Below are positions 1 to 64,000 of a stretch of 64,000 nt of DNA, piece by piece (within the stretch, counting starts at the first letter, position 1; each line of letters begins with the position of its first letter). Made by a program: the position numbers and the translations under genes. The DNA is from Candidatus Latescibacterota bacterium. GTDB taxonomy: Bacteria > Latescibacterota > UBA2968 > UBA8231. The notes under the pieces are model-generated. The model was given only the letters and a program-made list of their open reading frames with translations, was not told the DNA's origin and made no database searches. The stretch covers positions 992,001-1,056,000 of the forward strand of contig OZ244561.1 in assembly GCA_965217585.1 (NCBI GenBank). Direction: 5' to 3'.

Positions 1-1
1 G

Positions 2-199
2 GTCAAGCTAGCTTGGGACTCCTGGGAGGAAGCACTCGACCATCATGCTGTTGTTTACCGTAATGACAACTCTTCAATTGCCGATTATGAAGAGGCTGAC
101 CGCGTCGCCGAAGAAGCTCAGGCTCTTTATGAGGCGGTGGCCGAGGTGTTTAAGGAATCCATCAAAGAAGCCTACAAGAAGGGCGAGAATCTTCAATGA
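2..199 (+). CDS. 3' part of a hypothetical protein running in from the window edge
   Basis: Open frame 2 from position 2: VKLAWDSWEEALDHH...KEAYKKGENLQ*. Its stop overlaps the next ATG (ATGA at 196-199). Confidence 0.5.
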   Translation, partial: VKLAWDSWEEALDHHAVVYRNDNSSIADYEEADRVAEEAQALYEAVAEVFKESIKEAYKKGENLQ

Positions 200-345
200 C
201 TACACCCAAGGGGAATCCTATATGGAACGTGTTAGAGACTATTCTTGTGGTTATAGTTGCTACGTTAATAGCCATAATGAAGATCGCTAAGAAGGGGAAA
301 AAGAAGGGGAAAAAGGGCCGCTTTGGTGATGGAAGATGGCAATAA
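196..345 (+). CDS. 49-aa small membrane peptide (one TM helix plus polybasic tail)
   Basis: Translated by hand: MTTPKGNPIWNVLETILVVIVATLIAIMKIAKKGKKKGKKGRFGDGRWQ*. ATGA-coupled to the upstream ORF and shorter than any ORF listed in the track. Confidence 0.5.
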   Translation: MTTPKGNPIWNVLETILVVIVATLIAIMKIAKKGKKKGKKGRFGDGRWQ

Positions 346-358
346 ACCATCGAGACGA

Positions 359-853
359 TTAATCAGGGAAGTTTTGCAAAATGGCATCACGTAGTTCTAC
401 TACTAAAACATCTAGCACCTGATCGACGGTAAGCGCGTTCTCGTAGGCACAAGTTTTTATCTTCTCTTCGAGTTCTTTAGGCGGCGAGTATTCGTCTTTT
501 ACGTATTTTCTGCAAAACTCTTGTATTTCGTATGGGTGGCGATCTTTGAGACGGGAGACTAGCACTTCGGCTTGCTTTTTTGCCCAAACATTGGCCATAA
601 GCGTATTAGAAATAGACTGACCCAAAGGGGTCAAATTGATCGGACTTCCTCCAGAGGTAGGCCGATCTGGTAGCCGCCGAAAAAGTTCTTTAATGTCGGC
701 GCGGAACTCTCTGATTGCTTCTTCAAGCGTCGTTACAACGGTGTTCATCTGACCTTTCCATTCCCCGATTTTGAAGATCAACACGATGAAACTTCCACAT
801 GCAACCAAGATTCCCAACGTGACGCCGTATGTAACAGGGTTATTCCAGTCCAT
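359..853 (-). CDS. Hypothetical protein with N-terminal TM helix and coiled coil (possible IS1595 passenger)
   Basis: 164-aa ORF with hydrophobic N-terminus, GGAGG SD upstream, directly downstream of the transposase. Confidence 0.65.
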   Translation of the reverse strand: MDWNNPVTYGVTLGILVACGSFIVLIFKIGEWKGQMNTVVTTLEEAIREFRADIKELFRRLPDRPTSGGSPINLTPLGQSISNTLMANVWAKKQAEVLVSRLKDRHPYEIQEFCRKYVKDEYSPPKELEEKIKTCAYENALTVDQVLDVLVVELRDAILQNFPD

Positions 854-943
854 TGTATCCTCCCGTCAGAAGTGTGCGGAGAAGAGAATAGGACAAAAAT
901 GACGTTGCCTCAATAACTGAACAAACAAGCAGATTATTCATTC

Positions 944-1816
944 CTATGCGAAGCACGCCCGCAGTAGGCCATTAAAGGCATCGGTATCTTTCCGGTGGTT
1001 GTACTTCCAGCAGGCTTCCGCGACGAAGAGGGGCGACCAGCCTTTGGTGTACTTGTGATGGGAGCCGTACCACGCCCGCTTGAGCAGGCTCCAGAAGCCC
1101 TCAATCGTGTTGGTGTGTAGGGTCTTGTCGTTAGGATCGACGTAGCCCTCGTCGTGCTTAATGACGCGATGGGGCATCAGCTTGTAGGCGTTGGTGTAGG
1201 CTTTATACTCATCGGTGATTAGGGCCGAATCCTCCGGCTCTACTGACTGCTCGATAAAGCCTAAGACGGTTGCACCTTTGGTATCGTCGGTTACTTCGGC
1301 TTTGACTTCGCCCTCGCTCTGGACGGCTCCAACGACCGAGGTTTTACCCGAGGCTCCCCGACCGCGCTTGTTGTTCTTGTCCTTGTGGCGAGGTTTGCCG
1401 CCGAGATAGGTTTCGTCGGCCTCAATGATGCCTTGGAGCAATTCGCCGTCGTCGCTAGCCATCGCGGCCCGGATGCGCTGTTGCATGAACCATGCTGTTT
1501 TCTGGTTCAGTTCCAGATCGCGGGCAAGTTGGAAGCTGGACAAGCTCTTTTTCGCGTTGGCCATCAGGGAGATCGCCAGAAACCACTTTTGTAGGGGTAC
1601 CCGGGTCCCTTGGAAGATGGTACCCGAGAGAACATTGAAGCTCGACGTGCAGTTGTGGCAGTTCCAGCGGCCAATCTTCTGACCCTCCGCCTTGCGAGCT
1701 ACGCGGTCGCTTTGGCACAGCGGGCAAAGGGCAACCTCCGGCCAGCGGATCGCCTCTAAATGGTCTATGCAAGACTGCTGACTGGGGAATTGATTGAAAA
1801 CGCTGATTAGGTTCAT
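944..1816 (-). CDS. IS1595-family (ISXO2-like) DDE transposase
   Basis: N-terminal zinc ribbon CPLC...CHNC, catalytic IEADETY, LITDEY and HTNTIEGFWSLLKR motifs. Confidence 0.95.
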   Translation of the reverse strand: MNLISVFNQFPSQQSCIDHLEAIRWPEVALCPLCQSDRVARKAEGQKIGRWNCHNCTSSFNVLSGTIFQGTRVPLQKWFLAISLMANAKKSLSSFQLARDLELNQKTAWFMQQRIRAAMASDDGELLQGIIEADETYLGGKPRHKDKNNKRGRGASGKTSVVGAVQSEGEVKAEVTDDTKGATVLGFIEQSVEPEDSALITDEYKAYTNAYKLMPHRVIKHDEGYVDPNDKTLHTNTIEGFWSLLKRAWYGSHHKYTKGWSPLFVAEACWKYNHRKDTDAFNGLLRACFA

Positions 1817-1840
1817 TTCCGCATCTCCTTTGTTACTATA

Positions 1841-1869
1841 AAGATACGAAAATAAAGGGGATAAGTCAA
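1841..1869 (-). promoter_or_regulatory. sigma70-like promoter of the IS1595 transposase
   Basis: TTGACT (1869-1864), 17-bp spacer, TATCTT (1846-1841), then AAGGAG SD before ATG 1816. Confidence 0.7.
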
Positions 1870-1932
1870 GCCTTTAACTACTTATTCCGAAACTTAATTG
1901 AAAGACCGCTGAGCTAACCGAGGAGACTTTCA

Positions 1933-3102
1933 TTGGACCTACAAAAAATACAAGCCTATATGCAGCAGGAGGGGATCGGCGCTTGGTTGGTGTACGATTT
2001 TCGCGGCGGCAATCCGGTCTTGTGGCAGTTGTTGGGCCAGCGGCGGCAGACGACCCGGCGCGTCTTTCTCATCGTGCCGACCGCGGGCGAGCCGCGTCTG
2101 CTCGGCTCGGCGGTCGAGCCAGAGGCCCTCGCCGGGCTGGGCGTAGAGATCGCCCATTACGCTAGCTGGGAACAGCTACATGCCCTGCTGCGCGATGCGG
2201 TGGAGGGTCTGCCGCAGGTGGCTATGGAGTACTGGCCCGGGGGCGCGCTACCCACGGTATCTTGGGTCGATGGCGGCACCTTAGAGCTGGTGCGCTCCCT
2301 CGGCCCCGAAGTGGTGTCTTCGGCCGATCTGTGCCAAGTGGCCTTGGCCACCTGGAGCGCGGACGCGCTCGCCTCGCATCGCGACGCTTGCCGCCAAGTG
2401 GCCGAAGTCAAGGACATGGCCTTTGAACACATACGCAGCCAACTCCGCACCGGCCTCACTGAATTCGACGTCCAAGCGTTCATCGTCGCCGAACTGGAGC
2501 GGCGCGGCCTCGACCTAGGGCATCCGCCGATCGTCGGCGTCAATCGCAACAGCGGCAATCCGCACTACGAGCCGCGTGCGGACACCGCCGCCCCCATCGA
2601 GCCGGATGCTTGGATCCTCATCGACCTGTGGGCGCGCCATCCCGGCGAGCAGCACGTGTTTGGCGACATAACTTGGGTCGCCTTTGCCGGCCCGCGCGTG
2701 CCAGCGGCCCACGCCGAGGTCTTTGCCGCGGTGCGCGAAGCGCGCGATCAAGTGCTGGCGCGGCTCGATGACGCGTGGCGCGCTGGCGAAGTGCTGCAGG
2801 GCTGGCAACTCGACCGAGTGGCGCGCCAAGCCATGGCAAGGCGCGGCTTGGGCGAGCAATTCGTCCACCGCACGGGGCACAGCCTCGGCCCGGGGCCGAG
2901 CATCCACGCGCTAGGCGTAAACCTCGACGACTTGGAAACCCACGATGCGCGGTCGATTCTGCCGGGCACTGGCTTTTCCGTGGAGCCGGGCGCATATCTG
3001 CCGGAGTTCGGCGTGCGGCTCGAAGTCAATGTGTACGTGGATCCAGAGAGCGGCCCGGAAGTTACGACCCCCATCCAAAACGAAGTCGTCCTCTTGCTTT
3101 GA
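1933..3102 (+). CDS. M24 family metallopeptidase (Xaa-Pro aminopeptidase-like)
   Basis: PHY, IDLWAR, GDITW, HRTGHSLG, FSVEPGAY and GVRLEVN metal-binding motifs of M24. Confidence 0.9.
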   Translation: MDLQKIQAYMQQEGIGAWLVYDFRGGNPVLWQLLGQRRQTTRRVFLIVPTAGEPRLLGSAVEPEALAGLGVEIAHYASWEQLHALLRDAVEGLPQVAMEYWPGGALPTVSWVDGGTLELVRSLGPEVVSSADLCQVALATWSADALASHRDACRQVAEVKDMAFEHIRSQLRTGLTEFDVQAFIVAELERRGLDLGHPPIVGVNRNSGNPHYEPRADTAAPIEPDAWILIDLWARHPGEQHVFGDITWVAFAGPRVPAAHAEVFAAVREARDQVLARLDDAWRAGEVLQGWQLDRVARQAMARRGLGEQFVHRTGHSLGPGPSIHALGVNLDDLETHDARSILPGTGFSVEPGAYLPEFGVRLEVNVYVDPESGPEVTTPIQNEVVLLL

Positions 3103-3770
3103 GCCTTGGAATCGTCCTCGTCAGCGGTGGACTCGACTCCTGCGTCGCCGCCGCCATTGCCACCCACCGCGGCCCCCTGGCCTTTCTCCACTTGCGCTAT
3201 CGCCAGCGCACCGAAGGCCGCGAATTCGCGGCGTTTACCGCCCTCGCGGATCACTTTCAGGTGAAGACCCGCCTCGTGGTGGACGTCGATTACATGCGCC
3301 AAATCGGCGGCTCCAGCTTAACCGATGCGACCCAGCCCATCCCCGAAAACGAGGCCGCAGCCGGCCTACCCTCCACCTACGTCCCCTTCCGCAATGCCAA
3401 CTTGCTCGGCGTGGCCGTGGCTTGGGCCGAGGTCATTGGCGCAACCGACATCTACATCGGTGCCCACGAAGCAGAAAGCCAGTACCCGGACTGCCGGCGG
3501 GAATTTTTCGCCGCTTACGAGCGCATGGTCGCCGCTGGTACTGGTCCGCAAACCCAAGTGCGCATCCAAACTCCGCTCATAGCCTGGGACAAAGCCGCCA
3601 TCATCCGCTGCGGCCTAGCGCTCACCGCCCCCCTGCACCTGACCTGGTCCTGCTATCAGCGCGAAGACCTCGCCTGTGGCCGCTGCACAAGCTGCCGCAT
3701 GCGCTTGGCGGGCTTTCGCCGGGCCGGTGCCGACGACCCCTTGCCCTACGCCTCTATTCCAAGGAGCTAA
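3099..3770 (+). CDS. queC: 7-cyano-7-deazaguanine (preQ0) synthase
   Basis: SGGLDS, TYVPFRN, YPDCR and TWSCY...CGRCTSC motifs. TTG start overlaps the upstream TGA. Confidence 0.93.
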   Translation: MSLGIVLVSGGLDSCVAAAIATHRGPLAFLHLRYRQRTEGREFAAFTALADHFQVKTRLVVDVDYMRQIGGSSLTDATQPIPENEAAAGLPSTYVPFRNANLLGVAVAWAEVIGATDIYIGAHEAESQYPDCRREFFAAYERMVAAGTGPQTQVRIQTPLIAWDKAAIIRCGLALTAPLHLTWSCYQREDLACGRCTSCRMRLAGFRRAGADDPLPYASIPRS

Positions 3771-3773
3771 CCC

Positions 3774-5357
3774 ATGCTAATCGGCTACGTCAGCGACGAA
3801 CGCTACATTGCCCTGCACGACGTGCAGTTCGAACTCGCCAACGAAAACCTGCACGTCGAAACCCGCTCGCGGGCCACCGGCGAGGTCTTCGCCGACATTC
3901 CCCCCGGTCCCTACACCGTGACCTTGCAAAAAGACGGTTTCGGCCCCAAGCGCGGGCAAATCAACATCCACCCCGACCGGCCGCACCACTTCCGCTTGCT
4001 CGCGCATCAGTTGCTCGGCTACGCCTGGCCCAAGTGGGTCCAAGCGGGCGAGCAATCCGAGTTCCGCGTCCACGCGCTCGAAGCCTACCGCCTCGATTTG
4101 TGGCGCTATGGCTGGGAAAAAGAACACATCCGCCCGCTGGGCTGGTTCGACGAGCACGGGCCGCGCGCCACCATGCAGATCACCCCGGACGACGACTACA
4201 CGCAAACCGGGATAATGTGGAACAAGTTTGGTTACACTAGCCCCACCCACAAACAGTTCGTCACCGCGCCGGAACGCTCTGGCCTCTACTACTTCCACGC
4301 CAAAGGCGAGTCCGGCGCGTTCTTCTCCTTTCCCTGGATCGTCGCCCCAGCCGCCCCCAGCGCGGACATTGCGGTCCTCGCCGCCAACATCAACTGGAAC
4401 GCGTACAACAATTTTGGCGGGCGCTCCAACTACATCCACCCCGACTGCTTCCCGCCCACGCCGACGATCAATGCCCGCCTAGAACTGAAGCGCTATACCG
4501 ACCCCGAACACATCAACTTCGACGCCGAGGACTACGCTCCCCTCTCCTTCGACCGGCCCGAGCCGATCAACCACGTTCCCGAGGACGCCGAGATCACCGA
4601 TCCCATCGCGGGACGCTCCGCCTCTCACGTGGCCCCGGCCGAGTGGCGCTTCCTCGGCTGGCTAGAGCGCGAGGGCTATGCCTACGACCTGTACGCCGAG
4701 ACCCAATTTCACTTTGGCCAGCTCGACCTCGACCAGTACAAAGTCCTCATCATCACCACCCATCCCGAGTACTGGTCGCGCAAGATGTACTACGAGCTCA
4801 AGGCGTGGGTGCGCGAGCGCGGTGGCAAACTCATGTACTTGGGAGGCAACGGCCTCAACTGCGAAGTGGAGCTACTCGACGAGCAGACGATGAAGGTCAA
4901 AAACGGCGATATGCGCGTCCAGCGGGCCGAGGGCTACGAGAGCCGCTTTCACCAGTACAACGAGTCCGAGGCCAACCTGCTCGGCGTGGTCTGTACCCTT
5001 GCGGGCATTATGACGTCCGCGCCGTATCAAGTCCTCGCCGCCGACCACTGGATTTTCGCCAACACGGGCGTCAAAAACGGCGATGCCTTCGGCGCGGCTA
5101 GCCTGCACGAGCGGGTACCCGGCGGTGCCTCCGGCCACGAGACCGACAAGACCTCGCCCTTTTCGCCCCCCGGCACCGAAATCGTCGCCCGCGGCCTCAA
5201 CCCGGACCGCGGCGGCGCGGAAATCGTCCACTACGAGACGGCCAGCGGCGGCGCAGTTTTTTCCGTCGGATCCATCACCTATCCAGCCTCGATTCTCGTG
5301 GACGAGGTCGTCTCGCGCATTACCGCGAACGTCATCGAGCGCTTTGTCGCGGCATAG
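3774..5357 (+). CDS. N,N-dimethylformamidase beta-subunit-like protein with N-terminal carboxypeptidase-regulatory-like domain
   Basis: WNAYNNFGGRSNY, LSFDRP, HPEYWS, LGGNG and GGAVFSVGSI motifs typical of the DMF-amidase beta family. Confidence 0.75.
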   Translation: MLIGYVSDERYIALHDVQFELANENLHVETRSRATGEVFADIPPGPYTVTLQKDGFGPKRGQINIHPDRPHHFRLLAHQLLGYAWPKWVQAGEQSEFRVHALEAYRLDLWRYGWEKEHIRPLGWFDEHGPRATMQITPDDDYTQTGIMWNKFGYTSPTHKQFVTAPERSGLYYFHAKGESGAFFSFPWIVAPAAPSADIAVLAANINWNAYNNFGGRSNYIHPDCFPPTPTINARLELKRYTDPEHINFDAEDYAPLSFDRPEPINHVPEDAEITDPIAGRSASHVAPAEWRFLGWLEREGYAYDLYAETQFHFGQLDLDQYKVLIITTHPEYWSRKMYYELKAWVRERGGKLMYLGGNGLNCEVELLDEQTMKVKNGDMRVQRAEGYESRFHQYNESEANLLGVVCTLAGIMTSAPYQVLAADHWIFANTGVKNGDAFGAASLHERVPGGASGHETDKTSPFSPPGTEIVARGLNPDRGGAEIVHYETASGGAVFSVGSITYPASILVDEVVSRITANVIERFVAA

Positions 5358-5386
5358 CCAAGGCACCCATTCGGCCTTATCCTAAG
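5244..5386 (+). repeat. Left copy of ~143-bp direct repeat bounding island 1 (3' end of the DMF-amidase-like gene)
   Basis: Matches 15371-15514. Core 5280-5361 vs 15407-15488 differs at one base. Confidence 0.95.
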
Positions 5387-5419
5387 ATGTTTTAACCACC
5401 CGTAATGATTTAACCACCC

Positions 5420-5447
5420 GTAGGGGCGACCGGCCGGTCGCCCCTAC
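5420..5447. repeat. GTAG-type REP palindrome GTAGGGGCGACCGGCCGGTCGCCCCTAC
   Basis: Perfect 28-bp palindrome with identical copies at 12585-12612 and 62099-62126. Preceded by a duplicated TTTAACCACCCGTA (5391, 5409). Confidence 0.85.
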
Positions 5448-5462
5448 AGTACAGGAATCCCA

Positions 5463-7469
5463 ATGACGACCAGCAACGAGACGACAAACAACACCGACCT
5501 GAACTGGATCGCCAACTACATCTGGGGCATCGCCGACGATGTCCTGCGCGACCTATACGTGCGCGGCAAGTACCGCGACGTGATCCTGCCGATGACCGTG
5601 CTGCGCCGGCTCGACGCAGTGCTGGAGGACAGCAAGCAGGCGGTCCTCGACATGAAGACCACCCTCGACAACGCCGGCGTCATCGAGCAGGATGCGACCC
5701 TGCGGCAGATCGCAGGACAAGCCTTCTACAATACCTCCAAGTTCACCCTGCGCGACCTGCGCGCCCGCGCCAATCGCCAGCAGCTCGAAGCCGACTTCCG
5801 GGCTTGGCTCGACGGGTTCTCGCCCAACGTCCAGGACATCCTCGAAAACTTCGAGTTCCGCAACCAGGTCTCGCGGCTTTCCAGGGCCGACGCCTTGGGC
5901 ACACTGATTGAGAAGCTGACCTCGCCTGACATCAACCTGAGCCCAGCCCCAGTGCACTACGCCGACGGCACGGTCAGGCACCCCGGCCTCGACAACCACG
6001 GCATGGGCACGATCTTCGAGGAGTTGATCCGGCGCTTCAACGAGGAGAACAACGAAGAGGCGGGCGAACACTGGACCCCGCGCGACGCCGTGACCCTGAT
6101 GGCGAAGCTGGTCTTCCTGCCCGTCGCCGATCGGATCAAATCCGGCACCTACCTGATTTACGACGGGGCCTGCGGCACCGGCGGCATGTTGACCGTGGCC
6201 GAGGACGTGCTTCAGCAGTTCGCCGCCGAACGCGGCAAGGAAGTCTCCACCCACCTATTCGGCCAGGAGATCAATGCCGAGACCTACGCCATCTGCAAGG
6301 CCGACCTGCTGCTGAAGGGTGAAGGGGACGCCGCCGACAACATCGTGGGCGGCCCAGAGCACTCTACCCTAGCCAACGACGCCTTCCCGTCCCGCGAGTT
6401 CGACTTCATGCTCTCCAATCCGCCCTACGGCAAGAGTTGGAAGACCGATCTGGAGCGCATGGGCGGCAAGAGCGACATGCGCGACCCGCGCTTTGTGATC
6501 GAGCACGCCGGCGACCCCGAGTATTCCCTAGTCACCCGCTCCAGCGACGGCCAGATGCTCTTTCTCGCCAATAAGCTCTCCAAGATGAAGCAGGGCGGCA
6601 GCCGCATCGCCGAGGTGCACAACGGCAGCTCCCTGTTCACCGGCGACGCCGGGCAGGGCGAGAGCAATATCCGCCGCTGGATCATCGAGAACGACTGGCT
6701 GGAGGCGATCGTCGCCCTGCCGCTCAACATGTTCTACAACACCGGCATCGCCACCTACGTCTGGGTGCTCACCAACCGCAAGCCGGAGCATCGCCAAAGC
6801 AAGGTGCAGTTGATCAACGCCACCGAGTGGCACCGGCCGCTGCGCAAAAACTTGGGCAAGAAGAACTGCGAGCTCGGCGAGGCGGACATTGAGCGCATCT
6901 GCGACACCTTCCTCGCCTTCGAGGAGAGCGAGCAGAGCAAGATCTTCGACAATGCCGCCTTCGGCTACTGGAAGGTGACGGTCGAACGGCCGCTGCGGCT
7001 TGAAGGGGCCGACCCCGACCGCGCTTACAAGGCCGCCGAGATCAAGAAGCTGAGGGAAAGCTGCGAGCGCAGCGAAACCGCGCCCCCCATCATCAAGAAG
7101 ATCCACAAGCGAGGCACGGAGGCCGATCCGCTGCGCGGCCGGTTCGAGGCTACTGTCAACGGCAAGCCCGTCGTGGTGGAGTACGAACCGGACACCGACC
7201 TGCGCGACACCGAACAGATTCCCCTGCAAGAGGAAGGCGGCATCGAAGCGTTCCTGCAGCGGGAGGTCCTTCCCTATGCCTCTGACGCCTGGTACCAACC
7301 AGACAGCGTGAGAATCGGCTACGAGATCAGCTTTACCCGATATTTCTACAAGCCGCAGCCGATGCGAACGCTGGACGAGATTCGGGCCGACATTCTGGAG
7401 TTAGAGAAAGAAACGGAAGGGTTGCTGGGTGAAATACTGGGCGCAAGTCAACAGCCGATCTCCACATAG
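5463..7469 (+). CDS. hsdM: Type I restriction-modification methyltransferase subunit
   Basis: GEHWTPRD, YDGACGTGGML (SAM binding) and SNPPYG (N6-adenine MTase) motifs. Confidence 0.95.
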   Translation: MTTSNETTNNTDLNWIANYIWGIADDVLRDLYVRGKYRDVILPMTVLRRLDAVLEDSKQAVLDMKTTLDNAGVIEQDATLRQIAGQAFYNTSKFTLRDLRARANRQQLEADFRAWLDGFSPNVQDILENFEFRNQVSRLSRADALGTLIEKLTSPDINLSPAPVHYADGTVRHPGLDNHGMGTIFEELIRRFNEENNEEAGEHWTPRDAVTLMAKLVFLPVADRIKSGTYLIYDGACGTGGMLTVAEDVLQQFAAERGKEVSTHLFGQEINAETYAICKADLLLKGEGDAADNIVGGPEHSTLANDAFPSREFDFMLSNPPYGKSWKTDLERMGGKSDMRDPRFVIEHAGDPEYSLVTRSSDGQMLFLANKLSKMKQGGSRIAEVHNGSSLFTGDAGQGESNIRRWIIENDWLEAIVALPLNMFYNTGIATYVWVLTNRKPEHRQSKVQLINATEWHRPLRKNLGKKNCELGEADIERICDTFLAFEESEQSKIFDNAAFGYWKVTVERPLRLEGADPDRAYKAAEIKKLRESCERSETAPPIIKKIHKRGTEADPLRGRFEATVNGKPVVVEYEPDTDLRDTEQIPLQEEGGIEAFLQREVLPYASDAWYQPDSVRIGYEISFTRYFYKPQPMRTLDEIRADILELEKETEGLLGEILGASQQPIST

Positions 7470-7580
7470 CGCAGGGGCAAAGAGAGCAACCGATACCACT
7501 ACCACAGGAGCGAGCGATGTCCTCTTTGAAGTCAGCGAGGACGAAGTGGAGCATCTGACATACACCAAACTCAGGAGGGA

Positions 7581-7922
7581 ATGGAAATGACAACGGAAAC
7601 CCTGAATCAACACATTGAGATCACCCCGGGCATATCAAGTGGCAAACCCCGCATTGCCGGTCATCGAATCACTGTGGAGAATATCGTCATCTGGCACGAG
7701 CGCCTAGGCAAGAGTGCCGACGAAATCGCCAGCGATTACGATATAACCCTTGCGGATGTGTATGCGGCATTGGCTTACTATTTCGATCACCGGCATGAGA
7801 TTGACCAATCGCTCGAAGAGAGTCGAGCATTTGTAAATATCTTACGTCAAAAATTCTCTTCGAAGCTTCCTCAAAAGATGCAAAAGTGGAATACCTATAG
7901 AGTACAAGGAAGTCATGGCTAA
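7581..7922 (+). CDS. DUF433 family protein (putative antitoxin)
   Basis: IEITPGISSGKPRIAGHRITV...ADVYAALAYY signature. Confidence 0.88.
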   Translation: MEMTTETLNQHIEITPGISSGKPRIAGHRITVENIVIWHERLGKSADEIASDYDITLADVYAALAYYFDHRHEIDQSLEESRAFVNILRQKFSSKLPQKMQKWNTYRVQGSHG

Positions 7923-8160
7923 TTCAGACCCATTGGTTGCCGATCCCAGCACTGAGATCATCTTTGAAGTCAGCGAGGACGAGGTAGATGGGGGTTACAC
8001 GGCAAGTGCGCTTGGATATGGCATCCATACGCAGGGAGAAGACTGGAACGACCTGAAGGCCATGGTGCGAGATGCGGTGCTTTGCCATTTCGACGACACC
8101 ATGCCGCGGCCCAAGTTGATTCGCCTTCACTTCGTGCGCGATGAGGTTCTCTTGGTATGA
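7915..8160 (+). CDS. HicB-like antitoxin family small protein
   Basis: EIIFEVSEDEVDGGYTASALGYGIHTQGEDWNDLKAMVRDAVLCHF, a HicB-like fold pattern. Confidence 0.75.
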   Translation: MANSDPLVADPSTEIIFEVSEDEVDGGYTASALGYGIHTQGEDWNDLKAMVRDAVLCHFDDTMPRPKLIRLHFVRDEVLLV

Positions 8161-9632
8161 AGTTACCCAACGTCGGCGAATTGAGGCCGTATTCGGAAAT
8201 GAAGGACTCCGGGGTAGAGTGGCTGGGTAAAGTTCCGTCGCATTGGAAGGTTATACCTAACCGCACCCTCTTTGAGGAGGTGAAGGAACGCGATCATCCA
8301 GAAGAACCGATGCTATCCGTAACGATCAAACAGGGTATCATTCGCCAGAAGGATCTTCTGGAAGACAACTCAAAGAAAGACGGTTCGAACCTAGACAAGT
8401 CGGCCTACAAACTGGTCCGGCTCGGAGACATTGCATATAACAAAATGCGAGCATGGCAGGGTGCCGTTGGAGCTTCTGAATACCAAGGTATTGTCAGTCC
8501 TGCCTACGTGGTGGAGCGTCCACGAAAAGGAGTTAGCTCGCACTACTTCCATTACTTACTTCGGACTCCTGCTTTCGCCAAAGAGGCCGAACGCTGGTCA
8601 TACGGCATTACATCGGATATGTGGAGTCTACGGCCTGAACACTTCAAGATGATCTATGCGTGCCTTCCCCCACCCACCGAACAAACCGCCATCGTCCGCT
8701 TCCTCGACCACGCCGACCGGCGCATCCAGCGCTACATCCGCGCCAAGCAGAAGCTGATTACGCTGCTGGAGGAGCAGAAGCAGGCCATCATCCATCAAGC
8801 CGTCACGGGCCAGATCGACGTCCGAACCGGCCAACCCTACCCGTCATACAAGGACTCCGGTGTGGAGTGGTTGGGTGATGTGCCGGAGGATTGGGAAGTC
8901 GTTCCATTGCGGAGAGTAACCCTTGACAGTTGCGATGGGCCGTTTGGTTCTGGATTGAAGTCGTCACATTACACTGAAGAAGGAATAAGAGTGGTGCGAC
9001 TTCAGAACATTGGACATGGAGAATTCAAAGACTCCGATGCCGCCTTTATTTCGCCCAAATATTATTCATCGCTGGGCGATCATTCCGTCATTTCGGGAGA
9101 TGTCCTAATAGCTGGGTTGGGCGACAACAACCATCCCGCGGGTCGAGCATGTGTCGCACCAGAGAATATCATCCCTGCTATGGTTAAGGCTGATTGTTTC
9201 AGGTTCCGCCTTAATCAAACTCGAATCCAACCACGGTTTGCCGCACTCCAACTAACCGCTACCGCGCCTGTTACTTCAGCCCTACTATCGACTGGGGCTA
9301 CCCGTCAACGAACTAATCTCCAAGCAACCTCTGGAAGAGCTATTGGTATTCCTTCGGTTCCTGAACAAAATTTGATCGTTAAGTACATCACAGCCGAGGT
9401 GTCAGGTATAGAGGATGCCCAAGTGGCCGTCCAGCGGGAGATTGATCTGCTCCGTGAACACCGCACCCGCCTAATCGCCGATGTCGTCACCGGCAAGCTC
9501 GATGTGCGCGAGGCGGCGGCTGAACTGCCGGAAGTGGATTCGCTTGCGGAAGACGACTTGGACGGTACAATCCATGATGGGGAGAATTCAAATCTCGGCG
9601 AACTCGAAGTCGCCGAGGAGGTGACCGTATGA
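8157..9632 (+). CDS. hsdS: Type I R-M specificity subunit (two TRDs)
   Basis: Two KDSGVEWLGxVP repeats, PPPTEQTAIVRFLD central region and LIADVVTGKLDVR C-terminus. The TRDs appear less GC-rich than the flanks. Confidence 0.95.
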   Translation: MKLPNVGELRPYSEMKDSGVEWLGKVPSHWKVIPNRTLFEEVKERDHPEEPMLSVTIKQGIIRQKDLLEDNSKKDGSNLDKSAYKLVRLGDIAYNKMRAWQGAVGASEYQGIVSPAYVVERPRKGVSSHYFHYLLRTPAFAKEAERWSYGITSDMWSLRPEHFKMIYACLPPPTEQTAIVRFLDHADRRIQRYIRAKQKLITLLEEQKQAIIHQAVTGQIDVRTGQPYPSYKDSGVEWLGDVPEDWEVVPLRRVTLDSCDGPFGSGLKSSHYTEEGIRVVRLQNIGHGEFKDSDAAFISPKYYSSLGDHSVISGDVLIAGLGDNNHPAGRACVAPENIIPAMVKADCFRFRLNQTRIQPRFAALQLTATAPVTSALLSTGATRQRTNLQATSGRAIGIPSVPEQNLIVKYITAEVSGIEDAQVAVQREIDLLREHRTRLIADVVTGKLDVREAAAELPEVDSLAEDDLDGTIHDGENSNLGELEVAEEVTV

Positions 9633-9715
9633 CGGACTGGAGCACCTGCCCAGCAGTGGAACGAAACCCCAAGAAGATCAGCGGAGCTTGGGCCTCTAGG
9701 AAAGTCCCGATCTGA
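9629..9715 (+). pseudogene. Truncated DUF433 gene start (MTDWSTCPAVERNPKKISGAW...)
   Basis: Homologous to the N-termini of 10129-10377 and 11699-11944. Stops after 28 codons. Confidence 0.8.
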
Positions 9716-9731
9716 ATACGGAAGAGATAGC

Positions 9732-9854
9732 GTGACCACCACCGACACCTCTGAACGCGGCCCCAAACGCCTCATCTGCACGGCGCAGGTTCAAGTGCTC
9801 AAACAAGCCGGCTTGAAAGAGAACTACACGGAGGGTGGAGATGGCACAGACTGA
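9732..9854 (+). pseudogene. Chimeric mini-ORF: HsdR N-terminus fused to a HicA-like C-terminus
   Basis: VTTTDTSERGPKRLICTA (copy of the hsdR start at 12336) continues in frame into QVQVLKQAGLK..., which resembles a HicA C-terminus, just upstream of hicB. Confidence 0.7.
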
Positions 9855-10062
9855 GTATCTGATCATTGTAGAGAAATACGGCCCCGGAGCGTATGGAGCC
9901 TATGTACCGGAGCTTCCGGGCATCGGGGTTGCCGGGGAGACCGAGGATGAGGTGCATGACCTAGTCGCCGACGCGATCAGGCTGTATCTCGATGAGCTTG
10001 AGCGGGATGGTGATCTGGCGGCGGATTCGGTTGTGGTGAACCACTACACAGTTACGATTTGA
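9841..10062 (+). CDS. HicB family antitoxin
   Basis: YLIIVEK...YGAYVPELPGIGVAGETEDEVHDLVADAIRLYL. Confidence 0.88.
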   Translation: MAQTEYLIIVEKYGPGAYGAYVPELPGIGVAGETEDEVHDLVADAIRLYLDELERDGDLAADSVVVNHYTVTI

Positions 10063-10128
10063 TCATAGGTGCCTAGCGGACGCCGAGAAATCGGCAGCAG
10101 AGTACACAATCGCAAAGGAGGTGACCGT

Positions 10129-10377
10129 ATGACAGACTGGAGCAAGTGCCCGGCGGTGGAAAGCGTGCCCGGCCGGGTCAGCGGGGCCTGGGTTTTCACG
10201 GGCACCCGGCTGCCCGTGTCGGCCCTTTTCGGCAACTTGGCGGAGGGCGCGACTGTCCACGACTTTATCGAGTGGTTCGGCGGGGTGGACGAAGCACAGG
10301 TGCGGGCTGTATTGGAATTCGTAGTGCAAGACCTTGACGCCAAGGTTGCCAAGGTCCCGCATGCGAATCCTGTTTGA
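10129..10377 (+). CDS. DUF433 family protein
   Basis: VESVPGRVSGAWVFTGTRLPVSALFGNL motif, AAGGAGG SD. Confidence 0.88.
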   Translation: MTDWSKCPAVESVPGRVSGAWVFTGTRLPVSALFGNLAEGATVHDFIEWFGGVDEAQVRAVLEFVVQDLDAKVAKVPHANPV

Positions 10378-10537
10378 CCACAACGCGCCTCGGCAGCTTC
10401 GCCGTCACCTCGTCGGTCATGACGTTGACGCGGCAGGAGAGCGAGGGTGGGCTGGGCTTGGCAATGGCGCGTTGCTGGATCGGGCCGAGGAAGCAGGGTA
10501 TGAAGCGGAACACCTCAAAGCTCCTGTGCAACCGTAA
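10361..10537 (+). pseudogene. Truncated DUF5615-type PIN-like toxin fused to a foreign tail
   Basis: MRILFDHNAPRQLRRHL...NGALLDRAEEAGYE breaks off before the ITTD motif seen in 11928-12302. A further start remnant (KILFDQGTPAPP*) follows at ~10538-10576. Confidence 0.75.
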
Positions 10538-10637
10538 AAATTCTGTTTGACCAAGGCACGCCCGCGCCGCCGTAGGCATTGCCCATCGGCCAATGAACAT
10601 CTATATTGTGCTACACAGAAACTGTGAGGCTGCGACT

Positions 10638-10976
10638 ATGAAAAACATCACCGTATCCATTGACGAACAGACCCACCGGCTCGCCCGCATCCGGGCGGCG
10701 GAGTTGGACACCTCGGTATCGGCCCTCGTGCGAGACTACCTGAAGAGTCTGGTTGCGGACCGCGCCGGCGGCACAGCCGACAACGGGCCGGTCGCGGAGC
10801 CAGAGGCCGAGCGTCGGCGTAGGATGTTGAGCGAGGTCATTGAGAAAATCCGCACCACTTCGCCCGGATTCAGGGCCGCCGACAACCTGCCTCGCGAAGA
10901 ACTGTACGACCGAGCCAGAGCCAGAGCCGAAGCTCAGGCAGCGGCCGCCGAAGACGAAGACCGCAAGCGCGGGTAA
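10638..10976 (+). CDS. Ribbon-helix-helix antitoxin (VapB-like)
   Basis: MKNITVSIDEQTHRLARIRAAELDTSVSALVRDYL and LPREELYDR motif, directly upstream of a PIN gene. Confidence 0.8.
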   Translation: MKNITVSIDEQTHRLARIRAAELDTSVSALVRDYLKSLVADRAGGTADNGPVAEPEAERRRRMLSEVIEKIRTTSPGFRAADNLPREELYDRARARAEAQAAAAEDEDRKRG

Positions 10977-10981
10977 GTGCC

Positions 10982-11395
10982 GTGCGCTTTGTCGATACGA
11001 ACGTCCTGATATACGCGGCCAGCCCCGCTCCTGATGAAGCCGACAAGCAGCGTTCGGCCCAGCGGCTGCTGGAAGAGGGAGACCTTGCGTTGTCCGTCCA
11101 AGTGCTCCAAGAGTTCTATCACCAAGCAACCCGTTCCAACCGCCTTGGAGCGATCACTCAAGAAGATGCGCTGCAATTCATCGAGAGCATCAGGCACTTT
11201 CCGGTGCAAGACATCACTCTCGATGTGTTCCATGCCGCCACCGCCATCAGCCGACGCTTTCGGCTGTCTTATTGGGACGGCGCAATCCTTGCCGCAGCGC
11301 GGACCCTCGGCTGCGACGCGGTCTATTCTGAGGACCTCAGTTCGGAACAGGACTACGATGGCCTCCGGGCCATAAATCCGTTCACGTACCAGTAG
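10982..11395 (+). CDS. PIN-domain (VapC-like) toxin
   Basis: FVDTNVLIYA, QVLQEF, SYWDGAILAAA and YSEDL acidic residues of PIN. Confidence 0.92.
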   Translation: MRFVDTNVLIYAASPAPDEADKQRSAQRLLEEGDLALSVQVLQEFYHQATRSNRLGAITQEDALQFIESIRHFPVQDITLDVFHAATAISRRFRLSYWDGAILAAARTLGCDAVYSEDLSSEQDYDGLRAINPFTYQ

Positions 11396-11403
11396 TCTTC
11401 ACA

Positions 11404-11702
11404 GTGCCCACTAACACCTCCGAACGCGGCCTTGGACGCCTCATCTGCACAGCCCTAGCTGACCATCCCTGTGACCCGTCGTGAAATCGATCACTTGCGC
11501 GAGTACTTGACCCGCCTAATCGCCGATGTCGTCACCGGCAAGCTCGATGTGCGCGAGGCGGCTGAACTGCCGGAAGTGGATCCGCTTGCGAAAGACGACT
11601 TGGACGGTACAATCCATGATGGGGAGAATTCAAATCTCGGCGAAACTCAACGCCGAGGAATCGGCAGCAGAGTACACAATCGCAAAGGAGATGCCCTTAT
11701 GA
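11404..11702 (+). pseudogene. hsdR 5' fragment followed by hsdS 3' fragment
   Basis: 11409-11477 copies hsdR 12341-12409. 11510-11644 is near-identical to hsdS 9465-9602. Confidence 0.9.
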
Positions 11703-11944
11703 CGGACTGGAGCAAGTGCCCTGGGGTGGAGCAAATCCCGGGCAAGGTCAGCGGCGCTTGGCTTTTCACCGACAGCAGACTGCCCGTATCCGCCCTGTTC
11801 GAGAACCTGGAGGCCGGCGCCACCGTCGAGGAGTTCATGGAGTGGTTCGCGCCCGTGGACGAATGGAAGGTGAGAGCCGTTCTGCAATACGTGGCCGACT
11901 CTCTGAAGGCCGTGCCGGTGAGCAGCCTTGAAGATACTGTTTGA
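11699..11944 (+). CDS. DUF433 family protein
   Basis: MTDWSKCPGVEQIPGKVSGAWLFTDSRLPVSALFENL, a paralog of 10129-10377. Confidence 0.88.
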   Translation: MTDWSKCPGVEQIPGKVSGAWLFTDSRLPVSALFENLEAGATVEEFMEWFAPVDEWKVRAVLQYVADSLKAVPVSSLEDTV

Positions 11945-12302
11945 TCACGGTACACCGAGGCCCCTCAGGCGGGAACTCCCCGGACACTCGGTCGATACAG
12001 CGGCAGACAAGGGGTGGGACCGGTTGGCCAACGGAGACCTGATCAACAGTGCCGAACAGGATGGCTACGAGATTCTGATTACGACCGACCAGAGCATGAG
12101 GCATCAGCAGAACCTTGCAGGCAGGCGGTTGGCCATCATCGTACTACTCTCCGGGGCTTGGCCTTACACTGAGTCGAGGATCGAAGACATTCGAGCCGCT
12201 GTCGCTGAGGCGCAGCCTGGGGAGTTGAGGGAGGTCGCCATCCCGGTTAGGGCCGAGGCTCAGGCAGCGGCCGCCGCCGAAGACGAGGACAAACGTGGGT
12301 GA
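11928..12302 (+). CDS. DUF5615-type PIN-like toxin with grafted antitoxin tail
   Basis: KILFDHGTP...NGDLI...ILITTDQSM motifs. The last 17 aa (RAEAQAAAAAEDEDKRG) copy the end of 10638-10976. Confidence 0.82.
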   Translation: MKILFDHGTPRPLRRELPGHSVDTAADKGWDRLANGDLINSAEQDGYEILITTDQSMRHQQNLAGRRLAIIVLLSGAWPYTESRIEDIRAAVAEAQPGELREVAIPVRAEAQAAAAAEDEDKRG

Positions 12303-12335
12303 GCGCCATGCGCTTTGTCGATACTAACTAGCGTA

Positions 12336-15300
12336 ATGACCACCGACACCTCCGAACGCGGCCTCGAACGCCTCATCTGCACAGCCTTAGCCGGCCATCC
12401 CTGCGACCCACCTCCAGGTCCCACCGTAGGCGAGCCACCTGCCCGCTACGGCGGAGTCGGTTGGGCCGGCGGCAACTACCACGACTACGACCGCGAATAC
12501 TGCGTCGATCTGGCGCAGCTCTCTGCCTTCCTACACGCCACCCAACCCGAGGTTGCGGAGGCCGTTGGCATAGCATCCACCCATGTAGGGGCGACCGGCC
12601 GGTCGCCCCTACCGGGCCAGGCCAGCCCCACGCGCCGCCGGTTCCTAGCCCGCCTCCAGGGCGAAATCAGCAAACGCGGCACCATCGACGTGCTGCGCCA
12701 CAGCATCAAGCACGAGGCCCACGACCTAGACCTATTCTACGGCACGCCTTCAGCCGACAACCCAGAAGCGCAGGAGCGCTTCAAACAGAACCGCTTCACA
12801 GTCACCCGCCAACTTCGCTACAGCCGCGACGAAACCCAGCGGGCCCTCGACATCGGCCTGTTCATCAACGGCCTACCAGTCTTCACCTTCGAGTTGAAGA
12901 ACAACCTCACCAAGCAGACCGTGGCCGACGCGGTCCAGCAGTATCAGCGCGACCGCAACCCGCGCGAGAAACTATTCGAGTTCGGCCGCTGCGTCGCCCA
13001 CTTCGCGCTGGACGAAAACGAGATCCGCTTCTGCACCCACCTCAGCGGCAAGGCCTCCTGGTTCCTCCCCTTCAACCGAGGCTGGAACGACGGCGCTGGC
13101 AACCCACCTAATCCCAACGGACTAGCGATCGACTACCTGTGGCGGGAAGTGCTCCCCCGGGAGAGCCTGACCAACATCCTAGAAAACTACGCCCAAGTGG
13201 TAGAGGCGAAGGACGAGAAAACGGGCAAGAAGAAGCAGACCCAGATCTGGCCGCGCTATCATCAGCTCGACGTGGTGCGCCGCCTGCTGACCGACGCGTG
13301 CACCCACGGCGTAGGCCGCCGCTACCTGATCCAACACTCGGCCGGCAGCGGCAAGAGCAACTCCATCGCCTGGCTGGCCCACCAACTAATCGGCCTAGAT
13401 CCGGTCTTCGACTCAATCCTCGTCGTCACCGACCGCCTCATCCTCGACCGCCAGATCCGCGACACCATCAAGCAGTATTCCCAAGTGTCGGCGACGGTGG
13501 GACACGCCGACCGCTCGGGCGACCTGCGCCGGTTCATCGAGAGCGGCAAGAAAATCATCATCTCGACGATCCAGAAATTCCCCTTCATCCTCGACGAAAT
13601 CGGCAACGAGCAACGCGGACGCAGCTTCGCCATCATCATCGACGAGGCCCACTCCAGCCAGGGAGGCCGCACCGGTGCCGCCATGGCGCAGGCGCTCTCC
13701 GAGGCAGGTGAAGAGGAGGAGGAAGAAACCTTCGAGGACCGGATCAATCGCCTGATGGAGTCGCGCAAGCTGCTCCCCAACGCCAGCTACTTCGCCTTCA
13801 CCGCCACCCCCAAAAACAAGACGCTGGAAATCTTCGGTGCCCCGGAACCGCAGCCCGACGGCACAGTCGGGCACCACGCCTTCCACAGCTACACCATGAA
13901 GCAAGCGATCCAAGAGGGATTCATCCTCGACGTACTCGCCCACTACATGCCAGTGCAGAGCTATTACAAGCTCGCCAAAACAGTGGAGGACGACCCGGAG
14001 TTCGACGTCAAGAAGGCCCAGAAGAAACTGCGCCGCTTCGTCGAGAGCAGCGACCACGCGATTGAACTCAAGGCCCAGATCATGGTCGATCACTTCCACG
14101 ACCAAGTGATGGCGCAGAACAGGATCGGCGGTGCGGCACGGGCAATGGTGGTCACCAACGGCATCGAGCGGGCGATCCAGTACTACCACGCAATCCGCGA
14201 CTACCTGCAGCAGCGCAAGAGCCGCTACCGGGCTATCGTCGCCTTCTCCGGCGAGCACGAGTTCGGCGGCGAGAAGGTCACCGAAGCCTCGCTGAACGGC
14301 TTCCCCTCCACCCAGATCGCCGGGCAGTTCCAAGAAGACCCCTACCGCTTTCTAGTCTGCGCCGACAAGTTCCAGACCGGGTACGACGAACCGCTGCTGC
14401 ACACCATGTACGTCGACAAGACGCTGTCCGACATCAAGGCGGTACAGACCCTCTCCCGCCTCAACCGGGCCCATCCCAAGAAGCACGACGTGTTCGTGCT
14501 CGATTTCTTCAACGATGCCGACACCATCCGCGACGCCTTCGCCGACTACTACCGCGCGACGATCCTAGCCGACGAGACCGACCCCAACAAGCTGCACGAC
14601 CTGCAAACGGATCTAGACCGCGCCCAAGTCTATTCCGACGCGCAGATCGACGACTTCGTCGAGCGCTACCTCGGCGGTGCCCAGCGCGACCAGCTCGACC
14701 CGATCCTCGACGACTGCGTAGCGGCCTACAAAACCGAGCTGGACGAGGACGGCCAAGTACAGTTCAAAGGCAACGCCAAGGGGTTCGTGCGAACCTACGC
14801 CTTTCTCTCGTCCGTGCTTCCCTACAACGACGCCGGCTGGGAAAAGCGCTCGATCTTCCTGAACTTCCTGATCCCGAAGCTGCCCGCCCCCGAGGAAGAG
14901 GATCTGTCGAAGGGCATCCTCGACGCCATCGACTTGGACAGCTACCGGGTCGAGAAGCAGGCCATGCAGCAGATTCTGCTGCCGGACGAGGACGCCGAAG
15001 TCGAGCCGGTGCCGACTAGCGGCGGAGGGCACGTGCTGGAACCAGAGCTGGACCGGCTGTCGAACATCCTCAGGACGTTCAACGACCTGTTCGGAGACAT
15101 TGACTGGGAGGATGCCGACCACGTGGGAGAACTCATCACCAAGACCATCCCATCCCGGGTGGCCGCGGACGCTGCCTTCAAAAACGCGCGGCAGAACTCG
15201 GACGCCGCCAACTCCCGCATCGAGCACGACAAGGCGCTGCTGCGGGTCATGACGAACGTCATGAAGGACGACACCGAGCTCTTCAAGCAGTTCATGGACA

Positions 15301-15371
15301 ACGAGGGTTTCAAACGCTGGATGACCGACAGAGTGTTCGAGTTGGCCTGTGAGCAGGCGAGTGCGCCTTGA
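12336..15371 (+). CDS. hsdR: Type I restriction endonuclease subunit R
   Basis: LDIGLFINGLPVFTFELK nuclease motif, HSAGSGKS Walker A, DEAH, FTATP, FQTGYDEP and QTLSRLNR helicase motifs. Confidence 0.95.
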   Translation: MTTDTSERGLERLICTALAGHPCDPPPGPTVGEPPARYGGVGWAGGNYHDYDREYCVDLAQLSAFLHATQPEVAEAVGIASTHVGATGRSPLPGQASPTRRRFLARLQGEISKRGTIDVLRHSIKHEAHDLDLFYGTPSADNPEAQERFKQNRFTVTRQLRYSRDETQRALDIGLFINGLPVFTFELKNNLTKQTVADAVQQYQRDRNPREKLFEFGRCVAHFALDENEIRFCTHLSGKASWFLPFNRGWNDGAGNPPNPNGLAIDYLWREVLPRESLTNILENYAQVVEAKDEKTGKKKQTQIWPRYHQLDVVRRLLTDACTHGVGRRYLIQHSAGSGKSNSIAWLAHQLIGLDPVFDSILVVTDRLILDRQIRDTIKQYSQVSATVGHADRSGDLRRFIESGKKIIISTIQKFPFILDEIGNEQRGRSFAIIIDEAHSSQGGRTGAAMAQALSEAGEEEEEETFEDRINRLMESRKLLPNASYFAFTATPKNKTLEIFGAPEPQPDGTVGHHAFHSYTMKQAIQEGFILDVLAHYMPVQSYYKLAKTVEDDPEFDVKKAQKKLRRFVESSDHAIELKAQIMVDHFHDQVMAQNRIGGAARAMVVTNGIERAIQYYHAIRDYLQQRKSRYRAIVAFSGEHEFGGEKVTEASLNGFPSTQIAGQFQEDPYRFLVCADKFQTGYDEPLLHTMYVDKTLSDIKAVQTLSRLNRAHPKKHDVFVLDFFNDADTIRDAFADYYRATILADETDPNKLHDLQTDLDRAQVYSDAQIDDFVERYLGGAQRDQLDPILDDCVAAYKTELDEDGQVQFKGNAKGFVRTYAFLSSVLPYNDAGWEKRSIFLNFLIPKLPAPEEEDLSKGILDAIDLDSYRVEKQAMQQILLPDEDAEVEPVPTSGGGHVLEPELDRLSNILRTFNDLFGDIDWEDADHVGELITKTIPSRVAADAAFKNARQNSDAANSRIEHDKALLRVMTNVMKDDTELFKQFMDNEGFKRWMTDRVFELACEQASAP
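12585..12612. repeat. REP palindrome inside the hsdR coding sequence (in frame)
   Basis: Identical to 5420-5447. Encodes VGATGRSPL in HsdR. Confidence 0.88.
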
Positions 15372-15514
15372 GTGGCGGCGCGGTTTTTTCCGTTGGCTCC
15401 GTTGCGTATCCAGCCTCGATTCTCGTGGACGAGATCGTCTCGCGCATTACCGCGAACGTCATCGAGCGCTTTGTCGCGGCATAGCCAAAGCACCCGTTTG
15501 GCCTTATCTTTAAG
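15371..15514 (+). repeat. Right copy of ~143-bp direct repeat bounding island 1
   Basis: Duplicate of 5244-5386 (SGGAVFSVGS...ERFVAA* plus downstream bases). Starts at the hsdR stop codon and precedes queF. Confidence 0.95.
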
Positions 15515-15544
15515 TGCTTTAGGCTGTTAGGAGACGAAATTTTC

Positions 15545-15904
15545 ATGGCTACCGAGCCAAGCAAAAACCTAGTGGTTTTTGCCAATCCCCATCCGGACCG
15601 CGACTACACAATCGAGTTCTCGTGTCCGGAATTCACTTCGATATGTCCCGTAACCGGACAACCGGATTTCGGCACCATCCACATCCGCTACGTACCCGAC
15701 CAGCAGTGCATTGAGCTCAAATCGCTCAAGCTCTATCTGTGGTCCTTTCGCCAAGAAGGCGCTTATTACGAAGCGGTCACCAACACCATCCTCAACGATT
15801 TGGTGGCCGCCTGCGCACCGCGGCGCATGACCGTAGTGGGAGAATTCAATGTGCGCGGTGGCATCTCCGCCGTTGTGACGGCCGAATTTGCCCCACAGCC
15901 CTAA
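15545..15904 (+). CDS. queF: NADPH-dependent preQ0 reductase (preQ1 synthase)
   Basis: [17 protein letters not shown] and [13 protein letters not shown] (QueF motif). Confidence 0.95.
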
Positions 15905-15934
15905 CGCCCGCCCGGCGACATATCAATTTATCGA

Positions 15935-16867
15935 ATGGAGACAACAATGGAAGAAGTACGCCAAGACGCCGCTGAGACGACAGTGGAAGAAGGATCGGAG
16001 GAAAACGGCGGCCGGCAGGACCGGACTTGGTTTCCCTACATCACCAAGGTGCAGTTCGAGCGGTTCCTCTCGCGGCTGGAGAGCAAGATCCCCGACCAAG
16101 TGGACCGCGACTACGTGCGGCCTATCATTCGCACTCCGTCGATGATTCACCGCTTTTTGCGCGGCATCGAATCCATGAACCTGACCGACCGCAACCAAAA
16201 GCCCACGGACCGGCTGTTGCGGCTAGTCCCACAGGAGACGCGCAGATTCGCGATCGCCGAAGTGGTCCGCGACCTCTACAAGGAACTGCTGCCGGAGTGG
16301 GAACAGAGCAACGGCAACATGAGTGACGACGCGATTGTCGATTACTTCCGCAATCGCACCGGCATGGGGCGCGATTCGGCCAACAAGATGAAGATGTTTT
16401 TCAAATACCTCATCGCCGAAGCCGACTTCGGCGACCCCTCCGAACCGCAAGAGGAAGCGGCGGCCCCCGAACCCGCGCCTCAAGAAGATCGCCCCGTAGC
16501 CCCCGAACCCGCGCCTCAAGAAGATCGCCCCGTAGCCCCCGAACCCGCGCCTCAAGAAGATCGCCCCGTAGCCCCCGAACCCGCGCCCCAAGAAGATCGC
16601 AGTGCCCGCGAACCCGCGCCCAAGGAGCGTTCCGGGCGCGACGGACGCGCCAAGCGCGCCAACTCCGAACGCCAAGAGCGCCAGCAGGAGCGCCCCCAGC
16701 AGGAGCGCCCCCAACAGGAGCGCCCCCTGACCGAGACGCAGCGAGCCTATCTGGACACCCTCCAGTCCACGGTCCAGATCAAAATTGACGGCGACTGGGA
16801 CGAAGACATGATCCGCCTCGTCTTCGACCGCCTAGAGCGGCTCTTCGACCGCCTGCGGCGCGCCTGA
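15935..16867 (+). CDS. Hypothetical protein (DUF5343-like N-terminal domain) with tandem-repeat linker
   Basis: FPYIT...P.QVD..Y...NLTD..QKPT pattern, Pro/Glu repeat linker and short helical C-terminal domain. Confidence 0.6.
   Translation: METTMEEVRQDAAETTVEEGSEENGGRQDRTWFPYITKVQFERFLSRLESKIPDQVDRDYVRPIIRTPSMIHRFLRGIESMNLTDRNQKPTDRLLRLVPQETRRFAIAEVVRDLYKELLPEWEQSNGNMSDDAIVDYFRNRTGMGRDSANKMKMFFKYLIAEADFGDPSEPQEEAAAPEPAPQEDRPVAPEPAPQEDRPVAPEPAPQEDRPVAPEPAPQEDRSAREPAPKERSGRDGRAKRANSERQERQQERPQQERPQQERPLTETQRAYLDTLQSTVQIKIDGDWDEDMIRLVFDRLERLFDRLRRA
16463..16727 (+). repeat. Coding tandem repeats: 36-bp unit (APEPAPQEDRPV) ~3.8x and 15-bp unit (QQERP) ~3x
   Basis: GCCCCCGAACCCGCGCCTCAAGAAGATCGCCCCGTA repeated from 16463. 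CAGGAGCGCCCC repeated 16685-16727. Confidence 0.92.
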
Positions 16868-16880
16868 TCCCAAACAGAAC

Positions 16881-16929
16881 GTTCGCGCCTACGAAGCCGA
16901 GACGCTTCGCCATCCTCGTAGGCGCGAAC
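16881..16929. repeat. 14-bp perfect inverted repeat (GTAG-containing, REP-like hairpin) after the gene
   Basis: GTTCGCGCCTACGA ... TCGTAGGCGCGAAC. Confidence 0.65.
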
Positions 16930-17069
16930 AGTTCCAGCCAGTCCCAACGCAGCCCCGAGCTTTTCCCCGTCATGCGGAATGAAAACCGACCCATTGGTGA
17001 TCTCGTATCTTCGCATCGGTGCGGAGTAGCGACAGGCACGCTTCTCTTTTGTCAACTTGGGAGACATCT

Positions 17070-18209
17070 ATGAACAACTACCGCATTGCAATTATTGGCC
17101 TCGGCGGCATGGGCAGGCATCATGCGGAGGCCGCACAGTTAGAGGCAAACTGCGAGCTGGTCGCCGGGGCAGAAATCGACCCCGAGCGGGCGGCGGCATG
17201 GGGAGAGCGCTTTGGCGTCAAAGCCCTCTATGACGACTACGAGAAGATGCTCGATGAGCAACAACCCGACCTTGTTATCGTCCCAACGCAAGCACCGATG
17301 CACCACCGGCCGACGATTGCGGCGGCCAAGCGCGGCATCCACGTCTTCTGTGAAAAGCCGATTGCCCTGAATCTCATCGAAGCCGACGAGATGGTTGCAA
17401 CCTGCGACCAGCACCGCGTCAAGTTTGCCATTAATCATATCAAACGCGCCAGTCCGTACAATCGCCATGCCCTCTCGCTTATCGACCAAGGCGAAATCGG
17501 CCAAGTGGTGTTGCTGCAGGCAACGGACAAAGGGGGTCGGAAGGTCGGCAACTCGCTGATGGAGATGGGCACCCATCTCTACGATTGGGTGCGTCTCTTC
17601 GGCGGCGATGTCGAGTGGACGCACGCGCACCTCGTGCAGATGGATGGACGCGAATCAACCGTCGATGACATCAAACACACCCAAGAGGTGCACCCAAAAG
17701 ACCGCGATGCGGGGATTGTGCTCGGCGAGCGGGGACACGCCTCGTTTCGCTTTGCCAACGGCATCCATGCGGATGTGCAGTTCCTCGCCCAGCCGCAGAC
17801 CAACGACAACGGCTACGGCATTGACATTATCGGCACCGAAGGGCGCATCGCCGTGCGGGAGAGCGTTGGCACGACGATGTTTATCCACCAAGGACAACAC
17901 AAGACGCCGTCAGAGGCGTGGGAACCAGTGCATCTGCCAGCCGAAGATCTCGACGAGCACGGCAATCCACGCGATAGGGGATCCATACGGTTGCTCTTGC
18001 AACGCCTCATGCTGCGCGACCTCATCGCAGCCATTGAGGAAGACCGGGATCCGTTTGCCAGCGGCAGGGACGGTCGGGATTGTCTTGAAATGATTCAGGC
18101 GACGTGGGAATCACATCGGCGGCAGGCTCGGGTGTACATGCCGCTAACGCCACGCGAACATCCGCTTGAACGGTGGCGGAGAGAAGCTCGCGACGGCATT
18201 GCCAATTGA
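17070..18209 (+). CDS. Gfo/Idh/MocA family oxidoreductase
   Basis: IIGLGGMG Rossmann motif, HVFCEKPIA, MGTHLYD. Confidence 0.92.
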   Translation: MNNYRIAIIGLGGMGRHHAEAAQLEANCELVAGAEIDPERAAAWGERFGVKALYDDYEKMLDEQQPDLVIVPTQAPMHHRPTIAAAKRGIHVFCEKPIALNLIEADEMVATCDQHRVKFAINHIKRASPYNRHALSLIDQGEIGQVVLLQATDKGGRKVGNSLMEMGTHLYDWVRLFGGDVEWTHAHLVQMDGRESTVDDIKHTQEVHPKDRDAGIVLGERGHASFRFANGIHADVQFLAQPQTNDNGYGIDIIGTEGRIAVRESVGTTMFIHQGQHKTPSEAWEPVHLPAEDLDEHGNPRDRGSIRLLLQRLMLRDLIAAIEEDRDPFASGRDGRDCLEMIQATWESHRRQARVYMPLTPREHPLERWRREARDGIAN

Positions 18210-18339
18210 AGCGCAGTCCCCAAACACTATTGGGACTTTGCGCTTTTGCCAATCGTCACAAAGCGCGGCGAATTCTTCGCTTACAACATCGCAGGTCTGG
18301 CGGTTGAGCATCCACTGCAAAACGCGCCATCGCCGCACC

Positions 18340-19302
18340 CTACCCTTCAAAGCGCGCCATCGCCGCGAACTTGTCCAGCCGCTGGGCCACTAGCGCCTCT
18401 GGAGTGAGTCGCTGGAGTTCGGCTAGGGCATCTTGCACGTGGCGTTTGAGCACGGCGACGGCGGCATCCCAGTCGCGGTGCGCGCCGCCCAAAGGTTCGG
18501 GCACAATGCGGTCGATGATCCCCTGCTGCTTCAGGTCTTTAGCCGTGAGCTTGAGGGCTTCGGCCGCTTCCTCTCTGCGCTCGCGCACCTTGAACAGAAT
18601 AGTCGAGCAGCTCTCCGGCACAATCACCGAATAACAGGCGTGCTCCAGCATCAGGATCCGGTCGCCGACCGTAATGCCAATGGCCCCGCCGCTGAAGGCC
18701 TGGCCGATGATGGCCACGACGATGGGCACCGGCAGATGCGACATTTCGTAGAGGTTGCGGGCAATGGCCTCGGCTTGGCCCCGCTCCTCGGCCTGGACTC
18801 CGGGATAGGCCCCCGAAGTATCGACCAAGGTCAAGACCGGCAATTTGAACTTGGCGGCCATCTGCATCAGGCGTCGAGCCTTGCGATACCCTTCTGGATG
18901 CGGCATGCCGAAGTTGCGCTTTTGCCGCTCTTCGAGGTTGCGTCCACTCTGGATGCCGATGACCATGACCGACTCGTCTTCTAGCCGCGCCGGGCCGCCG
19001 ATGATGGAGGCGTCGTCGGCAAAGAGGCGGTCGCCGTGTAGCTCAGTGAAGTCGGACAGCATCCGCTCGACGTAATCGAGCGCGTAGGGGCGGTTCGGGT
19101 GCCGCGCGATTTGCACCCGCTGCCAAGGGCTGAGATTGGTATAGATCTCTCTGCGTTTCTTCGCGGCCTGCGCCTCGAGCTTTCGCACGCCCTCATCCAA
19201 ATTCAAGCCATTGGTCTCGGCTTGGCTTTTTAGGTCGTCGATTTTCTTTTCTAGCTCGTGAAGATCGCGTTCAAAATCGAGGTAAAATCCACTGTTGTTC
19301 AC
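18340..19302 (-). CDS. accA: Acetyl-CoA carboxylase carboxyltransferase subunit alpha
   Basis: WQRVQIARHPNRP, ELHGDR, NFGMPHPEGYRKA, GAYPG..AEERGQ. Confidence 0.96.
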   Translation of the reverse strand: MNNSGFYLDFERDLHELEKKIDDLKSQAETNGLNLDEGVRKLEAQAAKKRREIYTNLSPWQRVQIARHPNRPYALDYVERMLSDFTELHGDRLFADDASIIGGPARLEDESVMVIGIQSGRNLEERQKRNFGMPHPEGYRKARRLMQMAAKFKLPVLTLVDTSGAYPGVQAEERGQAEAIARNLYEMSHLPVPIVVAIIGQAFSGGAIGITVGDRILMLEHACYSVIVPESCSTILFKVRERREEAAEALKLTAKDLKQQGIIDRIVPEPLGGAHRDWDAAVAVLKRHVQDALAELQRLTPEALVAQRLDKFAAMARFEG

Positions 19303-19330
19303 GGGACAAGACCTCCTAGGTTAAATTTGC

Positions 19331-19378
19331 GAATTGAGAATTATCAATTGAGAATTCGTAATTCGTAATTCCCAATTC
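19331..19378. repeat. Intergenic AATT-core heptamer tandem repeats forming an imperfect hairpin
   Basis: GAATTGAGAATTATCAATTGAGAATTCGTAATTCGTAATTCCCAATTC. Confidence 0.75.
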
Positions 19379-20558
19379 ACGCCAGTGCGCCCAGTGCCGC
19401 CTCAACTCGGTCCAGCGCCTTTTCAATCAGGTCCAGCGACGTGGCGTAGGAGAGCCGGATGTGCTCGTAGGTGCCAAACCCCGCACCGGGCACACAGGCC
19501 ACCTTGGCCTCTTCGAGCAAGTGCTCGCACAATGCCACGGAGTCGCGGACCTGGCGGCCGTAGTACGCGGCGACATCGGGATAGGCGTAAAAGGCCCCCG
19601 ATGGCAACGCGCATTCCACGCCCTCTATGGCGTTGAGGCGCTCGACCATGTAGCGCCGCCGTGCATCAAAGGCCCGGCGCATCTCCTCGACCGACTCCTG
19701 CGGGCCGTCGAGCGCCTCGACGGCCGCTTTCTGCGCCATCGACGAAGGATGCGACACTTCCTGGCTTTGCACCTTGTTCATTCCGGCGATGATCTCCTCA
19801 CTGGCACCTGTGTAGCCGATGCGCCAGCCGGTCATCGAATAGGCTTTAGACACCCCATTGACCACAATGCTGAGTTCCTTGGCCTCCGGGCTACAAGCGG
19901 CAATCGAGTGGTGTGCGGCTCCGTCGTAGATCAGCTTCTCGTAAATCTCGTCGCTGAGCAGATAAACCCCGTGTTCAACGGCCACTGCCGCCAAGCTCTC
20001 CAACTCCTCGCGGGTGTACACCGCGCCGCTGGGATTGGACGGCGAGCACAAAAAGAGCATCCGGGTGCGGGGCGTGATGGCGGCGCGGAATTCGTCCGCG
20101 GTCAGCTTGAGGCCGTTGGCAGCTTGGGTCTCGACAATCACCGGCTCGCCGCCCACTATCCGCGGCTGCTCGCAATAGGTCACCCAATAGGGCGTGGGGA
20201 TGATGACCTCGTCGCCGGGGTTGACCAGCGCCGCCACCGCCAAAAAGAGCGAGTGCTTGGCCCCATTGTTGACGATCACTTCGTCGGTTGTATAAACCAA
20301 GCCATTGTCGCGCGCGAATTTGCGGCAGATCGCCTCCTTGAGCTCGATGATCCCCGACCCCGGCGTGGTGTACTTAGTAAAGCCCTCGGCAATGGCGCGG
20401 ATGCCAGCGTCTTTGACGTTTTGCGGCGTATCGAAATCCGGCTCGCCCGCCGACAGGGAAACCACGTCGATACCGGCGCGCTGCATGGCCGCAGCCCGCG
20501 CCGAAATCTGCATGGTGACCGACGGCTGGACGCGCTGTACATTGTGCGAAAGTGGCAT
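19377..20558 (-). CDS. PLP-dependent class I/II aminotransferase (aspartate aminotransferase-like)
   Basis: GEPDFDTP, SPSNPSG, DEIYEKL, SKAYSMTGWRIG. Confidence 0.93.
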   Translation of the reverse strand: MPLSHNVQRVQPSVTMQISARAAAMQRAGIDVVSLSAGEPDFDTPQNVKDAGIRAIAEGFTKYTTPGSGIIELKEAICRKFARDNGLVYTTDEVIVNNGAKHSLFLAVAALVNPGDEVIIPTPYWVTYCEQPRIVGGEPVIVETQAANGLKLTADEFRAAITPRTRMLFLCSPSNPSGAVYTREELESLAAVAVEHGVYLLSDEIYEKLIYDGAAHHSIAACSPEAKELSIVVNGVSKAYSMTGWRIGYTGASEEIIAGMNKVQSQEVSHPSSMAQKAAVEALDGPQESVEEMRRAFDARRRYMVERLNAIEGVECALPSGAFYAYPDVAAYYGRQVRDSVALCEHLLEEAKVACVPGAGFGTYEHIRLSYATSLDLIEKALDRVEAALGALA

Positions 20559-20564
20559 AGTTCC

Positions 20565-21758
20565 TCAGGTGGTGTATTCGGCGTTCAGCCGCACGTACTC
20601 GTACGTCAGATCGCAGGTGAAAATTTCAGCCGCCGCCTTGCCCATCGCCAAGTCGATGTCAATGGCCATTTCTTTCGCCTGCATGGCCGCGCTCAGCTTA
20701 TCCTCGTCGAAATCGAGACCGGCACCATTGCCGTAGATGTCGGTGCCGCACAGCGACACGCGCGCGGTCTCGGGGTCGAAATCGACGCCGGCGTACCCCA
20801 TCGCGCACAGAATGCGTCCCCAGTTGGGGTCGTTGCCAAACGCCGCGGTCTTCACCAAGCTCGAATTAGCCACTGCGATGCCAACCTGTCTTGCCTCGGC
20901 TTCGGTCGCGGCCCCGCGCACCGCTATGGTGATCAGCTTGGACGAACCCTCGGCATCGCGCGCGATCGCCTGGGCCATCTGCCGGCACGCATACTCAATG
21001 CCCTCGTAGAGGCGCTCACAATCGCGCTCGCCTAGCTCCGAGCCGTCGCCATTGGCCATCAGGATCACCGTGTCGCTCGTGCTCATGTCGCCGTCAACCG
21101 TAATGCAGTTGAACGTGCGCTGGATGGCCTGCGACAGCAGTTCTTGCAATGGTCCGCTGGGCACAGCCGCGTCCGTGGTTACCACCGACAGCATCGTCGC
21201 CATGTTGGGGGCGATCATCGCCGCCCCTTTAGCCATCGCCCCAACCACGGCACGGCCCGACTCCAACTCGACCTCGACGGCGCAGCTTTTCGGCACGGTG
21301 TCCGTGGTCATAATCGCCTCGGCGGCAGTAGCACCGCCTTCCTCGGACAACGCCGCGACGATCTGCGGAATGCCCGCCTCGATCTTGGCAATCGGCAGCG
21401 GCACGCCGATTAAGCCTGTAGAGCAGACCAGCACTTCTTCCGTTTGCAAGCCCAGCTCACTTGCCGTCAGGGCACACATCCGCCGGGCGTGATCCAAGCC
21501 GACATCGCCGTTGCAGACATTGGCGTTGCCGCTGTTGAGGATAACGGCCCGTGCCTTGCCGTCGGCGAGGTGCTCGCGGTCAATGGCAATCGGCGCGCCC
21601 TGCACCTTGTTGGTGGTATACACCGCGGCGGCGTTCGCCGGGCGCGTCGAATACACCAGCGCCAAATCCTTAGCGCCCGATTCCTTGACACCAGTCTGGA
21701 TGCCAGCCGCTCGGTACCCACTCGGAGCAGTAACCCCTCCACCCTCGATAATTCTCAT
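20565..21758 (-). CDS. argJ: Ornithine acetyltransferase / N-acetylglutamate synthase
   Basis: NSGNAN, STGLIG, IMTTDT, KGAAMIAPNMATML, DPNWGR, NAEYTT. Start taken as MRIIEGGGVTAP. Confidence 0.96.
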   Translation of the reverse strand: MRIIEGGGVTAPSGYRAAGIQTGVKESGAKDLALVYSTRPANAAAVYTTNKVQGAPIAIDREHLADGKARAVILNSGNANVCNGDVGLDHARRMCALTASELGLQTEEVLVCSTGLIGVPLPIAKIEAGIPQIVAALSEEGGATAAEAIMTTDTVPKSCAVEVELESGRAVVGAMAKGAAMIAPNMATMLSVVTTDAAVPSGPLQELLSQAIQRTFNCITVDGDMSTSDTVILMANGDGSELGERDCERLYEGIEYACRQMAQAIARDAEGSSKLITIAVRGAATEAEARQVGIAVANSSLVKTAAFGNDPNWGRILCAMGYAGVDFDPETARVSLCGTDIYGNGAGLDFDEDKLSAAMQAKEMAIDIDLAMGKAAAEIFTCDLTYEYVRLNAEYTT

Positions 21759-21759
21759 A

Positions 21760-21799
21760 GCGCTCAGTCCGTTCCCGTCGCGCCGACAGCTAGCTCGGC
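21760..21799 (-). repeat. Distal copy of 40-bp direct repeat (cimA 3' end) bounding island 2
   Basis: 39/40 identical to 32273-32312. Encodes AELAVGATGTD* and abuts the argJ ATG. Confidence 0.95.
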
Positions 21800-21859
21800 T
21801 GCTTGAAACCCCTTCGCGGAACAAATGTTGTCGTCGTCCAATATGTTCACAATGTTCAT
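21764..21859 (-). pseudogene. Chimeric 31-aa mini-ORF: divergent ArgJ-like N-terminus plus CimA C-terminus
   Basis: MNIVNILDDDNICSAKGFQAA-ELAVGATGTD*. The first part parallels resident ArgJ MRIIEGGGVTAPSGYRAA. Confidence 0.6.
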
Positions 21860-21900
21860 AAGCCATCGCTTTCTTTTTAAGTGTCGCAAGACTTCCCGAA

Positions 21901-22407
21901 TTAATCCCAACTCGCGGCTCTAAGGTAATTGAAATTGATTACGTCAACATCCTGTTGACTCAAGTAATTAGCTAGAGGAAAGTCATCCGTGAGTACTAAA
22001 AATTGATTCTTAACCAAGTCAATAATAGCGGCATCAGTCAAACCGAATTTTGCAAAAGACACTGATTGTGCCAAGTTGACGCTAGGCTTGTAATGCTCGA
22101 TTAGTTGGGAAATGCCTTTGGCGAAATATGGAAAGAATCGCTGTTTTTGGTGACCGAGTTGCCCGGCGAGATTGCTTACTTCGGTGAGAATATGAGGCGT
22201 GGTGACGATTCGATTCTCAAAAAGTTTCAAAAAACCTATTACAAGATCGAAGTCGCTCTGCTCAAAACGTTCCTGAGTCCTCTTGAATCGTTCTATCAAA
22301 CGACGCTCAACCGAGCCTACAAAGAGAAGAAGAAGGATATTCGTATCTACAAGGACTCCTGCTGCTCGGTAGCGCTGTACCAGTTCAGAGAGGAGTGGGT
22401 TCGACAT
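21901..22407 (-). CDS. PIN-domain protein
   Basis: VLVDTNILLL, TPHILTEVSNL, FGLTDAAI, VLTDDF. Confidence 0.88.
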   Translation of the reverse strand: MSNPLLSELVQRYRAAGVLVDTNILLLLFVGSVERRLIERFKRTQERFEQSDFDLVIGFLKLFENRIVTTPHILTEVSNLAGQLGHQKQRFFPYFAKGISQLIEHYKPSVNLAQSVSFAKFGLTDAAIIDLVKNQFLVLTDDFPLANYLSQQDVDVINFNYLRAASWD

Positions 22408-22678
22408 CGGGTCGCATCTTTAGGGACTGCAAACTTCCTGTCTCGCCGTCAATTACAAAAATGGTATATTTTCGCTCATAGATGAGGGGTTCCACAAAGC
22501 CTTGTATGCTTTTTTTTATAGGATAGCCCAAAGTTATATGCCAATACGCCCCATCTTCCGATAGCTCGGCCTCTTCAAATGTAACATCCTGGTTAGTAGT
22601 CGCCCCCAATAAATCGGCGTTGGCTTTAAAGTGCCCCAAGGCGGCCTCGACAGCCTTTCTAAGAGTAAGAGACGCCAT
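22385..22678 (-). CDS. Small partner protein of the PIN gene (putative antitoxin)
   Basis: AGGAG SD, EEAELSEDGAYWHITLGY...RKYTIFVIDGETG pattern, overlaps the PIN start. Confidence 0.7.
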   Translation of the reverse strand: MASLTLRKAVEAALGHFKANADLLGATTNQDVTFEEAELSEDGAYWHITLGYPIKKSIQGFVEPLIYERKYTIFVIDGETGSLQSLKMRPDVEPTPL

Positions 22679-23005
22679 AAGTTCTGTTCTCCTGTATCGT
22701 TCCTTTTTAGCTTGACCCGCTCCAAGATCTACCCCACCAGTGGATTCTTCTTTACATAGGGCAAGAAGCGCCGCAGCTTGCTGACGATTATCGTCCCGGC
22801 CGCTTCTGAGACCAAGAAGTGCCGTTTTTTGTGGCTTCGGAGTCGGCTGCAACGAGTGATCCCTGTCAATCAGAGATAGAATATCCGACCTCTTGGGCAG
22901 AATCGCAAGGGCAACAAGCTGTTCTCTGCGTCATGTTCAACTCGCCGCTGTCTAGGCATCCGAAACACAGACGAAACGAGAAACGGCCTCTATCGCAGCT
23001 AAACG

Positions 23006-24460
23006 CTATTCGATAGAACTTAGGACAGAATCAATATAGGTGGCGCAAGCTTGGTAGGTGGCTTTGGAGGTGGCAAGCGCAGCAGTGACAGTAGAGATTG
23101 GAGGGGTAACGTAGGCGGTATCGCGGGCGGCTATTCGAGCATCGTAGGTGGCGGCGTAGAAGGAGTCCCAAGTACGACCTTTATAGCGTGTGCGGCGTGA
23201 GGCAGCTTGGGTAGCTTCGGCTTTAGCATCGGCTTTGGCTTGGGCAGCATAGGCTTGGGCAGCGTAGGCTTGGGGGTCGGCGGAATCAGCGGCGTAAGCT
23301 GCTTTGAATAAGGCGGTGGCAGCAGCGTAGCCGGCGGCGATGCTGGCAGAGTCAACGTAGGTCGCATAGGCGTAGCGAGCTGCTTGGGTAGCGGCGGTAT
23401 TTTGGTAGTAGGCAGAATCTCCGCATCCGAAGAATATGTATGAGGCGGTATCGGCGTAAGCAGTGCCAAATCTAACTTGGTAGGCGGCGTATTGGGCGGA
23501 GCGGCAGTAACTGGCTTGATAGGCAGCGTAGGCGGCGGCGTAGGCAGCAGCGTAGGAGACGTCGTAGGCTGCTTGCACGGCATCTTTGTTGTAGGCACGG
23601 CGTAAATGGGCGGATGCGGCGACGTAAACTTTGGCGGCTTTGGTGGCTTGGGCGGCGGCACGGCGGGCAGCGGCGGCAGCTTGGACGGCTTCGGAAGCGG
23701 CTTGAAGGGAATCAGCAACGGCAGTGGCATGGCGGGAAGTGGCTTGAGCGGCGGCGTCTTTATCGTAGGCACGGCGTAAGCGAGCAACTTTGTCGTTGTC
23801 GGCTTGAGCGGTGCCTTGGGTGGCTTCGGAAGTGGCTTGGAGGGAATCAGCAGCGGCAGCAGCGCGACGAGCGATGGCGGCAGTAGCGACTTGGAGGGAA
23901 TCAGCAGCGGCGGCTTGGTCGGCAACACGGCGAGCAGTGGAAGCGGTTTGGTCGGCAGTGCGGCGGGCAACTTCATAAGTTCTGGATGCCAAGCGAGCAT
24001 TGCGGGCGTCGTAGGCGGCACCGGCGGCAACATAAGCAGCAAAGGCAGTGCGGCGGGCAACTTCATAGGCTTTGAGCGCTAAACGAGCGTTGCGGGCGTC
24101 GTAGACGTCGTAGGCTTTCTCAATGACTTTGGCCTCGTCTTTATGATGGAGAAAAAACGAAGAGGCAGCGCTGGCGGCGACGCGTAAGTCGTGGTCGGCG
24201 GCAGCGAGCAGGACAGCGGCTACACGGGCAGAGTCGGCGAAAGCGATAGCAGAATCGGCCAAGCCCGCAGCGGAATCGGTGAAGACTGCTAAACGGGCGG
24301 CGAGAATATCGGTTTGCTCTGCGGCGCGGCGGGCGGATTCGGCGATGTCGCTTAGGTGGGATTTGGTGAAGTTGACGGCATTAAGGGAAACTATGGTGTC
24401 ATCTTCACAAGCAGCGAACAGGACGACGAACAGGACGACGAATAGGATACGTTGACTCAT
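23006..24460 (-). CDS. Ala-rich low-complexity repetitive lipoprotein
   Basis: Signal peptide with lipobox LFAA-C, GAGG SD, 484 codons with internal repeats. Confidence 0.7.
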   Translation of the reverse strand: MSQRILFVVLFVVLFAACEDDTIVSLNAVNFTKSHLSDIAESARRAAEQTDILAARLAVFTDSAAGLADSAIAFADSARVAAVLLAAADHDLRVAASAASSFFLHHKDEAKVIEKAYDVYDARNARLALKAYEVARRTAFAAYVAAGAAYDARNARLASRTYEVARRTADQTASTARRVADQAAAADSLQVATAAIARRAAAAADSLQATSEATQGTAQADNDKVARLRRAYDKDAAAQATSRHATAVADSLQAASEAVQAAAAARRAAAQATKAAKVYVAASAHLRRAYNKDAVQAAYDVSYAAAYAAAYAAYQASYCRSAQYAAYQVRFGTAYADTASYIFFGCGDSAYYQNTAATQAARYAYATYVDSASIAAGYAAATALFKAAYAADSADPQAYAAQAYAAQAKADAKAEATQAASRRTRYKGRTWDSFYAATYDARIAARDTAYVTPPISTVTAALATSKATYQACATYIDSVLSSIE

Positions 24461-24531
24461 TTTTTTATCCTCTGGGCGACTTTCTGTGAAGATACGGTTC
24501 TAGTCGCCACTCTTCACAGCGAGAGAGCAGA

Positions 24532-26334
24532 CTAAGGTTCCTCGGCGAGGTCTTCTCGTAACTCTGTATCTTCGTCGGGATCAAAGATGGTTGCCCGCCA
24601 AAACTCCGGTGGCAATGGAGACCGATGTTTGATACATGCAAGAATCAAAGCTGCTTGGGGGACTTCAAAGACTTCCTTTGATGGAAATTTCTTTCTACAT
24701 TGCCCTACGAAATTTCTAATTTTTTTGGCCAAAGACCGCTCATCGTTTGGGTCAGAGCTAAAATTAGCAGTCGGAATTGCGGCCCCGTCGACGACCTTTT
24801 TATGGAAAATTCGCTTGTCCCAATCATCAGGAGGTGCCCACCCAAGCAGGGCGATTGGATTTTCGTCAATCCCTTTCACGATCCGTGTGAAATATCTTTC
24901 TAGCAATTCATCTCTCTGACTTTCCTTGAGTGAAAAGCACAATTCCAATACCATAAGCAGGAGATATGAACTTCCATCAACAAATTCTGTGGGACGCTTA
25001 GAAGTAGCTACAAATTCAGCTACTAAGTCCATTCTACTGCGGGCCTCAATGAATGGAACTCCACTGATTCTCGCTCTTCGTGTGAGGAGACGGTTTTCCA
25101 GAGATCCTAACCAATTATATATCTCGTCTTGGCAACCTGACTGCCAAAGAATCCGCCACATCAGAAATAATTCAACATGATGAATGTCTAACAATGGCCT
25201 CAATGCACTAGGATTACTTTGGAGACACCGAATGAGCCATTTGGCATTCCGGCACAAAACTTTTCTATTCTGTTGCTCTTGATCATCTATAAATGTGCAG
25301 TTCAATATCCCCAGTCGACCGAGGTGCCAGTAGGCTATGTAAGCATCTAGGATCGCTCCCAACCGACCGCTGGGGTTTCCTCTTCCAGTCAGTCCATGTT
25401 CTGTAGTCAAAGCATCTTGTATTTCGGTAAAGTACTGTTCTAATTCTTCCACATAAAACTTGATCCAGACATCAGATACTATGAGCCTTAAATTTTCCGT
25501 TTGTAAATCGCAATATACATTCCACAAAGCCAATACCGCCCATTCAATTAGATCAATCCATCCCGGATAGCTGTTGGGCGTATTCTTCCTGTATTCGTTG
25601 ACAATCATTAGAGAAACGGGTACGAGTCGCAGTTTCCGCTCATCTATCGGACACTCTAACACCTTGCCAAGGAAATACTTCCATTGGGGAACTAATTGAT
25701 TTTCCCATTCTATAGAACCAAAATCAAAGTCGCCAACCTGCAAACAAATATACTGTAACGCGCTCGATAAATGTTGTGGTATAAGATCGGGCGTTAGGAG
25801 TTTACCTTTTACCTCCTCCGTCAATTTAGTAAGATTCCATCTTTCAAAGGTCAACTCAATGCCATCGCCCCGAGTGTTGCCGAGAGAGTTGGTAGTTTGT
25901 TCAAAGAGTTGAATTCCCGTTCCATCTTCATCTTTGTTGTATGCGAGGATGATGCTGACCTTCTCTATTGAATCTAATCCCATTCTCTGCAAATCTACAG
26001 TGGATGCCATTCGCAGATCTGAGTCAAAATTATGCTGGCTCCAATTTCTATTAGTCAGTGCTTCATCTTTGAGTACAAAAATGACGAGTTCTTCACTTTT
26101 TTCGCGCAGAAAAGCGAAGTCAATGCCAAATTCTGCCTCACTTTTCGTCTTTGGTATTTTGGGAGGCGGAGACCTAAAAAACGGTAGCCGTACCGGCGTC
26201 CAGTTTTTCGCAACAGCTAGGTTATAGATCACCCAATCAAAACCTATTTTGAGTCCATCCTTTTCTTTTCTCGTTCTTTCTAATAAACTCGTCAGATAAT
26301 TGCTCAAAAAAGTAGTACTATCATAGCATGGCAT
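24532..26334 (-). CDS. Hypothetical protein with N-terminal PD-(D/E)XK-like nuclease motif
   Basis: AT-rich relative to the backbone. E-FGID-x(~13)-FVLK pattern. Start placed just after the upstream stop. Confidence 0.6.
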   Translation of the reverse strand: MPCYDSTTFLSNYLTSLLERTRKEKDGLKIGFDWVIYNLAVAKNWTPVRLPFFRSPPPKIPKTKSEAEFGIDFAFLREKSEELVIFVLKDEALTNRNWSQHNFDSDLRMASTVDLQRMGLDSIEKVSIILAYNKDEDGTGIQLFEQTTNSLGNTRGDGIELTFERWNLTKLTEEVKGKLLTPDLIPQHLSSALQYICLQVGDFDFGSIEWENQLVPQWKYFLGKVLECPIDERKLRLVPVSLMIVNEYRKNTPNSYPGWIDLIEWAVLALWNVYCDLQTENLRLIVSDVWIKFYVEELEQYFTEIQDALTTEHGLTGRGNPSGRLGAILDAYIAYWHLGRLGILNCTFIDDQEQQNRKVLCRNAKWLIRCLQSNPSALRPLLDIHHVELFLMWRILWQSGCQDEIYNWLGSLENRLLTRRARISGVPFIEARSRMDLVAEFVATSKRPTEFVDGSSYLLLMVLELCFSLKESQRDELLERYFTRIVKGIDENPIALLGWAPPDDWDKRIFHKKVVDGAAIPTANFSSDPNDERSLAKKIRNFVGQCRKKFPSKEVFEVPQAALILACIKHRSPLPPEFWRATIFDPDEDTELREDLAEEP

Positions 26335-26335
26335 G

Positions 26336-28273
26336 TTATATCCCCTCATCTTGCAAACGCCGTATCTTCTGTTCGGCCTTAAATCTCCGCAGTGCCATAC
26401 TTTCGGGCTGAAGCCTCTCAAGGCGCGGCATTTCTACTTGAAAGGAAAGCTCTTCCAGAGACATAGATTCGCCTATCTCCCCCGGTTCTCCTTGCGACAG
26501 GGTGAACAAATTTCCATAAATTAAATCTACTGTCGGAAAAATCTGTGACACTAGTGATTGGTCACGAGTCTCTAAAAAACGTTGCGAAAGATCCCGACGT
26601 GCCTTCTCAGTGGCTTCCATATACTCTGGAAATTGGAAACTATTCGCAGAAGAGTTTTGAAATTTCTTCTGTTTTTCAAAATAGCTTTCTGCTTTTACAA
26701 TGACTCGTTTAAGTAGATCCGATGGTTTTTCTATTTTTTTCCATTCCTTCAAACAGGCACCTGGATAATTTGTTGCCTGTAAAACCATCTCATTTTCAAA
26801 TTCATCCCGTAGTTCGTTATCAGATGCGTTTCGGACTAAAGACTCCATCATAAGCAAGAGACGTGCAGTTTTCTTACCATCGGCGAACGGCATTCTGATA
26901 GATTCCCAAAGTGCCAAGCGTAATTCCATATCCGAGACCCGCTTTACCTTCATCACTGTATCGGATAAAGTTTCAATCTCGATCTTATGTAGGAGAATAT
27001 TTCCTAGTTTTCTGATAGTGTCACTTCTGGAAAAAATGCAACCTGCTATCAACTGCGGTACACCAACTCTGTTCATTTCTGAAATTAAGTATTCAAGTTT
27101 ATGATTTATAAACAGTTCGATCAAAGTCTCTGGATTTTTATCGGCAATTTGTTTTAGAAGTTTACCAAAACTATCTGTATCTTCGCGCAGTCGGTGAACT
27201 AGATAACACTCCACTCTTTCCCATATCTTAATATACTCTTTTTCAATTGGCTGAATAGAAAGGATGAGTTTATTTGCATCAGCCGTATCTATCAGCGCTC
27301 TGTTTCTTCCTTGATAATCCCGTAATTTATATACTGTATCCGTGATACTGTATTTTGCATCTGGTGACAATTCGGATGATGCATGTTTATTAAGCCATTG
27401 AAAAACAAAATGGGCGAATTCTTCTTCTATTCGTCTCGAAGAACAACGTCGTACAACATCAAAGGCTTCATTCTGTTCTTCTATCGTACCTTCTATAGCT
27501 TTATCAAGTACTATACTCAACTTATTTATGGAGATCCCACCTCTTCTGAAGGAAGTTCCCCATGACCGATAATAGCATCGACGTAATTCTTTCTTTTGGC
27601 TTGTATCCACATCCCATTTGTTTACTGTTTCTTCAAGGACCTTTTCTTTTACAGACGCAGCTTTTGCACGTACTGCTCCTAAGATAATAGCCGCAAGATG
27701 CAATCTCACATCATCGAGTTCATCTTTGATATATTGATCGAATACTATCAAACCGGCAGATGGAAAATTGAAAGCATAATTTTCAACTCCCCAAAAAAAA
27801 TCACCGCCTGCTAAATTTCCTTTCACAGCATCTCCAATTTTCAAAAACCAACTAGAAGCAAGCACTGTGGGGACTTCCACATTCGACAAAAACGTCGGTA
27901 ATGAACAAACGTAATCCCAAAATTGAGATGCTTCTTTATCAACCCATACGTTTAAAAAAATTTCTCTGCTGGATGACGGTATCTGTTGGTACGATTCGCT
28001 CCATAATATGCCTATCAATCGATTTCTTAGTTCCTCAGACTCCAGACAGGGAGGAATTTTTGAAAGAGTTTCGTAGAACTCATAATCAGCCGTAATTCCT
28101 TGGGGAAAGAGGATATTCAATAACTCGGCGACTTGCTCTTTATTTTCTTCAAGGTAACGGATTTCTTCTTTAATCTGGCCCTCCCGATTTAACAAACTTG
28201 CCCTGATCTCATTCTCATCAACCAATCGAGAAATAGATTGACACATCTTCGATATGTTCGCCAATTTTTCCAT
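26336..28273 (-). CDS. Large alpha-helical hypothetical protein
   Basis: 645-aa AT-rich ORF with a purine-rich SD-like region, coupled to the downstream ORF. Confidence 0.8.
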   Translation of the reverse strand: MEKLANISKMCQSISRLVDENEIRASLLNREGQIKEEIRYLEENKEQVAELLNILFPQGITADYEFYETLSKIPPCLESEELRNRLIGILWSESYQQIPSSSREIFLNVWVDKEASQFWDYVCSLPTFLSNVEVPTVLASSWFLKIGDAVKGNLAGGDFFWGVENYAFNFPSAGLIVFDQYIKDELDDVRLHLAAIILGAVRAKAASVKEKVLEETVNKWDVDTSQKKELRRCYYRSWGTSFRRGGISINKLSIVLDKAIEGTIEEQNEAFDVVRRCSSRRIEEEFAHFVFQWLNKHASSELSPDAKYSITDTVYKLRDYQGRNRALIDTADANKLILSIQPIEKEYIKIWERVECYLVHRLREDTDSFGKLLKQIADKNPETLIELFINHKLEYLISEMNRVGVPQLIAGCIFSRSDTIRKLGNILLHKIEIETLSDTVMKVKRVSDMELRLALWESIRMPFADGKKTARLLLMMESLVRNASDNELRDEFENEMVLQATNYPGACLKEWKKIEKPSDLLKRVIVKAESYFEKQKKFQNSSANSFQFPEYMEATEKARRDLSQRFLETRDQSLVSQIFPTVDLIYGNLFTLSQGEPGEIGESMSLEELSFQVEMPRLERLQPESMALRRFKAEQKIRRLQDEGI

Positions 28274-28317
28274 ATCCCCATTCCTTCAATATCTACTTTG
28301 CTTAAATCTTTCCCACC

Positions 28318-29578
28318 CAGGGCAATCGCACCAAAAATTGAGATTTGTCATAGGGTTATGTTATATTTTCTGTGTCTTTTTCGATAGCGCTGGTGCGCTG
28401 CTTCTCTCCCCTTCTCTTGGAACGTTTCCCCATGGCACCTTCGGCTGATTCACTGATTGAACATTTTTCCCAGGTACCCGATCCCCGTATCGAGCGCAGC
28501 CAAAGGCATCGTCTCATCGATATTGTGGTCATTGCCGTGTGTGGCGCGATCTGCGGGGCCGACAACTGGGTGCATATCGCTGAGTTTGGGCGATCCAAAT
28601 ACGACTGGCTAAAAACCTTTCTGGCGTTGCCCAATGGCATTCCTTCCCATGACACCTTCGGCCGCGTCTTCGCCCGGATCTCGCCCGAGCATTTCCAGGA
28701 CTGTTTCAGTGCTTGGGTCCAATCCCTCCTCCCCAAGCTTGAGGAAGAGATTGTGCCTATTGATGGCAAAACGTTGCGCCACTCTTATGACCGAACCTCG
28801 GGTAAAGCAGCCGTACATATGGTCAATGCCTGGGCGGTGAAAAACCGACTGGTGTTAGGCCAGTTCCACTGTGAAGGCGGTCTGGACGAGATCACCCTCA
28901 TTCCCGAACTGCTGCGTGTGCTGGCGCTCAAAGGCTGCATCGTCACCGTCGATGCCATCGGCTGCCACAAAAGCGTGGCCGAACAGGTCATCGACCGGCA
29001 AGGCGACTACGTACTGGCCGTCAAGGCTAATCAGCCCAAGCTGTTGCATCATCTGCGTCAGGTCTTCGACCGAGGGGAGCCTCAACTGCATCAGGATCTA
29101 TCGGTCGACATGTTTGAGACCTACGATGAAAACCACGGCCGCATTGAGACCCGCCGGTACTGGACCACCGATCAGGTCGACGCTTTTGCCGATGGGACCG
29201 CTTGGAAGGGCTTAGGCTTGTTCGGTATGGTTGAAGCCCAGCGACAGGTAGGCGATCAAGTCTCCGTGGAACGACGCTACTATATCTCCAGCCTGGACAA
29301 CGATGCCCAGCGGTTTGGTGAAGCGGTGCGTAGTCATTGGAGCATTGAAAATTCCTTGCACTGGATACTGGATGTGGTCTTCCGTGAAGATGACTCACGG
29401 GTACGCACCGGCCATGCCCCGGAAAATATGGCCCTCCTGCGACAGATTGCCGTGAGTCTGCTCCAGCAAGAGAAGACGGCCAAGGTCGGCGTCCAGACCA
29501 AACGGCTCAAGGCCGGATGGGATAACACCTATTTGGCTAAAGTATTGTCCGCTGGGCACTTTTGATGCGATTGCCCTG
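28318..29578 (+). mobile_element. Complete ISAs1-family insertion sequence (1261 bp)
   Basis: IRs CAGGGCAATCGCACCAAAA / CAGGGCAATCGCATCAAAA (18/19). 10-bp target duplication CTTTCCCACC at 28308-28317 and 29579-29588. Confidence 0.96.
28431..29565 (+). CDS. ISAs1 family transposase
   Basis: PDPR, GIPSHDTFGRVF, IDGKTLR, TVDAIGC, VKANQ, HWSIENSLHWILDVVFREDD. Start codon uncertain. Confidence 0.94.
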
Positions 29579-29998
29579 CTTTCCCACCATTTCCGTGAAA
29601 TCTATATTCGGCAATCTTCTAATCTCTGCCTCGGCTCGCATCAAGAGCCTTTTGGCATTCCTAGGGCTTTCATAGTATCCTACCCAGCGACCAGTGGGTT
29701 CAAGCACATAATCTGCTTGGCGACGTGCTTCATAAAGCTCATCGAGAGTCCTTGCCAAATTGTTTAAGTCAGGATTGTTTGATGAGTACAAAAAATTCTT
29801 TAATGCGCCATGGTCAATATGATCATCGCGGCCATGGATTGCCTTGCCTTCCCGTGTGCGTATTTCAGTTCTTATTGAAAGAAAAAGTGCATAATATGCT
29901 CTCCCGATGGCAGTTCTTGTACGGGCTTCTTTGTCGAGTTTTCCTTGTTTTGTTATTGAGTGCCCAACTTTGGCAAATAGTTTTGGATCAAAATTCAT
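29537..29998 (-). CDS. HEPN-domain protein; native C-terminus replaced by the ISAs1 insertion
   Basis: RTAIGRAYYALF, H, and LYEARRQADY motifs. Removing the IS restores ...TEMVGKI* with the stop at 28302-28304. Confidence 0.8.
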   Translation of the reverse strand: MNFDPKLFAKVGHSITKQGKLDKEARTRTAIGRAYYALFLSIRTEIRTREGKAIHGRDDHIDHGALKNFLYSSNNPDLNNLARTLDELYEARRQADYVLEPTGRWVGYYESPRNAKRLLMRAEAEIRRLPNIDFTEMVGKQGNRIKSAQRTIL

Positions 29999-30015
29999 AG
30001 TAATCTCAAACTCAA

Positions 30016-30579
30016 TCAATCAGAACCTGAAACAAAATGAAAATTAATCGCCTTAAAGGTCTCTTTATTTAATTTTTTAGCAATCAATGAGTAAAAATCA
30101 AAAGTCGTCTCAGCTATCATGTCGTCTTGTTTCTCTTCTTTCACGGTTACTATAATGAAATTTTCGTCATCAATATCTATCCCGACTTTCCAATTCAACT
30201 CGGAAGCGGCTGACTCAACAACAGAAAGCACATGACGCCATTCGATGTTTAAGTCAACTTCCTCTTCTCTGAATGACTCCGGTTTAAGTTCCCGAATAAT
30301 ATCCTGCAGTTCCCCATTCTCTTGCCTCAACGTTCCCACCTGATTTTGTAGTGCATTTAACTGAACCTGAAGATAGTTTATTCTTTCATGTGCCTGCCAA
30401 TCAGATATGTCCCTTCTCTCTTCGATCTGTTCAACTAGTGAACTGGAGAAAGCTGGCATACAATACGATTCCTGTAAAAGGAGACGCTTTCTATCAATCC
30501 CCTCTCGGCATAATCTTTGTGGCGTTGGCCGGGAATACCGAAAATCAATCTTCTCAGAGTCTTCAAAAATAGTATTCAT
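30016..30579 (-). CDS. Hypothetical coiled-coil protein, partner of the HEPN gene
   Basis: ATGA overlap with the Doc stop. Heptad region LQVQLNALQNQVGTLRQENGELQ. Confidence 0.65.
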   Translation of the reverse strand: MNTIFEDSEKIDFRYSRPTPQRLCREGIDRKRLLLQESYCMPAFSSSLVEQIEERRDISDWQAHERINYLQVQLNALQNQVGTLRQENGELQDIIRELKPESFREEEVDLNIEWRHVLSVVESAASELNWKVGIDIDDENFIIVTVKEEKQDDMIAETTFDFYSLIAKKLNKETFKAINFHFVSGSD

Positions 30580-30953
30580 GTAATATGCTCTTTCAACCAT
30601 CTGACAAATTGATCGCGAGAGACATCTCCTGATGCAACTCCCAAGATGATCTGCTCTTGAATATCTACGGTTGCATCAATCTCATATCCGTTTAGAATTA
30701 AGGACGCTTCCATTGCGGCGTGTCCCACCCGTTTATTTCCATCGATAAAGGGATGATTCTGGATCAAAGAAAAACACAAGGCTGCCGCCTTTTCCACGAC
30801 AGTGGGATAGAGATCTTGTCCGTCAAACGTCATACGAGGTTGCTCGACAGCCGATTCTAATCCGCTACGATTAAGCAACCCTATAGAGCCACCACTTGTC
30901 TCAATAATATGCTGATGAAGTACCAATACTTCATCCATGCTGATATAATACAT
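30576..30953 (-). CDS. Fic/Doc family (death-on-curing) toxin
   Basis: HPFIDGNKRVG motif and LESAVEQP...DLYPTVVEKAAAL. Confidence 0.93.
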   Translation of the reverse strand: MYYISMDEVLVLHQHIIETSGGSIGLLNRSGLESAVEQPRMTFDGQDLYPTVVEKAAALCFSLIQNHPFIDGNKRVGHAAMEASLILNGYEIDATVDIQEQIILGVASGDVSRDQFVRWLKEHIT

Positions 30954-32077
30954 CAACTTAGTCTTTGGTAAAGTTCTCTATTCTTCTCCAACACGTATTT
31001 AGCGAGCTGCTCAAATTTCTGATCTCGAAACACACCGTTGTGAAAAAAATCAATAAGGCCATCTTTCATCTGAGAATGCGATCCAAGTCCCCCAGAGCTG
31101 AAACTCAAATGATGCCCTATGACAATGCGTATGATCTCAGGAACTACGTTAGCAGCTATGTTAGCGGTGTATCTTTTGGCCTGCTCATTATCAAGTCCAT
31201 TTATCTTTGGTTGGCCTGTGTGAACTAGGCGATTTCGAACTCTGCCAACCAGTTTAACCTGAACCTTTTGCTTGGAGGTGGGAGGCGAATCTATAATATC
31301 AAGCGATTGGAGAAGCGAAAATAATTTATCTGTAAAGGCTGGTTCACCTTTAATCCAATTATCTAGCGAACGTCTATATCGTTCCGCTTGATCTGGCTGG
31401 AGATCCTCTGTTTGCTCAAAGCAATTGAGGACATTGCTTATTGCGTTTTTAAGTTTCTTACGGATATTCTTTCTAACTTTCTGATCGGTCGTTTTATGAT
31501 TGTCGAGAATTAGATTGTCGAGCTTATTAAGAATTATGTCGAGTGCCGTGTAGTACAAAACGGCGCGAGCTTGCAAGAGGTTAGCGTTCATTGCCTCATT
31601 GTATAAAACCAGAGCGATGTGCAAATTTCTCGATACCAAACTCTCCCTATTTTGCCAAGCAAGTGCTGCGGCTTCCAAGGTCTCAATTGGAATCGCTGCA
31701 TAGCTGTCACCATATATATCGGGTCTGTACCTGTCCTTGTACTCTGCTGTTACTACGCTTCTACCTGTAATAAAAGTGAGTAAATTGCATAGATCCCATA
31801 GCCCGTCATCGTCGCATTCCTCGTCAAGGAGAATGCTCTTTTCCACAGAATCTTTCCAAGACACAGTTGCGGTGGCTTGCCAAGTACCTTTATGTGGCGG
31901 CAAGCGTTTTGCCTCCTTCTCAGTGATGACCCATTTTGCAGGTTTGGCCAATTGAGCAACTTTAGCATCGTAATCATCTGTGAGACGCACCGTAAGGCCA
32001 CCAATTTCATGTCCTGACCATGGGGGGTCAGGGCGTGGTTCGTCTACATATAAATTGAAGAGGTCAACTGTTTTCAT
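30953..32077 (-). CDS. ApeA/HEPN-like protein with Doc-antitoxin-like C-terminal tail
   Basis: RNRLVH (RxxxxH) motif. Ends DQKFEQLAKYVLEKNRELYQRLS*, TGATG-coupled to doc. Confidence 0.65.
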   Translation of the reverse strand: MKTVDLFNLYVDEPRPDPPWSGHEIGGLTVRLTDDYDAKVAQLAKPAKWVITEKEAKRLPPHKGTWQATATVSWKDSVEKSILLDEECDDDGLWDLCNLLTFITGRSVVTAEYKDRYRPDIYGDSYAAIPIETLEAAALAWQNRESLVSRNLHIALVLYNEAMNANLLQARAVLYYTALDIILNKLDNLILDNHKTTDQKVRKNIRKKLKNAISNVLNCFEQTEDLQPDQAERYRRSLDNWIKGEPAFTDKLFSLLQSLDIIDSPPTSKQKVQVKLVGRVRNRLVHTGQPKINGLDNEQAKRYTANIAANVVPEIIRIVIGHHLSFSSGGLGSHSQMKDGLIDFFHNGVFRDQKFEQLAKYVLEKNRELYQRLS

Positions 32078-32252
32078 TGCTACTTCCTTCCACAGCGACA
32101 AGGGCAGACCGAAGTTCCTCGGCGAAGTCTTCGCGTAATTCCGCTCCTTCATCAGGGTCGCCCAGCATTTCTGAGAGCGTGTGTACAACAATCTCCTGAA
32201 CAAGTGCTCTAAACTCATCAACTGTTAAATCGGCGACTTTTTCAGAGGTCAT
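32064..32252 (-). CDS. Small antitoxin-like protein
   Basis: KVADLTVDEFRALV...DPDEGAELREDF pattern, AAGGAG SD, first gene after the cimA stop. Confidence 0.6.
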   Translation of the reverse strand: MTSEKVADLTVDEFRALVQEIVVHTLSEMLGDPDEGAELREDFAEELRSALVAVEGSSNENS

Positions 32253-32272
32253 TGTTTTGCTCCTTGATTTGC

Positions 32273-32312
32273 GCGCTCAATCCGTTCCCGTCGCGCCGAC
32301 AGCTAGCTCGGC
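32273..32312 (-). repeat. Proximal copy of the 40-bp repeat (actual cimA 3' end)
   Basis: 39/40 identical to 21760-21799. Confidence 0.95.
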
Positions 32313-33872
32313 CAGTGCGTCCTGCATTAACTTGTAGTGCAAACTATCGGCCAGCGCGATCCAACTCGCCTCAATCACATTCTCCGAAACCCCCACCGTG
32401 CCCCACACATCCTTGCCATCCGACGATTCGATCAACACCCGCACCTTGGCCGCGGTCCCGTCGCTGCTCGACAACACCCGCACCTTGTAGTCCTCCAAAT
32501 GCACCTGTTTGAGCGCGGGGAACTCCTGCTCCAGCGCCTTGCGTAGCGCTTGATCGAGCGCGTTGACCGGGCCATCGCCGCCGGCGACCGTATGGTACTC
32601 CGCATCGCCGATAGCGACCTTGACAATGGCCTCGGCTTCTTCGGCGTACGCCCCACTCTTGCGGTTGATGGTGCGGAAGTTGATCAGCGTGAATAAGTCC
32701 TCGTACGTGCCTTGGACCCGGCGCGCTAGCAGCTCGAACGACCCTTCCGCCGCCTCGAACTGATAGCCCTCGTGTTCCAACTGCTTGACCCGCTCCAAGA
32801 TCTGCCCCACCAGCGGATCCCTCTTCTCGATATCAGGCAAAAATCGCCGCAGCTTGCTGACGATCGTCGCCCCACCCGCTTGGTCCGAGACCAAGAAGCG
32901 CCGCTCGTTGCCCACCTGCTCAGGCTCGATATGCTCAAACGAGTGGGCGACCTTCATCACCCCGTCGATATGCGCCCCGCCCTTATGGGCGAACGCACTC
33001 TCGCCGACATACGGCTGGCGGTGGTCGTGATAGACGTTGGCGATCTCGCTCAGGAAGCGGGAGAAATCCATCAGCTCCGCGAGGTTGTCGCGGCCCACCG
33101 TCTCGAAACCCATCTTCAGTTCGAGATTGGGCAAAATCGAGCACAAGTTGGCGTTGCCGCAACGCTCGCCATAGCCATTGAAGGTACCTTGCACTTGCAC
33201 CGCGCCCCGCTCCACGGCCACGAGGGTATTGGCCACGCCGACACCGGCATCGTTGTGCGTGTGGATGCCAAAGGGAATCCCGATCCGCTCGGCGACCTGT
33301 TCGACGATCTGGCCCATCTCGCTGGTCAGGGTGCCGCCATTGGTATCGCAGAGCACCAAAATCCGCGCCCCACCGCGCTCGGCGGCCAACAGGGTCTCGA
33401 CCGCGTAATCGGCGTCGGCCTTATAGCCATCGAAGAAATGCTCGGCGTCGTAGATCACCTCGCGACCATGGCCGACGAGATAGGCGACTGAATCCTCGAT
33501 CAACTGCACATTGCCCACCAGCGTGGTGCGCAATATCTCGGTCGCGTGCAAGGTCCAGCTCTTGCCGAAGAGGGCGATACTATCGGTCTCGGCCCTCAGA
33601 AGCGTGTTCAGGGTCTCGTCTTCCTCCGGTGCGTTGGTCGCTCGCCGGGTGCTGCCAAAGGCGGTCACTTTCGCCCGTAACCCGAGTTTTTTGGCCTCTT
33701 GAAAAAAAGCCAAGTCCTTGGGATTGGTCGGGTTGGGCCAACCGCCCTCAATATAGTGGACCCCGAGCGCATCGAGCCGCCGAGCAATCAGCAGCTTGTC
33801 CTCTAGCGAATAGGAAATGCCCTCGGCTTGGGCGCCGTCCCGCAGGGTGGAGTCATAGACTTCGATGCGCAT
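32277..33872 (-). CDS. cimA: Citramalate synthase
   Basis: YDSTLRDGAQAEG, IEGGWP, DAEHFFDG, HTHND, GYGERCGNAN, HKGGAH, GYQFEAAEGSFEL. Confidence 0.92.
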   Translation of the reverse strand: MRIEVYDSTLRDGAQAEGISYSLEDKLLIARRLDALGVHYIEGGWPNPTNPKDLAFFQEAKKLGLRAKVTAFGSTRRATNAPEEDETLNTLLRAETDSIALFGKSWTLHATEILRTTLVGNVQLIEDSVAYLVGHGREVIYDAEHFFDGYKADADYAVETLLAAERGGARILVLCDTNGGTLTSEMGQIVEQVAERIGIPFGIHTHNDAGVGVANTLVAVERGAVQVQGTFNGYGERCGNANLCSILPNLELKMGFETVGRDNLAELMDFSRFLSEIANVYHDHRQPYVGESAFAHKGGAHIDGVMKVAHSFEHIEPEQVGNERRFLVSDQAGGATIVSKLRRFLPDIEKRDPLVGQILERVKQLEHEGYQFEAAEGSFELLARRVQGTYEDLFTLINFRTINRKSGAYAEEAEAIVKVAIGDAEYHTVAGGDGPVNALDQALRKALEQEFPALKQVHLEDYKVRVLSSSDGTAAKVRVLIESSDGKDVWGTVGVSENVIEASWIALADSLHYKLMQDALAELAVGATGTD

Positions 33873-33894
33873 GGTGTCGCTTCCTTCCATCGCC

Positions 33895-34953
33895 CTAGGC
33901 GTCGGCGACGGCCTGGGCTACTAGGTCGCCTACTTCCGCAGTGGAATATCCCATTCTTCCCGCTCCCATATCGTCGAGCTTGGTCAGCGTCGAGACGATG
34001 GCCCCCTCCAAAATGTTGGCACCTTCGTGCTCGCCAAGTGTGTCGAGCATGAGCTGGCAAGCGCCGACGGCGGCCATAGGGTTGATGATATTCTGGCCGG
34101 TGTACTTGGGGGCCGAGCCGCCGATCGGCTCAAACATCGACACGCCTTCGGGGTTGATATTGCCGCCGGCGGCAATGCCCATCCCGCCCTGGATCATCGC
34201 GCCCAAATCTGTGATGATGTCCCCGAACATGTTGTCGGTAACTACCACGTCGAACCACTCGGGGTTTTTGACCATCCACATGCAGATGGCATCGACGTGG
34301 GCGTAGTCGCGCTTGATGGCCGGATAGTCGGCCGCGCCGATTTCGTGGAACGCCCGCTCCCACAGATCGAAGGCATACGTCAGCACGTTGGTCTTGCCGC
34401 ACAGGGTCAAGGTGTTGTCCTTGTTGCGCCGCTGGGTGTACTCAAAAGCGTAGCGCAAACAGCGCTCGACACCTTTGCGGGTGTTGATCGACTCCTGTAC
34501 TGCGATCTCGTCGGGCGTGCCCTTCTTGAGGAAGCCGCCGGCACCCGCGTACAGCCCCTCGGTGTTTTCCCGCACCACCACGAAGTCGATTTCCTCCGGC
34601 CCCTTATCCTTAATCGGCGTCGGCACATTGGGATAGAGCTTGACCGGTCGGAGGTTGATGTACTGGTCCAATTCAAAGCGCAGCCTCAGTAGAATGCCCT
34701 TTTCGAGAATACCCGGCTTCACGTCGGGGTGGCCGATGGCCCCTAGGTAAATGGCATCGAACTGCCTAAAGTCGTCGGACGCCGAGTCGGGCAAGACCTC
34801 GCCGGTCTGCAAGTAGCGATCACCGCCAAAATCAAATTCTACGGTCTCGTATTTGAATCCCTGTTTGGCGGCTACGGCGTCGAGTGCTTTCAGCCCCTCG
34901 ACCACGACTTCAGGCCCTGTTCCGTCTCCGGGTATTACGGCGATTTTGTGCAA
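33895..34953 (-). CDS. leuB: 3-isopropylmalate dehydrogenase
   Basis: IPGDGTGPEV, NLRPVKL, VRENTEG, DNMFGDIITD, FEPIGGSAP. Operon context. Confidence 0.92.
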   Translation of the reverse strand: MHKIAVIPGDGTGPEVVVEGLKALDAVAAKQGFKYETVEFDFGGDRYLQTGEVLPDSASDDFRQFDAIYLGAIGHPDVKPGILEKGILLRLRFELDQYINLRPVKLYPNVPTPIKDKGPEEIDFVVVRENTEGLYAGAGGFLKKGTPDEIAVQESINTRKGVERCLRYAFEYTQRRNKDNTLTLCGKTNVLTYAFDLWERAFHEIGAADYPAIKRDYAHVDAICMWMVKNPEWFDVVVTDNMFGDIITDLGAMIQGGMGIAAGGNINPEGVSMFEPIGGSAPKYTGQNIINPMAAVGACQLMLDTLGEHEGANILEGAIVSTLTKLDDMGAGRMGYSTAEVGDLVAQAVADA

Positions 34954-34956
34954 TTA

Positions 34957-35154
34957 TTATCTCCCTCTTTTCTCGTTCCAATTGGCAAAATAGCGCGGTC
35001 CTGTGACCACGATTCTAACAGCGGCATATAGCAACATCACGCCGGCTGTGAGGATCAACACCACGAACACCAACCCTGCCGCTATTAGAATCCCGCATAT
35101 AACAGTTGCCGTGACAAAAGCCAAAAACAGCAAAGCGGTCGTCGGTATCAGCAC
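34957..35154 (-). CDS. Small hydrophobic membrane protein between leuD and leuB
   Basis: 65-aa ORF with two hydrophobic stretches. Confidence 0.45.
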   Translation of the reverse strand: MLIPTTALLFLAFVTATVICGILIAAGLVFVVLILTAGVMLLYAAVRIVVTGPRYFANWNEKRGR

Positions 35155-35202
35155 CCGGGCTAATGGGTTGGTAACTTTCCGTCCGCCATCTTATCACCTT
35201 CT

Positions 35203-35796
35203 TCAGAACCCCGCTACGTACGGCAGCTTCCGCGTGGTGCTCTCAATCTGGTCGCCGGCGTCCAAAAGCTGGCCCAGCGAATCCCAGCTCCCCTTGAGAA
35301 ACTGCTCGCGCGGGCCGTCGGCAATATCGGCTGCAACTTGGCCGCCGGCCCAGCGCACCTGCCGCGCTTCGAGGTCGATAGCCACCTCCTGCGCCGGATC
35401 GCTCTCGACCGCGGCCATCAACGCCTGCATATCCTCGGCTGCCACCCGCACACACGGCAGCCCCATGGCGATGCAGTTGCCAAAGAAAATCTCGGCAAAG
35501 GACTCGGCGACAAAGCCCTTGATCCCCCAGCGCATCAGCGCCTGCGGCGCGTGTTCACGCGAGGACCCGCAGCCAAAATTGGCATTGGCCAACAGGATCG
35601 ACGCCCCTTGGAAGCGCGCTTGGTCAAAGGGATGGTCGCCGGCCGCGCGATCGTCCTCAAAGGCATGGCCCCCCAAATTCTCAAAGGTCACCGTCCGCAA
35701 AAAGCGAGCCGGGATGATGCGGTCGGTATCGATATCAGCTCCGCGCACCACCACGCCGCAGCCGCTTATCGTCTTAATCACACTCGAATTTTCCAT
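35203..35796 (-). CDS. leuD: 3-isopropylmalate dehydratase small subunit
   Basis: DIDTDRIIPARFL, NFGCGSSREHAPQAL, SFAEIFFGN. Confidence 0.96.
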   Translation of the reverse strand: MENSSVIKTISGCGVVVRGADIDTDRIIPARFLRTVTFENLGGHAFEDDRAAGDHPFDQARFQGASILLANANFGCGSSREHAPQALMRWGIKGFVAESFAEIFFGNCIAMGLPCVRVAAEDMQALMAAVESDPAQEVAIDLEARQVRWAGGQVAADIADGPREQFLKGSWDSLGQLLDAGDQIESTTRKLPYVAGF

Positions 35797-35809
35797 TGTC
35801 TCTCCTCCT

Positions 35810-37207
35810 CTACCCCACCAACCCCCGCACATCCGCCACCTCACCCGCCACCGCCGCCGCGGCGACCATCGCCGGACTCATCAGCAGGGTGCGGCCGGTG
35901 GGACTGCCTTGCCGACCCTTGAAGTTGCGGTTGGACGACGAGGCACATAGCTCGCGGCCCTGCAATTTGTCGGGGTTCATCGCCAAGCACATGGAGCAGC
36001 CTGCTCCCCGCCATTCAAACCCGGCCTCCGCGAAAATCTCGTGTAGTCCCTCCGTCTCGGCCTCGGCCCGCACCTGCTGCGAGCCAGGCACCACGAGGGC
36101 GCGAACGCCGGGGGCCACCTTGCGCCCGCGAGCAACCCGAGCGGCCTCGCGCAAATCCGAAAGTCGGCCGTTGGTGCAAGAGCCAATAAACGCTACATCC
36201 ACTTTGGTACCGGCGATCTTCTGCCCCGGCGCAAAGTCCATGTACGCGAAGGCCTCCTCGATGCTGGATCGATCGGCGTCGGCAAAAGCGTCCAGCTCGG
36301 GCAGGGCCTGACCGATGCCGACCGATTGGCCCGGAGTAATGCCCCACGTCACAGTCGGGCCGATCTCGCGGCCGTCGATTTGCACTAGGTCGTCGTACTC
36401 GGCGTCTGCATCCGAGGCCATGGACTCCCACCATTCGACCGCAGGCTCAAAGTTGCGCGGCGCATGGAGCCGCCCGTTGAGATAGTCGTACGTCGTCTGG
36501 TCGGGATTGACGTAGCCGACCCGGGCACCGCCCTCAATCGACATGTTGCACACCGTCATCCGCTCTTCAATGGACATGACCTCAATGACTGAACCACCGT
36601 ACTCATAGCCGTAGCCAACGCCGCCCTTGACCCCGAGCTGGCCGATGATGTGCAAGATGACGTCCTTGGCGTACACCCCCTCGCTCAGCGCGCCGCTGAT
36701 CTCGATCCGCCGCACCTTGAGCGGGTCCATGGCCAAGCACTGGGTGGCCAGCACGTCGCGGACTTGGCTAGTGCCAATGCCAAAGGCCACCGCGCCAAAG
36801 GCCCCGTGCGTCGAAGTGTGGCTATCGCCGCAGGCAATGGTCATGCCCGGCTGGGTCAGCCCCAACTCCGGGCCGATGACGTGCACCACCCCCTGGCGTT
36901 GGTCGTCGATGTTAAAAAGCGGAATCTCGAACTCGGCGGCATTCTGCTCGATCGCGTCCATCATCTCCTCGGCCAAGTCATCGACAAAAGGCCGCTGCAC
37001 CAAGTCCGTGGGCACGATGTGATCCACGGTGGCAAAGGTGCGCTCTGGGAGGCGAACGGTAAGGCCGCGCTCCCGCAGCATCTGAAAGGCCTGGGGGCTG
37101 GTCACCTCGTGGACCAAATGCAGGCCAACGAACAACTGCGTCTGCCCAGAGGGCAGCTCGCGCACGGTGTGCGCGTCCCAAACCTTGTGCAACAGGGTCT
37201 TACCCAT
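35810..37207 (-). CDS. leuC: 3-isopropylmalate dehydratase large subunit
   Basis: [49 protein letters not shown]. Confidence 0.97.
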
Positions 37208-37277
37208 CTCCAATCTCCTCTACACTGTCATTCTTTGGTTTTCTTTTGGGCCTGACGGTTCAACTCGTCGACATTGA

Positions 37278-38849
37278 TCAATTCGGGCGATAACCGTGCT
37301 CGTTCACAAGCGTCTTCTGTCCCAAGCGGTTCAGCGCGTCGATGTAGGCCTTGGCGCTAGCCTCGATAACGTCGGTCGAAACGCCCCGGCCCCTTGCGTT
37401 TTGCCCGGCCCGCTCCAGATGCACTGTTACCTCGCCTAGCGCTTGGCTGCCGGAGGTGATCGCACGAATGACATAATCTTTCAGTTGGATATCGTTATCT
37501 TCTAGTGGATGGCTAGCGAGAGCTCGGTTAATAGCCTCATAAGTAGCGTCCACCGGCCCGTCGCCCTGAGCCGATCCCTCCACAGGCTCCTTCTCCTTAC
37601 CGGCGATGATCAAACGCACCGTCGCCGAGGGCACGGTTCCGGTGCAGCTAACCGCGTGCAGATGCTTCAACTCGTAATAGGCTATCCCCTCGCCGGGATC
37701 GTCGAGGAATATCTCGATCAGGTCCTCGTCGAAGATCTCCTTCTTCTTGTCGGCCAATTCCAAGAAATTCTCGTAGACCTTGTCCAGCTTTGCCTGATCT
37801 AGCTCGTAGCCCAAAACCTCCAGCCGATGGCGCAAAGCAGCGCGTCCCGAGCGCGCCGTTAGCACGATCTCGGTGGCCTCCAGCCCCACATCTTTCGGAT
37901 CCATGATCTCAAAGGTGTCGCGCTGCTTGAGCACTCCGTCCTGGTGGATGCCCGAGCTGTGGGCAAAGGCATTGGCACCGACAATCGCCTTGTTGGGCTG
38001 GACTGCGATGCCCATCAAGCGACTGACCAGCCGGCTGGTGGGGATGATTTCCTCGGTGACCACCTCGGTGTCAAAACCGAAGTAGTCCTGGCGCGTCTTT
38101 AGCGCCATGACGATCTCCTCCAACGAGGAATTGCCGGCCCGCTCGCCCAAGCCGTTGATCGTGCATTCGGCTTGGCGTGCGCCATTCTTGATTGCGGAGA
38201 GCGTGTTGATTACCGACATCCCCAGATCGTCGTGGCAGTGGACGCTGATGATGGCGTCTCCACTGTTGGGGACCTTGGCGATGATCCGCGCAATCAGCGC
38301 CCCAAATTCTTCGGGTACGGCATAACCCACGGTGTCGGGGATGTTGATAGTCGTGGCCCCCGCCGCAATCGTCGCCGCGATGACCTCGTTGAGGTAGTTA
38401 GGCTCGGTGCGGGCGGCGTCCATGGGCGAAAACTCGACGTCGTCGCAGTACGACTTGGCCAGTTCCACCGCGGCCACCGCCATTTTCAGTACCTCTTCTC
38501 GGCCCTTGCGCAACTGGCCGGCGAGGTGAATATCCGACGTGCCGATAAAGGTGTGGATTCGCGGCCGGGGCGCGTCTCGGAGGGCCGCACCAGCCCGCTC
38601 GATGTCCTTGAGCACGGCGCGGGACAGTCCGCAGATTACCGGCCCTTCGATCTCCTGCCCAATGCAGCGCACGGCCTCGAAATCCTCGTTGGAGGAAACC
38701 GGAAAGCCGGCCTCGATAATATCGACTTTCAGCCGCGCCAACTGGTGGGCGACTTCCAGCTTTTCCCGCACCGTCAGCGAGGCACCGGGCGTCTGCTCGG
38801 CGTCCCGCAGCGTGGTGTCGAAAATATATACGCGATTTGCATCAGCCAT
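37278..38849 (-). CDS. leuA: 2-isopropylmalate synthase
   Basis: IFDTTLRDAEQTPG, IEAGFP, HCHDDLG, GERAGN, HSSGIHQDG, C-terminal regulatory domain. Confidence 0.96.
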   Translation of the reverse strand: MADANRVYIFDTTLRDAEQTPGASLTVREKLEVAHQLARLKVDIIEAGFPVSSNEDFEAVRCIGQEIEGPVICGLSRAVLKDIERAGAALRDAPRPRIHTFIGTSDIHLAGQLRKGREEVLKMAVAAVELAKSYCDDVEFSPMDAARTEPNYLNEVIAATIAAGATTINIPDTVGYAVPEEFGALIARIIAKVPNSGDAIISVHCHDDLGMSVINTLSAIKNGARQAECTINGLGERAGNSSLEEIVMALKTRQDYFGFDTEVVTEEIIPTSRLVSRLMGIAVQPNKAIVGANAFAHSSGIHQDGVLKQRDTFEIMDPKDVGLEATEIVLTARSGRAALRHRLEVLGYELDQAKLDKVYENFLELADKKKEIFDEDLIEIFLDDPGEGIAYYELKHLHAVSCTGTVPSATVRLIIAGKEKEPVEGSAQGDGPVDATYEAINRALASHPLEDNDIQLKDYVIRAITSGSQALGEVTVHLERAGQNARGRGVSTDVIEASAKAYIDALNRLGQKTLVNEHGYRPN

Positions 38850-38862
38850 GATGTGTTCTTTT

Positions 38863-38976
38863 CTAGCTGGACGGATGAGGTGGTACAAGCGGCAGACGGT
38901 CCCCTCCAGCCGTGCAGAGACCGCCTACCGACCAAAGGTCGGGGTCGGAACTCAACTCGCTAAGTCGGGGTTCCAT
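38863..38976 (-). CDS. 37-aa intergenic ORF between ilvC and leuA (possible regulatory uORF)
   Basis: AGGAGGTGA SD at 38982-38990. MEPRLSELSSDPDLWSVGGLCTAGGDRLPLVPPHPSS*. Region rich in hairpins. Confidence 0.4.
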   Translation of the reverse strand: MEPRLSELSSDPDLWSVGGLCTAGGDRLPLVPPHPSS

Positions 38977-39009
38977 CGCGCTCACCTCCTCTCAAGGTTT
39001 TCCTATTTG

Positions 39010-40002
39010 TTATTTGTCGTCCAGCCAGCTCATCATCGCGCGCAGCCGGGTGCCGACGGTCTCGATCAGGTGCTCGGAATCGCGGCGCTTGATCGCATTG
39101 TACACCGGGCGGCCCACTTGGTTTTCGGCCAGCCATTCCCGCGCAAAGTGGCCATTCTGCACATCGGCGAGAATCTGCTTCATTTCCGCCCGCGTCTGCT
39201 CGGTTATCACCTGTCGCCCGCGCGTCAAGTCGCCAAACTCCGCGGTATCCGAAATCGACGAGCGCATGTTGGCGATGCCGCCCTCGTAAATCAGATCGAC
39301 GATCAGCTTGACCTCGTGCAGGCATTCGAAATAAGCGACCTCGGGCTGGTAGCCGGCCTCGACGAGCGTGTCAAACCCAGCGCGGATCAGCTCGGTCAAA
39401 CCGCCGCACAGCACCACCTGCTCGCCGAACAAGTCGGTCTCGGTCTCTTCGCGGAAGGTCGTTTCAATAACCCCGGCCCGGCCGCAGCCGATCCCCTTGG
39501 CATAGGCCAAGCCGACCTCGTGCGCTCGGCCGGTGGCGTCTTGGTAAACGGCCAACAGACCCGGCACACCACCTCCCTGCTGGTACACGCGGCGCACCAA
39601 GTGCCCCGGCCCTTTCGGCGCGACCATGAACACATCGACATCGGCCGGCGGCACCACCTGCCCAAAGTGGATGTTAAACCCGTGGGCAAAGGCGAGGGCA
39701 TTGCCCGCTTCGAGATTGGGGCGGATATCGGCTTCGTACACGGCCTTCTGGACCTCGTCGTTGATCAGGATCACCACGATATCGCCTCGCTTGCTGGCCT
39801 CGGCCACGTCGGCTACCTCCAGCCCGGCGGCCTCGGCTTCAGCGCGCCGCTGGCTACCCGCGCGCAGGCCCACCACCACCTTGACGCCGCTCTCCGACAG
39901 ATTGAGCGAATGCGCGTGACCCTGGCTGCCGTAGCCGATGACGGTCACGGTCTTGTCCGAAAGCAGATCGAGATTGGCGTCGTTGTCGTAGTACATCTGC
40001 AT
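39010..40002 (-). CDS. ilvC: Ketol-acid reductoisomerase
   Basis: [48 protein letters not shown]. Confidence 0.97.
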
Positions 40003-40122
40003 GAAAATTCTCCTTCACTGAGGGCGTTGAGATTGTTTGATAGACATAGTTAGCTGACAGCCTATGCTGTGCAGCGGCTTCGTCCGTTAATTGGGCTGTT
40101 AAAGTGGAACGAGGGGCGAAGC

Positions 40123-40239
40123 CTACTTGACCGGCCGGTCAATAATAAGCAGTAGGTCGAGGAGGAGAAGTCGGAGGCGCGCCCACACTGGCGTCGGGCG
40201 GAAAATACGCGGGAACTGGAACGGCGCGCTCATTGTCAT
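40123..40239 (-). promoter_or_regulatory. Leu/Ile-rich leader peptide (attenuator) of the ilvC-leu operon
   Basis: MTMSAPFQFPRIFRPTPVWARLRLLLLDLLLIIDRPVK*. Palindrome TTGACCGGCCGGTCAA at 40127-40142 inside a longer CCTACT/AGTAGG stem. Confidence 0.8.
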
Positions 40240-40286
40240 TAAACCTAAGTAATCCAAGCAGTTAGCTTTCAACTTATAAAAATTTC

Positions 40287-40315
40287 AATATATGGCGCAC
40301 CAAGGGGAATGTCAA
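40287..40315 (-). promoter_or_regulatory. sigma70 promoter of the ilv/leu operon
   Basis: TTGACA (40315-40310), 17-bp spacer, TATATT (40292-40287). Confidence 0.8.
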
Positions 40316-40430
40316 GCGATGTAGCCCACTACCCATAAAGGCTAGTCTTCGAGGTTGTCGATGACGGTCGCCCACTTCCCCTCGGCGAGTGCCATCAAGC
40401 CTTTTATGGTGGTTGGTGGTATGATCTTGG

Positions 40431-42212
40431 CTACCGTAGATCCCGCCCAACGCCGCACCATGCATTAGGACCAGCCACAGGCTTGCCACTAAACCATCGG
40501 GGATGCTGAACTGCCAAGTTCCAGCCTTCGATCTCGTACTCTCCATTAGCAAATGGCACTGCCCGTAAAAAATAAACAGGCTTGGTTGGCGAATTGCCGA
40601 CGGGATAGCCAAGATCCGATAAGAGACCGAGATCGACTTTGGTTATTCTAGGTTCAAAAATAGTCCTGTTTCCAAGGGCTATGACGGAGTTGCCGAGTGG
40701 ATATTGCGCCCAATGTCCCCCGGCAAGTGGAATCTCTTCAGTCGGCCAATCTCCCATCTCCTTGAAAGCGCGCTGAGCTTCTGGTGCTATAAGGTATGTG
40801 TGTGTATCCCGTTTATCGCTTTCAGCCGTTCCGGGAGCATATTCATAATAAAGGGTACTGCTAGCAATGACGTGATGCTCGCTATTAGTGTCATAGACAA
40901 ATCCGCTTGTTCCAATTCCAAGAACGTGCCCTAGCTCATGGGCAAAAACCTGGTCGATGTGGTAAAGTTCATCTGCCACCTCTATACATCCTAACACCGT
41001 CGTCCGATCCACTATTCGATCCAATTGAGGACCGCCAACAGCCAAGAACCAAGACCTCTCATACTTTGCTACGTAAACTTTTACGTCGTCAATAACTCCA
41101 CTCGGCTCCTCTATAAAATGATCGCCGCAGGGGAAGGCGATATCATTAAACGGCATCCTGGCCTGCAAATCATCAATATCTGCATCGGGAAGCTCATCGG
41201 TAAATGCCAGTTCCCACAGGTCCGCGGCCCATCGCATTTCGTCCTTTTGCCACTGAGGGAAGTCGTCAAGAAATACTAATTCGATATTGAAGACGGCATG
41301 GTCGGGCAAGTCGTCCATCCAGTGCTCAGGATAATCCGACAGCGACTCAAACTGTTCCGCCACCTCAATGGTATAGCGGGCTAGTTCAACCCCCTCGAAG
41401 TCATAGACTACGATCTCGGTCTCGCCTGCTCCACAGACAGACAAGTACAACGACCACCCGTTGCGCCGCGCTCTTGTAGGACTATCATTGCCCTCGGCAG
41501 GACAGTAATTTCGCGACGGCGCTGTGCTGCCCCCGGCCACTTCTAACGCCCTATCTTTCCCAGTCGGATTGACCACGACCAAGACACTATCCACATCAGA
41601 AGAGGTGCCAACCGTAAAGGTCTTCCAAGCCGAATCGTCTGCGGTGAAAGAAAACGTGGCCGGCGACGGCTCTAGCCAAGCCGAAGAGCCGGTCTGGGCT
41701 TTGGCTTCAGCGACTTGGACGGCATAGCGAGCTAATTCTGTTTGCTCGTAATCGAATATGACGATCTCCGTCTCGCCTGCTTGACAGGCAGACAAGTGCA
41801 ATGACCACCCGTTGCGCCGCGCTCTTGCAGGATTATCATTGCCCTCGGCAGGACAGTAATTTCGCGACGGCGGGGTGCTGCCCCCGGCTACTTCTAAGGC
41901 CCTATCTTTGCCGGTCGGATTGACCACGACCAAGACGCTATCCAGATCAGAAGAGGTGCCAACCGTAAAGGTCTTCCAAGCCGAATCGTCTGCGGTAAAA
42001 GAAAACGTGGCAGGCGACGGCTCTATCCAAGCCGAAGAGCCGGTCCGGGTTTTGGGTGCAGCCGCATTCAGATCGCTCACTTGAGAGCCTGGCCGGTCTT
42101 GAGCTTGCTGGGGATCGGCGGACAGATCCACATCGAGGAAGGCCGTGGTTGCGGGCTTATCCGACGAGCAGGCAATCAGGGTGAGGGGTAGGATCACAAG
42201 GACGCGCAGCAT
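40431..42212 (-). CDS. Lipoprotein with duplicated ~117-aa domain and C-terminal zincin metallopeptidase domain
   Basis: Lipobox LIA-C, tandem repeat with 351-bp period, HELGHVLG motif and downstream GGHW. Confidence 0.75.
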   Translation of the reverse strand: MLRVLVILPLTLIACSSDKPATTAFLDVDLSADPQQAQDRPGSQVSDLNAAAPKTRTGSSAWIEPSPATFSFTADDSAWKTFTVGTSSDLDSVLVVVNPTGKDRALEVAGGSTPPSRNYCPAEGNDNPARARRNGWSLHLSACQAGETEIVIFDYEQTELARYAVQVAEAKAQTGSSAWLEPSPATFSFTADDSAWKTFTVGTSSDVDSVLVVVNPTGKDRALEVAGGSTAPSRNYCPAEGNDSPTRARRNGWSLYLSVCGAGETEIVVYDFEGVELARYTIEVAEQFESLSDYPEHWMDDLPDHAVFNIELVFLDDFPQWQKDEMRWAADLWELAFTDELPDADIDDLQARMPFNDIAFPCGDHFIEEPSGVIDDVKVYVAKYERSWFLAVGGPQLDRIVDRTTVLGCIEVADELYHIDQVFAHELGHVLGIGTSGFVYDTNSEHHVIASSTLYYEYAPGTAESDKRDTHTYLIAPEAQRAFKEMGDWPTEEIPLAGGHWAQYPLGNSVIALGNRTIFEPRITKVDLGLLSDLGYPVGNSPTKPVYFLRAVPFANGEYEIEGWNLAVQHPRWFSGKPVAGPNAWCGVGRDLR

Positions 42213-42678
42213 GGGGATACCTGCTTGGTGAGAGAGTGGATTTTCGGTAGGATTCTGATTCTGCGACGAGGTGGATGGGGCCGGCCGCGCATGGTGGCCT
42301 CCTTAGTTGGCGGCGACAGCGGCCAGCTAATTCCCAAAATAAAAGACGCCCCTATGGAGTCCGATGGGTGCGTTTGCCCTGCACGTCTGCGCTGCCGGGG
42401 AAAATATAAACGAGTGCGGCAAACGGTTTCAATATATAGTACACTTATGTTTAAAATACAAGCTTTTTTCAAGATAGCGGCGGGTCGAAGGGGATCGATT
42501 CGGACGGCTAGGATCCTCAGGTGCATGGGCTGAACTCAGCGGCAAATACCCGGAATGCAAGCCTCCCTTGGCAATCGAGCCAACACCCTCCTATATTTCA
42601 AAATAGCCCACTACCGGCGCAATCGCCCCTCCTGCCCCAATTTACCTCGCACATTGAATCCCAACCGCGAAATCTCCT

Positions 42679-43662
42679 GTGGCCGACACCTTTGAAATCC
42701 GCCTCGTCGCCGACGACACTGCTTGGGACGCCTTCGTCCGCCAAGCCGTAGGCGGCACTGTATTTTCCACTAGCGCGTGGCTCCGCTGTGCTGCGACCGC
42801 CACCGGCGATCAAGTCCATCGTCTCGGTTGCTACCGCAACGATCGCCTCGTCGCTGGCCTCTGCGGCCTAGCCCGTCGGCGCATGGGCCTCTACCGCCTC
42901 GAAACCCCCGAGCTAACGCCCTATACCGGCCTGCTCCTCGCCCCAGTCGCCGGCAAAGGACCGGCCAAAGGCGAAGCGGCCCAACACCGCGCTTGCGCGC
43001 ACCTGATGGACTATCTCGCCAAGCACTACGACCGCGTCTTCCTAACCCACGCACCGGCCATCGCCGATGTGCGCCCCTTCACTTGGCAGGGCTGGGACGC
43101 GCACCTGCGCTATACCTATCGGCTACCTCTCGGCGATAGTAACGCACTATGGGAACGGACCGAGCGCCGCACGCGCACCGCCATTCGCAAGGCTGAAAAA
43201 CTCGGCTATCAACTGCGGCCCACCAGCGATGTCGCGCTCTTTCGGCAGCAGTACGAGGCCATCTACGCCAACCAAGCCGGCGGCCCCCCGGTCGCCGCAG
43301 CCACAGCCGAGTGCTTTGTCGCCGCAGCCTTGGAGGCTGGTCTGGCCCAAGCGTACGAAATCGCCTCCTCGGACGGGACGGCCGCGGTCGTCGCCTTTGT
43401 CGAGGGCTTCGACACCACCTATGCCTGGGCCGCAGGAGCCGACCCCGCGTACAACCACACGGGCGCAATCTCGCTGTTGTACTGGCAGTACTGGGACACG
43501 GTCGCTCACAACTGCTTTGACTTCGTCGGCGCCAATATACCGAGCATCGCCTTTTTCAAGCGCGGCTTTGGCTGCGACCTCGCGCCGTACTACGCGGTGG
43601 TGGGATATAAAAGCCGCTGGGTCAAACGCGCTTTCGGCCTCCGTCAAGCCCTGCGCGGCTGA
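42679..43662 (+). CDS. GNAT family acyltransferase (FemAB/CelD-like)
   Basis: WDAFV..A.GGTVF, RTAIRKAEK, FDFVGAN.PSIAFFKRGFG. Confidence 0.8.
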   Translation: MADTFEIRLVADDTAWDAFVRQAVGGTVFSTSAWLRCAATATGDQVHRLGCYRNDRLVAGLCGLARRRMGLYRLETPELTPYTGLLLAPVAGKGPAKGEAAQHRACAHLMDYLAKHYDRVFLTHAPAIADVRPFTWQGWDAHLRYTYRLPLGDSNALWERTERRTRTAIRKAEKLGYQLRPTSDVALFRQQYEAIYANQAGGPPVAAATAECFVAAALEAGLAQAYEIASSDGTAAVVAFVEGFDTTYAWAAGADPAYNHTGAISLLYWQYWDTVAHNCFDFVGANIPSIAFFKRGFGCDLAPYYAVVGYKSRWVKRAFGLRQALRG

Positions 43663-43668
43663 CGGACC

Positions 43669-45636
43669 TCAATAGTGCAATTGGGTCACCGACTTGGATA
43701 TTAAGGCAATGGCCACCGCCGACATGCCCACCAAACCCATGCCGCAGGCGTATCCAGCCAACAACACTGGCGCGTATTGCCGCCACTGCTGCGCCCCAAA
43801 GCGCGGCTCCAGCCAATAGCGAGCCAGCAGGGCACCGGCCATCTCCGGGATCAGCAAATGCGGCAGGCCCCCAAGGCCGCGCACAAACCCGTACACCAGC
43901 GAAATCGGCAACCCCAACCACGACATAACCCCAAACGTCCCCCCGGCCAGCACAAAACTCCCCGCGATCCACCATCCCTTAATCGCCTGGTCAAAAAGCG
44001 TCTCTCCGCCCAAAGTCGCCGAGTACCACAAGCACTGACGCAGCGCGATGAGGTGCCAATACGTCTGCGCGTATTGGAAGGTCGGCGAGGGAATGGGCTC
44101 CATCTGCCAGACCAGCGACCAAAAGACAAAGCCGCAGACCAAGCTCAGCGGCAACAGCAACAGCTCGGCCTTGATAATCGACGAGAAGCGCGTCCCGGTC
44201 AGTTCCACTTCGCGGAAGAGCTGGGCGCGCCGGCCGTGGTCGGCGTATGGAATGGGCGCGAACCATATATCGATGCCTTTGTAGCCGCTCAATATAAAAG
44301 CGCCTTCGCGCAGCAGCGGGAAGCTGACCAACTGACCCGTCAACCCGGCCATGCGTGCATTGACGTACGAAATCAACGGCGTCAGCACGAAGCCGAAGAG
44401 CAGCAAAAAGATCAGCGGAAACTCGTCGTCTTCTAGGAGCAACACGCAGAGCCAGATCATGGCCAGCGTCGATAGCGCATATCCGACAATCGCTATCCAC
44501 AACGGGAAGTCGCCCCGCCCGGCAGGCTTATCTTGCAACGGGCGGTGCCCACCCTGACGGCGCGCGGCCCGCACCGACAGCACGGCCTGCACCAAGCCAA
44601 TCACACCCACAGCCGCTCCCGCGCCAATGTACACGCTCATCCACACGTCGATGTCGTTGGCGAAATTCGTCAGAATCGCGTCCATGCCCGGCCGCCAATG
44701 CGTCAGCACACCGACGTGATAGAGAATCGGGCTGCCCAAAGCGTGGACCATGGCCGCGGCAAACGTGCCAACGACGATCCAAAACGGCAGCACCATCCCC
44801 AACAGCACCAAGCCCAAGTCCGTGCCAATACCCAAAGGCGCGGCCGGCAAAATGTCCTGCGTAGTCCTCGTCAGGTCGATCCAGGGAATGGGCAGCAGGA
44901 CAATGGGATCGCTGGCGATCAACCCAGTCAACGCGGGCAAGCCCACGTACACCGCGCCGAACAGCAAACCAATCCCCATGCCCACCGAGAAAACCCGCCA
45001 GCGCCAGCTATCGCGCCCTTCGTCGCCCTCGGCAAGGGCCGTCGCCCCCTGCGCAGCGACCGGTGCCAACGGGAAGGGCAAGCGCTCCACATCGGACGTG
45101 ACCCGAAAGAGGATGTAGCCAAGCGTGAACCACTCGACCCGCGACAAAACCTGCGAGGCGACCAGCACGATCACCGGCGGAATCCACGCCCGATGCAAAA
45201 AGCTGCGCCCGACCAGCGCATCTGAACCGACCGGCGGCACGACCCATTCCGGGATGTGCTCGGCAATGCCAAAGCCGGCCGCGGCTTGCGACTGCGCCAG
45301 GTACTGGTTCCACACCAACTGCCCAAACGGCCCGCCGGCCAGCATGGTGCCGCCGATGACGCCAGCTAAGCCACCGGCAATGTAGTAGATCAGGTAAATC
45401 TCCTGGCGCGTCAGCGAAGAAAAGGAACGCCGCGCCAGCTCGGAAAACAGGATGATGGTCACCCACTCGGCTGCCGCGCCGAATGATGCGCCGGCAATCA
45501 GGCCCATGTAAATGGCACCGGGCATCATGATAAAGCCGACGAAGAACGCCCCGGCCACAGTGCGCACAGTAAAGCCCTCGCGATAGCGCGTCGGGGGCTG
45601 CATCAAGTCGCGGTAGCTAGTCAGCTCATCGGTCAT
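43669..45636 (-). CDS. OPT-like putative peptide transporter
   Basis: Many TM helices, AAEWVTIILFSELARR, DVERLPFPLAPV, PIPSPTF. Start MTDELTSYRD. Confidence 0.7.
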   Translation of the reverse strand: MTDELTSYRDLMQPPTRYREGFTVRTVAGAFFVGFIMMPGAIYMGLIAGASFGAAAEWVTIILFSELARRSFSSLTRQEIYLIYYIAGGLAGVIGGTMLAGGPFGQLVWNQYLAQSQAAAGFGIAEHIPEWVVPPVGSDALVGRSFLHRAWIPPVIVLVASQVLSRVEWFTLGYILFRVTSDVERLPFPLAPVAAQGATALAEGDEGRDSWRWRVFSVGMGIGLLFGAVYVGLPALTGLIASDPIVLLPIPWIDLTRTTQDILPAAPLGIGTDLGLVLLGMVLPFWIVVGTFAAAMVHALGSPILYHVGVLTHWRPGMDAILTNFANDIDVWMSVYIGAGAAVGVIGLVQAVLSVRAARRQGGHRPLQDKPAGRGDFPLWIAIVGYALSTLAMIWLCVLLLEDDEFPLIFLLLFGFVLTPLISYVNARMAGLTGQLVSFPLLREGAFILSGYKGIDIWFAPIPYADHGRRAQLFREVELTGTRFSSIIKAELLLLPLSLVCGFVFWSLVWQMEPIPSPTFQYAQTYWHLIALRQCLWYSATLGGETLFDQAIKGWWIAGSFVLAGGTFGVMSWLGLPISLVYGFVRGLGGLPHLLIPEMAGALLARYWLEPRFGAQQWRQYAPVLLAGYACGMGLVGMSAVAIALISKSVTQLHY

Positions 45637-47546
45637 CACGGCCGGTATCCTCCCCCCATTTCGCCCTGCCACAGCGCGACCGTAGCCCACAACAGCCGCA
45701 GCGCGACCTCCCCGCAAATCATCCCCAAGAAAAACGGCATAACCCGCCGATAGGTTTGTGCCCCACCGTAGCGCACCGCCAGCCACTTGCACAGCCAGCC
45801 GCACAACACCGACCCCCACACCAGCCAGCCAAACCCCGTGCCAAACACAAAGCCCATCGGATGCAAGGGCCAGCGGAGAAAGTGCTGGCGCATCAACGCC
45901 AAGAAATAGGTAAAACCCGCCCCGGCCGCGTGAAATCCCAAGCGCACCCAGTCCGTGCCCCCATCCACTATGCCCGCGTCTTTGAACAAGTAGTTGTAGT
46001 AACGGCCAATGCGCGCTTCAGACCGCGCGCCGCCCTGTTCCTGCAAGGCGAACAGCCCGTGCTCGTAGATCGTTTCCAGCGAAAACACATAGCCAGCCCC
46101 CAGCCCAACGCCCAACCCCAAAGCCATCCCCCAAATCAAGCGGCGCGGCGACACCCCGTGCATCTCGGCCAACTTCAGCCCCTCAAATTGCAGGGCGGGC
46201 CAGATCCCAATCATCGTAAAGCCAAACACCGCCAAAAAGCCAAAGCCCATGTAGGTCGCATCGGCAAAATGCCCGGCCCCGGTCCCCAACGCCACGAAGA
46301 ACAGGTAGCCCACAATCTGCGGCATTCCCACAATGGGCAGGCCCCCGTCGATCCGCAGCCGCGCAAACGTCAACGCCAACAGCAACACCAGCAATAACGC
46401 CGCGATGCCCATCAGCGGCGGCACTCCCAAAGCCGTAGTCCACGCCCACAGCACCAGCAGCCCGACCACCAGCCCCCACGTCGCCCGGCTGCGCCAAGAG
46501 AGCGCCGCCGCCAGAGCGCGCCGCGCCGACCACAGGCTGAACAGCCCCAAAAACAACAAGCCGCCGCGCGCCTGCGTCATAAAAAAAGGAAAGTGACTCG
46601 GCCAATCTAGCCACGGCGACCCATGCCCGGGGATGAAGTCGCCGCGATATTCGAGGCGTCCGAGAAAATGGGCCAACAACAATTGCACGCGGGTGAGCAG
46701 ATAGAAAAACCACGTGCTGAACGACACTTCCACCGGCGCGAGAAAAGCCGCGCCCACCAACAAAGGGACAAAGTCGAAGTAGAACGGCGACTCAAAGGGT
46801 GCCATGGCTTTCCACGGATCGTCGAGCAGGAAATGAGCCATATCCAAACCCGTGACGATCTCCGGCACTTTCGGTGCGTAGTGGTGCAACCCATTGATCC
46901 CCAACAACGCGCCCGGCACCAACGCGCCCCACCAAAACAGCCGCTGTCCGAACAGATCTCCGGCAATGAGGGCGCGGGGTACTTCCAGCAATGGGAACCC
47001 CAACCGCTCGGTCTCCAGCCAGCGTTGCCGCAGCAGCCACACCAAGCAAAAGCAGGTCAGAAAAAACGCGCCGAAAAACGCAGTCCACATCGCCAACGGC
47101 CACAGCCACGCCCCCCAAGGCACGGCTGCCCCACCTTCAAACGCCCCGATGGCCGGTGCCTCATTCGGACCACCCGGAACCAGCCAGTCCGGGACGACTT
47201 GCAGGAAGCGATAATAGGGGCCGGTCGGCTGGGCAAAACCCCCGTAAAAACCCGTCACCAAGCCCGGCAGAAAGCGGTGCATTAGGCCGGAAGCGGTCGC
47301 CGACACCCCAATTACCAGCGCGGCGTAAAGTACTGCCCGATCCCCGGGGCCGAGCAAGCGACGCACTAAGGTAACGGCCGCCAAAGCCCCTAAGGGCACG
47401 GCGAGAAAGACCTGAGCCCCTGGCATACTCCCGGCCCCGGCCAAATGCGGTCCGTTGTACAGCAATTCGACGCGCTGGAGCAACCACCCACTCGCGACCG
47501 TGATACCGGTGATGAGCAATGCCAAGCGCAACGCGGCCATGCTCAC
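45636..47546 (-). CDS. DUF6785/DUF6784-type polytopic membrane protein
   Basis: W...ERLGFPL, WPLHPMGF, K...RYGG...YRR..PFFLGMI motifs. Confidence 0.75.
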   Translation of the reverse strand: MSMAALRLALLITGITVASGWLLQRVELLYNGPHLAGAGSMPGAQVFLAVPLGALAAVTLVRRLLGPGDRAVLYAALVIGVSATASGLMHRFLPGLVTGFYGGFAQPTGPYYRFLQVVPDWLVPGGPNEAPAIGAFEGGAAVPWGAWLWPLAMWTAFFGAFFLTCFCLVWLLRQRWLETERLGFPLLEVPRALIAGDLFGQRLFWWGALVPGALLGINGLHHYAPKVPEIVTGLDMAHFLLDDPWKAMAPFESPFYFDFVPLLVGAAFLAPVEVSFSTWFFYLLTRVQLLLAHFLGRLEYRGDFIPGHGSPWLDWPSHFPFFMTQARGGLLFLGLFSLWSARRALAAALSWRSRATWGLVVGLLVLWAWTTALGVPPLMGIAALLLVLLLALTFARLRIDGGLPIVGMPQIVGYLFFVALGTGAGHFADATYMGFGFLAVFGFTMIGIWPALQFEGLKLAEMHGVSPRRLIWGMALGLGVGLGAGYVFSLETIYEHGLFALQEQGGARSEARIGRYYNYLFKDAGIVDGGTDWVRLGFHAAGAGFTYFLALMRQHFLRWPLHPMGFVFGTGFGWLVWGSVLCGWLCKWLAVRYGGAQTYRRVMPFFLGMICGEVALRLLWATVALWQGEMGGGYRP

Positions 47547-50500
47547 GCCCGCTCCCACTGCGGCAACTGCTCGGCGTAGTAGCGGCGACTATCCGCTTCC
47601 AAGGTCCGCCAGATCAAGAACTGCTTGCGCACATCGTCCAAAAAGGTGCGCACCACCCGCTGCCACGTCGCCAGATCGCCAGCTACCAACGCCAAGTCAA
47701 CGTGGATGTCGCAATAGTGCGGATCCGTCCCCGGCCCTATCTCCATCACGGTCTTTTGCACCACACCTTGGTCAAACGGCGCTAACCACACCTGAGCCGC
47801 TACGCGCACCTTCTCCCCCACCTGCTCCACCTGCAGGGCTTCGACGTAAAATCCCGCGCCGATCGACTGTTCCTGATTCGCCGCCCACGATTCCGCTTGG
47901 AACGCCGCCATACCGAGGGCTTCGCGCCGCGCCAGCGAGAAGGGCAGTTGGACGTGCAAGTGCTCGCCCACGACGACCGGCAGCTTCCACCGCCGTTCAA
48001 TCCCCGGCGTACAGATCCGCCCGGCCATGCGCGCCGGATAGAGCGCCGACGCCACCACCAACAGTGCGATCGCGCCAACGGTGAGCACCGCCCCTAGCGA
48101 CGAATAATTCAGTTCCAAGCCGGGCAAAAATCCCCCTTGGTTCAAAAGCTGCGCCGCGCCTTGCCCTAGCAAATACCCTGCAACCGTGCCGACCACCCCT
48201 AAAGCCACTGCTTCCGCCATAAACAGCCCGCTAACGTGGCCGGGGGCTAAGCCGACCGCGTTAAAGGTGCCGATTTCCTGCGTCCGCTCGTACACGGCCC
48301 CGAGCATGGTGTTGAACACGATCAACCCAGCGATCAGCAGCGGCACGATCAGCGATCCCCATCCCGACACTGACGCCACCCCAACCGAATTGACGAGCAA
48401 GCGCTGCCCTCCGAGGCCGGCGAACAGGTTCAAATCCAACGTCTCCGCCAGCTCTATCAGCGCACTGCGAGTTGTCTCCGTGGTCCCATCCAACCGGATC
48501 CCCACCGACGCCAGCCGCACCCCTTCCCAGCGCATCAGCGCGGCAAACGGCAAGACCGGCGTCGCCGATGCGGGCAAATGGGCAAACGGCCGCAACTTCC
48601 CTCCCTGCTCGCGTCCTACTGCCGCTTCCGAGGGCTGTTGCGCCTCTGGATCCAACGGGGTCAGCGGCTCGCCATTCAGATCGAGCCGGTCCAGCGCGTC
48701 ATCTGCAAGCAACCCAACGACCCGAAACACTTCTCCAAAAACCCGCACTCGCTCCTGTCCCAAGCCCACGGCGCTGACCCCCAAAGAATCCGCCAACCCC
48801 ACCGGCAGCAGACAGGCGTCTTCTTCCCCGAGCCGCAGCCACCGCCCGGCCACCACCTCTGGCCCGAGCAAATCCTCCTCTTGCGCCACCAACCCAACAA
48901 ACCCCCAGACCCCAACCGCTCGCCCCTCCTCGTCATCTCGCTCGACTCGATAGGACGACACCAGCGATTTTACCGACAGCCACGCCCGCGGCGCAACCTG
49001 CTCGTCGCCAAACCAATCGCGCAACAGGTCGTAGCCTTCCATCTCCATAGCCTGCCAGCCCGGCATCCGCACCAACGCCCCCTCGTATGCCGCGTCCGCG
49101 CCAATCGCAATCCAATTCGTGTGTAGCGCAGCGCGGATCGACGTGAAGGACAGCACGGAAAAGGTCAACAGCACCAGCGTCGCGCAGGTCAGCCCCGTGC
49201 GCCACGGCCGCCGCCGCAAATGCGCCAACCCCACGGCGACCGACGTCAGCACCGCGCCCGACCGCTGCACCGCGATCTGACCGCGCCTAGCGCCCAACGC
49301 CTGCAACTCCCGATTTAACCGCGACATCCCCAACGCCGTGACCAAAATCCCCAGTGCCAAGATGACAAAGCCAAGCAGAATGATCGCCGGCGAGATCGAC
49401 AACTCAAAGGCCGGATGCACATAGCGCAGGGCGACAAAGCCAATGAGAAAGAGCGCGAAATACCCCAATACCTGCCGCCGCAAATCGGCAAACCCAAACG
49501 CCAACCGCTCGGCAAAGTGGGCAAAGGGAATCAGCACGGCCAACAAAAAGAGCGCACCCTGCACCACCCCAGCTTGCGTTCGCTCCACGTCCCGATAGGC
49601 CGCCGCAGCCAGTGCCCAAGCGCGCCGCGCCCGATCGACAAAGTCTCGGTGCCGGTGCTCGGCGCGCGCCGCTGCTGCTTCTGCCAACAACCCGGCCGAC
49701 CGCTCGTGAAAGGCCGTCAGCCGCTCATTGCGCACACCGTGTCGCTCCAGCCGGTCAATCCGCTCGCCATTGAGCATGTGCATATCGGCAGCTACCCGAT
49801 ACACCGTCTCCACGATGCGCCCTCTCCCATTAACCTCATAGCCCACCCCGCCCGGAACATCCTCCGTCCCATTGAGCAACAGCAGGCGTCGCCCCAACCC
49901 ATAGCGGCCCGTCGCCATCACGGCCTTGAACCGCACCCCGGGCGGTGTAAAAATCACGCCGACCGGCTCCGTCCACGACCCCACCCGATTCTCATAGCTG
50001 AATAGCTCCATTTCCGGAGCCGTCAGCGGCAGGCAGGCCCCGTACACCACCGGCTCGGCTTCCAGCGCCGCGTCAACGGCTTGCACGCGCTCCAAGGTCA
50101 ACAAATTGCGCGGATCAAAAATCCCAAATAGCGTCGTCCCCCGCAGCGGTGCAGTGACTATTTGCACCTCGTCCTCGGCGGCATCCATCTGCACCGTCAG
50201 CGCACGCCCCGGCAACTTGCGCTCCCCATTGATCCCCCAGTCCGGCGCATCCGTCACCGCCCCGGTCTCCGCATCGAGCCGATACGCCTCCAACCGCACC
50301 GGCTTCGTGTAGATGATACCCGACTCAACCCCGGGAATGGCAAACCGCCCCGAATCATCCGCCGCCGCCCAAAAATCCGGCCGCACCCCAGCCAACGTCG
50401 GCTGGCGCAACCGCACCCGCACCAACGCCCCAGCCGTCGGCTGATCCGGCAGATAGCTACGCGGCCCGTAGTGGACCACCTCCCCGCGAATGGTGCCAAA

Positions 50501-51973
50501 CGCATCGTTGCCCCAAACCCACGGCTCCAAGTCCGGGTCGTCAATGAGCGCGGGCAGCACGGCCCGCAGCAGCGCAACTTGACCGGCCAACCAGTCAAAG
50601 CGCACCGCAGCGGGGTCATCATCGGGCGAGTCAAAGCGGGCGCGGTTGTCGTTGACCGTGCAAAAGGCCAACGCCGGGCATCCGGCGAGGGCCGCTACTG
50701 CCGCATCCAACGGCACTGTCAGCCCCATCCCCCCCAAACCCTGGCGGGCAAAGTCCTGCTTCAGGCCATTGACCAGCACCTGCTCGCCCCCCAACGCAGA
50801 ATCCTCGTACGCCGTTACCAGCTTTAGCAACCGATCGGTGATGGGCGGCGCGAGCAATGAGACGCGATACGGAGCTCGCGGCTTGAACGCTCCGAGCCGC
50901 GGGCTGTGCGACGACAGATCCAAGCCCACCAAAAAGCGCGTCTCCAGCGCGCTAAGTCGTCGCAAAAGCGCGGTCTCCTCCACCCCGCCCTCCCGCTGAC
51001 CTGCAGCCGCCAGCAGCAACGGCGCGAAATGGCGCATCCCCGCCATGTTCTGGAAGTGGCCAGCCGTCCACAGCAACGCGACCGTGCGCTTGGGCGGCCG
51101 CGCGGCAAATCCCCGGGCCAATTCCAACAGCGCCGCCGCACTCACCGCTTGCTCGGCCCCCGGCGCTAACGCTGGCACCGGCGACATGGCATCGTAATGC
51201 GCGGCGAGGAAGACGACCTCCTCCCCCAGTGTCGCATCTTGCCCGGGGATCACGGCGATCAGGTTCTCCTCGGTCACCTCCCGCCACGCCATCCGCCCCC
51301 GCAAGCGCACCTGCGCCCGCGACTTTTCCAGCACCCGCAAACGTTCCGCCACGTCTTTGCGTGCATAGAGCCGAGGCAAGTCTGCTGGCACGTCGAGGAA
51401 TTTCTGCTCGGCCTCCTTGCGATGGGTACCTGCCGATTCCAAGAACACCACGGCCGCGGCCCCCAAGTGAAACGCATCCACCCAAGCTGTGCCCGAGGCA
51501 TAGTCGAGCAGGACGATCCGCCCGGCCACCGGCTGCCCTTCGAGTCGGCTGCCATCCCCGCCGTACACCAACTGACCCTCAATCCCCTCGACCGGCAGGG
51601 TCGGCGTCCGCACCAAATTGGGCCAGACACCAAACAATTCGAGCCGCTCCCCTGCGCATTCGACCCAGAACCCCTCGTCAATCGGCACCAACACCGGGAA
51701 CTCGTGCCGGTAGATCTCTGCTATCCCTAAGCTCTCTAGCTCGGCGACCAGCCACTCGCGGGCCGCCGTGGCCCCCGGATAGCCCGTCATCCGCGAGGCG
51801 GGGGCGGACAACACCTCCACCGTGCGGCGCAGACGTGCTTCCTCCACGCCGGCGGCCAGTACCGGAACGAACAGCACCGCCAACAACAGAAAAGGGAAAG
51901 CCCCCGGGCACAACACCCGGAGGCTTACTCGGCTAGCGCAGTGCCTTTTTCTATATGACGTAGCCAATTCCAT
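47543..51973 (-). CDS. Large M28-peptidase-like / FtsX-like permease fusion protein
   Basis: SRMTGYPG, NLIAVIPG, AAHYDA, LDLSS in the N-terminal part. VYERTQEIGTFNAVGLAP FtsX motif in the C-terminal part. True start uncertain. Confidence 0.78.
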   Translation of the reverse strand: MELATSYRKRHCASRVSLRVLCPGAFPFLLLAVLFVPVLAAGVEEARLRRTVEVLSAPASRMTGYPGATAAREWLVAELESLGIAEIYRHEFPVLVPIDEGFWVECAGERLELFGVWPNLVRTPTLPVEGIEGQLVYGGDGSRLEGQPVAGRIVLLDYASGTAWVDAFHLGAAAVVFLESAGTHRKEAEQKFLDVPADLPRLYARKDVAERLRVLEKSRAQVRLRGRMAWREVTEENLIAVIPGQDATLGEEVVFLAAHYDAMSPVPALAPGAEQAVSAAALLELARGFAARPPKRTVALLWTAGHFQNMAGMRHFAPLLLAAAGQREGGVEETALLRRLSALETRFLVGLDLSSHSPRLGAFKPRAPYRVSLLAPPITDRLLKLVTAYEDSALGGEQVLVNGLKQDFARQGLGGMGLTVPLDAAVAALAGCPALAFCTVNDNRARFDSPDDDPAAVRFDWLAGQVALLRAVLPALIDDPDLEPWVWGNDAFGTIRGEVVHYGPRSYLPDQPTAGALVRVRLRQPTLAGVRPDFWAAADDSGRFAIPGVESGIIYTKPVRLEAYRLDAETGAVTDAPDWGINGERKLPGRALTVQMDAAEDEVQIVTAPLRGTTLFGIFDPRNLLTLERVQAVDAALEAEPVVYGACLPLTAPEMELFSYENRVGSWTEPVGVIFTPPGVRFKAVMATGRYGLGRRLLLLNGTEDVPGGVGYEVNGRGRIVETVYRVAADMHMLNGERIDRLERHGVRNERLTAFHERSAGLLAEAAAARAEHRHRDFVDRARRAWALAAAAYRDVERTQAGVVQGALFLLAVLIPFAHFAERLAFGFADLRRQVLGYFALFLIGFVALRYVHPAFELSISPAIILLGFVILALGILVTALGMSRLNRELQALGARRGQIAVQRSGAVLTSVAVGLAHLRRRPWRTGLTCATLVLLTFSVLSFTSIRAALHTNWIAIGADAAYEGALVRMPGWQAMEMEGYDLLRDWFGDEQVAPRAWLSVKSLVSSYRVERDDEEGRAVGVWGFVGLVAQEEDLLGPEVVAGRWLRLGEEDACLLPVGLADSLGVSAVGLGQERVRVFGEVFRVVGLLADDALDRLDLNGEPLTPLDPEAQQPSEAAVGREQGGKLRPFAHLPASATPVLPFAALMRWEGVRLASVGIRLDGTTETTRSALIELAETLDLNLFAGLGGQRLLVNSVGVASVSGWGSLIVPLLIAGLIVFNTMLGAVYERTQEIGTFNAVGLAPGHVSGLFMAEAVALGVVGTVAGYLLGQGAAQLLNQGGFLPGLELNYSSLGAVLTVGAIALLVVASALYPARMAGRICTPGIERRWKLPVVVGEHLHVQLPFSLARREALGMAAFQAESWAANQEQSIGAGFYVEALQVEQVGEKVRVAAQVWLAPFDQGVVQKTVMEIGPGTDPHYCDIHVDLALVAGDLATWQRVVRTFLDDVRKQFLIWRTLEADSRRYYAEQLPQWERA

Positions 51974-51986
51974 TCCTTAAAGCTAA

Positions 51987-52136
51987 TCAGGCACCTAATA
52001 GACGATGCTCTTCAGCCTTTGCGCCATCTCGCAGCCAGTCAATAGGCTTTTCGTCACCCTGTGTCGGATTGACCCACACAATTTTCTTTAATTCCCCCAC
52101 ATTGTTTGACGCAGTTCTCAATACGCTACGTACTCT
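51987..52136 (-). pseudogene. C-terminal remnant of a partner gene of the AAA ATPase
   Basis: Frame RVRSVLRTASNNVGELKKIVWVNPTQGDEKPIDWLRDGAKAEEHRLLGA*, with no in-frame ATG. Confidence 0.45.
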
Positions 52137-53449
52137 TTCATCCCTTCCACCGCATCGAGATACGCACCTTCAGCTTTCAACTCGACATCGCCAAAATCCT
52201 CTGGCCAATCGCCAAAAGCACCATTTTCATCCAGATCAGCACTTTGAATTGCCGTCGTTCCGTCTTCGGGGTTGCGCGAGAACCAGTGTAGCCTCACCAA
52301 ATCAGGCTCTAGGTCCCCCTTCGCCATCAAGGTCTGGATCATAAGTAACAACAACGAGCTATGGGTCTCCACGACTAATCTCACGCCACGCTTTGCGGCA
52401 TCCGCCAAAATTTTTGCCAACTCATACTGCGCTCTCGGGTGCAAATGCAGTTCCGGCTGTTCGAGATATAAGAGTTGCCCTGACTCGGCAACCAAAAGCG
52501 CGACGAGCACGGGCAACACTTGCGAGACGCCAAAGCCAACATCGGCGATATTTACGAGGTCTGCTCCGTTTGGCTCTGCTTCTGGTAGCCGCCCAACCTG
52601 CAACTCAATTTGCGTATTATTAACGCCTTTGACAGAAATTTCCCGAGTTAGGCCAAGAGCTGAAAGTATCGCTTCAAGGGCTTGTAGTCGGTCATCTTCT
52701 TTTTGTTGCCACTGTTCGATAATAGTAGCGACGTAATTTTCAAATATGCCTGGGAAATGAGGGCCTGTGGCCGTCCTAGGATAAACGCGTTCGGGGTTGC
52801 CGCGCAGCCCGGGGATATGGATCATGCTGTGCAGATTTTTACTATAAGGTTCAGAAAAACCTCCTGTCTCAGAAACCTCATAATATATTCCGACAACATG
52901 TCTTCCCTCAAAATTGACGTCGAGAAAACATCGGTTTTTAACAACAGATAGCGAAGGCTTAATTTGTTTAGGCCATCTTATTTTTTCCAACCGAGATGTT
53001 AGGATAGCGTTCTCTAAATCATCATTTTTTTGATTCGGCGTTAAGCAAAGGGAATGTTTGTCCTCTCCAATGACCATTTTTTCAATTTCAAGCGTCTGAT
53101 TCTTTGAGAGAGAAAATACAACTTTAAGCGTCCTACCTTTCGCGTGTTCTATTCCGATGCTGAATGCCTGGCCATCAGAATTTTTCTGCAACCGCGAAAT
53201 GAATTGGTTGGCGGACGTAAATTTCGCATTGGGGCCATTCAACAAGAGCGGCCCGGGATCGTAACTCGCTTCAAGGGTCTGCTTCATCAGCAACAGGGGC
53301 TGCATTATACTCGACTTGCCAGAACTGTTCGCACCTGCCAAGATCGTCAGTGGACGAACTTCAATCCGGCTCTCTGCTGCAATCGACTTGAAGCCCTGCA
53401 CCGAAATTGCAGTAATACCTTCATTCTGATCTTTTTTTGGATCATCCAT
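52118..53449 (-). CDS. AAA_21-type ATPase (DUF3696-associated, OLD/ABC-like)
   Basis: GFKSI, GANSSGKSS Walker A, GFGVSQVLP, LEQPELHLHP, VETHS, GDWPEDF. Confidence 0.88.
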   Translation of the reverse strand: MDDPKKDQNEGITAISVQGFKSIAAESRIEVRPLTILAGANSSGKSSIMQPLLLMKQTLEASYDPGPLLLNGPNAKFTSANQFISRLQKNSDGQAFSIGIEHAKGRTLKVVFSLSKNQTLEIEKMVIGEDKHSLCLTPNQKNDDLENAILTSRLEKIRWPKQIKPSLSVVKNRCFLDVNFEGRHVVGIYYEVSETGGFSEPYSKNLHSMIHIPGLRGNPERVYPRTATGPHFPGIFENYVATIIEQWQQKEDDRLQALEAILSALGLTREISVKGVNNTQIELQVGRLPEAEPNGADLVNIADVGFGVSQVLPVLVALLVAESGQLLYLEQPELHLHPRAQYELAKILADAAKRGVRLVVETHSSLLLLMIQTLMAKGDLEPDLVRLHWFSRNPEDGTTAIQSADLDENGAFGDWPEDFGDVELKAEGAYLDAVEGMKEYVAY

Positions 53450-53494
53450 AATGTTCGCTCCAATGGACTGCCGACCATCCGTGGTGCTCCACGC

Positions 53495-53725
53495 TCATAG
53501 GGTGGCCAGTGCAACTTCTCGTTCTTCAACTCGCCACGCTGCATAGGCCAGAGCCTGATCTATATCTTCCGGTTCAAGGTAAGGGTACGCTTTCAGAATC
53601 TCTTCGGGCGACCGGCCGGCTGCCAAAAGCCCCACGACGGTTCCAACCGTCACCCGTAGCCCGCGAATACATGCCTTGCCGCCCATGACCGCGGGGTCGA
53701 GAGTAATCCGTGGCAATTTTTTCAT
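53495..53725 (-). CDS. DUF433 family protein
   Basis: RITLDPAVMGGKACIRGLRVTV...YPYLEPEDIDQALAYAA. Confidence 0.92.
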   Translation of the reverse strand: MKKLPRITLDPAVMGGKACIRGLRVTVGTVVGLLAAGRSPEEILKAYPYLEPEDIDQALAYAAWRVEEREVALATL

Positions 53726-53854
53726 TTTCTAGTTTCCTCCATAAGGTACCCACTAATAAATCTAACTGGGTCTGCACGGCAACCTATCTATAGGTTCCTC
53801 CTGTGGCGCATCGCCGCCGCTGTATCCCAAATGAAATAGCAGTACCAAACGCCC

Positions 53855-55291
53855 TCACCCCCAGAGCTTAGGCAACTGCCCCCGCAGCGTGACAAACGTG
53901 AAATAGCCAAAGAAGGCGCAGGCCCAAATCAAGGCCACAAAGCGCACCGGGTGCATGGCCAGCGCCCCTTTGAGCACGCGGTTGTTTTGCCACAAGAGCA
54001 ATACCGAATACAGCAGCATAACCCCCGCGTTGAGCGAGGCGCTCAAGACCAGCAACTGCACCGGCTTGTTGTAGTCCGAAAGCATAATCAGTATGCCGAA
54101 GAGAATCTGTGCCCACAGCAGGAGGAAGTAGAGCCGGTTCCGCGTCCACTTGGCGTGTGAGCGCAGCCAGTTGGTCTTGACGATGTCGGTGGAAATGCGA
54201 GCGCAGGCGTCCAACAACCCCAGCTCGGTCGTCAGCAAAATGGCGATGCCCATCCAGTTGAAGAGGTGTTTGAAAAAGCTGCCGCGCTCCTGCGCGATAA
54301 AGTCGCCCTCGGTGCCGATAAACCCCAAGCCCTGCTCCAACCCAGGCGCCTGCCGCGTAGTGGCGTAGGCAATAAGCGACAGCAGCATCAGCGACAGGGC
54401 CGACAGCGCGTAGAAGGTGACCAAGTGTTCGCGATTGGCCGCCTGCCACCAGCCGCGCCAGCGCCGCATGTTCTCCGGCGTCTGCTCGAAGTGGTAGCCG
54501 ATCTCGTCCACGGCCTCTTCCCGCCCAGTCAGCGGGCTGGTCAATCGCCCCACGTACGCACCCATTGCATAGCCTTTGTCGCGGACGAAATCGCTCTGCG
54601 CCAAATTCATCGTCCCGCCAGCACCAGCAAAGGCCAAGGCTCCCAAAAAGAGCGGCAACTCCATCTCCTCTGGGATATGGCCGATATTGACGATGCCCTT
54701 ACACAAATCCCACACATGGCTAGGCTCTACTACCAAAAAGAAAATGACCAACAGCAAGACCAGCACCGCCGCGATCAGCACCGTCTGAATCCGCTCCACC
54801 GTGCGGTACACCACCGGCCCCAAACTCAGCGCCAACCCGACCAATAACAGGCTCGCGATCGAATAGCCGACCCGCACGCTCTCGTCGCCGCCAAACTCCC
54901 AAGTCAGGATGGTCGCCGCCCCAGACGCCCAGCCCGGCCACATCCACGGGACCACATTGCACAAGAGAAATACCCCAGCCCAGCCCGACCATAGGCGGCA
55001 AAAACCGGTCACCGCCGTCTCGCCGGTAGCCAAGGTCCAGCGCTCGATCTCCATGTTGATGAAATACTGGGTCAGCACCCCCACCATGCAGGCCCAGAAC
55101 ACCACGAAGCCGAACTTATAAGTTATGTAGGGCCAGAGCACGAACTCCCCACTGCCCAGCGAAAGCCCCAAGAGCAGAATGCTCGGCCCCACTAGCTTGC
55201 GCCAATGGGGCGGCTCGGGTAGATCGCGGTACTGCCCTGCCGGCAGCCGATCACAAGGTATCACCTCATGCGGCACGGGCTTAGTTGCCAT
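53855..55291 (-). CDS. Nramp-superfamily transporter
   Basis: GPSILLLGLSLGSGEFVLWP, ERWTLATGE, AFAGAGG, RDKGYAMG, about 11 TM helices. Confidence 0.8.
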   Translation of the reverse strand: MATKPVPHEVIPCDRLPAGQYRDLPEPPHWRKLVGPSILLLGLSLGSGEFVLWPYITYKFGFVVFWACMVGVLTQYFINMEIERWTLATGETAVTGFCRLWSGWAGVFLLCNVVPWMWPGWASGAATILTWEFGGDESVRVGYSIASLLLVGLALSLGPVVYRTVERIQTVLIAAVLVLLLVIFFLVVEPSHVWDLCKGIVNIGHIPEEMELPLFLGALAFAGAGGTMNLAQSDFVRDKGYAMGAYVGRLTSPLTGREEAVDEIGYHFEQTPENMRRWRGWWQAANREHLVTFYALSALSLMLLSLIAYATTRQAPGLEQGLGFIGTEGDFIAQERGSFFKHLFNWMGIAILLTTELGLLDACARISTDIVKTNWLRSHAKWTRNRLYFLLLWAQILFGILIMLSDYNKPVQLLVLSASLNAGVMLLYSVLLLWQNNRVLKGALAMHPVRFVALIWACAFFGYFTFVTLRGQLPKLWG

Positions 55292-55335
55292 AGGATCCCT
55301 CCCTCCAAATAATTAGCGGATGCTGCCGCTACGTG

Positions 55336-55374
55336 AAAAAAGCCCCCAAGGCCCAGAGGCCCCGGAGGCTTTTT
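55336..55374 (-). terminator. Rho-independent terminator after the PorV-like gene
   Basis: AAAAAGCCTCCGGGGCC...GGCCTTGGGGGCTTTTTT on the minus strand. Confidence 0.75.
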
Positions 55375-55398
55375 GTCTTAGCGAATCGCAACGCAGCC

Positions 55399-56421
55399 TC
55401 AGAAGCGAAACTGCAAGGAAAATTGATGCACGCTGTCGAGGATGCCAAACGAGGTGAAGGCGTAATCGACCGTGGCCATACTCAATTCGAGGCCCAGCCC
55501 AGCCGTCAGGCCCTCCTCGCTGCGGCCAGCCGGGACGACTGCGCCGCTGACCTCATCGACTTTGTCGTCCTCTACGCCCTGGTAGTTGAGCTTGTAGCCG
55601 GAGCGGAGGCTGAGCATGTCGAAAAGCTCCACCTCGGCCGCCGCGTACACGAGCTGCTCGGCATCTTGCGGTTTGGTGGCATCGGCGAGCAAAGTAACCT
55701 TCATGCCGCTGTCTGGGTCGTCGAGGATGGCGGCCGCCGCGCCAATGCTAAATATCAGCGGCAGCGGCGCGCCGATGTCGTAGAACGTCAGATCGCTGCC
55801 CAGATTGTTGATCCGAGCGCCGATGGTGTACGTGGAATTGACGCGGTAGAGCGCGCCGAAATCAGCCGCATACGCGGTGGCACTGACGCCATCGATGGTC
55901 TGGCTGACGATCTTGCCGGTCACCCCTAAGTCGAGTCTGTCGGTGATGTTGCGCGCCCACGTCGCGCCCACGGCCAAATCGCGGTAACTGTAGGTGCCCG
56001 AGGACTCGGTGTCGTTGGGCTCGAACGTTCCCGCATCGAGCACGAACTGCGGCACCAAGTCGCGGTCGGCGGCAATGTCGCTCAACCCGAGCGTCACTAC
56101 GCCAATGCCCAAGGTGCCCATATCGCCCATATCGCGCGTGAAGCCAATGGCGTCGTGCGACAAGTCCGCGATCCACGAGTTGTGCGACAGCAGCACTTGG
56201 CTTTCGCCGCCGCTTAAGGCCGTGCCGGCTGGGTTCCAAAATAGCTGGTGGACGTCGCCGGCCACGGTCGTATAGGCCGAGCCGAGCGCGACCGGCCTAG
56301 CCCCCACGCCGATTTTGAGAAAAGCGGCACCGGTCAGGCCAGACTTGCGCACATCGGCGACTCCAGGTTGTGCCAGCAAGCAGGCCAACCCCACCACTGC
56401 AATGAGTTTTAACACTTTCAT
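55399..56421 (-). CDS. PorV/PorQ-like (UPF0164) outer-membrane beta-barrel protein
   Basis: Signal peptide, FLKIGVGARPVALG, FWNPAG, DYAF...HQFSLQFRF terminal Phe. Confidence 0.85.
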   Translation of the reverse strand: MKVLKLIAVVGLACLLAQPGVADVRKSGLTGAAFLKIGVGARPVALGSAYTTVAGDVHQLFWNPAGTALSGGESQVLLSHNSWIADLSHDAIGFTRDMGDMGTLGIGVVTLGLSDIAADRDLVPQFVLDAGTFEPNDTESSGTYSYRDLAVGATWARNITDRLDLGVTGKIVSQTIDGVSATAYAADFGALYRVNSTYTIGARINNLGSDLTFYDIGAPLPLIFSIGAAAAILDDPDSGMKVTLLADATKPQDAEQLVYAAAEVELFDMLSLRSGYKLNYQGVEDDKVDEVSGAVVPAGRSEEGLTAGLGLELSMATVDYAFTSFGILDSVHQFSLQFRF

Positions 56422-56444
56422 TTTCACAGTCTCCCCTGTTCGGT

Positions 56445-58961
56445 TCAGCGCAGAATGGCGAAGTGCCCGGTCTGCGTCCCGCCCGGGTACTCGGCCACGT
56501 AGATGTACAGTCCGCTGGCTACTTCGATGCCGTCCTTGGAAAACATGTCCCAAAACAGCGTGCCGTCGAACGGGTTGGTACTGTCGAAATGGAGCACGTC
56601 AATGACCTGCCCAGCCACGTCGAAGATGGTGATCTTGGTACCGGTCGGCAGGTTGATGAAGAGCATCTTGTGCTCGGTGCCCGTATCGTGTAGCGCGCCC
56701 TTCTTATAGGGATTGGGCACCACGCGGATGGCGAGATCACCGCTCGTAAGTTCGCCGGCATCGGCCAGCGGCGCTTTGAGTATAAACGGCGCGCCAATGT
56801 CCTTTTGCCCCTCCAAGCTGGCCGGGAAAAACGAACTAGCGGTCGCGTAGTGGTACGTGCCCTTCCACAACCCATCGCGGCCGTTAAAGTTGTGCCGATG
56901 CGTCTCCAGCGAGCTGAAGGGCTGACCGTTGATCTCGCCCGACTCGTCGTCGTACGCAGCGACATAGTAGTAATAGGTAAACCCAAAGGTCACCAAGTCG
57001 CTGTTATCGGCAAACTTGTACTTGAACACGTCGCTGTCCGGCCCGTCGTTGAGGTAGTTGCCCAACTCGCTGCTAGGCACGTGGGCGATCAGCCGATAAG
57101 GCCCCCATGCCGCTGGCTCCTGAGGTTTGTAGGCTCCAGAGCTGATGTTGGGGTTGTTGGCGGCACCAAAGGCGGCCAGTTGCGCGTCCGTGGGATTGAC
57201 CTCGGTCTGGTGGTGATAGCGGTCGATGATGCGCAGGCCGACGTCGAGCGAATTGACCCGGGGGAACAACGTCGAGCGATAGACCTTGTAGCCCGCAAAA
57301 TCATCCGCTGCTTCGGCGCGGTCGTCCCACTTGATATCGACTTTGACATCCGTGTTGGGTGCTGTTTCGATGTGGGGCGTCGGCGGCGGCGAGGGCGCTT
57401 CGAAGTTGTGGTCATAGACCCACTGCGCCGTGCTGCGCGCGGCGCGGGCTCCCTGCAAGCGGAACCCCGCGTACTCCACGAGCACCACATTGATAGTCTC
57501 GCCCACCTCCAGCGAGAACGGGCCGATGCCCACCTGCAACATGCCGTCGAAATTGTGGTCAAGCGCGTAGCCTTGCGTCCACGCCCAATCGGGCTGGTCG
57601 TCCAGCGAACGGCTCGGATCGACCTCCCAGTTTTGGATGAACGTGTTGTTGTACTTCATGTCGCCCAACGGCTGGCCGCGCTCGCCTTCGGGTCGCACGG
57701 CATTGACGAACGACAACGGGTCGCCGGGGACGATGTCCGAGTGGTTGGGATCGAACCAGTTGGGGTCGGGTACCAAGCTGCTCTCGTTCTGGATAGCCGC
57801 CCCCTTGTCCCAAGCGCGGCTGCCGTTCTGGTCACCGTCGAAAAACGCGGCCATCGCATAGATGTGGTTCTCGCGCGGATTGCGGTAGCCGCCGTCGTCT
57901 TTGAGCACCGAAGTGAACCAGCCGCGCTCACCATCCACGCCGACCGGATGGCTGTCGTAGATGGTGCGTTTGTCTTCCGCGCTGGCACTGCTGCCGCTTT
58001 CTGGCAACGCGCCCTGTTTGGCGGCGAGCCACTGCATTCCATTGTAGATGTCGTAGTAGTATCCCCGACTGCGCATGGTAACGCCCAACAGACGCGCGCC
58101 ATCGGCCGACCAGCCGGTCGGCGAGCCAAAGACCGGATGCGGCTCGCCGAGCGTACTCGGCGACGGGCCAGTAAAGATCACCGGCACGTCCCAAGGCGCG
58201 CCGCTGGCGTCGGGCGTAGCGTCGTACCCAGAAGTCGGGCCGGTAAACCACCCCGAAGCACCACGACGGCCATTGTTGCGGTTGGTCATAGAATTGATCG
58301 GCTCGTTTTGCATATGCAGCGTCAGCGCGTGGATGCGGTTGTCGGTCTTTTCGGCCGTGCCGTCGCCATCGGCATCGAGCACGCCGGTGTTGGTCAATTC
58401 CAACTCGACGACGATGAAGTCGTTGAGGTTGGCGTGATTGGCGGCAAACTGCCGCATCCGCCAGCGCACATCAACGCCGAGGTTGGTCGGCATCGCGCCC
58501 TCGTAGCGCATTTCATTGCGGTCGTCATCGGCCCAGTAGGCTCCTGGGCTGGTAAAGTTGCGCCCTGCATCGCCGGCACCGGCCAAGTTGTTGGTATAGA
58601 AGCCGTGCAGGTACTGTTTGGCCCGGGGCGCGTTGCTATCAGTGGTGATATTGATCTCCTCGGGACTGTATTCCATCATCTGCATATCTTGGCCCCAAGG
58701 CAGGTGCAGATTCTCGCCGCCCGGATAGGTTTGGGACGGCGTGGTCCACTGGCGATCCCAGTTGCCGATGCGGAAGAGGGTAAAGCGCGCAGTCGGATCG
58801 TCATCGGTTTCGCGATACCAAGAGCCGGCGTTGCTAGGGAAGAAGGAATCCCACAGATCGCCAGCAGTGAACACGCCGCCCTCTTGCGCGGCAATCGTCC
58901 CGGCAGTGGCAATCACCAACACGGTCGCCAGCCGGGACGCAATTTTCATGCGTTTAATCAT
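56445..58961 (-). CDS. Secreted protein with T9SS-like C-terminal sorting domain
   Basis: Signal peptide, FN3-like WDDRAE...FAGYKVYRS...YYYYVAAYD, C-terminal IRVVPNPY...ITIFDVAG...WD...VASGLYIY...FAILR. Confidence 0.8.
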   Translation of the reverse strand: MIKRMKIASRLATVLVIATAGTIAAQEGGVFTAGDLWDSFFPSNAGSWYRETDDDPTARFTLFRIGNWDRQWTTPSQTYPGGENLHLPWGQDMQMMEYSPEEINITTDSNAPRAKQYLHGFYTNNLAGAGDAGRNFTSPGAYWADDDRNEMRYEGAMPTNLGVDVRWRMRQFAANHANLNDFIVVELELTNTGVLDADGDGTAEKTDNRIHALTLHMQNEPINSMTNRNNGRRGASGWFTGPTSGYDATPDASGAPWDVPVIFTGPSPSTLGEPHPVFGSPTGWSADGARLLGVTMRSRGYYYDIYNGMQWLAAKQGALPESGSSASAEDKRTIYDSHPVGVDGERGWFTSVLKDDGGYRNPRENHIYAMAAFFDGDQNGSRAWDKGAAIQNESSLVPDPNWFDPNHSDIVPGDPLSFVNAVRPEGERGQPLGDMKYNNTFIQNWEVDPSRSLDDQPDWAWTQGYALDHNFDGMLQVGIGPFSLEVGETINVVLVEYAGFRLQGARAARSTAQWVYDHNFEAPSPPPTPHIETAPNTDVKVDIKWDDRAEAADDFAGYKVYRSTLFPRVNSLDVGLRIIDRYHHQTEVNPTDAQLAAFGAANNPNISSGAYKPQEPAAWGPYRLIAHVPSSELGNYLNDGPDSDVFKYKFADNSDLVTFGFTYYYYVAAYDDESGEINGQPFSSLETHRHNFNGRDGLWKGTYHYATASSFFPASLEGQKDIGAPFILKAPLADAGELTSGDLAIRVVPNPYKKGALHDTGTEHKMLFINLPTGTKITIFDVAGQVIDVLHFDSTNPFDGTLFWDMFSKDGIEVASGLYIYVAEYPGGTQTGHFAILR

Positions 58962-58974
58962 CTTAGTATTCCTC

Positions 58975-61900
58975 CTAGAAATCCACGGTGACGCCGAAAT
59001 TGGCCATGCGCGGGATGTCGTAAATCGCCTGGCTCTGGCCGGTGAAGGCCCGGTTGAGGTTGCCAGTCGGGTCTCCATCTTCCTCCCACTTGGTGGTGGA
59101 GGGAATGTTGCGATTGTCCCACGTAAGGATATTCTCGCGAGCGAAGAGATTGCGCACCTCAAAGAAGGCACCCAGCGCCAAGCCGCCCAACGCAAGACCG
59201 CGGTGGAGCCGCAGATCCGTGCGCATATTCCACGGGGCCTGCCGGGTCTCGCGCTCGCGCGGATCTTCCGTGGTGGCCGTCACATTGTAGTTGAAACCGC
59301 TCTCAGCCGTCGAGATCAAGGTCAAACCAACCTGCGCTGGCAACTCGGCCAGCAGGGTAACGGCGATGCGGTGGGCGCGGTCGTAGCCGGTGACCAGCGG
59401 ATTGCCACCGCCATTGACATTGGCCTCGTAGGTGTTGAACCGCTCCTTGTTAGCCAGCGCCGTCTCCAAGGCTTGGACATCGGTTGCGGCCTTGACCGAA
59501 AACGAATTTTTGTCCGGGAAAGGCGTCGAGTTGTTGCCATTGCGCGATGCCTTGATATAGCTATACGCGTAGTTGACGCGACCATTGATCTTGCTCTGCG
59601 ACCGGCGCTCCACGCCGAACTCAAGGCCGCGGCTGTCGGCGTACCCGCCGCTAGTGTTGAGACTGTAGTTGGCAAAGCCAGCGTCGGCCGGGCTGATGGT
59701 AAAGCCGAGCCGCCCGTAGTTTTCGATGTCGCGGTAATAGGCCGTAACGTCGAACAAGTACTCGGGCGCGAAGCTGTACTGCAGGCCCATCTCGTACGCG
59801 GTGGCCGTCGTCGGGTCCGCCTCGACATCCGGCACATTCGGCCACGCTGGGTTGGTGAGGCTGTCGTAGTCCTCATAGAGGTACGAAAACGACGGCGTCG
59901 AGTAGAACTTGCCCCACGAGTAGTGCATGGCGGCCTGCTCGCTGATCGGATGCGAGATCCCCAGCCGCGGCTGCAAGTACCAGCGCGTTACGACCGCCTC
60001 ACCGCGAATCGGGCTGCGGTAGGTGTGGGTCTGGCCGCTTTCATAGGTGTATTCGGCCTCTTCGGACGGGCGGAAAAAGTCGGCTATCTGCTCGGCGTCT
60101 GCGTTGAAGCTGTCGAGCCGCAAGCCGGCGTTGAGGATGATGCCCTCGTACTCAATCTTGTCCTGCACGTAAAAGGCCAGCTCGCTCGGGTTGCGCTCGT
60201 ATTCGGCAATCTCGTACGGCAGGTTGGAATAGCCCACCGTAATCTGCGTCCGCTGCATGAGCTTCGAGACCGTGTGGCTGCGCAACAGTAGGCCGGCCTT
60301 GAGCTGGTGGTGGTAGTTGTACTGATGGGTGATGTCGGCCTTGAGCTGCATCACGTTGCGGTTGAGCTCCTCGAAGTAGAAGCCCGCCTGCGCCAAGCGG
60401 TACTGATTGTCGCCAAAGGGCAGATCGAAGTTGCGCGAATTGCCGGGGTTGGTGGTAAAAAAGGTAAAGTTGCCGTCGGCGTCGGCCCCAGAGCCGTCAA
60501 CGCCTAGGTACTTTTCCGACTCTTCGGCACTGTCGATGAAGATGAAGTCGCCACTCTCGCTGGTCTCGACGATGCCGTCGGCGTTGTCGTCGGAGTAGCC
60601 GAATTTGCTCATGCGCGAAACCTGCGAGAGCTTGATCTCGTAGAAGGTGTTGTTAGAAAGCGAGTGGCTCAGCCCCAGATAGGACATCGTCCCCAGCTTC
60701 TTGTTGCCCAAGGCCCCGGCGGGGAAGTAGGCGTAGCGACCGCTGAAGTTGCGGTTGACCCAACCTCCCAATTCGCCGCCGTCGTCAATCATCGCGTTGC
60801 CGGTCAGCTTGATATTCTGGCTGAGCCGATGCGTCAGCTTGAGCGAATAGCGCTGCGAGCGGTTGAGCGCGTTGGGGAAGACCCCCTCGTCGTTGAGATA
60901 GCGCGTGGTCAAATAGAAATTAGTGCGCGGCAACAGCTTGCCCCCCAGCGAAAGTTCCATCTCCGTGGAGGGATTGTCGCCGTAGGTAACTTGCTCGGGG
61001 TCGAAAATGTAGTAATTGTCGGCCTTGGCCTTGTCGGCCTCGTCCTCGGAGGCCAGCAAGTCGTCGCGCGACTGCAGGTAGCGGTCGAAATAGGTCGTCT
61101 CATCAACGGTGCCGTCTTCGCCCGGCCCGGGGTTGACCAGCCCCGCATAGACCTCGGGGCCAGCGTTCTTGTAGCCGCTGACGCCGCGGCGGACAAACAG
61201 CCGCCCCTCTAACTCGTCGCCGCCTTCGCGGGTGACGACATTGATGATGCCAGCGCTAGCCGCGTCGTACTCGGCGTTGAAGGTGCCGGCGATAATGTCC
61301 AGCGACTGTACGTTGCTGGCGTTGACGCCGACCGCGGTGAACTCGCCGTCCGAGGTGCGCTTGACGTCTACATAGGGGTTCCAAGTGACTAGGCCTTCGC
61401 CGGCGCGGAAATACGTATCCGACACGTCGATCCCATCGACGAGCACTTTGGCCTCGGCCTTGCGCCCGCCGCGGATATAGCCGCGGAACACGCTCGGCGT
61501 AGTGTTAATCAGGTCCTGCAAGTCGGCCACCGGCATGGTGTTGTTGAGCTCGGCGCGACCGATCGTCGCACGGCTGGTCGTCAGCGAGCGCTCGACCAGC
61601 GGTGCCTCGGCGACCACCGTTATCGCCTCGCCTTCAATCGCCTCGGTCTTAAGCCCGAAATCGACCGTCGTCGTCAGGTCCAAGCGGACCTCAATCTGGG
61701 TTTGGCGCACCGTCTGGTGCCCCACGTAACTAGCTTCGACCGAGTATGTGCCGGGGGGGATATTGAGCAAGAAATAACGTCCCTTGTCGTCGGCTGCGGT
61801 GCCGACTCTCTCGCCGCCCACTTCGACGACCACATTAGCCCCGGGCAATGCCTGCCCGGAATCATCTCGTACCACGCCGGCGATCTTGCCGTTGCCAGCG

Positions 61901-61977
61901 AACGCCGGCAGTGCGAGCAGGGCGCAAAACAGCGCCGCGCCCAGTACCACCGGCCACTTCCTCCTCTCAATGTGCAT
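58975..61977 (-). CDS. TonB-dependent receptor
   Basis: Carboxypeptidase-regulatory N-domain, plug IRGGR...VDGID...AGTFNAEY...GIINVVT, PRLGISHPI, terminal VDF. Confidence 0.92.
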   Translation of the reverse strand: MHIERRKWPVVLGAALFCALLALPAFAGNGKIAGVVRDDSGQALPGANVVVEVGGERVGTAADDKGRYFLLNIPPGTYSVEASYVGHQTVRQTQIEVRLDLTTTVDFGLKTEAIEGEAITVVAEAPLVERSLTTSRATIGRAELNNTMPVADLQDLINTTPSVFRGYIRGGRKAEAKVLVDGIDVSDTYFRAGEGLVTWNPYVDVKRTSDGEFTAVGVNASNVQSLDIIAGTFNAEYDAASAGIINVVTREGGDELEGRLFVRRGVSGYKNAGPEVYAGLVNPGPGEDGTVDETTYFDRYLQSRDDLLASEDEADKAKADNYYIFDPEQVTYGDNPSTEMELSLGGKLLPRTNFYLTTRYLNDEGVFPNALNRSQRYSLKLTHRLSQNIKLTGNAMIDDGGELGGWVNRNFSGRYAYFPAGALGNKKLGTMSYLGLSHSLSNNTFYEIKLSQVSRMSKFGYSDDNADGIVETSESGDFIFIDSAEESEKYLGVDGSGADADGNFTFFTTNPGNSRNFDLPFGDNQYRLAQAGFYFEELNRNVMQLKADITHQYNYHHQLKAGLLLRSHTVSKLMQRTQITVGYSNLPYEIAEYERNPSELAFYVQDKIEYEGIILNAGLRLDSFNADAEQIADFFRPSEEAEYTYESGQTHTYRSPIRGEAVVTRWYLQPRLGISHPISEQAAMHYSWGKFYSTPSFSYLYEDYDSLTNPAWPNVPDVEADPTTATAYEMGLQYSFAPEYLFDVTAYYRDIENYGRLGFTISPADAGFANYSLNTSGGYADSRGLEFGVERRSQSKINGRVNYAYSYIKASRNGNNSTPFPDKNSFSVKAATDVQALETALANKERFNTYEANVNGGGNPLVTGYDRAHRIAVTLLAELPAQVGLTLISTAESGFNYNVTATTEDPRERETRQAPWNMRTDLRLHRGLALGGLALGAFFEVRNLFARENILTWDNRNIPSTTKWEEDGDPTGNLNRAFTGQSQAIYDIPRMANFGVTVDF

Positions 61978-62098
61978 GAGTGCCTCCTGTAACGAGCTAG
62001 AGGTGAGGTAAAAGCAGAATCTAGCGCATTTGCCGCAAATTTTGCAGAAACGCGCCAGGGAAGCGATAAATACAAGAATTTCAGGCCAACCCGTCAAG

Positions 62099-62126
62099 GT
62101 AGGGGCGACCGGCCGGTCGCCCCTAC
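62099..62126. repeat. REP palindrome, third copy
   Basis: Identical 28-bp palindrome, intergenic, followed by CCTAC repeats. Confidence 0.88.
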
Positions 62127-62132
62127 CCTACC

Positions 62133-63227
62133 CTACCGCCCCTCTTGCCACGCAACCAACGGATGCTCTCGCCGCTGCATGGGGAACTCCACCCGTCCCC
62201 CGGTAATCTCCGCCTCGTAGGCCCCCAAGATCATCTCCAAAGCCGCCACCGCATCGCGTGCGCTCGACAGCGGCTCGCGGTCGGCTTCGGCCGCGTCGAT
62301 CAAATCGGCGACCGCCAAGTCGTTGCCCGTGCTCAGGGATTCGTCCGCCACCTCGTCTAAGAGGACCCACTGCTGGCTTGCATCGGCCGTATCAAACACC
62401 GGATGTGGATAGAGCATGGCCGGGCCACTGCCGCCGCCGCGCAGCGCAATGATCCCTTCACTGCCTTCTATCTCCATGCCCATCCGCTGACCCCCACCCT
62501 CGGCGTATTTCCGCGAATCAAAAGAGCCAGCCACCCCGCTCCTGAAGGAGAAGTAGCTGTTGATGCAATCGCCGGCGACGGGTCCCACCGGCTCGGTCGC
62601 CTCGCGCACGTCTTCGACTGTTAGCGCACGGCCTTCGTGCGCAACGTGCGCCGTCATCCACGCCACATCGCCGGCAAACAGGCGCATCATATTGAACAAG
62701 TGCGTCCCCAACACGATCATGTCCTCGCCGCCGCCGCGCCGATCCTGTTTGCCGTGGGTGCGAATGGCTTGCACCGCGCCGATCCGCCCCTGCGCCAACA
62801 CCTCCTTTACGTGCCGGATTAGCGGCAGGTACGCTCCCTGATGCGCCACGGCTACCTTCCGACCCGTCGCCTCGGCTTTAGCTACAATTTGGTCGCCTTC
62901 AGCCAAGTTCCAAGTCATGGGCTTTTCGCAGTACACGTGCGCCCCCACCTCCAAACAGGCCAGCACCATCTCCAAGTGGCAATCGGTCCAGCGCGGCCCA
63001 ACCGTCACCACCTCCGGTTGCTCGGCCTCTAGCATCTCGCGCCAGTCAGCGTACGCGCGGGGAGCAGCCAATTCCTCCTGCTTGACCTGCCGTTCCTCGG
63101 CGTCTTCATCGGCGACGGCCACCACCTCAATGCGCGGGTGGTTCTTCAAACCCAAGTGCAACCCATGTCCCCAATTGCCCCGTCCAGTCCGGCCTATGGC
63201 CGCTGCTCGGTACATCTTATCATTCAT
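62133..63227 (-). CDS. Gfo/Idh/MocA family oxidoreductase
   Basis: HVYCEKPM, GKQDRRGGGEDMIVLGTH. Confidence 0.9.
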   Translation of the reverse strand: MNDKMYRAAAIGRTGRGNWGHGLHLGLKNHPRIEVVAVADEDAEERQVKQEELAAPRAYADWREMLEAEQPEVVTVGPRWTDCHLEMVLACLEVGAHVYCEKPMTWNLAEGDQIVAKAEATGRKVAVAHQGAYLPLIRHVKEVLAQGRIGAVQAIRTHGKQDRRGGGEDMIVLGTHLFNMMRLFAGDVAWMTAHVAHEGRALTVEDVREATEPVGPVAGDCINSYFSFRSGVAGSFDSRKYAEGGGQRMGMEIEGSEGIIALRGGGSGPAMLYPHPVFDTADASQQWVLLDEVADESLSTGNDLAVADLIDAAEADREPLSSARDAVAALEMILGAYEAEITGGRVEFPMQRREHPLVAWQEGR

Positions 63228-63292
63228 GCCTAGTCCTCCTTATATGCGTCCCGTATGGACGCCTGTTGTGAAGATCAGCGTAGAAATTGCCC

Positions 63293-64000
63293 CTAGCGCA
63301 CCCCCACGTACACCACATTCCCCACTTCCCCGAGACAAAAGTCGATCACCATCCACATGGCCGCGCCTAGGAGCTGTCCGGCGATTAGCCCGGCGAAGAG
63401 CGGCTTGTACGTAAGATAGCCGCGCGTGCCGGTGAATTTGAATATCACGGCCTTGCACAACCAGCCCAAAAACACCGAAAACCACGCCACGCCCATGACC
63501 CAACTGTCGCTCACCGGCAGGCCGATGTAGTGCAGCGGCCACCACGGGAAGTGGTGCTGCATGTAAATCAGCCCGCCCATCAAGGCCGCACCCACGCCCG
63601 TAAACAGCAGCCGCGGGCGGATGTGATCCCAGCCGACGGGATTGTGGATCTTGTCCTCCAAAAAGCGATAGGCCAGCGTCGGCACCCCGAATTGGCGCAG
63701 GTTGATCCCGCCGTGTGTGTAGTTCAAATAGAGGGTGATCCAGAAGGCCCCCATCATGCCGACGACGACCGCGATGACCAGCCCCCAGAACAGGCGGCGG
63801 TGATGCGCGCCGTGCCCGTGCGCCAGCTTGAGCGCGTTGGCGGTGGAAGCCATGACCGTGGTGCGCATTTCAGCGGCCCAAGAATAGCTCAGGCTAATCG
63901 ACGCCAGCCCCTTCCAGCCGATGGCGTCCGTACCCAAGGTATAGACCGCAAAGGGCTGCGGCAGCATGGTCGAAGAGGTAAAGCCCACGCCGCCTTGGGC
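63293..64000 (-). CDS. DUF6785/DUF6784-type membrane protein (3' part, truncated by window)
   Basis: WWPLHYIG, WFSVFLGWLCK, KPLFAGLIAG. Paralog of 45636-47546. Confidence 0.78.
   Translation of the reverse strand, partial: AQGGVGFTSSTMLPQPFAVYTLGTDAIGWKGLASISLSYSWAAEMRTTVMASTANALKLAHGHGAHHRRLFWGLVIAVVVGMMGAFWITLYLNYTHGGINLRQFGVPTLAYRFLEDKIHNPVGWDHIRPRLLFTGVGAALMGGLIYMQHHFPWWPLHYIGLPVSDSWVMGVAWFSVFLGWLCKAVIFKFTGTRGYLTYKPLFAGLIAGQLLGAAMWMVIDFCLGEVGNVVYVGVR

Follow-up and report, generated by a model that had tools for sequence, protein, structure and literature searches.

The window analyzed here, a stretch of 64,000 nucleotides from a Candidatus Latescibacterota bacterium (contig OZ244561.1, positions 992,001 to 1,056,000), contains two islands that each end in a second copy of the 3' end of the gene preceding them. 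We consider both to be integrase-free islets of defence and toxin-antitoxin genes, located in recombination hot spots behind conserved genes, with the flanking repeat being a resident gene tail displaced by an incoming allele; we assign this reading a probability of roughly 0.55. Rather than a recombinase site, the repeat is probably the upstream gene's own resident 3' end, pushed downstream.

We infer the recombination pathway, and the entry of the DNA into the cell, from sequence comparison. An incoming allele, made up of the same conserved gene with cargo behind it, would undergo homologous recombination within or upstream of the conserved gene, and its far end would be sealed by an illegitimate joint inside the tail of the resident gene. 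The pathway would be homology-facilitated illegitimate recombination with a 'C-terminal displacement' geometry, by which new cargo would stack in front of old cargo and not replace it. The survivors would only be those events that keep the upstream gene whole and the native leader of the downstream gene intact. The model requires donors in which cargo already lies behind the anchor stop codon, often within 6 nt of it. Once in place, islands may be inherited, exchanged through their flanking homology, decay by deletion or gain IS elements. With hsdR or small cassette genes as anchors, such events could also have given rise to the nested toxin-antitoxin arrays. The genome has ComEC and DprA, which are however also matched in 10 and 11, respectively, of 14 control genomes, E. 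coli included.

Island 1 and the queF Junction

The anchor gene of island 1 (3774..5357, plus strand) had been called queC in the earlier note. It encodes instead a DMFA2_C-family protein of 527 aa (Pfam PF20254, E 9.3e-56), and genomes of the same genus carry full-length orthologues with an identity of 82-97%. Tail copy A (5244..5394) consists of 114 nt of the anchor-gene end and 37 nt past the stop codon, while tail copy B (15371..15521) begins at the hsdR stop and continues into the native queF leader; both are on the plus strand. Repeat search and alignment gave a direct repeat of 151 nt with 89% identity, so that the repeat reported earlier exists but is longer than the 143 nt first given. 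The flanks align by gapped blastn with E 2.5e-53, from -113 to +37 relative to the anchor stop. The two copies differ at 11% of positions, and have the same stop codon and ~24-37 nt past it in common.

The native downstream gene is queF (15545..15904, plus strand; Pfam QueF, E 2.9e-32). G007 and G019 lack island 1 and have queF located 60 nt after the upstream gene, with a spacer that matches the sequence after copy B. Copy B was found with identical boundaries in G001, G011, G014, G021, and G022, and as a decayed remnant in G004, G009, G010, G012, and G013. The duplication boundaries are the same in every relative still keeping the copy, which is consistent with one founding event. A REP-like perfect palindrome of 28 nt with GTAG...CTAC ends (5420..5447, from the repeat search) marks the left edge of the island, also in most relatives. 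A second copy is located within hsdR (12585-12612), and the whole genome holds 27 exact copies, or 39 at no more than two mismatches.

Island 1 consists of a type I restriction-modification operon into which toxin-antitoxin genes are nested, all on the plus strand. It encodes the methyltransferase HsdM (5463..7469; Pfam N6_Mtase and HsdM_N; PADLOC MTase_I, E 5e-237), the specificity subunit HsdS (8157..9632; PADLOC Specificity_I, E 3.7e-98) and the restriction subunit HsdR (12336..15371; Pfam HSDR_N, SWI2_SNF2, ResIII, and T1R_D3-like; PADLOC REase_I). The identity of hsdS between relatives is just 35-45% (tblastn). The listed ORF of hsdR starts from a TTG at 12315, but the ATG at 12336 agrees with the repeat alignment.

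The earlier note had proposed that the island pattern is repeated within the islands, and repeat search and alignments did reveal internal head and tail copies. A nested insertion between hsdM and hsdS (7520..8160) consists of a 31-nt head copy, a DUF433 gene (7581-7922), and the intact 81-aa ORF (7915-8160) from which the head is copied (7520-7550 / 7958-7988, 90% identity by repeat search). The gene-start copy ahead of the DUF433 gene is therefore real, but the HicB-like label given to the ORF was not retained since it matches no Pfam family. The same head fragment is found in G004 with a different insert.

A larger toxin-antitoxin array fills the interval between hsdS and hsdR (9610..12335; repeat search, alignments, and Pfam). 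It begins with a truncated DUF433 start (9610-9692) and an hsdR-head copy (9736-9808), followed by a HicB-like gene (9835-10062), a DUF433 gene (10129-10377), a DUF6364 gene (10593-10976), and a PIN gene (10982-11395). A further hsdR-head copy (11405-11477) is fused directly to an hsdS-tail copy (11480-11644), after which come a DUF433 gene (11699-11944), a DUF5615 gene (11928-12302), and a PIN-start remnant at about 12309-12328. Relatives carry subsets of these cassettes in alternative arrangements. Of the elements described earlier as triplicated, the hsdR start is indeed present three times (9736-9808, 11405-11477, and 12337-12409), but the hsdS end only twice (9435-9602 and 11480-11644). 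The junction between hsdS end and DUF433 start occurs three times (9610-9692, 10110-10192, and 11680-11762). The joint at 11477/11480 has the same fragment order in G014 (tblastn), and would be the expected trace of an incoming fragment that started inside hsdS and was anchored in hsdR.

Island 2 and the cimA-argJ Hot Spot

Island 2 and its flanking genes are read from the minus strand. The anchor is a cimA/leuA-family synthase gene of 537 aa (32277..33890; Pfam HMGL-like, LeuA_dimer, and HCS_D2), with orthologues in 40 of 41 genomes. By alignment, tail copy A (32273..32312) is the functional cimA end. Tail copy B (21760..21799) holds the last 33 coding nucleotides of cimA, the stop codon and 4 nt, and ends 1 nt before the argJ ATG. 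The 40-nt repeat reported earlier was recovered with 39 of 40 positions identical, and none of 100 dinucleotide-preserving shuffles of the window gave two matches at three mismatches or fewer. Neither repeat 1 nor repeat 2 is expected by chance.

argJ (20565..21758; Pfam ArgJ, E 4e-146) has its true ATG at 21758-21756 according to a junction alignment of 17 genomes, the 433-aa ORF extending to 21866 being an upstream read-through. The junction is uninterrupted in 7 of 19 relatives (G001, G003, G009, G010, G011, G012, and G021), where 5 nt separate the cimA stop from the argJ ATG, the arrangement also present after copy B. The downstream copies thus restore the native junctions to queF and argJ, as the earlier note had stated. 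With argJ starting 5 nt past the cimA stop, the survival rule proposed above would account for junction-duplicating products being those seen here. The right end of the island (21800..21850) is conserved in a by-eye reading of the homologues in G000, G004, G005, G007, G008, G014, and G019; an ORF of ~28 codons, which has a ribosome-binding-like sequence of its own, runs into tail copy B and ends there.

The cargo is of low GC content and includes an Olokun-like pair and a Fic/Doc module, among others. Next to the right end lies a two-gene cassette (21901..22852; 155 aa and 168 aa) without family match, which is the sole occupant of the junction in G004 and contains a fragment resembling cimA (aa 329-373) at about 22699-22827, found by repeat search. 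It is followed by a repeat-rich ORF of 484 aa (23006..24460), also without family match, and by the Olokun-like defence pair identified by PADLOC (24532..28273), with an OloB-like ORF of 629 aa (24532-26421; E 5.8e-28) and an OloA-like ORF of 645 aa (26336-28273; E 2.8e-12). The region of the pair has a GC content of 0.38-0.43. The repeat search also placed 59 nt of the 62-aa ORF from the far end of the island (32064-32252) at 24524-24582. This ORF is part of the left cassette (30576..32252; ORF translations, Pfam, and tblastn), together with an ORF of about 374 aa (30953-32077) and a Fic/Doc gene (30576-30956; Pfam Fic, E 9e-20). The ~374-aa ORF and Fic stand alone at the junction in G008, and have further cargo behind them in G007 (tblastn). 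No Pfam match was obtained for the two small ORFs at 29537..30600 (194 aa and 160 aa), of which the 160-aa one matches HEPN weakly (PADLOC HEPN_IX, E 4e-5). The only gene in either island not co-oriented with its flanks is an IS transposase on the plus strand (28372..29565; Pfam DDE_Tnp_1_assoc and DDE_Tnp_1), so the co-orientation noted earlier has this one exception. The transposase is a secondary insertion: metagenome contigs from runs X5 and X7 match 25738-28309 and resume at 29579-29581 without it.

With at least three distinct breakpoint pairs, the cimA-argJ junction is a genuine variable hot spot, and the variable cargo predicted for it was found across genomes and metagenome contigs. 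Counted from the cimA stop, copy A of G000 covers -35 to +4. In G008 it takes in the spacer as well as 13 nt of the argJ start, and copy B measures only ~20 nt. Replacement of the cimA tail at -35 is seen in G019 and G005, with the original tail located at argJ. G007 has a cimA fragment directly behind the ORF-Fic cassette, and then 22 kb of G019-type cargo. In a contig from run X5, position 21746 (10 nt inside argJ) is connected with position 30584 of the cargo.

Gene-Tail Copies in the Genome and the Two fdhD Alleles

Such scars seem to be frequent in this genome. The recurrence put forward in the earlier note was found in a genome-wide screen, with tail copies downstream of 60 genes against upstream of 26; gene calls were crude longest ORFs and the loci are not independent. 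This polarity supports the displacement model, as far as sequence comparison can. Twenty loci, picked by eye from 46, were annotated, and 10-12 of them had defence cargo while none had an integrase.

For restriction-modification systems the phenomenon is not new. Nobusato et al. reportedly described it in 2000 as 'insertion with long target duplication'. Furuta, Abe & Kobayashi (2010; PMC2853133) describe restriction-modification operons, type I included, that lack mobility genes and are flanked by direct repeats of more than 30 bp aligning once to the uninterrupted site of a relative; these repeats may include the flanking gene's 3' end. In the model of these authors a long staggered break or break repair, possibly provoked by restriction, copies 40-330 bp of target to both sides, the copies being identical at birth. 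We regard such a literal duplication as possible, but clearly the less favoured explanation. Island 1 has every feature of the published cases (R and M genes, an insert below 20 kb, a repeat above 30 bp, an uninterrupted site in a relative), and with its shared stop codon and spacer and its identical boundaries in relatives it is equally compatible with this explanation. At three other loci the repeat likewise continues past the stop, by 19-76 nt, and the Ldh_2 locus has duplicates of the two flanking gene tails and of the spacer.

Against literal duplication, the signature here also surrounds cargo without restriction genes (Hachiman-like, dynamin-like, STAND-type, and toxin-antitoxin genes) and usually ends at the stop codon; a further difference from the published cases is that it recurs nested inside islands. 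Similarity ends within -2 to +6 nt of the stop in 10 of the 16 repeats examined, and in four the copies carry different stop codons, which fits an origin from two alleles and not a literal copy. A position-blind duplication should moreover yield an excess of 5'-head copies, but these had no polarity (43 upstream and 51 downstream). The even spread of head copies also counts against the displacement model.

One locus could be traced to two coexisting alleles. In G003, G006, G009, G012, G015, G016, and G017 fdhD ends with TAA and is followed by its native downstream gene (allele 1). In G001, G002, G007, G010, G014, G020, and G022 it ends with TAG, and what follows is a conserved ~80-nt leader with a FitA-like antitoxin gene behind it (allele 2, present in G021 in shortened form). 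G000, the only one of 41 genomes searched with an fdhD tail copy, has the TAG type as copy A, then 11.5 kb of cargo, and then the TAA type as copy B. Its two copies correspond to the two alleles of the genus. Since polymorphisms in the tail body are not linked to allele type, the argument is carried only by the stop codon and the downstream sequence. Two pre-existing alleles point to homologous recombination in the upstream gene with an illegitimate joint displacing the resident tail, and argue against both literal duplication and a role for restriction cleavage. Homology-facilitated illegitimate recombination and Campbell-type scars, the candidates named in the earlier note, are hence the best-fitting ones.

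Possible Excision and Reintegration by Homologous Recombination

The second of these candidates is a RecA-dependent Campbell cycle, which seems unlikely as the main route. Recombination between tails would excise a circle of tail and cargo, and a single crossover in the uninterrupted tail of another cell would duplicate the homologous segment, the repeats acting as a host-powered attachment site. Repeats of 40-330 bp are long enough for homologous recombination, and conservation of nothing but the coding tail would by itself place the end of a circle's homology at the stop. On a two-gene tree, uninterrupted junctions are scattered among occupied ones, G007 and G019, which lack island 1, branch off inside groups of occupied genomes, and the states of island 2 need at least six changes, which precise repeat-mediated loss could yield; but the two genes are island-adjacent and the tree may reflect recombination instead of descent. 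The different breakpoints at one hot spot would also require several independent founding circles. No tail-to-tail or circle joint was present among the joints listed for four metagenome runs, which consist of assembled contigs from which rare forms are dropped.

Recombinases and Attachment Sites

Still less probable is a site-specific system acting in trans (a tyrosine or serine recombinase, Xer or a REP-associated transposase) on cores within the repeats, which would make the arrays integron-like or tycheposon-like. The cassette-like modularity at cimA-argJ with its conserved left and right ends, the REP-like palindrome at island 1, and five Phage_integrase matches elsewhere in the genome, the nearest ~176 kb past the window end, speak in its favor. 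Yet the islands are integrase-free as described earlier: a scan of 35 window ORFs (Pfam, E <= 1e-3) matched neither tyrosine nor serine recombinase families, and no integrase was found among 184 ORFs of 20 other loci of the same geometry; none of the 22 loci thus has a recombinase in or beside it. The genome has no match to the Y1 transposase family PF01797. The boundaries of 16 repeats, inspected by eye, share no sequence or common att core, repeat lengths vary from 40 to 333 nt, and breakpoints vary at the same junction.

The islands resemble integrons in the piling up of co-oriented cassettes at a single site that follows a fixed point, with newer cassettes closer to the anchor. Unlike integrons they have no intI and no attC-like element at the boundaries inspected, breakpoints vary, and the cassettes are multi-gene, several with their own start signals. 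The idea of independent islands following one dedicated integron-like grammar is not supported, as island 1 fits one founding event, the 16 boundaries share no sequence, and the hot-spot breakpoints vary. Islands borne by integrases at the 3' end of tRNA or protein genes are similar in that the repeat is the gene's 3' end, with an intact gene to the left, a displaced fragment to the right, and identity often ending at the gene's end, but differ by the integrase and by a constant crossover point.

Strain mixing during assembly is a very remote explanation: short-read contigs of run X1 do break within tail copy B at 21770, but the genome is a single 7.3-Mb contig, the diverged island 1 duplication recurs with the same boundaries in at least five other separate genomes, and argJ tail copies are found in nine others.

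Relation to Displacement Arrays

The closest known cases are the long target duplications of restriction-modification systems and C-terminal displacement at Rhs and T6SS loci. Kirchberger et al. (2017; PMC5361080), who cite Jackson et al. (2009), propose homology-facilitated illegitimate recombination as the origin of Rhs loci and of effector-immunity arrays in T6SS. As in the Rhs/CDI/T6SS displacement and orphan arrays described there, conserved upstream sequence serves as anchor, the new module is placed in front, the old 3' part and its partner genes are shifted downstream, and arrays grow without an integrase. The anchors here are in contrast ordinary housekeeping genes and not a toxin gene, what is displaced is a gene tail without function, and the cargo consists of anti-phage defence and toxin-antitoxin genes.

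Repeats and gene content of the two islands

The window belongs to a single contig of 7.3 Mb and contains two islands, island 1 on the + strand in front of queF and island 2 on the − strand between cimA and argJ. In both, the tail of the upstream anchor gene (copy A) recurs at the far end of the cargo (copy B), next to the native downstream gene. The two main repeats described in the earlier note were confirmed. Repeat 1 (5244-5394 and 15371-15521) comprises 151 nt with 89% identity (E 2.5e-53 in a gapped comparison), and repeat 2 (32273-32312 and 21760-21799) comprises 40 nt with one mismatch. In 100 shuffles of the window, two matches to repeat 2 were never obtained. The start-to-start spacing was 10,127 bp for the 151-nt repeat and 10,513 bp for the 40-nt repeat.

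The anchor gene of island 1 is not queC, as previously stated, but a 527-aa gene of the DMFA2_C family (3774-5357, + strand, Pfam). It is followed on the same strand by hsdM, a DUF433 gene, an 81-aa ORF without family match and hsdS (Pfam, PADLOC), and then by a block of small genes that are HicB-like, DUF433, DUF6364/PIN and DUF433/DUF5615 (Pfam). The island ends with hsdR, at whose stop codon copy B begins and leads into queF. The internal repeats reported earlier are also present: the hsdR start was found three times and the junction of hsdS end and DUF433 start three times, while the hsdS end, said to be triplicated as well, was found only twice. The start region of the ORF at 7915-8160 has a 31-nt copy at 7520-7550.

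Island 2 is anchored in a cimA/leuA-family gene (32277-33890, − strand). Its left part encodes a 62-aa ORF, an ORF of ~374 aa and a Fic/Doc protein. Adjacent OloA-like (26336-28273, PADLOC E 2.8e-12) and OloB-like (24532-26421, PADLOC E 5.8e-28) genes amount by homology to a putative Olokun system, and are followed by a repeat-rich 484-aa ORF and a pair of 155 and 168 aa. Two further small ORFs, one of them weakly HEPN-like, are also on the − strand, and an IS transposase is encoded on the strand opposite to the rest of the island. Copy B lies 1 nt ahead of the argJ ATG (21758). The GC content of island 2 is 0.38-0.51 compared to 0.58-0.62 for the flanks; that of island 1 is 0.54-0.64. Within the 155-aa gene, the opening stretch (22699-22827) is 65% identical to cimA residues 329-373. 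As this stretch is kept in the version of the cassette found in relative G004, a cargo gene seems to have taken up part of the anchor gene.

No integrase or resolvase family was matched among the window ORFs, and the closest of five Phage_integrase matches in the genome is ~176 kb past the end of the window. The absence of an integrase claimed earlier therefore holds for the window, with the reservation that island 2 carries the IS transposase. In practical terms, the annotation of the two defence islands in the window, including the toxin-antitoxin cassettes nested in them, has been corrected. Two other features were observed nearby. An IS1595-family transposase gene (DDE_Tnp_IS1595 with zinc ribbon, 944-1816, − strand) is located in DNA of low GC content immediately upstream of the studied region. 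A DUF5343-family gene (15935-16867) contains four to five tandem 36-nt units at 16427-16626, which code for a proline/glutamate-rich repeat, and its length differs among relatives.

The two sites in related genomes

The region 3' of the orthologous anchor gene of island 1 was taken from 20 genomes, 16 of the same genus and four of other genera, and the latter had only the anchor gene itself in common with the window region. In four genomes the anchor gene was followed by 60 nt and queF (G007, G015, G019, and G023). The same type I operon occupied this site in eight (G001, G003, where the contig stops inside the operon, G004, G010, G011, G012, G021, and G022), and degraded remains were found in G002, G009, G013, and G014. 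Copy B starts at the identical base, immediately behind the hsdR stop, and has the identical end in the genome under study (G000) and in G001, G011, G014, G021, and G022; remnants that were shortened or overwritten were found in G004, G009, G010, G012, and G013. These shared boundaries fit a single founding insertion, which would later have been inherited or transferred together with its flanking sequence. Island 1 does not look like the product of repeated independent insertion, given the identical copy B boundaries in six genomes. The content of the site is variable: hsdS sequences from different genomes share 35-45% identity, the combinations of small genes between hsdS and hsdR differ, and relatives have acquired IS elements, a UvrD-like gene and unknown ORFs. 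The sequence beyond the tail copy in G022 was considered as a second island stacked at the same site, and was rejected as a rearranged region. In a tree of two anchor genes the uninterrupted genomes G007 and G019 were nested within the occupied ones, which suggests precise loss of the island or exchange via flanking homology, although a tree of two island-adjacent genes is a weak guide to descent.

The cimA-argJ junction was compared in 19 relatives. It was uninterrupted in seven (G001, G003, G009, G010, G011, G012, and G021), with 5 nt between the cimA stop and the argJ ATG. Cargo of 0.5 to ~24 kb was found in G004 (155/168 pair only), G005, G007, G008 (larger ORF and Fic only), G014, and G019. 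G002, G013, and G020 had scars of ~0.2 kb in which a tail copy adjoins the start of the 62-aa ORF (~45 codons). A distant type with another cimA end, a spacer of 115-125 nt and an argJ of 59-62% identity was found in G015, G016, and G023.

The right end of island 2, where the printed sequences have a short ORF running into copy B, is homologous in G000, G004, G005, G007, G008, G014, and G019. The left junctions differ. Genomes of the G000 type have a complete cimA tail and ~20 conserved nt before the cargo, replacement of the cimA tail at -35 is seen in G019 and G005, and copy A of G008 takes in the spacer as well as the first 13 nt of argJ. On a contig from metagenome run X5, position 21746, 10 nt into argJ, is joined to the cargo at 30584. 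In G007 a 56-nt piece of cimA comes between the ORF-Fic cassette and the cargo of the G019 type that follows. The variable cargo anticipated in the earlier note, together with the differing left junctions, marks cimA-argJ as a genuine variable hot spot, at which several events took place with breakpoints at different bases. Tail-to-tail and circle joints were absent from the joints listed, which come from assembled metagenome contigs where rare forms are dropped and thus carry weight neither way. Contigs from run X1 were broken within copy B and did not bridge it.

In the three genomes of the distant type (L050, L051, and L052) identity to the window is 84-88% for the adjacent cimA and aminotransferase genes, in contrast to the 59-62% of argJ; this suggests that argJ may have been replaced in one of the two groups. 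In G009 (L046), where island 1 is also just a remnant, cimA is read in two frames (residues 1-313 and 317-537).

Copies of gene tails throughout the genome

We screened the genome for direct repeats 0.3-40 kb apart by 16-mer seeds and ungapped extension, using crude longest-ORF gene calls and leaving out pairs of full paralogues. For 60 genes a copy of the 3' end was found downstream of the gene, and for 26 it was found upstream (binomial p 3e-4, with loci that are not independent); the 60-150-nt class was divided 27 to 7. Copies of 5' ends had no such polarity (43 upstream versus 51 downstream).

The 60 genes were merged into 46 loci, 20 of which were chosen by eye, mostly for cargo GC below that of the flanks or for longer repeats, and their 184 ORFs were scanned. 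Ten loci had clear defence or toxin-antitoxin cargo: HamA with a helicase; GmrSD; a Dam-type methylase with DUF7687; three dynamin-like GTPases; a methylase with IS630-type ORFs behind Mrr; type III restriction with TIR and AAA; a 1675-aa AAA_22 protein; PIN/HicB; a second type I operon; and FitA/NERD/kinase/STAND. The second type I operon (L073, contig positions 5730000-5747000) has Piwi-domain, SIR2-like and AIPR genes embedded between hsdS and hsdR, and is flanked by a 245-nt duplicate of the tail of the neighbouring gene. Two loci possibly carry defence cargo (L061 and L064), two have unknown or mixed cargo (L068 and L075), and six contain metabolic genes or tandem paralogues (L060, L067, L071, L072, L076, and L077). 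No integrase or resolvase family was among the matches at E <= 1e-5 for these 184 ORFs.

Proposed displacement of resident gene tails

The clearest case for how a tail may come to lie downstream was the fdhD locus. Two alleles of fdhD were found. Type 1 has a TAA stop followed by the native downstream gene (seven genomes, including distant ones), and type 2 has a TAG stop, a conserved leader of ~80 nt and a FitA-like antitoxin (seven genomes, and a shortened form in an eighth). In the genome under study copy A is of type 2 and carries 11.5 kb of cargo, while copy B is a 102-nt fdhD tail with the type 1 stop codon and downstream gene; among 41 genomes searched the tail copy was found here only. 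This would result from homologous recombination of DNA with the type 2 allele, within fdhD or ahead of it, and an illegitimate joint of the far end of that DNA 102 nt inside the resident type 1 gene. Displacement by homology-facilitated illegitimate recombination is expected to leave a homologous left side without junction, a non-homologous right joint in resident sequence and the displaced fragment downstream of it, and the allele types of the two fdhD copies agree with this. The same displacement logic fits the arrangement at cimA in G007, and would explain the sharp joint of hsdR head and hsdS tail at 11477/11480 in island 1; the same order of fragments was found in G014 by tblastn. The FdhD protein match crosses one or two in-frame TGA codons in G002, G014, G015, G016, G019, G020, and G021, and none in G000; possible causes are frameshifts, recoding or an effect of the alignment edge.

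For the outer repeat of island 1, literal duplication of the target fits equally well. In a tree of the 151-nt copies, copy B of G000, G001, and G011 fell together with the uninterrupted G007 and G019 sequences (support 80-94), but we discounted this tree as to which copy is resident, since the grouping is partly driven by the separately constrained queF leader. The two copies have different stop codons in four of 16 repeats. By gapped alignment, ten of these 16 repeats end within -2 to +6 nt of the anchor stop (ungapped extension had placed 12 exactly at the stop) and the rest at +19 to +76. At the Ldh_2 locus homology resumes past the stop, and the tails of both flanking genes are duplicated. 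Selection alone was rejected as the reason for boundaries at stop codons, because the duplicated coding tails of 92-333 nt are much longer than any leader needed by the downstream gene. The illegitimate joints inspected had 0-7 nt of possible microhomology, and are old and diverged. Capture by non-homologous end joining was rejected, as no Ku match was found in the genome. ComEC and DprA are present and were also found in 10 and 11 of 14 control genomes, respectively; such pathway genes are only weakly informative about the mechanism.

Many defence islands lie between core genes without integrase or transposase, and their route of arrival is unsettled. Tentatively, and with a probability of roughly 0.3, the usual route by which defence systems enter and accumulate in the chromosome of this lineage would be polar and integrase-free, with DNA anchoring by homology in a conserved gene and ending illegitimately in its tail, so that the old tail and cargo are pushed downstream. 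If true, displaced tails would be scars that can be dated and that preserve the sequence of acquisitions and their donors, and could be used to reconstruct how defence hot spots free of mobile elements form in bacteria generally. Scars of this kind are readable here in the downstream excess of tail copies, the variable breakpoints at one junction and the fdhD copies assignable to two extant alleles of the genus. Remnants of gene tails would then be a simple sequence signature for finding and ordering such events in any genome.

Relation to known systems

The kind of event behind the islands is already known. According to PMC2853133, restriction-modification insertions with long target duplication have repeats of 46-423 bp, some overlapping the 3' end of a flanking gene, and enzyme-made DNA breakage was suggested to be involved. 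The class is defined there by R and M homologues, an insert <20 kb, a repeat >30 bp, an uninterrupted related site to which the repeat aligns once, and no other mobility genes. Island 1 contains hsdM, hsdS, and hsdR; no R or M family was found in island 2 by Pfam or PADLOC, and only island 1 therefore qualifies. Insert and repeat sizes are within the limits for both islands, and uninterrupted sites exist in four genomes for island 1 and in seven for island 2. Island 1 has no mobility gene, and island 2 has the one IS transposase, which is missing from homologous contigs of metagenome runs X5 and X7. By the published criteria island 1 is a member of the class.

Accretion by a homologous anchor and an illegitimate far joint, with older parts displaced downstream, was proposed for T6SS effector-immunity arrays, and the same paper notes that such accretion had also been suggested as a hypothesis for Rhs loci, where orphaned 3' regions occur in strings (PMC5361080). 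Compared to these systems, the anchors found here are housekeeping genes, the cargo comprises many kinds of defence system, and the scars are frequent and polar within one genome. Judged by titles and abstract openings, none of the papers found on defence islands with illegitimate recombination, or on defence hot spots with target site duplication, describes this signature for general defence cargo.

The earlier note had likened the islands to an integron. Integrons have intI beside the array and an attC-type site at each cassette boundary, whereas no Phage_integrase was matched among the window ORFs and no common sequence was seen by eye at the boundaries of the 16 repeats or at the cimA-argJ joints. 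Islands inserted at gene 3' ends by an integrase have their own recombinase and one constant core; here no recombinase was found in 22 loci, and G000, G008, G019/G005, and the X5 contig each have breakpoints of their own. What stands of that interpretation is integrase-free, junction-preserving accretion at hot spots; there is no sign of a dedicated integron-like apparatus.

A REP-like palindrome

A perfect 28-nt palindrome with GTAG...CTAC ends is located at 5420-5447, 12585-12612, and ~62099, and one copy falls within the hsdR reading frame. The genome has 27 exact copies and 39 with <=2 mismatches. REP palindromes were rejected as the agent of insertion, as no match to a Y1 (REP-associated) transposase was found in the genome and the palindrome was not seen at the other island boundaries inspected. 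In G013 the hsdR remnant stops exactly at a palindrome of this type and is joined to the one beside queF, as if the sequence between two copies had been deleted. The palindrome variants of relatives agree in the outer 8 nt and differ in the inner stems.
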